Source of the DNA: an uncultured Candidatus Saccharibacteria bacterium | GTDB lineage: Bacteria > Patescibacteriota > Minisyncoccia > Phycocordibacterales > UBA9973 | Direction: 5' to 3' | Assembly (NCBI GenBank): GCA_964426515.1 | Contig: CAYRQO010000002.1 | Location: forward strand, 2,873 to 33,105 | Length of the DNA stretch: 30,233 nucleotides | Part shown: positions 1 through 30,233 of the stretch, piece by piece | How the letters are laid out: the number at the start of each line of letters is the position of its first letter | How positions within the stretch are numbered: position 1 is the first letter of the stretch | Position numbers and translations under genes: made by a program | Notes under the pieces: generated by a model | What the model was told of the DNA's origin: nothing | Databases searched by the model: none | The model's input: only the letters and a program-made list of their open reading frames with translations

Positions 1-30
1 AGAGTTGGTATATTAAAGAAAAAAGAATAG
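1..30 (+). CDS. Possible 3' end of an upstream gene entering the window (RVGILKKKE*)
   Basis: Open frame from base 1 to TAG at 28-30, followed by an AT-rich intergenic region; too short to identify. Confidence 0.35.
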   Translation, partial: RVGILKKKE

Positions 31-109
31 GTACTTAGATGCCATAAAACCGTTTCTTGATGTTTCATTTAAAATTTAAAAAATTCCTCAAATATGATAA
101 TATAATATA

Positions 110-946
110 ATGACTACTATAATTGACGGCAAGAAGATAAGTTTGGAAATTCTTGAAGAAGTAAAAAAGGAAATAGCTCTTCTGCCTTTTCAACCAATTT
201 TCTGTGATATACTTATCGGCGACGATCCTGCCTCTGCTCAGTATGTACAAATGAAAGCCAAGAAAGCTGAATCTCTGGGGATTAAATTTCACAAAGTACA
301 CCTTCCTAAAACAATTGGCACAGAGAAAATAATCTCAGAAATAAAAAAATTAAATAATTTCGAAAACATGTGTGGACTGATTGTCCAACTTCCCCTTCCA
401 ATGAAATTTGATAAACAAATTATTCTCAACGCTGTTTCTCCCCTTATTGACGTTGATTGTCTAGGTATAGAAACTAGTAATTTATTTTATTCAAACAAAG
501 GATCGCTCTGTTTTCCCACAGCTTTAGCTTGCATAACAATTTTAGATTCAATAAAAATAGACTTATCAAAAAAGAAAATCGTTGTTATTGGTCAGGGAGA
601 TTTGGTTGGTAAACCAGTTACTCACCTACTTCGTTCTCGAGGTCTTACTGTTGAAACAATTAGAAGTAATACCGAGAATAAAGATAAAATGATTAAGGAA
701 GCAGATGTCATAATCTCTGGTGTCGGTAATGGTAAGTTTATTACAGGGGAAATGATAAAAGCAGGAGTTATAATTATTGATGCCGGAACATCTGAATCAA
801 ATGGCTCAATTGTCGGCGACGTAGACCTCGATTCAGTTCAAGATATAGCCTCATTTGTTTCTCCTGTACCAGGTGGTGTAGGCCCTGTAACAGTAGCCAT
901 TCTCCTCCAAAATGTCTTAACTGTAGCTAAGAATATAAAAAAATAA
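110..946 (+). CDS. folD: Bifunctional methylenetetrahydrofolate dehydrogenase/cyclohydrolase
   Basis: IIDGKKIS start, YVQMK (YxxxK), GLIVQLPLP, DVD, VVIGQGDLVGKP, PVPGGVGPVTVAIL. Confidence 0.96.
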   Translation: MTTIIDGKKISLEILEEVKKEIALLPFQPIFCDILIGDDPASAQYVQMKAKKAESLGIKFHKVHLPKTIGTEKIISEIKKLNNFENMCGLIVQLPLPMKFDKQIILNAVSPLIDVDCLGIETSNLFYSNKGSLCFPTALACITILDSIKIDLSKKKIVVIGQGDLVGKPVTHLLRSRGLTVETIRSNTENKDKMIKEADVIISGVGNGKFITGEMIKAGVIIIDAGTSESNGSIVGDVDLDSVQDIASFVSPVPGGVGPVTVAILLQNVLTVAKNIKK

Positions 947-947
947 A

Positions 948-2309
948 TTATTTCCCAGCAATAATACTTGCATAACCTATATAGGTAAGTGGGGTGAATT
1001 TTTTAAGTTCTTTTTTAATTTTTGGAGAGACTTTTAAATTATCAATAAAAATAGAAAAGTTATCCATAGTTATCTGTTTACCTCGAGTTAATTCTTTTAG
1101 AGCCTCATATGGAATGGGATAATTTTCTCGACGAAGAACAGTTTGAATGGCTTCAGCTATAATTTCTGGATGTGCAAGTAAATCTTCTTTTATTTTATTT
1201 TCATTTATTGTAATTTTGCTTAACCCTTTTTGAAGAGAAAGATAAGCAAGTAAAGAATGACCAAAAGCTGTCCCCATAGCTCTTTCGACTGTTGAATCAG
1301 AAAGATCCCTCTGAAGTCTAGAAATAGGTAGTTTACGAGCAAAGAACTCAAATAATGCATTCGCCAAACCCAAATTTCCTTCACTATTTTCAAAATCGAT
1401 TGGATTGATTTTGTGAGGCATAGTAGAAGATCCTACCTCTCCTTTTTTAGGTTTTTGAGTAATCCAATTATCAGAAATATATCTCCAAATATCTTGGTTA
1501 AAATCTAATAAAATAGTATTTATCATGCGAATGCGATCAAATAAAACTACATAACTGTCGTGGCATTCTATTTGTGTAGTAATTAAATTTGCTTCAATTT
1601 TAATCGAGCGACTTTTACTTAAATCAGCGATAAATTTTTGAGTAAAATCTTGCCAATCAACTTTTGGATAAGCTGCTAAATGCGCATTCCAATTACCAGA
1701 AGCTCCATTTAATTTTGCTTGAATTCTACCATTTCCAAGATGAGACATTTGATTTTCAAGTCGAGCAACAAATACTTTTATTTCTTTACCAAAAGTTGTT
1801 GGTGAAGCTGGTTGTCCGTGAGTTCGAGAAAGCATTGGTAAATCTTTATATTTTTGGGCTAAAATATTTAGTTCAGAAATAATTTTGTTAATTTCTGGAA
1901 TTATCACCATCTGAAGTGAATCAGAAAGTATAAGTGCGTATGATATGTTATTAGTATCTTCCGAAGTCAAAGCAAAATGCACCCATTCAATGCTATCTTT
2001 CAAAGATGTTTTACTAAGTTTTTCTTTAATAAAATACTCTACTGATTTTACATCATGGTTTGTCGTCGTTTCTAAATATTTTATTTTTTGGTATGAAGCA
2101 TCGTCAAATTTTTTATATAAATTCTCTAAAATTTTTATTTCATTTTGACTAAATTTTCTCAAACCTGTTTTTGAAGACAAAGAGAGAGAAATTAAATATC
2201 TCGCTTCCATCATCACTCTATATTTCATTAAAGCCTGTTCGGAAAAATACGGGGCCAAAGCTCTCGTTCGTTCATAATATCTTCCATCTAGAGGATTTAT
2301 TGCTTGCAT
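948..2309 (-). CDS. purB: Adenylosuccinate lyase (E. coli/Bacteroidetes-like type)
   Basis: INPLDGRY, TTNHDVKSVEY, HFALTSEDTNN, SRTHGQPASPTT, signature GSSTMPHKINPIDFENSEGN, SRLQRDLSDST. Confidence 0.97.
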   Translation of the reverse strand: MQAINPLDGRYYERTRALAPYFSEQALMKYRVMMEARYLISLSLSSKTGLRKFSQNEIKILENLYKKFDDASYQKIKYLETTTNHDVKSVEYFIKEKLSKTSLKDSIEWVHFALTSEDTNNISYALILSDSLQMVIIPEINKIISELNILAQKYKDLPMLSRTHGQPASPTTFGKEIKVFVARLENQMSHLGNGRIQAKLNGASGNWNAHLAAYPKVDWQDFTQKFIADLSKSRSIKIEANLITTQIECHDSYVVLFDRIRMINTILLDFNQDIWRYISDNWITQKPKKGEVGSSTMPHKINPIDFENSEGNLGLANALFEFFARKLPISRLQRDLSDSTVERAMGTAFGHSLLAYLSLQKGLSKITINENKIKEDLLAHPEIIAEAIQTVLRRENYPIPYEALKELTRGKQITMDNFSIFIDNLKVSPKIKKELKKFTPLTYIGYASIIAGK

Positions 2310-3268
2310 TATATTTTTTCTAAATTTTTAGTAATTCTTTCCATAATGGGAACATTAAAATCATGTTCAAAAAATTTACCTGTGATCGTCTCATATATTT
2401 CAATATATCGACGAGATAGCTCTGCTACCAGTTCTACAGGTGCATCTGGAATAACTGCGTCTTTGTACGGATCACAATTATCTTTAAACCATAATCGAAG
2501 AAATTCTTTATCAAAATATTCTGGTTCTTCTCCTTTATTAAAACGTTCATCATATGTATTTGATTTCCAATATCTAGAGGAATCGGGGGTATGTATTTCG
2601 TCTATAAGTGTTAACTTTTTATTTTCATCTAATCCAAATTCGTATTTAGTATCAACAAGAATTAAACCATGCGCTTGGGCGACCTCTTGTCCCCTTTTAA
2701 ATAAGGCAATAGCAATTTTTTCTACTTCATCGGCCAACTCTTTTGAAAGGTAGCCCTCAGATACTATCTCAGCTGGAGTTATAGGTCGATCATGCTCATC
2801 TGACTTCGTAGTTGGAGTAAAGACTGGTTCACTTAATCTTTGATTTTTCTTCATACCTTCAGGTAAGATAAAGTTACCAAAGTCTCGCTTTCCATCTTTA
2901 TAATGAGTCCAAAGTGAAGTCCCTGTCACCCCCGTTATATATCCACGTACAACGCACTCTATGGGAAGAGGTTCACATTTCTTTGCAACCAATACATTAG
3001 GGTCAGGAATACTTATTACATGATTTTGAATAATATCTTTTGTGTTTTCAAACCAGAAAGCACTTATCTGATTTAGTACCTCTCCTTTTAATGGTACATG
3101 GGCAATAACGCGATCAAAAGATGAATGGCGATCTGTTGATACTAAAACAATTTTATCTTCCATTGTATACACATCTCGAACTTTACCTATCTTTCTCTCT
3201 CCTATATTTTTAAAATCTGTCCCTTTCAACACATCATTTACATGTTCTTTTATTGTTTCTATATTCAT
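2309..3268 (-). CDS. purC: SAICAR synthetase (long, ~320 aa type)
   Basis: GKVRDVY, STDRHSSFD, VVRGYITG, FTPTTK, LVDTKYEFG, DEIHTPDSSRYW, DKEFLR. Confidence 0.96.
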   Translation of the reverse strand: MNIETIKEHVNDVLKGTDFKNIGERKIGKVRDVYTMEDKIVLVSTDRHSSFDRVIAHVPLKGEVLNQISAFWFENTKDIIQNHVISIPDPNVLVAKKCEPLPIECVVRGYITGVTGTSLWTHYKDGKRDFGNFILPEGMKKNQRLSEPVFTPTTKSDEHDRPITPAEIVSEGYLSKELADEVEKIAIALFKRGQEVAQAHGLILVDTKYEFGLDENKKLTLIDEIHTPDSSRYWKSNTYDERFNKGEEPEYFDKEFLRLWFKDNCDPYKDAVIPDAPVELVAELSRRYIEIYETITGKFFEHDFNVPIMERITKNLEKI

Positions 3269-3274
3269 AAAATA

Positions 3275-4315
3275 TTATTTAAAAACGACTTTTTTATTAC
3301 CATTAATAATTTTACCAAGTTCAAACATTTTATAATCTGAATATTTTTTTAAAACCTCTTTTATTTTTTCTTTTTCTTCCCTGGGTATTATAAGCATCAA
3401 GCCGATCCCCATGTTGAAGGCTCGATACATTTCTTCATCTTCAATTTTACCAATTTTTTGCATAAGAGAAAATATTGGCAAAATAGGCCATGAATTAAGG
3501 ACTATTTCGGCGTCTAAATTTTTTGGCAATATGCGTGGAATATTTTCAATAAATCCTCCACCTGTAATATGTGCAATACCATGAATGTTAATATCAACAT
3601 CTAGCATTTCTAAAACGGGCTTCGAATAATTCACATGAACCTTTAGAAGTGCTTCACCCACAGTCTCACCAAGCTCTTCTACTTTCGTGTCTACTTTATA
3701 TTCTCCAATTTCAAATAAAACTTTCCTCGCAAGAGAAAAGCCATTCGTATGCAAACCACTAGAAGCAAAGCCTAAAATAATATCTCCTTCTTTTATCTTT
3801 TCTCCTGTCACAATTTTATCTTTCTCGACGACACCTGTAATACACCCAGCGATATCGTGCTCACCATCTTTATATGTTCCCGGCATTTCGGCCGTCTCTC
3901 CTCCAATAAGTGAGACTCCATTTTCCCTGCAAGCTTTGGACATACCTGAAACCATCGCCTCCATAACATTGGGGTCTAATTTATCGTGAGCAACATAATC
4001 AAGGAAAGTATAAGCCCGTGCTCCCATGGCCAGTAAATCATCACAGCAATGATTCACGATATCTTCGCCAACTGAATCGTATTTATTCATCATCCGAGCA
4101 ACCGAGAGTTTGGTACCTACTCCATCAATACTCTGAACAAGCACAGGGTGTTTATAACTTTTTAAAATTTCACCAATATCATAAAGCCCTCCAAAACTTC
4201 CAATACCAGTGAGTACAGCCTTCGTATGGGTGCTTGCGACGTCATCTTTAATCCGACGAACAGTCTCATTCCCTGCATCAATATTCACTCCCGCATCTTT
4301 GTATAAATCTGCCAT
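3275..4315 (-). CDS. purM: Phosphoribosylformylglycinamidine cyclo-ligase (AIR synthetase)
   Basis: YKDAGVNI, IGSFGGL, DGVGTK, IGGETAEMPG, SSGLHTNGFSL, AHITGGG, FNMGIG. Confidence 0.97.
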   Translation of the reverse strand: MADLYKDAGVNIDAGNETVRRIKDDVASTHTKAVLTGIGSFGGLYDIGEILKSYKHPVLVQSIDGVGTKLSVARMMNKYDSVGEDIVNHCCDDLLAMGARAYTFLDYVAHDKLDPNVMEAMVSGMSKACRENGVSLIGGETAEMPGTYKDGEHDIAGCITGVVEKDKIVTGEKIKEGDIILGFASSGLHTNGFSLARKVLFEIGEYKVDTKVEELGETVGEALLKVHVNYSKPVLEMLDVDINIHGIAHITGGGFIENIPRILPKNLDAEIVLNSWPILPIFSLMQKIGKIEDEEMYRAFNMGIGLMLIIPREEKEKIKEVLKKYSDYKMFELGKIINGNKKVVFK

Positions 4316-4318
4316 AAA

Positions 4319-4837
4319 TTATTTATTTAAATATTTTTGATATCCAATCTCTTGTAATTTCTCACCTTTGGCTTTATTATCAGCTTCCATTTTTATTTTA
4401 TAAGCTATCATTTTATCTTCTAAATCTTTGTCGGACATCGCTAGCATTTGCACAGCAAGTAATCCTGCATTCTTAGCAGCATTAATACCGACTACTGCGA
4501 CAGGTACTCCAGGGGGCATATTCACAGCAGAAAGAAGTGAATCCAGACCTTCTAGTGCTTTGGCTTTAATGGGGATAGCAATAACTGGTAAGGGACTTAA
4601 AGCAGCCAAAACACCCGCTAAATGAAATGATCCACCTGCACCTGCTATCAAAATCTTATTGCCACGAAGAGAAGCTTCAACTGCATATTTATGTACCAAG
4701 TTTGGTGCTCTGTGAGCAGAAGCTACCGTCATCTCATAAGTTACTTCAAATTCCTCAAAAATCTTTGCAGCTTCGGACATTACTTCTAAGTCTGAATCTG
4801 AACCCATAATTATTCCTACTTTTATATTATTTGCCAT
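4319..4837 (-). CDS. purE: PurE (N5-CAIR mutase / AIR carboxylase family)
   Basis: IIMGSDSD, SAHRAP, IAGAGG-x-x-HLAG, PVIAIP, GLDSLLS, MPPGVPVA, NAGLLA. Confidence 0.96.
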   Translation of the reverse strand: MANNIKVGIIMGSDSDLEVMSEAAKIFEEFEVTYEMTVASAHRAPNLVHKYAVEASLRGNKILIAGAGGSFHLAGVLAALSPLPVIAIPIKAKALEGLDSLLSAVNMPPGVPVAVVGINAAKNAGLLAVQMLAMSDKDLEDKMIAYKIKMEADNKAKGEKLQEIGYQKYLNK

Positions 4838-4852
4838 AAATTTATTTTACCA
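4838..4852 (-). promoter_or_regulatory. Extended -10 promoter (TG-G-TAAAAT) 6 nt before the purE ATG; probable leaderless start
   Basis: Minus strand reads TGGTAAAATAAATTT-ATG; no Shine-Dalgarno sequence. Confidence 0.55.
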
Positions 4853-4872
4853 TTATTTAATAAAAATATAAA

Positions 4873-6360
4873 TTAATGCTTAAAATGTCGAAAGCCAGTT
4901 GTCACCATAGCCATGCCATATTTATCAGCTACATCGATAGAGGCTTGATCATTTTTTGATCCACCCGGATGAATTACAGCAGAGATACCAACACTTGCGG
5001 CTAATTCAACGCAATCAGGGAATGGGAAAAATGCTTCAGATGAAAGCACTGAACCTTTAAGTGAAAAGCCAAATTTTTCTGCTTTATCAATAGCTTGTTT
5101 CAGCGCATCAATACGTGAAGTTTGCCCACAACCCATAGAGATAAGTGTACCGTCTTTTACTAGAGAAACAGAATTAGATTTCAAATGTTTCGTGGCGATT
5201 GAAGCCATGAGTAAATCTTTCTCTTCTTGACTGGTTGCTTTACGTTTTGAAACTGTTGTAAGATTCTTTATCTTTTCTACTTGATTATCTCTATCTTGAG
5301 CAAGTATTCCTGTGAAGCAAGTCCTCATTTGCTTTATTAGTAAATTAGGATTTTTCCATTTCAAAATACGAATATTCTTTTTCTCTGTTAATATATCAAG
5401 CGCCCCTTTTGTAAAATCCGGAGCAATTATAACCTCTACAAAAAGTTCTTGCTCTTTTATCAAACCTGCAATGTCTTTCCCTATTTCCCTGTTTGAAGCA
5501 AGTATTCCCCCGAAAGCTGAAAGAGGATCTGCGTAGTAAGCAGCCTTGTAAGCTTCTAGGAGTTGCCCTTCTTTACGTACAGCAAGTCCACAAGCATTCA
5601 TATGCTTAATAATAGCGAAAGCGGGATCTGTAAAATCATAGACTGTCTCTATCGCAGCTTCTGTATCAATAAGATTATTGTATGAAAGTTCTTTTCCATG
5701 AAGCTGAATAAAACTCTCATCTAAATTGCCTATAAACTCCCCTTTCTGATGTGGGTTCTCTCCATATCGAAGGGGTGACCCTTGGAAATATCCGCAGATG
5801 GCCATATCATAAGAATTAGTAATATTAAATGCATCACCAGCAAATTTCTTACGTTCCTCGATTGTAGTTTCATTTCCCTTGCTCAATATCTCAATAAGAT
5901 TTATATATTGATGCTTAGAAGGAATAACAACAACATCATTGAAATTCTTAGCAGCAGCACGAATAAGAGCTATGCCTCCGATATCAATTTTCTCTATTAT
6001 CTCGGCCTCACTGGCACCACTTGCGAGAGTTTCTTCAAATGGATAGAGATCAACTATAACTAAGTCTATATCTTCGATATTATTTTCTTTTTTTTCTTTC
6101 TGATCATTAACATTATCTCGGCGGTTTAGAATACCACCGAAAATGTGAGGCTCGAGAGTCTTCACCCTACCATCGAAAACTGCTGGGAAATTAGTAATGG
6201 TTTCTACTTCAGTTACAAGAATCCCTAACTTCTTTATGAAGTCTGCTGTCCCTCCTGTTGAAATAATTTTTACGTCATGTTTGAAGAGAAGTTTAACAAT
6301 ATCTTCTAAACCGTCTTTATTGAAAACAGAAACTAGTGCTGTTTTTATTTTTTTATTCAT
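4873..6360 (-). CDS. purH: Bifunctional AICAR transformylase / IMP cyclohydrolase
   Basis: ALVSVFNKDG, STGGT, GRVKTL, IDIGGIALIRAAAKN, LRYGENPHQ, LSYNN, AFGG, GQTSRIDA, SEAFFPF, RHFKH terminus. Confidence 0.97.
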   Translation of the reverse strand: MNKKIKTALVSVFNKDGLEDIVKLLFKHDVKIISTGGTADFIKKLGILVTEVETITNFPAVFDGRVKTLEPHIFGGILNRRDNVNDQKEKKENNIEDIDLVIVDLYPFEETLASGASEAEIIEKIDIGGIALIRAAAKNFNDVVVIPSKHQYINLIEILSKGNETTIEERKKFAGDAFNITNSYDMAICGYFQGSPLRYGENPHQKGEFIGNLDESFIQLHGKELSYNNLIDTEAAIETVYDFTDPAFAIIKHMNACGLAVRKEGQLLEAYKAAYYADPLSAFGGILASNREIGKDIAGLIKEQELFVEVIIAPDFTKGALDILTEKKNIRILKWKNPNLLIKQMRTCFTGILAQDRDNQVEKIKNLTTVSKRKATSQEEKDLLMASIATKHLKSNSVSLVKDGTLISMGCGQTSRIDALKQAIDKAEKFGFSLKGSVLSSEAFFPFPDCVELAASVGISAVIHPGGSKNDQASIDVADKYGMAMVTTGFRHFKH

Positions 6361-6415
6361 ATGATATTAATTAAAGTGGAACAAAATATTTAATAAAAAA
6401 TTATTAATAATATAA

Positions 6416-7963
6416 TTACTCAAACTCCGTTGTTGCTGGAGGTTTAGGCGTAACATCGAAAAAGACCCGAACTATATCTTTGTGTTTAGTTAAAGCATTA
6501 GTAATTTCATTCACAATCTCCTCGGAGAAATAGTAGCCCTTTACAGTCATAAAATCGACAGTCTGAACCGCACGAACAACGAGAGAATGTCCGTATACTC
6601 GCTCGTCGCCTTTCACTCCGACAGAATTGACTCCAAGCAATGCAACTATGAGCTGAGAAATATTTTTGGCAATATCGTATTTTTTGATTATATCACTCAC
6701 CGTCTTGTCGGCTTGGCGGACTAGTTCAATCTTTTCTTTTGTTACTTCTGTTCCAACAATTCTCAAATATAATCCAGGGCCAGGAAATGGATTTCTCTCA
6801 TGAATAGCCGAAGGTAAATTCAAAGCTCGAGCAAGTTCACGAACTTCATACTTGAATAAATTCTTGAAAGGATGCAAGTCTTCTACTTCCCAAGCGAGCC
6901 CCACATTGTGATGTGTCTTGATCATAACCGACTGGCCTGCCTTACCGCTCTCTATAATATCTGTCGCAAGAGTCCCCTGCACTATAAAGCCTGCATTATA
7001 CTTAGTAATTTGTTCTTCAAATATTCTTTTATAAACATTGCGAAACTGTGTTCTCTTCTCCTCTCCATCTATAGTAGTACCAACATTTTTTATAAATTCT
7101 GTACTTGCTTCAATTACTATCAAATTCTTCACTCCGGCACTTTCGGCATTTATTTTCAATTCATCAAGCTCACCTTCTCGAAGTCCTCCAGTGTCGATAG
7201 CTACACATATAAGTCTTTCGTTCAAGACTGGAGCAAGAAGACAGGCTAAAGTAGTAGAATCTACTCCACCTGAAACACCAAGAACAACGTTGTGTTTCGT
7301 TTTACTATCTTTCAATTTCTCATTTATATCATCGAGAGTTTCCTTTTGTATTTGTTTTATTAAGTCAACAGGATCCCAATCTTTTACACATTCTGCCATA
7401 TTTAAAAAGTTATGAAGAATCTTTTTACCTTCTTTGGTATCGACGACTTCAGGATGAAATTGAATTCCCATTACGTGATTCATTTTATCTGTCATAGCGG
7501 CGATTCCTCCTGATGTAGCGATAGAAGTAAAACCGTTCGGAAGTGTTGATACAGTATCGCCGTGACTTGCCCAGATTTGGGTTTTACTGGGGACGCCACT
7601 AAAAAGTGGATGAGAAATATCTAGAGTAACTTCCGCTGGACCATACTCACGGTGTGATAAGGGTCGATCAACTATACCGCCTTTTTTATGTGAGAGGAGT
7701 TGCATTCCATAGCAAATACCTAGTATTAAATATTTTGAACCAGTTGTATCGAGAGATTTTGGAAAATCTGGAGCTCCATCATTGTGGACACTGAAATTTC
7801 CTCCTGAAAGTATAACTGCCTTTGGAGTGTTTCCTTCTAGCCATTTATCAACAGACTTTGGTGGAAGTATAATACTTCTAACTCCAAGCTCACGAAGAGT
7901 CCTACCTATCACAAGTGTATATTGTGACCCATAATCCACGATAAGGATTTGCATAGAATTCAT
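6416..7963 (-). CDS. guaA: GMP synthase (glutamine-hydrolysing)
   Basis: DYGSQYT, GICYGMQL, WASHGD, QFHPEV, SGGVDS, IKTHHNVG, LFKYEVR, PFPGPGL, GVKGDER, KPPATTEFE; alternative start at 7954. Confidence 0.96.
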   Translation of the reverse strand: MNSMQILIVDYGSQYTLVIGRTLRELGVRSIILPPKSVDKWLEGNTPKAVILSGGNFSVHNDGAPDFPKSLDTTGSKYLILGICYGMQLLSHKKGGIVDRPLSHREYGPAEVTLDISHPLFSGVPSKTQIWASHGDTVSTLPNGFTSIATSGGIAAMTDKMNHVMGIQFHPEVVDTKEGKKILHNFLNMAECVKDWDPVDLIKQIQKETLDDINEKLKDSKTKHNVVLGVSGGVDSTTLACLLAPVLNERLICVAIDTGGLREGELDELKINAESAGVKNLIVIEASTEFIKNVGTTIDGEEKRTQFRNVYKRIFEEQITKYNAGFIVQGTLATDIIESGKAGQSVMIKTHHNVGLAWEVEDLHPFKNLFKYEVRELARALNLPSAIHERNPFPGPGLYLRIVGTEVTKEKIELVRQADKTVSDIIKKYDIAKNISQLIVALLGVNSVGVKGDERVYGHSLVVRAVQTVDFMTVKGYYFSEEIVNEITNALTKHKDIVRVFFDVTPKPPATTEFE

Positions 7964-8050
7964 AAACCCATAATATATTAAAATCGAAAATAAGAAAAGG
8001 TTAGGGCGATTTACTTACAGTTTATTTATATGTTAATATGTGAATATATT

Positions 8051-9529
8051 ATGACTATAAAAAATAAAGAAAATTTTAGTGAGGGGCTAACTTATGATGA
8101 TGTATTGCTTGTGCCATTGTATTCGGAAGTATTACCAAGAGATGTAAATATTACTTCCTATTTGACTCGCAATATCAAGCTCAATGTACCTATTATTTCT
8201 GCTGCTATGGATACTGTCACAGAGAGCACTATGGCTATAGCCATGGCGGAAGTCGGAGGTATAGGTATTCTTCATAAAAACATGAGTATAGAAAACCAAG
8301 CCAAGGAAGTCCGTAAAGTAAAGCGTTCGGAGAGTGGTATGATAAGTGATCCTATCACCCTTACAGAAAAAGTTGCAATAAAAGAAGCACTTGAAATCAT
8401 GAAGAAAAATAAAATTGGTGGTATTCCTATTGTTGGTAAAGATATGGAACTGAAAGGCATTCTTACAAATCGTGATGTCAGATTCCAGAAAAATCTAGAT
8501 CTTCCTGTAGAAGATATAATGACAAAAACAAATCTCATAACTGCTAGTGTAGGCACAAATTTAAAAGAAGCCGAGACAATACTTACTAAACACAAAGTTG
8601 AAAAGTTGCCTCTTGTAGACAAAGAAGGCAAGCTCGTTGGTCTTATAACTTACAAAGATATTATGAAAGTCAAATCTCGTCCGAATTCCTGTCGAGATAG
8701 CTTTGGCAGACTTCGTGTCGGTGCTGCTGTAGGAGTGACTGCTGATACACTTGAGAGAGTTACAGCTCTTGAAGAAAATGGTGTCGATGTCATCGTCCTC
8801 GACACTGCTCACGGTCACTCCAAAGGAGTAATAGATATGGTTAAGAAAATTAAAAAATCTTTTCCTAAACTACAAATTATTGCAGGCAATATTGCTACAG
8901 GAGAGGCAGCTCGAGACCTAGTCAAAGCAGGAGCCGATGGAATCAAAGTGGGTATAGGTCCTGGGTCTATATGTACCACTCGAGTAATTGCAGGTGTAGG
9001 ATACCCACAATTCTCAGCAGTATATGAAGTTGCAAAAGCTATTAAAGGGACTGGAGTACCTGTCATTGCTGATGGCGGAATACATTCTACTGGGGATATA
9101 CCTAAAGCTATCGCAGCTGGGGCAAGTTCTATTATGGCTGGATCATTCTTCGCAGGAGTAGAAGAATCCCCTAGTGAAACTATTATATTGGAAGGTAGAA
9201 AATTCAAAACTTATCGTGGTATGGGTTCTATAGAAGCCATGGAACAAGGTTCTAAAGATCGGTATTTTCAAGATGCTGAAGATGATATAAAGAAACTTGT
9301 ACCAGAAGGTATTGTTGGAAGAGTTCCTTTCAAAGGTACCCTCTCTGAAGTTATATACCAGCTAGTTGGTGGTCTTCGTGCTGGTATGGGTTACTGCGGT
9401 GCGAAAAATATTAAGACTCTCCAAGCAAAAGCAAAATTTGTAAGAATCACAACATTTGGAATAAAAGAAAGCCATCCTCATGATGTTTTAATTACTAAAG
9501 AGGCCCCAAATTATAATTTAGGAAATTAA
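8051..9529 (+). CDS. guaB: IMP dehydrogenase with CBS pair
   Basis: [29 protein letters not shown] (catalytic Cys), IADGG, YRGMGS, VPEG, ESHPHD; start set at ATG 8051 rather than the track's 8030. Confidence 0.97.
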
Positions 9530-9536
9530 CAATAAC

Positions 9537-9553
9537 TACAGGTCTTGCCTGTA
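9537..9553. repeat. Palindrome copy 1, AGG-N5-CCT family (TACAGG-TCTTG-CCTGTA)
   Basis: Perfect 6-bp stem with 5-nt loop in the 31-nt guaB-purA gap. Confidence 0.6.
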
Positions 9554-9560
9554 AAAATAT

Positions 9561-10889
9561 ATGCAAAATAATAATAAAGGGTTCATAGATGTATTAGTCG
9601 GTCTTCAGTGGGGAGATGAAGGGAAAGGCAAGAATATAGATGAACTTCTTTCAAATGGTGTTTACTCGGCGGTTGCACGTTTTCAAGGTGGAGCAAATGC
9701 AGGACATACTATCAAATCTGGAGATGTCACTTTCATCGGGCATATCATTCCTTCAGGATGTCTTAGAAAAGATATCGAGCTATACATAGGCAACGAAGTT
9801 GTAGTTGATACTGTATCACTTATGAAAGAAATATCCCAACTGAAGGATTTAGGTTTCGATATTGTTCCACGTCTTTATATCTCAAATCGGGCAAAATTGG
9901 TATCTTATCTACACCCATTTATAGATCAAGCAGAAGAAGCATACAGAAGTAAGGGTGGCGATAAGATAGGAACAACTTCTCGTGGCATAGGCCCTGCGTA
10001 TAGCGACTCTCGTTCTAGAAAAGGACTGCTTGTTGGAGATTTAAATTTTACTGATTTTGAACATAAAGAAAAAGAATTGACAGAATTACATATGGACATA
10101 CTAAATATGTATCAAAATGAATGTGACTTCAAAATAGACGGGGGTAAAATAAAAGAAGCAAGAGAAAAGTGGCTAGAATCTTTAGAAGAATTAAAAAAGT
10201 TACAAATTTGTGATTTATCTTTCTTAATACAAAAGAGATTGAGTGAAGGAAAGAATATCCTAGCTGAAGGGGCACAAGCAATCATGCTCGATATAGACTT
10301 CGGAGACTACCCAAATGTTACTAGTTCCAATACTCTCCCTGCCAATGCTTGTCTCGGTCTTGGAGTGCCTCATAGTGTCATAAGGAATATCTATGGAGTT
10401 ATCAAGGCCTATACTACTAAAGTAGGCGGTGGTACATTCCCTGCTAGAATCCAAGATGAACCAACAGAAAAGCTTTTCCAAAATGCTGGCCATGAATTCG
10501 GAGCGACAACTGGACGACCACGTATGTGTGGTTGGCTTGATCTTTTTGCTCTTCGCTATGCCATAGGCCTCTCAGGAGCAAATAAAATTTTTATAAACAA
10601 AGCCGATATTTGTCCAACTGATAATATTGAAGTAGTCACTCATTATGAAATAAATGGAAAAACTTTAGAAGAATTCCCTCTTCGTTTAAATGAAGTCACA
10701 GGTGTGCAGACAGACAAGCTTCTTGGCTGGGGAGAAAAAAATTCTGGAGTAAATATTAAAGAGAAAGTTTCTCCTGCACTTAATACATATATAAATTATA
10801 TTAAAGACAAACTCTCAGACTTGGATGTAGAAATTATATCAGTTGGCACAGGACCAGACAGGGAGAATTCTATAAATTGGGAGAAATAG
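9561..10889 (+). CDS. purA: Adenylosuccinate synthetase (divergent)
   Basis: GLQWGDEGKGK, RFQGGANAGHT, IIPSG, GTTSRGIGPAY, EGAQ, YPNVTSSN, EFGATTGRPR, GWLD. Confidence 0.96.
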   Translation: MQNNNKGFIDVLVGLQWGDEGKGKNIDELLSNGVYSAVARFQGGANAGHTIKSGDVTFIGHIIPSGCLRKDIELYIGNEVVVDTVSLMKEISQLKDLGFDIVPRLYISNRAKLVSYLHPFIDQAEEAYRSKGGDKIGTTSRGIGPAYSDSRSRKGLLVGDLNFTDFEHKEKELTELHMDILNMYQNECDFKIDGGKIKEAREKWLESLEELKKLQICDLSFLIQKRLSEGKNILAEGAQAIMLDIDFGDYPNVTSSNTLPANACLGLGVPHSVIRNIYGVIKAYTTKVGGGTFPARIQDEPTEKLFQNAGHEFGATTGRPRMCGWLDLFALRYAIGLSGANKIFINKADICPTDNIEVVTHYEINGKTLEEFPLRLNEVTGVQTDKLLGWGEKNSGVNIKEKVSPALNTYINYIKDKLSDLDVEIISVGTGPDRENSINWEK

Positions 10890-10920
10890 AAAAGGCATCC
10901 TATTCTGGGACACCTTTTTT
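10890..10920 (-). terminator. Intrinsic terminator between convergent purA and the purD/small-ORF transcript
   Basis: Minus-strand RNA folds AAAAGGUGUCC-7 nt-GGAUGCCUUUU, fully paired with two G-U pairs; the plus-strand version has two mismatches but a longer U tract, so it may be bidirectional. Confidence 0.7.
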
Positions 10921-10937
10921 GTTAAAGAAGAATTTTT

Positions 10938-11132
10938 TTAATCTCCTTCAGCATCATGAATACTTTCAAAACGAAGATCCTCAATAAATGCTTGGTCTAC
11001 AACACAATTTTCTGGAAGAACTTTATTAGATGGTTCTATAAGATCAAAAACATTTTCCTCAAGGGATACTTTAGGAACAATTTCTGACAGCGCTACTATA
11101 GTGACATCAGTATTATCATGTGCAATTATCAT
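10938..11132 (-). CDS. Small acidic hypothetical protein (64 aa)
   Basis: Fills the gap between the purD stop and the terminator; 15 D/E versus 3 K/R; no recognised motif. Confidence 0.5.
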   Translation of the reverse strand: MIIAHDNTDVTIVALSEIVPKVSLEENVFDLIEPSNKVLPENCVVDQAFIEDLRFESIHDAEGD

Positions 11133-11172
11133 AATAATAATTATTTATTGGTTCACTTTATGTTACCAAATT

Positions 11173-12465
11173 TTACTGATGTGTTGCAAGCGTTTTTTTA
11201 CCTATGTCTTTTCTATAATACATTCCTTCAAAAGAGATTTCTTCTACTCTATTATATGCTTTTGCCAGTACTTCTTCTAAAGTATCTCCAACGGCAGTCA
11301 CTCCTAGGACTCGTCCACCATTTGTAACTAAATTTCTATTATCAGCGTACTTAGTACCAGCATGGAAAACTATTACACCATCTTGTTTTTCTGCTTCTTC
11401 TATCCCAGTAATTATTTTCCCCTTCTCATACATCTCTGGATAACCACCTGAAGCCAATACAATATTACAAGCAGAAAGATTCTTCCATTTTATTTCTATT
11501 TCAGATAATTTTTTATCAACACACGCTTCAATAATATTCAACAAATCAGTTTCCAAAAGTCGCATATATGTTTGTGTTTCTGGGTCCCCAAATCGTGCGT
11601 TGTATTCTAAAATTCTGGGTCCACCTTTTGTTAAAATTAAACCCGGATACAATATTCCTTCATATGGAATACCTTCTCTCTTCATAGCACTCAAAGTCGG
11701 CGCAATTATTTCTTCTTCTATTTGTTCCATTAATTCTTGTGTCACAAAGGGCAATGGCGCAATCGTCCCCATGCCACCTGTATTCAAACCTGTATCATTT
11801 TCACCGACACGTTTATGGTCTTGCGAAGGTGGAAAAACTTTATATGAAATACCATCAGAAAATACATGAATGGAAATTTCTGGACCGATTAAGAATTCCT
11901 CTATCACAACTTCGTTACCAGATTCTCCGAATACTTTTTTAACCAATATGTTTTCTAAAGCAATTGTTGCTTCTTCTTTTGTTTGAGCAATAATTACACC
12001 CTTACCAAGTGCAAGACCACTAACCTTTACTACAATCGGCATACTTTTATTTTCTAAATATTTAACTGCTAGCTCGTAATTATTAAATACTTCAAATTCC
12101 GCCGTTGGTAAATTATTTCTTTTCATAAATTCTTTCGAATAGGCCTTGGAAGATTCCAGTTGAGCTGCCGCTTTGGTCGGACCAAAAATACGTAATCCCT
12201 CCTTTTGGAATTCATCTACAATACCAAGAGCCAATGGGTCATCGGGTATAGCTAAGGTTAAATCTATCTTTTCATTTTTTACAAATTCCAGTATGGCCTG
12301 TATATCAGTAGCTTTAATATAAACATTTGTACCCAAACTTTCTGTCCCGCCATTACCTGGTGCAAAAAATAAGTCTCCAGCTCTTTCCGATTGTTTTAAC
12401 TTCCAACCAATTGCATGTTCCCGCCCCCCACTCCCGATTATTAAAATTTTTTGTTTATTAACCAT
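11173..12465 (-). CDS. purD: Phosphoribosylamine-glycine ligase
   Basis: GSGGREHA, APGNGG, QLESSK, GLALGKGV, QDHKR, GLNTGGMG, EYNARFGDPETQ, TNGGRVL. Confidence 0.97.
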   Translation of the reverse strand: MVNKQKILIIGSGGREHAIGWKLKQSERAGDLFFAPGNGGTESLGTNVYIKATDIQAILEFVKNEKIDLTLAIPDDPLALGIVDEFQKEGLRIFGPTKAAAQLESSKAYSKEFMKRNNLPTAEFEVFNNYELAVKYLENKSMPIVVKVSGLALGKGVIIAQTKEEATIALENILVKKVFGESGNEVVIEEFLIGPEISIHVFSDGISYKVFPPSQDHKRVGENDTGLNTGGMGTIAPLPFVTQELMEQIEEEIIAPTLSAMKREGIPYEGILYPGLILTKGGPRILEYNARFGDPETQTYMRLLETDLLNIIEACVDKKLSEIEIKWKNLSACNIVLASGGYPEMYEKGKIITGIEEAEKQDGVIVFHAGTKYADNRNLVTNGGRVLGVTAVGDTLEEVLAKAYNRVEEISFEGMYYRKDIGKKTLATHQ

Positions 12466-13183
12466 GTGGATATAATTTTATTGCTAATTCTTTACACTCT
12501 GCTAATATTTTTTCTTCATTAGGTAAAACTAATGAACTTTCTCGATGAAATTCAGAAACAGTTCCTTCACTAAAGTCTTTTAATAATTCTATTTGTACTT
12601 GATGTTCTACAGGCAAGACTCTCTCTTGTAAACTTTCAGCCGTATCATCTTCTAAAATTGGCACTTGATGTCTTTTAAGAATTGCTCCTTCATCAAATTC
12701 AGCTGTAACTCTATGAGCGGTTGCTTCAGTCCAAAAATTTCTTTGTGTTTTTTTTACAAAACAAAGTCTTGCTTGATGCACTCGCTTTCCATACATTCCT
12801 ATTCCTCCAAAATCTCCATTACCTTTTGGATCAAGTGGCCCTGGATGTTGATTTACTATTCTATCAGAATATATATTGATAACATTTTCTGGAGTCATTA
12901 CAAGCCATCCATATTGACCAATAAAATCTACTTCTCTTTTTATACATTCCTTTATTATTTTTTCCCCGAATTCATCTTTATTTTTAAAATCTTTTGATTT
13001 GATTATCAAAATATCCTTATCATTAATTCCAAGCTTTCGAGCTTTTTCTATTCCCCCAGCATTCTCACGATTAGTAATTACTAAAACTGGAAAAATTTTA
13101 TCTTTTAAAATACCATTCTTACAGGCCTTAATTATGGCTTCCATAGTTGTACCCCCACCTGAAATAAGTAATGCAATTTTCAT
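12458..13183 (-). CDS. purN: Phosphoribosylglycinamide formyltransferase with C-terminal extension
   Basis: ALLISGGGTT, NQHP (catalytic Asn/His), FGGIGMYG, TAHRV, FDEGAI (catalytic Asp). Confidence 0.93.
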   Translation of the reverse strand: MKIALLISGGGTTMEAIIKACKNGILKDKIFPVLVITNRENAGGIEKARKLGINDKDILIIKSKDFKNKDEFGEKIIKECIKREVDFIGQYGWLVMTPENVINIYSDRIVNQHPGPLDPKGNGDFGGIGMYGKRVHQARLCFVKKTQRNFWTEATAHRVTAEFDEGAILKRHQVPILEDDTAESLQERVLPVEHQVQIELLKDFSEGTVSEFHRESSLVLPNEEKILAECKELAIKLYPHG

Positions 13184-13187
13184 AAAA

Positions 13188-14591
13188 TTAATTTTTAAAT
13201 TTTAGACTATCATATTTTATTTCTTTTTCGTGTTCAAAAATTGGTAAAGGATATTCTCCGTTAAAAGCCGAGAGGCAAAATCTATCTTTAGGTAAATTTG
13301 TTGCTTTCACCATTCCATCTATTGATAAAAATGTTAAGGAGGTTGCTCCTATAAATTCGCAAGTTTCTTTGATTGTTTTTTGAGAAGAAATTAAGTTCTT
13401 TTGTTGAGGAGTATCAATACCATAAAAATCTGGAAATTTTACCGGAGCCGAACAAACTAAAAAATGCACTTCTTTGGCGCCAGCATCAAAAAACATTTTT
13501 ACTATTTGTTTTGATGTGTTCCCACGAACAATAGAATCATCGATTATACCAACTCTTTTACCCGCAATAATACTTCGAAGCACAGTTAATTTCATTTTTA
13601 ACTTTTGTTCACGATTTGCTTGAGTTGGCTCAATAAAAGTTCGATGAATATATCTATTTTTATTTAAAGCCATCTCAAAAGGAATACCTGAAGCATGCGA
13701 ATATCCAATAGCCGCAGGAATTGCTGTTTCTGGTACTGGAACAATAACATCTAATTTAATTTTAGGATTTTCCTGAAAAAGAATTTTTCCAAAATTTTTA
13801 CGTGTTTGGTAAACAGATTGTCCTAAAATCATACAGTCATGTCTTGAAAAATAAACAAATTCAAATATATCAAACTTTGGATCTACTTTCGATATAATTT
13901 TGCTCGTCATCCCCTTTTTTGAAATACAGACAATTTCACCAGGAAGAACTTCACGAATAAATTTTGCTCCCACAGTTCGAAGCCCACAAGTTTCCGATGA
14001 AATGACTTTTTCCTTACCATTTTCACCAAAAACAAGTGGGCGAATACCATAAGGGTCTCTAAAAGCGACCAATTCTTTTGTCGAAAGCACTACACAAGAA
14101 AAAGCTCCAGTAAAAAGTGGATATGCCGCCTCTACAGCTTTTGATAGTGATAAACCTTTTTTAAAGTAATAACCTAAAGCTTTTGCCATTAATTCTGAGT
14201 CGGAGTTATTTTTAGTTGGAATTTTATTTTTTTCTAAAAAATCTTCTAAAGCTTTTGTGCTAGGTAAATTTCCATTATGAGCAAAAGCGATTTTTCCATT
14301 AATTATAATTGGTTGAGCATGTTTAGAATTTGTTCCTCTGGAAGTTGAGTATCTATTATGTCCAATTGCTGCAAACCCTGAAAGTTTTTTAATGTCTTTT
14401 TCTGTATAAACTTGGCTGACTAACCCAGAACCTTTATGATGAAAAATGTTTTTGCCATCAGTTGAGACAATCCCCGTTTGTTCTTGACCTCTATGTTGAA
14501 GAGCAAATAATCCGAAATACGTTTGACGAGACGCAACATCAGGTGCATTAAAAATACCAAAAACAGCACATTTTTCATTTAAGTTATTCAT
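13188..14591 (-). CDS. purF: Amidophosphoribosyltransferase
   Basis: Short propeptide then CAVFG (N-terminal nucleophile Cys), LQHRGQ, GHNRYST, AHNGNL, RDPYGIRPL, VPVPET, PRPP motif IIDDSIVRGNT. Confidence 0.97.
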   Translation of the reverse strand: MNNLNEKCAVFGIFNAPDVASRQTYFGLFALQHRGQEQTGIVSTDGKNIFHHKGSGLVSQVYTEKDIKKLSGFAAIGHNRYSTSRGTNSKHAQPIIINGKIAFAHNGNLPSTKALEDFLEKNKIPTKNNSDSELMAKALGYYFKKGLSLSKAVEAAYPLFTGAFSCVVLSTKELVAFRDPYGIRPLVFGENGKEKVISSETCGLRTVGAKFIREVLPGEIVCISKKGMTSKIISKVDPKFDIFEFVYFSRHDCMILGQSVYQTRKNFGKILFQENPKIKLDVIVPVPETAIPAAIGYSHASGIPFEMALNKNRYIHRTFIEPTQANREQKLKMKLTVLRSIIAGKRVGIIDDSIVRGNTSKQIVKMFFDAGAKEVHFLVCSAPVKFPDFYGIDTPQQKNLISSQKTIKETCEFIGATSLTFLSIDGMVKATNLPKDRFCLSAFNGEYPLPIFEHEKEIKYDSLKFKN

Positions 14592-15385
14592 TTTCTAAAA
14601 TAATTTATTGCATTTCTAAATAAAATAATTCCTTCTCCTTCTTCAGTCAAAGCTCCAGCGGACAAGTCTTTTTTGTTTTTTTCTAATTTTTTATGTTGCC
14701 AAAGTGGTGAATGATGAAAAAATTGTGCTCGTTCTGGATGTGGCATCATTCCTAGCACTCGTCCATTATATCCCAAAATTCCAGCGATATCATAATTTGC
14801 ACCATTTGGATTTGCTTCTAAGTTTTGAAATTTACAAATATCACCTTTTGTGTAAGTAAAAGCAATTTCTTTTCTCTTTTGCATTATTTTGTATTCTTTT
14901 GTAGTTATTAAGTATCTTCCCTCTCCGTGAGCAATTGGTAATGATATTTTCTCTAAATTACCAAGCCAAGGACTTCTGCCCTCAACCTTTAAATCTACCC
15001 AACGATCAATATATTGTGCATTCTTATTGTGAGTTAAAGCTCCAGGTAAAATTCCGAGATTAGTTAGAATTTGAAAGCCATTACAAATTCCAATCATTAA
15101 AGTGTCACGAGATAAAAATTCTTTTATCTGGTTTCCTAAATGATTTTTAAGCTTATTTGCATAAGCTTTACCACTACCAGTGTCGTCTCCATAAGAAAAT
15201 CCTCCTGGAAAAGCCAATATTTGATATTCTAAAAGCATTTTCGGTTTGGCAATTAAATCATTGATGTGTACAATATCAGCAATACCTCCCGCTTGTTCAA
15301 AAGCAAATTTTGTTTCTTCTTCACAATTAAGTCCATAGCCAGACATAATAATAATTTTTGGAGTTTTTATTTTTATTTTTTTCAT
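14588..15385 (-). CDS. purQ: FGAM synthase glutaminase subunit
   Basis: GYGLNCE, FPGGFSYGD, GICNGFQIL (Cys), IAHGEG, NPNG, GMMPHPER (His/Glu); ATGA overlap with the purL stop. Confidence 0.95.
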   Translation of the reverse strand: MKKIKIKTPKIIIMSGYGLNCEEETKFAFEQAGGIADIVHINDLIAKPKMLLEYQILAFPGGFSYGDDTGSGKAYANKLKNHLGNQIKEFLSRDTLMIGICNGFQILTNLGILPGALTHNKNAQYIDRWVDLKVEGRSPWLGNLEKISLPIAHGEGRYLITTKEYKIMQKRKEIAFTYTKGDICKFQNLEANPNGANYDIAGILGYNGRVLGMMPHPERAQFFHHSPLWQHKKLEKNKKDLSAGALTEEGEGIILFRNAINYFRK

Positions 15386-18360
15386 TTCATTTTATTGGAA
15401 AAATCATGATAAAGCGTAAATAATTTTTTAACATTAGTATCAACTACTTTTTTATTTTTAGCATCAAAAATTATAAACTTACTATTTTTAGAAACTGTTC
15501 CGAGTTTACAACAAGAAATTCCTATTACTTCTTTCTCAAATTTCTTTATATTTTCTTTGTCGACAGTCACCACAATCCTACCTTGACTTTCAGAAAAAAG
15601 AGCTGAATCTATTGATGAAAAATTGCCGGGTAAATTTTTTAAAGAAATTTCACACCCAAACATTCCACCAGCAGATGCTTTTGCTAAAGCTATGGCAAGT
15701 CCTCCAGAACTGACAGAAATAGCCGATGAAACAATCTCTTTCGCAATAATATTTTCTAGGACAGAATAAATTTTTAAATTCTTCTTTAAATCTACTTTTG
15801 GTACATCATTACCAATAGCATTTGTATTTGTTTTATTGTTTTTGGCAAGCAACTTATAATATTCACTAGCTCCAAGTTCATCATAAGTTTCTCCTAACAG
15901 ATAGATATCATCTCCAGAATTCTTAAATTCCGGAGAAATAGTTTTATAAATATCTGGCATTACACCAATGGCAGATATCAACAATGTAGGTGGAATAGAA
16001 ATTGCCACTTGATTTCCTTTTTTATCATATCCTTTAAAATCATTAAACATACTATCTTTTCCAGAAATAAATGGGGTCCCATAACCAACAGCATATTTAT
16101 GACAAGCTTTGAGAGAATCAACTAATTCAGCTAATCTATTTTTATCATAAGAAGAACACCAGCAAAAATTATCTAGAATAGCTAAATGAGACAATGTTGC
16201 CCCAGCGCAAAGAGCATTTCGAATAGCAGTATCAATTGCACATGCAGCCATATCATAAGTACTAATTAAAGAATATGAAGGATAAAGACTACTTGAAAGC
16301 ACCACGCCCTTTGAAGAAGCAAGTACTGGGCGAAAAACTTGCGCATCAGTATTTATACGCCCACGCCCAGATAGTGGTTTCAAAACTGAAGATGCTTGTA
16401 CTTCATGATCGTATTGCTCAGAAATAAAAGAAGAACCTCCAATATTTTTATTTTTTAATAATTCTTCAAAAACTTTAGTACGGGAACCCTCTTTAGAAAT
16501 TTTTGGTTCTTCATATTTGTATATAATGGAAGAACTTTCTAAGTGTTTTTTGGGCAATCCATCATGTAAAAATTTCAAAGAAATATTCATAATTTCTTTA
16601 TTATTATAATTTACAATACATTTTCCAGAATTTGTAAATTCTCCCACAATTGTTGCTTCAACTCCTCGACTATCCATTAATTTTTTAAATGTATTCCATT
16701 TTTTCTTTGGTACCGATAAAGTCATGCGCTCTTGCGATTCAGAAATCCAGATTTGCCAAGGACTCAAGCCAGGATATTTTAAAGGAACTTTTTCAAGAAA
16801 AACAACAGCACCGTTGCACTCTTTTGCCATTTCGGCAATTGAACAAGAAATTCCGCCAGCACCATTATCAGTAATACTACTATATAAATCCATAGCACGA
16901 GCCTCTTTAACAATTGCATCACTTAATTTTTTTTGAGTAATTGGATCACCAATTTGCACGGCTGTTGCAGGACTTGAAGAATCCATTGCCACAGATGAAA
17001 AAGTTGCACCATGAATCCCATCAGCTCCAACCCTACCACCAGCAATTACAATATAATCACCATTTTGTGCTTGTTTTTTATGGGAAAATTTGCCATTTAT
17101 TTTCTGTGGAATAATTCCTACGGTGCCAACAAAAACCAACGGCTTACCTCGAAATAAATCATCATACTTAACAAAACCAGAAACTGTTGGAATTCCAGAA
17201 CAATTACCACCAACATTAACACCCCTTATCACTCCTTCCATAATTCGCTTCGGAGAAAGCATTTTATGGGTTAAATTTTTATCTTTATATAAAGCTCGTT
17301 CATCTTCTGGATTACCAAAACAAAAACCGTAAACATTCGCTACAGGCTTAGCACCTAAACCAAAACCCATTGTATCTCTATTTACTCCAACTATTCCTGT
17401 AATTGCTCCACCAAAGGGATCTAATGCTGAAGGGCTATTGTGAGTTTCAACCTTATGAGTTACTAAATAATTTTCATCAAAAATAATTCCACCAGAGTTA
17501 TCAGAAAAAACTGAAACACAAAAATCATTTTTGCCTTTTTGTTTACGAATCAAATTAGTGGCACCTTTAATATAAGTTTTATATAAGCCCTCAGTTATCT
17601 CATCTATTGGATTAGCAAAAATTGTATGCTTACAATGTTCAGACCAAGTTTGAGCTAAAGATTCAATTTCAATATCATTTGGATCTCTTCCTAATTTTTT
17701 AAAATGTGCCTGAATTATCTTCATGGATTCTAAATTAAGAGCCAGGGGTCCACGATGTATTTTATTTTCATCCATAATCCCTTCTTTCCCAATTTTTATT
17801 AACTCTTCGTTGGAAATATTGAGAGGGACCTTAATTACTAAGTTCTGTTTTGGCAAAATAACTTTTGGAATTTTTAAAGGTAAATTATTTTTAATTTCTC
17901 TTTCATTAAAAATATTGCATTGTTCAATAAGGGGATTATGTAGAGACAGAGCAATTTTTTTAATATCCTCTAATTCAATTTTTCCAGAAATTAAAAAAAT
18001 TTTTGAAGTATAAATTTCGAATTTTGAATTTTCTGTTAAATGTAATAAGTCATTAATTGTTTCTTTGGCAGTGTGGGCAATATTATCAGTTACTCCTGGC
18101 AAAAAACCGATTTCAATTATATAAGTAAACTTTTTTTCTTTAGGTAATTCATTGATTGATGATTTTTCTAGAATGGGATTAGTTAGGGTATTAGCGATTT
18201 TTTGAATTTCGTGTTTTGAAAATTTAGAATCAATAACATAAGAATCAATTATAGATACACCCAAAAACTTATTTTTAAAACCAAAACCTGCCCATGATTT
18301 TAAAAATAGCCTTGTACGGCTATCTTCTATTTGGGGTGTAATATATATTCTAGAAAGCAT
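15382..18360 (-). CDS. purL: FGAM synthase large subunit with two N-terminal PurS-like repeats (992 aa)
   Basis: QTWSEHCKH, KVETHNSPS, PFGGAITG, DNGAGG, SESQERM, QYDHEV, LDNFCW, ISGKDSM, FSESQGR; start set at ATG 18360 (MLSRIY). Confidence 0.95.
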   Translation of the reverse strand: MLSRIYITPQIEDSRTRLFLKSWAGFGFKNKFLGVSIIDSYVIDSKFSKHEIQKIANTLTNPILEKSSINELPKEKKFTYIIEIGFLPGVTDNIAHTAKETINDLLHLTENSKFEIYTSKIFLISGKIELEDIKKIALSLHNPLIEQCNIFNEREIKNNLPLKIPKVILPKQNLVIKVPLNISNEELIKIGKEGIMDENKIHRGPLALNLESMKIIQAHFKKLGRDPNDIEIESLAQTWSEHCKHTIFANPIDEITEGLYKTYIKGATNLIRKQKGKNDFCVSVFSDNSGGIIFDENYLVTHKVETHNSPSALDPFGGAITGIVGVNRDTMGFGLGAKPVANVYGFCFGNPEDERALYKDKNLTHKMLSPKRIMEGVIRGVNVGGNCSGIPTVSGFVKYDDLFRGKPLVFVGTVGIIPQKINGKFSHKKQAQNGDYIVIAGGRVGADGIHGATFSSVAMDSSSPATAVQIGDPITQKKLSDAIVKEARAMDLYSSITDNGAGGISCSIAEMAKECNGAVVFLEKVPLKYPGLSPWQIWISESQERMTLSVPKKKWNTFKKLMDSRGVEATIVGEFTNSGKCIVNYNNKEIMNISLKFLHDGLPKKHLESSSIIYKYEEPKISKEGSRTKVFEELLKNKNIGGSSFISEQYDHEVQASSVLKPLSGRGRINTDAQVFRPVLASSKGVVLSSSLYPSYSLISTYDMAACAIDTAIRNALCAGATLSHLAILDNFCWCSSYDKNRLAELVDSLKACHKYAVGYGTPFISGKDSMFNDFKGYDKKGNQVAISIPPTLLISAIGVMPDIYKTISPEFKNSGDDIYLLGETYDELGASEYYKLLAKNNKTNTNAIGNDVPKVDLKKNLKIYSVLENIIAKEIVSSAISVSSGGLAIALAKASAGGMFGCEISLKNLPGNFSSIDSALFSESQGRIVVTVDKENIKKFEKEVIGISCCKLGTVSKNSKFIIFDAKNKKVVDTNVKKLFTLYHDFSNKMK

Positions 18361-18416
18361 ACTTCTTATAATATAATATTTAAAATTTAAAGACAACCAA
18401 TTAATTTGCTTTTAAA

Positions 18417-18545
18417 TTATACTCCAATATCTTTCAATATTTCCATCGCATAACTTGCTGGATCTACTTTTGAATAGGTCTTTACTATTACCCCATTCTC
18501 AATTAGATATGAAAAGCGTTTTGTGAGAAGTTTTGTGTCTTTTTT
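18417..18545 (-). pseudogene. 3' remnant of a BCP/peroxiredoxin-like gene
   Basis: TKRFSYLIENGVIVKTYSKVDPASYAMEILKDI resembles the BCP/PrxQ C-terminus; no CxxxxC core; upstream in-frame sequence is low-complexity AT-rich. Confidence 0.5.
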
Positions 18546-18662
18546 AAAATTATAATTCAAAAAATAATAATATTTATCTATTTGGTTTATTAATATAAAT
18601 TTGATAGTATATGACAATACTATAATGATTAAAATAATCATATAAATTAATTAAAATATATT

Positions 18663-19583
18663 ATGGAAGCACAAACATGGTTAATAATACTTTTTGCGGT
18701 GGTGGTTGTAGGATTCTTAGTTGCTGATCTTGGATTTTTTAATAGAAAAAGTCATAAAATAGGATTCAGGCCGGCTCTATATCAGTCTTTGTTTTGGGTG
18801 AGCGCTTCTTTAATTTTCGGGCTTCTTATTTATTTATTTATTGGAAAAGAAACTGCTGTCGAGTTTTTAAGTGCCTATGTTACTGAAAAAATGTTATCAG
18901 TCGATAATCTTTTTGTCATCCTACTTATTTTTAGTTATTTTAAACTAGAAGAAAAATATCATCATAAAGCATTATTTTGGGGCATATTAGGAGCCATAGT
19001 CTTCCGTGGAATTTTTATCGGAGCAGGAGCTTATATTATTCACCAATTTTACTGGGTCTTGTATATATTTGGAGCAGTTTTACTTTATACTGGAATCAAA
19101 TTATTGCGAGATAAAAAAGAAGAACATGTTGATTTTAAAAATAGTAAAATACTAAAATTTGCTCACAAAATACTTCCTTTCACCAATACTCATCATGGTG
19201 GAAAATTCTTTTTTAGAGAAAATGGCAAGTTCTACTTTACATCATTATTCATGGTGGTTCTAATGGTGGAGGCGACGGATATTATTTTTGCTGTTGATTC
19301 CATACCCGCGGTCTTTGCCATTTCTCAAAATTTATTTGTGGTCTTCACTTCAAATATTTTTGCAATTATGGGATTACGAGCATTATTTTTCTTGATCGAA
19401 AATATTTTACATAAGTTTCATCATTTGCAGAAAGGTTTGGCTATCATCCTATTGTTTATTGGCCTAAAAATGCTATCGGGAATATTTGGATTACACATCT
19501 CATCCCTAATTTCATTCGGGGTTATAATGCTCGCTCTTGTGTCATCTATTATTTTATCAATTATATTTCCTAAAAAAATTTAA
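18663..19583 (+). CDS. TerC/Alx family integral membrane protein (putative metal/Mn exporter)
   Basis: EKMLSVDNLFV, LFWGILGAIVFRG, EATDIIFAVDSIPA, FTSNIFAIMGLRALFF; multiple hydrophobic helices. Confidence 0.92.
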   Translation: MEAQTWLIILFAVVVVGFLVADLGFFNRKSHKIGFRPALYQSLFWVSASLIFGLLIYLFIGKETAVEFLSAYVTEKMLSVDNLFVILLIFSYFKLEEKYHHKALFWGILGAIVFRGIFIGAGAYIIHQFYWVLYIFGAVLLYTGIKLLRDKKEEHVDFKNSKILKFAHKILPFTNTHHGGKFFFRENGKFYFTSLFMVVLMVEATDIIFAVDSIPAVFAISQNLFVVFTSNIFAIMGLRALFFLIENILHKFHHLQKGLAIILLFIGLKMLSGIFGLHISSLISFGVIMLALVSSIILSIIFPKKI

Positions 19584-19665
19584 AATTATTAAGTTATTAA
19601 TAATTAATTTTTTTATAATTAGATAATATATTGTACCGTATCCTATTTTTTATCAATTCCAAAAT

Positions 19666-19708
19666 ACCCAATAAAAGAGTAAGGTCTTGCCTTACTCTGT
19701 TATTGGGT
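19666..19708. repeat. Palindrome copy 2: long hairpin with TCTTG loop between convergent terC and eno; may also act as terminator
   Basis: ACCCAATAA-A-AGAGTAAGG/TCTTG/CCTTACTCT-G-TTATTGGGT; 18 of 19 positions paired. Confidence 0.75.
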
Positions 19709-19744
19709 TAAATTTTCACATAAAAAATCAGCAGTGTGTCAATT

Positions 19745-20992
19745 TTATATTTTTCCTTCAATTTCCATCAAACGATTGTATTTACAGACGCGTTCGCCAC
19801 GAACAAGTGAACCAGATTTGATAAGCTCACAATTAAGTCCGACCGCCAAGTCTGCAATAAATGTATCTGTCGTCTCCCCCGAGCGATGAGAAACAAAAGG
19901 CACCCAACCTTGCTGTTTGGTCATTTGTATTGCTTTGATGGTCTCGGTCACTGTGCCGATTTGATTTAATTTAATTAAAACCGAATTTACGGCTTTCATT
20001 TCAACCGCTTTCTCTATTCTTTTTATATTGGTCACAAGTAAATCATCCCCGACGATTTTAATTTTATCACCAAGAATATTTGTCAAAGATACAAAGCCCT
20101 GCCAATCATCTTCGGCTAAACCATCTTCAACCAACATAATCGGATATTTTTCAATAAGTTTTTGATACCAAGATATAAGCTCGCTTGAATTTAAATCTTT
20201 CACCTGCCCATCAATTTTTATTTTATAAATATCATTTTGATAAAAGCTCGAAGCTGCCACATCCATGCCAATTTTTACTTGATCTGTATCGTAACCTGCT
20301 TTTTTGATCGCTTCAACCATCAAATCCAAAGCTTCTTCATTTGATGAAAGTTTTGGAGCAAAACCTCCTTCGTCACCAACCCCAGTGCTATACCCTTTCT
20401 CATTTAAAATATTTTTCAAACTATGAATTATTTCAGCTCCGGCTTGAATTTTACGAGCAAATGATGGAAAAGCAATTGGTGCCAACATAAATTCTTGAAT
20501 ATCCAAACCACTATCGGCATGTTTGCCACCATTTATAATATTTAACATTGGTTGCGGTATATTATAAGTTGAATTGCCAACGATACCCGCCAAATATTCA
20601 TAAAGTTCAATATTATTTTTTAAAGCGCTGACCCGAGCAAAAGCCATCGAAACTCCCAAAATGGCATTGGCTCCAAGTTTTGATTTATTTTCTGTGTTAT
20701 CTAATTCTATTAAAAAATTATCCAATTCACTTTGATCAAATTCTTTATCAATTATATTATTAGCTATTTCAGTATTAATATTTTCTACAGCTTTTTGAAC
20801 CCCCAAACCATTGTAACGACTTTTATCTCCATCGCGTAATTCTAAAGCTTCATGCACTCCTGTACTAGCTCCTGATGGAACCATCGCTACCCCTACTAAA
20901 TCCCCTGTCATTAGTTTAACTTCCACTGTTGGATTACCGCGTGAATCTAGTATTTCTCTGGCTTTAACTGATGTGATTTTAATTTTTGTCAT
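19745..20992 (-). CDS. eno: Enolase
   Basis: REILDSRGNPTVEV, VPSGASTG, NIINGGKHA, GDEGGFAP, IVGDDL, IKLNQIGT, SHRSGET. Confidence 0.98.
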   Translation of the reverse strand: MTKIKITSVKAREILDSRGNPTVEVKLMTGDLVGVAMVPSGASTGVHEALELRDGDKSRYNGLGVQKAVENINTEIANNIIDKEFDQSELDNFLIELDNTENKSKLGANAILGVSMAFARVSALKNNIELYEYLAGIVGNSTYNIPQPMLNIINGGKHADSGLDIQEFMLAPIAFPSFARKIQAGAEIIHSLKNILNEKGYSTGVGDEGGFAPKLSSNEEALDLMVEAIKKAGYDTDQVKIGMDVAASSFYQNDIYKIKIDGQVKDLNSSELISWYQKLIEKYPIMLVEDGLAEDDWQGFVSLTNILGDKIKIVGDDLLVTNIKRIEKAVEMKAVNSVLIKLNQIGTVTETIKAIQMTKQQGWVPFVSHRSGETTDTFIADLAVGLNCELIKSGSLVRGERVCKYNRLMEIEGKI

Positions 20993-21028
20993 TTGTTTAA
21001 ATCATTAATAAGATTTCTAATATATATA

Positions 21029-21058
21029 ATAATACCAGAAAAAAGAAAATAAATACAA
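21029..21058 (-). promoter_or_regulatory. Probable eno promoter (TTGTAT-18-TATTAT with extended TG)
   Basis: Minus strand has TGG-TATTAT at 21037-21029 and TTGTAT at 21058-21053. Confidence 0.45.
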
Positions 21059-21065
21059 ATTTAAA

Positions 21066-21094
21066 CCTATAGTAAGGACCGTCCTTGCTATAGG
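21066..21094. repeat. Palindrome copy 3 (CCTATAG-T-AAGG/ACCGT/CCTT-G-CTATAGG)
   Basis: 12-bp stem including one G-U, with the AGG-N5-CCT core. Confidence 0.65.
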
Positions 21095-21095
21095 C

Positions 21096-21133
21096 AAAGA
21101 AAAAACCCTGGCTCTTTTTAAAGGAACCAGGGT
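21096..21133 (-). terminator. Intrinsic terminator on the minus strand upstream of the eno promoter
   Basis: Minus strand reads ACCCTGGTTC...GAGCCAGGGT followed by TTTTTCTTT. Confidence 0.75.
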
Positions 21134-21246
21134 CAAAATTACCAACTAACCATTCAAGCCGTCATACAAGTATTAACAAAAACAAAAAAATTAATGAAAA
21201 CTAAAGAAATAAACAATAGTTATACAAGATACTAATTAAAACCTCA
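21096..21246 (-). ncRNA. Candidate ~150-nt U-rich small RNA (unknown family)
   Basis: Bounded by a TTGACT-17-TATTAT promoter and an intrinsic terminator; no credible ORF; ends are approximate. Confidence 0.35.
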
Positions 21247-21251
21247 CTACA

Positions 21252-21280
21252 ATAATACAACTTCATACTATCTCAGTCAA
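21252..21280 (-). promoter_or_regulatory. sigma70-type promoter TTGACT-17-TATTAT
   Basis: -35 at 21280-21275, -10 at 21257-21252, spacer exactly 17 nt. Confidence 0.65.
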
Positions 21281-21291
21281 GATATTTTTAT

Positions 21292-21320
21292 TTGACAAAA
21301 GTCCTTAAACATATTATATT
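21292..21320 (+). promoter_or_regulatory. sigma70-type promoter TTGACA-17-TATATT for the orphan operon
   Basis: Consensus -35 at 21292-21297, -10 at 21315-21320. Confidence 0.7.
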
Positions 21321-21337
21321 AAAATCAAGAAAATTAG

Positions 21338-21346
21338 TTATCCACA
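21338..21346 (+). promoter_or_regulatory. Perfect DnaA-box consensus TTATCCACA in the operon leader
   Basis: Exact 9-mer match just downstream of the -10 box. Confidence 0.45.
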
Positions 21347-21361
21347 AATAAATAAAAAGCC

Positions 21362-21706
21362 ATGGAAACAAAACAATTCACCAAATTTGAGGAGTTAAAA
21401 ATCAATGAAGACTTTGATGCTGAAATTATCCGATGGAGAAAAGTACTATTAAAAAATTTAGTACAACTTGGAGTCAAAATTTCTGAAAACGATTTTGAAA
21501 AACGAACCATTGTAATCAAAACAAATGGAGAACAACATGTAAACCGTCTTACTGTTCAATGGATCAGCAGAACTACATTGGATTATTTTGTTGAAATTTT
21601 CTCAGCCAGCGATGATTCATGGAACATTGCCCAAAATCAAAGATCAATAACAACAAATACGTGGAATGAAAAATTCATTGGAATCACAGAATTACTAAAT
21701 AGCTAA
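21362..21706 (+). CDS. Hypothetical protein, orphan A (114 aa)
   Basis: First ORF after the promoter; full-length similarity by eye to the next ORF. Confidence 0.8.
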   Translation: METKQFTKFEELKINEDFDAEIIRWRKVLLKNLVQLGVKISENDFEKRTIVIKTNGEQHVNRLTVQWISRTTLDYFVEIFSASDDSWNIAQNQRSITTNTWNEKFIGITELLNS

Positions 21707-21707
21707 A

Positions 21708-22064
21708 ATGAAACCAAAACCATTTCCCTTAATCAGAAACGATGACATTAATTTTTCTAGTGACATTATAATGTTCACTGAAATTTTAATATATAATCTA
21801 ACAGTCAAAGGAATTCGGATCATTGATTTAAAATCTACTTCTAATTTAAACGACTTAAATTATTATTGTATCTATATTAAAATATTATACGGTCCAATAA
21901 TCAAAAAATTATCTGTAGTATTTAATAAAGGGTCTAAAAAAATTTGTTCAATGATTTTTGATGTGATCGGAAGCAATAATCATAAAAAATTTATTGTCGA
22001 ATCAATTGCGACAAAAAAATTTAATTCTACTTTTGGTTTAATTGTAAAAAATCTAAATTTCTAA
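21708..22064 (+). CDS. Hypothetical protein, orphan B (118 aa), probable paralog of orphan A
   Basis: 1-nt gap after orphan A; collinear similarity to orphan A. Confidence 0.78.
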   Translation: MKPKPFPLIRNDDINFSSDIIMFTEILIYNLTVKGIRIIDLKSTSNLNDLNYYCIYIKILYGPIIKKLSVVFNKGSKKICSMIFDVIGSNNHKKFIVESIATKKFNSTFGLIVKNLNF

Positions 22065-22081
22065 CCTCAACCCTCAAACAA

Positions 22082-22219
22082 ATGAGAAACCGTACACAAA
22101 GAAATTTTATTATCACAAAGGGCGGATATAAATGTCGCACTTTACCTAAGAAAGAATCTGAACCTGCTCCCCCACCAAAAGGTGATGAAATAAGACCCAA
22201 ACAACCAACCAAACACTAA
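22082..22219 (+). CDS. Small basic, proline-rich hypothetical protein (45 aa; not in the ORF track)
   Basis: MRNRTQRNFIITKGGYKCRTLPKKESEPAPPPKGDEIRPKQPTKH*; fills the gap between orphans B and D with 17- and 11-nt spacers. Confidence 0.55.
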   Translation: MRNRTQRNFIITKGGYKCRTLPKKESEPAPPPKGDEIRPKQPTKH

Positions 22220-22230
22220 CCGACAGAAAA

Positions 22231-22539
22231 ATGAAAAAAGAAACTGCATCACTCAGTAATCTGGAAAAAATGGAGAAAGAGATTTCCTCCTTTATGTGGT
22301 GGTTCATAGATAGAATCATCAGAATTCCATTAAGAGAAGATAGAGAAAAATTGAAGCATCTACTTCGAAATTCCAATTCCGAAGAATACACAAAAATTAA
22401 GTTAAATGTTACAAAAAATATCCCTGATTATGTTTACATTTATACTTATACCCATCAATCATTTGGGATTCCTGTCAACATCGAAGAAAAGTGGATAACT
22501 CCGGACATGTTAATGGCTGAAATGGTAAAACATTTCTAA
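22231..22539 (+). CDS. Hypothetical protein, orphan D (102 aa)
   Basis: Last ORF before the terminator; no recognised motif. Confidence 0.72.
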   Translation: MKKETASLSNLEKMEKEISSFMWWFIDRIIRIPLREDREKLKHLLRNSNSEEYTKIKLNVTKNIPDYVYIYTYTHQSFGIPVNIEEKWITPDMLMAEMVKHF

Positions 22540-22562
22540 TGTCACGACCAATTAAAACAATC

Positions 22563-22589
22563 AAGACCTGCTTTCGCGGGTCTTTTTTT
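22563..22589 (+). terminator. Intrinsic terminator of the orphan operon, abutting the murF stop
   Basis: AAGACCTGC-TTTC-GCGGGTCTT then T run. Confidence 0.8.
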
Positions 22590-23889
22590 ATCGATTTCGC
22601 CACTCTTTGTCCTGACGGCAGAGGAGCTTAGATTTGAGCTCTTTATGCTCCATAATGGCCTCTACAGCCCTTTCTAGGCGTACACCTTGTGAACCTTTGA
22701 TTAAGATTATATCCCCTTTTTCAACGATACCTTCTAAGAATTTAGCAACGGTTTTTGATGAGTCAAAAGTATAAATTTCTTTTTGCGAGAAACCTTTATC
22801 GATCGCTCCTTCGGCAATCGATTTAGCTCTTGGCCCAACAACCACCAGTATATTAGCGACACCTGTAATTTGAGCTCCTACCAAGCGGTGTTCCTCTTCG
22901 GTAAATTTTCCAAGCTCAAGCATATCACCCAAAACAGCAATTTTTCTTTTTCCTTCTAATTCTTTCAAAACATCAATAGCCACTGCCATTGCCACAGGCG
23001 AAGAATTATATGTATCATCAATAATGATTGAATTATTAATTCCTTCAATGAGTGACAACCGGCCGGGTGGATTAATATATTCACTGATGGACTTGATTGA
23101 TTCAAGTAAATCACAACCAAGTTCTTTCGCACAAGCAATAGCCGAAGTCGCTTGGCCAATATTATGAACTCCTAAAATTTTTGGCAACATCACCGGGAAA
23201 GTATTGCCCTCATATTCTAATTTAAAATTTAAACCATCTGGAATTTTTATTCCATTTTTCGTTGTGTATAAATAAGTTGGATAAATACTATGATAAGTAG
23301 CATTTTCATGTTGACCAAAGGAAACGGTTTTGTGTTTAAATTTTTGATGAAGCGAATAAACTTTTTCATCATCATGATTTAAAATTAAAATACCATTTTT
23401 TTTCAAAGAATAAATTAAAGCACTTTTTTCTTCAATTATTTTTTCAACTGAACCAAAAAATTCAACGTGAACTGGCTTGTCGGGGAAACGAGTAATAATC
23501 ACGACATCGGTTTTTAGCCATGGAATAACATTTTTTTTAATATCACCAGGCTTACCAACTCCAACTTCTAAAATTAGATATTCTGGATATGGTTTTTTAA
23601 ATAAAATTAACAATAATCCCTTAATAATATTCTCCGTCCAAACAAATGGATCATTCCAACCATTCTGTTGACCTAAAATAGTTAAGGGTAAACCAATCTC
23701 ACTATTAAAACTTTTTTGACTTTTTCGGACAGTTTTAAATTTAGACAAAACAGTAAAAAGAGCATCTTTAGTTGAAGTTTTACCGACTGAGCCCGTAATA
23801 GCAATTATTTTCGGTTTATATTTAGCCAAAACAATCTTGGCTTGCCAAGTTATAATTTTCACTACAATTTTTTTGAATATTTTTTTCAT
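22588..23889 (-). CDS. murF: UDP-N-acetylmuramoyl-tripeptide--D-Ala-D-Ala ligase
   Basis: P-loop ITGSVGKTSTKD, LEVG, GRL, IIDDTYNSSP, VLGDMLELG, IKGSQ. Confidence 0.92.
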   Translation of the reverse strand: MKKIFKKIVVKIITWQAKIVLAKYKPKIIAITGSVGKTSTKDALFTVLSKFKTVRKSQKSFNSEIGLPLTILGQQNGWNDPFVWTENIIKGLLLILFKKPYPEYLILEVGVGKPGDIKKNVIPWLKTDVVIITRFPDKPVHVEFFGSVEKIIEEKSALIYSLKKNGILILNHDDEKVYSLHQKFKHKTVSFGQHENATYHSIYPTYLYTTKNGIKIPDGLNFKLEYEGNTFPVMLPKILGVHNIGQATSAIACAKELGCDLLESIKSISEYINPPGRLSLIEGINNSIIIDDTYNSSPVAMAVAIDVLKELEGKRKIAVLGDMLELGKFTEEEHRLVGAQITGVANILVVVGPRAKSIAEGAIDKGFSQKEIYTFDSSKTVAKFLEGIVEKGDIILIKGSQGVRLERAVEAIMEHKELKSKLLCRQDKEWRNR

Positions 23890-23915
23890 ATTTTATACTA
23901 CTTTCTACTTACCCA

Positions 23916-25622
23916 TTATCTATCTGGCGGAACATTATAATAGTTTATAATAAATTTACTAATATTTACAAACGGTGGAATTAAGGTCTGAGAAGCATAT
24001 TTAATTTCTTTTGGATTTTCGAGGAAAAGAAAAACTAAAAACTTAGGATCATATGCCGGGAAATAACCAAAGAATGAGTGCATATGACGATCTGTATAAT
24101 ACCCTTTTCCGCTTTCAAGAGCCACTTGTGCCGTTCCAGTTTTTGTGGCCACACTATGATTAGTCATTTTATGAGCGCCACTGTCATATGATTCAAAAAC
24201 ATGGATAAGCATTTTGGTCACAGTATCGGTTGTCTCTTTTTTTAAAATGTTTTCCTTCAAAATTGGATATTCCAGAGTTTTTGATAAACCATTATCATAA
24301 TTTATTTTTTTAGCTAAATGAGGAGTTACCATTTTACCACCATTGGCAATAATTGAAAAAGCTCGAATGGCCTCAATGGGGGTTAAGGCAATCCCTTGGC
24401 CAAAGGCCGCATTGGCATATTCAATATTTCGAGGACTATCTAAATTTTTAATTAGGCCACTTGTCTCATTTGGTAAATCAATACCAGTTTTTTCACCTAA
24501 GCCATAAGATTTCATATAAGATCGAAACTTATCATGACCTAATTTATTTTCAGCATAAACCATACCGGTATTGAGTGACTGATCAAGAACATCTTGCATT
24601 GTGACAACCCCCCGGCCCTTTTTATCAAAATTGTTAATAGTTTTTTTATCCACAACCACAAAACCATTATCGGTATATTTTGTTTCTGGCGTCACCACAC
24701 CAGCGTCAATTGCTCCGGCCATGACAAGTGGTTTGATAACTGAACCGAATTCAAAAACATTTTCAACGAGCGGATTGCGATAAACACCGACATCACTGAC
24801 TCCTTTAAAATTATTTAAATCAAAATCTGGCAATCCAGCTATGGCATAAATTTCTCCAGTTTGTGGATTGATTATTATACCACCAGCTTGATCAGCTTTC
24901 CATTTAGAAAGAGCTGTGGCTAATTCTTGCTCTAAGGTATATTGAGCCATTGGTTCAATCGTCGTCACAATTTCACCGGTGCTAGTATTTGAAAAAGTAT
25001 CACTAATATTTGAAAAAACTTCCGCAAAAAAATTTACATATGCTTCATCTTTTGGTTTTGATAAAGTGCTATTGTAATATCGTTCAAGCCCATATTGACC
25101 AACTAAATCATCCCCCTTATAAGCCAAAAAGCCAAGAGTATGTGAAGCTAAATTACCTCCTGGATAATAACGCCAATTATCTTTAAAAATTGAAAGACCT
25201 TTTAATTTTAAATTTTCGATCTCGGTAACTTGTTCTTTATTTAAGCCCGTGGCAATTTCTTCATACGGATCAGTCGTTTTAGAAACCTTACTTAAAAATG
25301 TCGCTTCGTCCATTTCCAAATATGGATCGAGTTTTAAATATACTTCTTCCGGATCAACAATGTTTTTCGGAATCATGGCTAATTTAAAACCAGAAGTCAC
25401 CGTTCCAGCTGTAACTAATGAACCATCTTTTTTGGAAAAGAATATTGAGCCACGATTAAAAATATTACCCGAAGGGGTAACATATTGTCTATCCGCTTTT
25501 TCCGCATATGAATTTTTGTGAATAACCTGAACAAAAAAAAGTCTAAATAATAAAACAATCGCCACTAAGAAAATGCAAACTATCACAATTCTTATTCTTA
25601 GTTGAAACGATGAGATTTTCAT
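23916..25622 (-). CDS. Class B penicillin-binding protein (FtsI-like by position)
   Basis: N-terminal TM, RGSIF, GQYGLERYY, SxxK (GSVIK), SxN (QSLN), KTGTAQ. Confidence 0.9.
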   Translation of the reverse strand: MKISSFQLRIRIVIVCIFLVAIVLLFRLFFVQVIHKNSYAEKADRQYVTPSGNIFNRGSIFFSKKDGSLVTAGTVTSGFKLAMIPKNIVDPEEVYLKLDPYLEMDEATFLSKVSKTTDPYEEIATGLNKEQVTEIENLKLKGLSIFKDNWRYYPGGNLASHTLGFLAYKGDDLVGQYGLERYYNSTLSKPKDEAYVNFFAEVFSNISDTFSNTSTGEIVTTIEPMAQYTLEQELATALSKWKADQAGGIIINPQTGEIYAIAGLPDFDLNNFKGVSDVGVYRNPLVENVFEFGSVIKPLVMAGAIDAGVVTPETKYTDNGFVVVDKKTINNFDKKGRGVVTMQDVLDQSLNTGMVYAENKLGHDKFRSYMKSYGLGEKTGIDLPNETSGLIKNLDSPRNIEYANAAFGQGIALTPIEAIRAFSIIANGGKMVTPHLAKKINYDNGLSKTLEYPILKENILKKETTDTVTKMLIHVFESYDSGAHKMTNHSVATKTGTAQVALESGKGYYTDRHMHSFFGYFPAYDPKFLVFLFLENPKEIKYASQTLIPPFVNISKFIINYYNVPPDR

Positions 25623-25945
25623 TAGCGAATAGCAACATGATTAATATTTCGTGAAGCAAAAATATTTTGATGAGTATCGACAAAACCTTGAGATTTAGCA
25701 TATTCTTTATCAATTCCCGAAACAGTCTTTAAATATGATAATTCCAATTGATTAACTTCGCTTTTAAGCGCAATAGCTGTGTTATCAAGCGATTTACGAG
25801 CAATAACGTTGAAAGTGATGGAGCCAATTAAATAAATATATATGCCAAACAACAAAACAGAACCGCTAATTAATATTCGAAATAATATTTTTTGGGTATT
25901 AATATTTTCGACGATATCGTTTGTTATTGCTTTGGCTCTGGTCAT
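25622..25945 (-). CDS. Bitopic membrane protein, FtsL-like by position and architecture
   Basis: Lies between rsmH and the PBP; single hydrophobic helix, heptad-like segment, AKSQGF motif. Confidence 0.6.
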   Translation of the reverse strand: MTRAKAITNDIVENINTQKILFRILISGSVLLFGIYIYLIGSITFNVIARKSLDNTAIALKSEVNQLELSYLKTVSGIDKEYAKSQGFVDTHQNIFASRNINHVAIR

Positions 25946-25964
25946 AATATTTTTCTAATGTTAA

Positions 25965-26858
25965 TTATAATTTTTCTAATAATCTTAATTTTGAACTACG
26001 TGAACGTGGATTTAATTTAACTTCTTCTTCGCTTGGCCCTATTGGTTTTTTTGTAATAATTTTCGCTTGGCCACTTTCTTTTAATTGGACGTAAGCCTGT
26101 TTGACGATTCGATCCTCTAAACTATGGAAACTAATTATCGACATTCGTCCTCCAACTCTTAGTCGATTGAAACCTTTTTGTATTACTTGTTCTAAATTTG
26201 ACAATTCACTGTTGGTGGCAATGCGCAAAGCTTGAAATGTTTTTGTTGCAGGATTTATTTTTTTACCTTTGTAGAATTTTCCAATTGCTTGATCAATAAT
26301 ACCGACTAATTCAAACGTTGTTTTTATTTCTTTCTCTAACCTTGCTTCTACAATTGCTTTGGCAATTTTTCTAGAATGTCTTTCTTCTCCGAAACCATAA
26401 ATAATATCTGCTATCGTTCCTTCTTCCCAAGTGTTGACGATGTCATAAGCGGTAATGTCGTTGTCATCGAGAGATTTTTTCATCGTCATTAGAAGTGGCT
26501 CATCTTTTAAAAAAGTAAATCCCCTATCGCCTTCTTCTAATTGGAATGAACTAATCCCTAAATCAAGCAATATTCCATCAACTTTTTCAATACTTAATTC
26601 ATCGAGGGCTTTATCAATATCTTGGAATCCAATATTTTTATAAATTACATCTCCATCTGTTTTGTCGATTAAATTCTTGGCTCTTGCAATTGCATCAGAA
26701 TCTAAATCAAAACAAATTATTTTTACCTTATTCCCAAAGCGACGAATTATTTCAAGCGTATGACCTCCGGCTCCGAGAGTCCCATCAACAATGACATCAC
26801 CTGACTCGATATTTAATCCGTCAATTGATTCATTTAGTAATACAGGGTTATGTTTCAT
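25965..26858 (-). CDS. rsmH: 16S rRNA m4C1402 methyltransferase
   Basis: HNPVLL, DGTLGAGGH, LLDLGISSFQL, RGFTF, PLLMTM, TKTFQALRI, ISFHSLEDR, NPRSRSSKLR; start set at 26858. Confidence 0.97.
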   Translation of the reverse strand: MKHNPVLLNESIDGLNIESGDVIVDGTLGAGGHTLEIIRRFGNKVKIICFDLDSDAIARAKNLIDKTDGDVIYKNIGFQDIDKALDELSIEKVDGILLDLGISSFQLEEGDRGFTFLKDEPLLMTMKKSLDDNDITAYDIVNTWEEGTIADIIYGFGEERHSRKIAKAIVEARLEKEIKTTFELVGIIDQAIGKFYKGKKINPATKTFQALRIATNSELSNLEQVIQKGFNRLRVGGRMSIISFHSLEDRIVKQAYVQLKESGQAKIITKKPIGPSEEEVKLNPRSRSSKLRLLEKL

Positions 26859-26859
26859 A

Positions 26860-27294
26860 TTAAAGAACACCTATTTGCCCTAATTTATCTGCCAAGGCAT
26901 CAGCCTGCTTCTCAACAACTTTTTTATAATCGTTCCAAGCTTTTTCATTCCAGATCTCGGCTCGGTTTTGAACACCAATAACCACAACCTTAGAAATTAG
27001 GCCTGATCGATTTTTTAAATTTTCCGGGATTAATATTCGGCCATTGGTGTCGACATCGACGATGACGGCTTGACCAAACATAAATCTCGAGAAACTTCTA
27101 TTATCAGATGCGAGCATCGAGGAATCAGATAATTTTTCTGAAATTTTTTGCCACTCACGAGTGGTAAAAATGGAAAGACAATTATCAAGTCCAGGTGCTA
27201 CAACAACACTCTTGCCCATCTCCTTTCGGAACTTAACGGGTAATGACATTCTATTCTTGTCGTCTAGTGTATGTGTGTATTCGCCGATTAGCAT
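26860..27294 (-). CDS. mraZ: Transcriptional regulator MraZ
   Basis: MLIGEYTHTLDDKNRMSLP, DTNGRILIP, VIGVQNRAEIW; true start 27294 (144 aa), track ORF is over-extended. Confidence 0.96.
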   Translation of the reverse strand: MLIGEYTHTLDDKNRMSLPVKFRKEMGKSVVVAPGLDNCLSIFTTREWQKISEKLSDSSMLASDNRSFSRFMFGQAVIVDVDTNGRILIPENLKNRSGLISKVVVIGVQNRAEIWNEKAWNDYKKVVEKQADALADKLGQIGVL

Positions 27295-27337
27295 AATAAT
27301 ATTGTGGAATAAAGTTATTATTGCAAAATTTTTGCTT

Positions 27338-27404
27338 TCCCACTGTATCCCACTTGCTTTAATTATACACCACTTTATCCCACAAAACAAACAACCTCTC
27401 CCAC
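27338..27404 (-). promoter_or_regulatory. mraZ promoter with GTGG(G) direct repeats (MraZ boxes)
   Basis: CCAC on the plus strand at 27340, 27350, 27370, 27380 and 27401; the missing repeat slot holds the minus-strand TATAAT (27367-27362); TTGTTT -35 at 27390-27385. Confidence 0.75.
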
Positions 27405-27411
27405 CCAAAAC

Positions 27412-27420
27412 TGTGGATAA
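27412..27420 (-). promoter_or_regulatory. Perfect DnaA-box consensus between divergent promoters
   Basis: TGTGGATAA on plus = TTATCCACA on minus. Confidence 0.45.
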
Positions 27421-27437
27421 CCTAGCAAAAATATAAT

Positions 27438-27466
27438 TGGACAAAATTATAAAGTTGTTATATAAT
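27438..27466 (+). promoter_or_regulatory. sigma70-type promoter TGGACA-17-TATAAT
   Basis: -35 at 27438-27443, consensus -10 at 27461-27466, upstream of ORF 27484. Confidence 0.6.
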
Positions 27467-27483
27467 AAAAAAAACAAACAGCC

Positions 27484-27678
27484 ATGATAATAGACAAAGA
27501 AACATCAAAAGACCTACAGCCCGGACTGTATATGTTTTCGTTTAATAAAAAAGAACTCGTAATTACACAGCTGAGTTCTAATTACCCTGAAAACATCAAA
27601 CTAGGCAAAGATGATAATGATGACCAAAAAATACCCACTTGTTTCGAAGGTAATGAAATCGATACAATGTCGGTATAA
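27484..27678 (+). CDS. Small hypothetical protein (64 aa), own transcription unit
   Basis: Own promoter and terminator; no recognised motif. Confidence 0.6.
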   Translation: MIIDKETSKDLQPGLYMFSFNKKELVITQLSSNYPENIKLGKDDNDDQKIPTCFEGNEIDTMSV

Positions 27679-27681
27679 AAC

Positions 27682-27711
27682 AAAAAGGCTTCCATTATGG
27701 AGCCTTTTTTT
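27682..27711. terminator. Bidirectional intrinsic terminator (orphan / lysS)
   Basis: AAAAA-GGCTTCCA-TTA-TGGAGCC-TTTTTTT. Confidence 0.8.
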
Positions 27712-29197
27712 ATTCTTTTGGATGCATGATTGGGAAGAAAATTATATCGCGGAGATTTTTTTGTTCAGTTAGAATAGCGACGAGTCGATCAATACCCATA
27801 CCAAAGCCGGTCATTGGTGGCATACCATGCTCCATGGCCGTTAAGAATTGTTCATCAATTTGCATAGCTTCATCATCACCTCCTTCTTTAGCTTTTGATT
27901 GAGAAATAAGTAATTCGCGTTGAATTGTTGGGTTAACTAATTCAGCATATTGATTGGTGATTTCAGAACCAGCAATTATTAATTGCGCTACTTGGGCTGT
28001 ACCATCTTCATTTTGTTGAGCCAAAGGTTTTAAATCTCCTGGAAAATTAATAACAAAGGTTGGATTAATAATTTTAGCTCGAGAAGATTTTTTATAAATA
28101 AAATCAAGCAAATTCCCTCGTCCAATTTTTTTGGCTTCCTCTTCTTTCATCCCCCATTTAATAGCTTCGTCTTTTGCTTCTTCGATTGTAATTTTTGTAA
28201 TATCAATGTTGGCATTTTCTTTTAATAAATCAGAAAAAGAAACTCGTGGCCACTTACCTTCAAAATTTACTTCCACACTATTATTATCTTTGTCGTATAC
28301 TGTAAAAATATTTTTACCAATGACATTTTGAGCAACAGATTTAATTAATTCTTCTGTCCATTCTATATTTGTCTCAAGGGTTTGAAAGGCCGCATACCAT
28401 TCAATCATTGTAAATTCTTGAATATGAGTTGGGTCAGAACCTTCATTGCGAAAATTCTTGCCTATTTCATAAACTCGTTCATAACCACCGGCCATTAATT
28501 TTTTATGATCAAGCTCCAGAGCAATACGGAGAACCATTGGCATAGCGTAATCATTGTGATAGGTTTCAAAAACTTTGGCCATGGCCCCGCCGGCTTGGTT
28601 TTGCAAAATTGGAGTTTCAATTTCTAAGAAATTTTTATTATCAAAAAATTCTCGTGTCGCTCGAATAATTTTCGAACGAACGACAAAACGATCGTATACT
28701 TCTTTATCCATCAAAAGATCAAGATAGCGTTTACGATATGTTTCTTCTTGATCTTGCAAGCCATGCCATTTATCAGGAAGTGGTAAAAGCGACTTAGTAG
28801 CCATAACCCAATCTTTTATTAAAATACTTTGCTCACCTCGAGCAGTAACAAATAAATTACCAGTCACGCCAATAAAATCCCCGTTATCAACCGTGGCGAC
28901 AAATAAATCAAAAAGCTCGGCTTTCAATTCATCTTTCTTTAAAACAGCCTGAAGTCGTTCACTACCAGATTGAAGGACAATAAAAAGTATCGCCCCTTGT
29001 CCGCGAACAATCATAACCCGACCAATAGTTGAAATATTTTTTTCGTCAGATATTTTACTTAATTCTTCAAATTTATTTTTAATTTCCGAGATTGAATAAT
29101 CACAAGAAATTGCCCGAGGATATGGATCCATCCCGGCGTCTTTTAATAATTCTATTTTTTTAATACGCGTATCGCGTAGTTCTTCAATTGAGGCCAT
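27710..29197 (-). CDS. lysS: Lysyl-tRNA synthetase, class II
   Basis: OB-fold GRVMIVR, YRKRYLDL, FLEIETP, YEIGKNFRNEG, EFTMIE, GMPPMTGFGMGIDRL; start set at 29197 (MASIEE). Confidence 0.97.
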   Translation of the reverse strand: MASIEELRDTRIKKIELLKDAGMDPYPRAISCDYSISEIKNKFEELSKISDEKNISTIGRVMIVRGQGAILFIVLQSGSERLQAVLKKDELKAELFDLFVATVDNGDFIGVTGNLFVTARGEQSILIKDWVMATKSLLPLPDKWHGLQDQEETYRKRYLDLLMDKEVYDRFVVRSKIIRATREFFDNKNFLEIETPILQNQAGGAMAKVFETYHNDYAMPMVLRIALELDHKKLMAGGYERVYEIGKNFRNEGSDPTHIQEFTMIEWYAAFQTLETNIEWTEELIKSVAQNVIGKNIFTVYDKDNNSVEVNFEGKWPRVSFSDLLKENANIDITKITIEEAKDEAIKWGMKEEEAKKIGRGNLLDFIYKKSSRAKIINPTFVINFPGDLKPLAQQNEDGTAQVAQLIIAGSEITNQYAELVNPTIQRELLISQSKAKEGGDDEAMQIDEQFLTAMEHGMPPMTGFGMGIDRLVAILTEQKNLRDIIFFPIMHPKE

Positions 29198-29201
29198 AGC
29201 T

Positions 29202-29666
29202 CTATTGTATATCAAGTAGAGTGTATTTGACTAGTCCCTTGGGTGTTTTAATAGAAACGACATCACCTTTTTTTCGGCCAAACAACGATTCGCCAAGTGG
29301 TGATTTATTTGAGATTTTATTGTTGGCCATGTCGGCTTCTTCGGCGCCAACAATACTATAAACAATTTCGTCTTTAGAATTTTCTTTTCTGACTTTAACC
29401 GTGGTACCAATTTCAACATTATCACTCTTGTGTTTTTTAACAACAACAGCTGATTTTAACATGTGATCAATTTGAATAATTCGGTCTTCGGTTTTTCCTT
29501 GATCTTCGCGGGCTTGATGATATTCAGCATTTTCCGACAAATCTCCCAAAGCTCGAGCGGCCTCTAAGGCCTCAAGAATTTCTTTTCTTTTGGTAGTTTT
29601 TAAATGATTTAATTCTTCTTGTAAAGCTTTCTTTTTTTCTTCAGTTATATAATTTATTTCTTCCAT
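29202..29666 (-). CDS. greA: Transcription elongation factor GreA
   Basis: AARALGDLSENAEY, YSIVGAEEAD, ISNKSPLG; alternative start 29675. Confidence 0.96.
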   Translation of the reverse strand: MEEINYITEEKKKALQEELNHLKTTKRKEILEALEAARALGDLSENAEYHQAREDQGKTEDRIIQIDHMLKSAVVVKKHKSDNVEIGTTVKVRKENSKDEIVYSIVGAEEADMANNKISNKSPLGESLFGRKKGDVVSIKTPKGLVKYTLLDIQ

Positions 29667-29711
29667 AATTGGCATATAATACACGGTTTTTGATAATAAG
29701 TAAACCCCTAA

Positions 29712-29726
29712 ATAGGACTTGCCTAT
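29712..29726. repeat. Palindrome copy 4 (ATAGG-ACTTG-CCTAT)
   Basis: 5-bp stem with 5-nt loop in the PBP2-greA gap. Confidence 0.5.
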
Positions 29727-29729
29727 GTT

Positions 29730-30233
29730 TTATTTCAGATACTCAGGGGTATAGACACTCATGTAATCAATTACTTCGCTCATTACGCGGGTGGCATTAC
29801 CGGAAGCGGCTTTGGGGCCACGCTCCATAACAAGAGCAAAAGAATAGCGAGGATTTTCATATGGGAAAAAACCAACAATCCAGGAATTGGTATTGGTATT
29901 ACCAAGTCCAACCTGAGCTGTTCCCGATTTAGCCGCAACTTCAACATTTGGAATATTAAGAGCCATGCAAGTCCCTTCCGTCACAGCCATTCGCATTCCT
30001 TCGTGAATAACTTTCATTTTGTCTTCCGCAATTGGAATCGTCATCACTTGTGATCGATAACTCTCATCAGCCAAAGTGATATGCGGGGTCTGCACAATCC
30101 CCATATTTGCAATTCCTGCGACAGCCCGAGCCATTTGAATTGGTGTAACTTGAAAACCGTACTGGCCGATAGAAGTATTGTACGTATCTCCCACACGCCA
30201 AATATCTCCATCAAAGTTTTTTTCTATCCATTC
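29730..30233 (-). CDS. C-terminal part of a penicillin-binding protein 2 (MrdA-like); runs off the window end
   Basis: Frame open to base 30233; SIGQYG, VTPIQMA, GMRMAV, KSGTAQ, WIVGFFP. Confidence 0.88.
   Translation of the reverse strand, partial: EWIEKNFDGDIWRVGDTYNTSIGQYGFQVTPIQMARAVAGIANMGIVQTPHITLADESYRSQVMTIPIAEDKMKVIHEGMRMAVTEGTCMALNIPNVEVAAKSGTAQVGLGNTNTNSWIVGFFPYENPRYSFALVMERGPKAASGNATRVMSEVIDYMSVYTPEYLK

Follow-up and report, generated by a model that had tools for sequence, protein, structure and literature searches.

Does the run of purine genes in this stretch of DNA (the window, 30,233 nucleotides) encode a complete de novo pathway, and how did it come to stand in its host? 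An earlier note had described a contiguous pur, gua and folD cluster in a probable CPR genome. We confirmed the cluster at positions 110-18360, where 14 adjacent genes form four blocks of alternating direction: folD (+), purB-C-M-E-H-guaA (-), guaB-purA (+) and purD-N-F-Q-L (-).

The purine locus, its host and the assembly

The genes were identified with NCBIfam models, whose curated cut-offs are given in brackets after the bit scores.

110..946, + strand: folD; about 30 FolD models, E 1e-51 to 1e-66, full length, all under narrow equivalog cut-offs
948..2309, - strand: purB, adenylosuccinate lyase, long E. coli-type form; NF006764, 624.5 bits (446)
2309..3268, - strand: purC, SAICAR synthetase, left end of the central block; NF009251, 423 bits (371)
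3275..4315, - strand: purM, AIR synthetase; TIGR00878, 381 bits (236)
4319..4837, - strand: purE, class I-type N5-CAIR mutase; TIGR01162, 189 bits (150)
4873..6360, - strand: purH, AICAR transformylase / IMP cyclohydrolase; NF002049, 595 bits (402)
6416..7963, - strand: guaA, GMP synthase; NF000848, 471 bits (400)
8030..9529, + strand: guaB, IMP dehydrogenase; TIGR01302, 623 bits (481.5)
9561..10889, + strand: purA, adenylosuccinate synthase, right end of the central block; NF002223, 404 bits (402)
11173..12465, - strand: purD, GAR synthetase; TIGR00877, 537 bits (288)
12458..13183, - strand: purN-like GAR formyltransferase, divergent; TIGR00639, 114 bits (150); Formyl_trans_N, 87 bits
13188..14591, - strand: purF, glutamine PRPP amidotransferase; TIGR01134, 432 bits (350)
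14588..15385, - strand: purQ, FGAM synthetase glutaminase subunit; TIGR01737, 182 bits (178)
15382..18360, - strand: purL, "mdPurL" type; TIGR01736, 513.9 bits over residues 223-1001 (525.75); linker and AIRS domains
18397..18662, no strand: right island junction, a divergent spacer between purL and terC/alx

Eleven of the 14 genes exceeded the curated cut-off of the model for the named enzyme; FolD and PurN stayed below it with all models, and PurL did so narrowly. PurF, PurD, PurM, PurC, PurB and PurH were full length, each past its cut-off. FolD, a bifunctional methylene-THF dehydrogenase / methenyl-THF cyclohydrolase, shares only 57-64% identity with its counterparts in G007 and G020 (G000 is the host genome; other G and L numbers denote genomes or loci of relatives). 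The assignment of PurN is based on its Formyl_trans_N domain and on the place of its gene between purF and purD, the latter of which it overlaps by 8 nt. The divergent guaA and guaB are separated by a 66-bp spacer; where purA and purD converge, a terminator-like hairpin occupies 10890-10918. The whole window, right junction included, was scanned against Rfam at E 0.1, and no riboswitch or other family matched. The GC content of the island is 0.344, compared with 0.334 in the rest of the window.

The host is a Candidatus Nomurabacteria MAG (Patescibacteria/CPR) of 0.87 Mb from a wastewater source, assembled in 133 contigs with 88.8% completeness and 2.4% contamination; its NCBI lineage is Patescibacteria group, Parcubacteria group, Nomuraibacteriota. 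Its relatives in the genus have genomes of 0.4-1.0 Mb. No 16S gene was found in the host assembly. The records that contain the nearest loci bear the names Candidatus Nomurabacteria, Paceibacterota or Patescibacteria. These nearest relatives, of housekeeping and pur genes alike, together with the small genome support the membership of the host in the Patescibacteria/CPR that the earlier note had called probable, and nothing placed it outside this group.

The window itself is one stretch free of gaps. A scaffold gap of 10 N immediately precedes it and leaves the island unanchored on the left. This gap, the number of contigs and the contamination of the MAG would be in keeping with a binning or assembly artefact, in which the island of another organism was falsely joined to Nomurabacteria housekeeping genes. 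However, a contig from an independent assembly (Logan contig record 8 of run X1) covers positions 17626-19151 with zero mismatches and bridges the join to housekeeping DNA from purL to terC. Read depth is even (5.6-13.9) across positions 1-20000, and terC-eno-murF to the right of the island is syntenic with the nearest species, G101, at 82-89% DNA identity, the homology starting at about position 18544. Furthermore, the same island occurs on a 704-kb Nomurabacteria contig (G020, LBRL01000001). A chimera at the join, the possibility raised in the earlier note, is thus scarcely credible. Runs X3 and X5-X12 contained small shares of words only and were left out for habitat. Apparent joints whose sides span 20-40 letters with 90% likeness were treated as cross-matches from related organisms and not as rearrangements.

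Pathway content and the supply of PRPP

According to the family assignments, PRPP would be converted to IMP by PurF, PurD, the PurN-like protein, mdPurL with PurQ, PurM, class I PurE, PurC, PurB and PurH, and IMP would yield AMP through PurA and PurB and GMP through GuaB and GuaA. The genes for both branches and folD are present, as had been claimed. The claim that every step from PRPP to IMP is encoded was overstated: most enzymes score above their cut-offs, but no purK was found in the assembly. PurN, in addition, is divergent (114 vs 150 bits).

A separate purS gene, also listed in the earlier note, does not exist in the cluster; searches with PF02700 found none in the window, in the host genome or in four relatives, and a PurS-like domain is instead fused in PurL. 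This protein has 992 aa from its ATG, within an ORF that is open up to a TTG at 18396, and consists of a PurS-like N-terminal domain, a linker and the FGAM synthetase domain. The N-terminal extension comprises about 215 residues. A sequence search of the N-terminus against the PDB gave no match, and a fold search was therefore needed. For the first 235 aa, the predicted fold (pLDDT 81) corresponds to the N-terminal domain plus linker of large PurL from Salmonella and human (E 1e-8 to 1e-6), and it also resembles two single PurS chains, 1VQ3 and 1GTD, along about 80 columns. This finding suggests that the FGAM synthetase set (PurL, PurQ and PurS function) is complete, with the PurS part probably supplied by the modelled N-terminal domain.

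PurE contains the motifs SAHR and AGAGGSFHLAG, which are those of class I. No purK was found in the host assembly (88.8% complete) or in G020, so the AIR-to-CAIR step by PurK and class I PurE is not accounted for in the host. Non-enzymatic formation of N5-CAIR at high CO2/bicarbonate probably takes the place of the PurK step. Such formation at high CO2 has been proposed for methanogens that lack purK (PMC3261824). As judged from gene content, 10-formyl-THF would be supplied by FolD from the island and by GlyA from elsewhere in the genome (G000:C20:7939-9087); fhs is absent from the host genome.

We found no PRPP synthetase in the host (88.8% complete) with TIGR01251, PF13793 and a genus-specific Prs HMM, and none with TIGR01251 and PF13793 in the island-bearing G020, G066, G047 and G074 (96-100% complete). 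Altogether, 7 of 23 island-bearing members of the genus have no recognisable PRPP synthetase, including genomes scored 96-100% complete. The sole phosphoribosyltransferase match in these searches was ComF-like. A search for PhnN as another route to PRPP matched only guanylate kinase, and the clustering of non-pur ORFs around the islands of Prs-less genomes, in which a replacement for Prs was sought, yielded only antisense shadow ORFs. Likewise, pyrB was not found in the host genome. Among the supporting genes that the earlier note had proposed to look for, glyA was found, whereas prs, fhs and, of the pyrimidine genes, pyrB were not. Because PRPP synthetase, purK and pyrB were all unfound in the host, purine prototrophy is not established. 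These members would combine a conserved PurF-led pathway with a lack of Prs. We entertain the following as a doubtful but possible reading: if the absence of Prs is real, such cells either take up PRPP, or some precursor later than ribose 5-phosphate, from a host, or make PRPP with an enzyme yet unrecognised, and the island would then be a host-primed purine pathway and not true prototrophy. The missing Prs, PurK and pyrimidine synthesis (pyrB) call for caution in equating "pathway complete" in MAG surveys with host independence.

Distribution and history of the island

With purD as the marker for all distribution counts, the gene was found in 23 of 93 species of the genus (25%), in 116 of 401 species of the family (29%; 80 of the 116 in a sister genus), and in 40 of 401 species of the class sample (10%) and 60 of 401 of the phylum sample (15%). 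A survey of 399 CPR MAGs reported complete IMP synthesis in 32% (PMC11608272). In view of these proportions and of the unfound Prs, purK and pyrB, the description of this lineage as unusually prototrophic can be upheld only in part. The order purB-C-M-E-H-guaA / guaB-purA / purD-N-F-Q-L recurs in about 30 of 37 loci, in named Nomurabacteria/Paceibacterota MAGs. The cluster is real and lineage-typical and its novelty is modest; about 30 species have the same order. The earlier note had named a universal and syntenic cluster as a ground against its reading; the cluster is syntenic in its clade but far from universal. The genus holds 22 related islands, 18 of them on contigs that reach both sides, and the backbone is constant in those 18. 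The purE-purD slot contains purH-guaA-guaB-purA in four islands (host included) and purK, in exactly the same slot, in 10; it is empty in eight.

These data bear on a recent gain of the island or its central block from outside the CPR, for example from Bacteroidota. PurC (NF009251) and PurB (NF006764) match subfamily models that a minority of reference genomes reach (the NF009251 cut-off was exceeded by 2 of 14 reference, or control, genomes), and the GC content of the central block is slightly higher. On the other hand, all 37 close PurA loci (58-90% identical) belong to Patescibacteria-type MAGs, the GC3 of the central block is typical for the host genome, and the block order is kept across two genera. 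The island trees contain no non-CPR outgroup, and on the points above we consider a recent outside gain highly improbable.

A host tree of 69 species was calculated from 1901 columns of seven housekeeping proteins encoded in the dcw (cell-division) cluster next to the island, a single 8-kb locus. The host groups with G090 and G101 (support 100, 91% identity), then with G019/G099 and then with G071. LysS was rejected as a species marker, since one slot holds xenologous proteins of two types, the first about 42% and the second 65-83% identical to the LysS of the window; because of this gene replacement, the locus may not mirror genome history. In the five nearest species (88-100% complete, unclosed), purD and purL are absent and no guaB scores above the cut-off. 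The value of G101 as proof of an empty site is weakened, because its contig is interrupted by a scaffold gap that lies about 350 bp away from the breakpoint; G090 is gap-free at the island breakpoint but also lacks terC. On the host tree, purD requires at least 12 state changes among the 69 species. The island stands at different chromosomal places in the host, G020 and G007.

Frequent loss in the CPR could produce equal patchiness. The supercluster would then be ancestral to the family, kept here and often deleted as a block, including in all five nearest species. The arrangement also occurs in the sister genus (80 of the 116 family matches) and in some members of the host genus and is therefore old, and genome reduction is the norm in the CPR. 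We found no mobility genes, with no integrase among the annotated ORFs, no tRNA gene as a target at the island and no convincing direct repeats flanking it, although the left edge is lost in the scaffold gap. In addition, G007, a fairly close species, sits in the island clade of the host. The frequency of loss, the lack of mobility features and the position of G007 also count against lateral exchange. Vertical descent must nevertheless accommodate the number of state changes and the differing chromosomal locations, as well as conflicts between trees.

In the tree of the backbone genes, the host island groups with L026, G020, G069 and G007, and G047 is placed elsewhere. AU tests of the island grouping rejected host+G007+G047 (p 4e-7) and host+G007 (p 0.016), in conflict with the housekeeping tree. 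In the tree of the central block, the host and G020 are sisters (support 100). The grouping G020+G069 was rejected on the central genes (p 0.006) and host+G020 on the backbone genes (p 0.0001), some of the tested groupings having been picked after the trees were seen. The two parts of the island thus have conflicting histories. Identity to G020 is 85-91% for the central proteins (PurC 91%, PurA 90%), 63-81% for the flanks and 54-91% for housekeeping proteins (median about 73%). At the DNA level the central block is just 79-82% identical, so any exchange is old. GC3 is 0.178 in purB, 0.132 in purN and 0.13-0.18 across purN-purL, compared with 0.21-0.29 in the central block and a genome mean of 0.237 (sd 0.041); low values, about 1.5-2.5 sd under the mean, are restricted to purB and purN-purL. 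Among relatives, the purM slot holds either this PurM type (65-91% identical) or a second one (23-40%), and the purN slot likewise holds two types.

These results suggest that the closest relative by descent of the central block (purC-purA) is the island of GW2011_GWD2_36_14 (G020), and that the flanks, purB and purD-purL, may have theirs in another lineage, L026. The patchy distribution, together with gene trees that conflict with the single-locus host tree, points to horizontal acquisition of the island. Vertical inheritance with repeated loss appears rather unlikely to us, though less so than the outside gain. We lean, with a little better than even confidence, towards a de novo purine supercluster that is intact and typical of its lineage, the Nomurabacteria family, and that was laterally exchanged among Nomurabacteria and rebuilt by recombination, not passed on by simple descent. 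The suggestion that the cluster was gained or kept as a unit holds in substance, given the order conserved in about 30 species, the patchy presence and trees that favour lateral exchange. De novo purine synthesis in the CPR is no rare exception, as a widespread simplification has it; it is a portable, conserved module in a tenth to a third of lineages, gained, lost and patched among close relatives. For the question of which biosynthetic modules are retained by ultra-small bacteria, Nomurabacteria provide a good natural experiment.

Comparison with known purine systems

The same supercluster is found in Nomurabacteria/Paceibacterota MAGs whose proteins are 63-91% identical to those of the host. 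GW2011_GWD2_36_14 (LBRL01000001) and Paceibacterota SO_2016_GW1_82 (JBAYKP010000009) have the same order and orientation from purB to purL and an mdPurL-type PurL. The former likewise lacks purK, but it differs from the host by an insert of 4.6 kb, a RhuM/Fic gene included, that separates purD from purN, by its chromosomal location, and in that the central block and flanks have different nearest relatives.

The Bacillus subtilis operon purEKBCSQLFMNHD unites nearly all steps from PRPP to IMP in one locus. The host cluster resembles it in this respect and in having PurQ as a separate subunit. In contrast to Bacillus subtilis, the host has four transcription blocks, another gene order, and neither purK nor a separate purS; it adds purA, guaA, guaB and folD, and no purine riboswitch was found in the window.

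An FGAM synthetase of mdPurL and PurQ is known from Methanomicrobia and Methanococci (Brown et al. 2011, PMC3261824). Host PurL is like the archaeal mdPurL in its roughly 200 extra N-terminal residues at the position of the PurS-like domain of large PurL, with a separate PurQ and no purS. It differs in being bacterial (CPR), and the evidence for its N-terminal domain is the predicted fold, which resembles that of PurS and of the large PurL of Salmonella and human. Class I-like PurE without PurK occurs in methanogens, Desulfurococcales and some Thermococci (PMC3261824). The host shares with them the class I motifs of PurE and a genome in which no purK was found; unlike in those archaea, 10 of the 22 related islands in its genus do have purK.

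The purine island and its host

The observation of a purine island is correct, and its host is a CPR bacterium. New here are three slot variants between purE and purD, a mosaic history of the island, its absence from the nearest species and, in some species that carry it, an unexplained lack of PRPP synthetase. NCBIfam and Pfam scans of the window bore out 14 contiguous genes, whose coordinates and strands form the four blocks of alternating direction described in the earlier note.

Gene blocks of the island and its right-hand neighbours
110-946, + strand: folD
948-7963, - strand: purB, purC, purM, purE, purH, guaA
8030-10889, + strand: guaB, purA
11173-18360, - strand: purD, purN-like gene, purF, purQ, purL
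right of the island, in order: terC/alx, eno, a small orphan operon, murF, ftsI, ftsL, rsmH, mraZ, lysS, greA, mrdA

Eleven of the 14 genes scored above the curated cut-off of the model for the named enzyme; PurL fell slightly under it (513.9 against 525.75 bits), and FolD and PurN scored below every cut-off. The gene list proposed earlier needs three corrections: purS gave no match, PurE has class I motifs but purK was not found, and PurN is divergent, scoring 114 bits where the cut-off is 150. The longest mraZ reading frame (26860-27477) has a TTG start and 205 residues, 61 of which precede the MraZ match, and the true start is probably downstream.

The host MAG, 872 kb long and split into 133 contigs, is 88.8% complete, shows 2.4% contamination and has no 16S gene in the assembly. 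The 37 closest PurA loci belong to records labelled Candidatus Nomurabacteria, Paceibacterota, Parcubacteria or Patescibacteria, together with some wrongly labelled 'Saccharibacteria', and NCBI taxonomy places Nomurabacteria within the Patescibacteria/Parcubacteria group; the CPR host suspected earlier is borne out by these names and this placement. The window (contig C2:2873-33105) is free of gaps, and a 10-N scaffold gap immediately precedes its start. Wastewater metagenome run X1, in which 96% of the sampled words were present, is probably the source sample. Because an independently made Logan contig of X1 covers 17626-19151 with zero mismatches, and X1 depth is even over 1-20000 (5.6-13.9), the join between the island and the housekeeping genes at its right edge is real. 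X4, an activated-sludge run from another study, carries an island with about 93-94% DNA identity to this one. To the left of the scaffold gap (G000:C2:1-2862, L231) are two genes that may adjoin the island, one AMP-binding and acyl-CoA ligase-like, the other KAS III/FabH-like; as accessory genes they are unusual in CPR.

Distribution and probable replacement in place

With purD as the marker, counted where it exceeded its curated cut-off, we determined how widely the cluster is distributed. The phylum and family tallies each take in one genome flagged as unpublished (G262, G731), which no other claim uses.

Occurrence of purD by sample
genus: 23/93 species; 18/64 high-quality
other families of the order: 0/16 species
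family: 113/401 species (116 at E 1e-60); 10/45 genera
class: 40/401 species
phylum: 60/401 species

One sister genus accounts for 80 of the matches in the family sample, and another genus there has purD in 0 of 51. About 30 of the 37 named loci share the order purB-C-M-E-H-guaA / guaB-purA / purD-N-F-Q-L. Complete de novo IMP synthesis has been reported in 32% of 399 CPR MAGs (PMC11608272) and in none in smaller studies (PMC9530719). Given the purD counts, the shared order and the published 32%, the cluster is typical of its lineage rather than exceptional, a known kind of feature that is common in this family.

The 22 related islands of the genus include 18 with contigs reaching both sides, and in all of these the backbone purB-C-M-E-[slot]-D-N-F-Q-L is constant. 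The slot holds purH-guaA-guaB-purA in four genomes, this one included, and purK in ten; it is empty in eight, and where it holds purK or nothing, purH is located elsewhere. In loci L020-L056 and the islands of the genus, PurM (23-40% or 65-91%), PurN (25-31% or 62-72%) and PurF (51-56% or 58-83%) show a bimodal identity to the window proteins, with gene order unchanged. Because two or three very different types of each gene share the same slot, these sequences suggest that single genes were replaced in place by distant homologues on a fixed scaffold.

Across 90 genus genomes, the lysS slot between greA and mraZ (27710-29215) likewise holds two very different LysS types, one about 42% and the other 65-83% identical to the window protein. 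The nearest species, G090 and G101, carry the other type from the window although their neighbouring genes are about 90% identical, so here too the gene was replaced in place. In G020 (Candidatus Nomurabacteria bacterium GW2011_GWD2_36_14, LBRL01000001), a 4.6-kb insert between purD and purN (L011:15765-19948) interrupts the island; of its three ORFs, one has RhuM and Fic/DOC domains and two have no Pfam match, and the insert resembles a small mobile or defence element.

Gain or loss of the island

The host tree, a maximum-likelihood tree for 69 species, was built from 1901 columns of seven housekeeping proteins encoded next to the island in the cell-division (dcw) cluster. It groups this genome, G000, with G090 and G101 (support 100, identity 91%), then with G019/G099 and then G071. 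Neither purD nor purL was found in these five relatives, nor guaB above cut-off. DNA homology to G101 begins at about 18544, just outside purL, and G090 has unrelated small genes at the corresponding place. On the host tree, purD requires at least 12 changes. The backbone tree joins this island with those of locus L026, G020, G069 and G007 and places G047 elsewhere; of the groupings predicted by the host tree, the AU test rejected G000+G007+G047 (p 4e-7) and G000+G007 (p 0.016).

The island is itself a mosaic. In the purC-purA tree, G000 and G020 are sisters with support 100; in the flanks (purB and purD-purL) they are not, and AU rejects each alternative (p 0.006 and p 0.0001). Central proteins share 85-91% identity with their G020 counterparts and flank proteins 63-81%; for housekeeping proteins the median is about 73%. 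purB and purN-purL have a low GC3 (0.13-0.18), and values in the central block are typical. Because the island is absent from the nearest species, the trees conflict and the island is a mosaic, we prefer the reading of lateral exchange with recombination within Nomurabacteria, with the caveats that the host tree was built on one locus and that some AU groups were picked after the trees had been seen. Further caveats are that any exchange with the G020 lineage was not recent (DNA identity 79-82%) and that no mobility genes were found.

The purL-terC spacer contains a 74-residue ORF without Pfam match (18417-18641, - strand), which adjoins the start of G101 homology on its left. TerC (18663-19583) is 97% identical to the G101 copy, and neighbouring genes are lower. 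Members of the TerC/Alx family are often under the control of a yybP-ykoY riboswitch; neither this nor any other Rfam family matched upstream of terC/alx or elsewhere in the window.

Precursor supply, PurE and PurL

Searches of this genome with TIGR01251, PF13793 and an unfiltered genus-specific HMM gave no PRPP synthetase; the sole phosphoribosyltransferase-like ORF is ComF-like, and PhnN was not found. The presence of prs in the genus follows that of the island (16 of 23 purD-positive against 5-7 of 70 purD-negative species), and seven island bearers lack it, among them G020 (98% complete), G066 and G047 (both 100%). Of the supply genes that the earlier note had listed for checking, glyA is present, whereas prs, fhs and pyrB were not found in the genome; gmk is present. 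Likewise missing from G020, G100 and G004, pyrB is present in G007. Its absence here implies that the cell must acquire pyrimidines, and with no prs match either, the proposed purine prototrophy was not borne out. Beside murF, G007 carries a divergent Prs-like gene (G007:C12:115726-116673; L122:3634-4683) with 167 bits to TIGR01251 and about 25% identity to genus Prs. Its place in this genome (21292-22589) is taken by four orphan small ORFs, and no homologue was detected anywhere in this assembly.

PurE carries SAHR and AGAGGSFHLAG, which are class I motifs by comparison with E. coli PurE and human PAICS. No purK was detected in the genome by TIGR01161, tblastn or phmmer with genus PurK. Class I PurE without PurK has been explained by high CO2 or non-enzymatic N5-CAIR formation (PMC3261824), and by analogy the same route may serve here.

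No purS gene (PF02700) was found in the window, the whole assembly or four relatives, and PurL is extended at its N-terminus by about 215 residues. Residues 1-235, modelled with AlphaFold2 (16-sequence alignment A1, mean pLDDT 81), resembled in Foldseek the N-terminal domain and linker of the large PurL from Salmonella and human (E 1e-8 to 1e-6, about 240 columns) and also the single PurS chains 1VQ3 and 1GTD (about 80 columns). On this model, PurL and PurQ would represent the 'mdPurL plus PurQ' architecture, which some methanogens, like this genome lacking a purS gene, also possess (Brown et al. 2011, PMC3261824).
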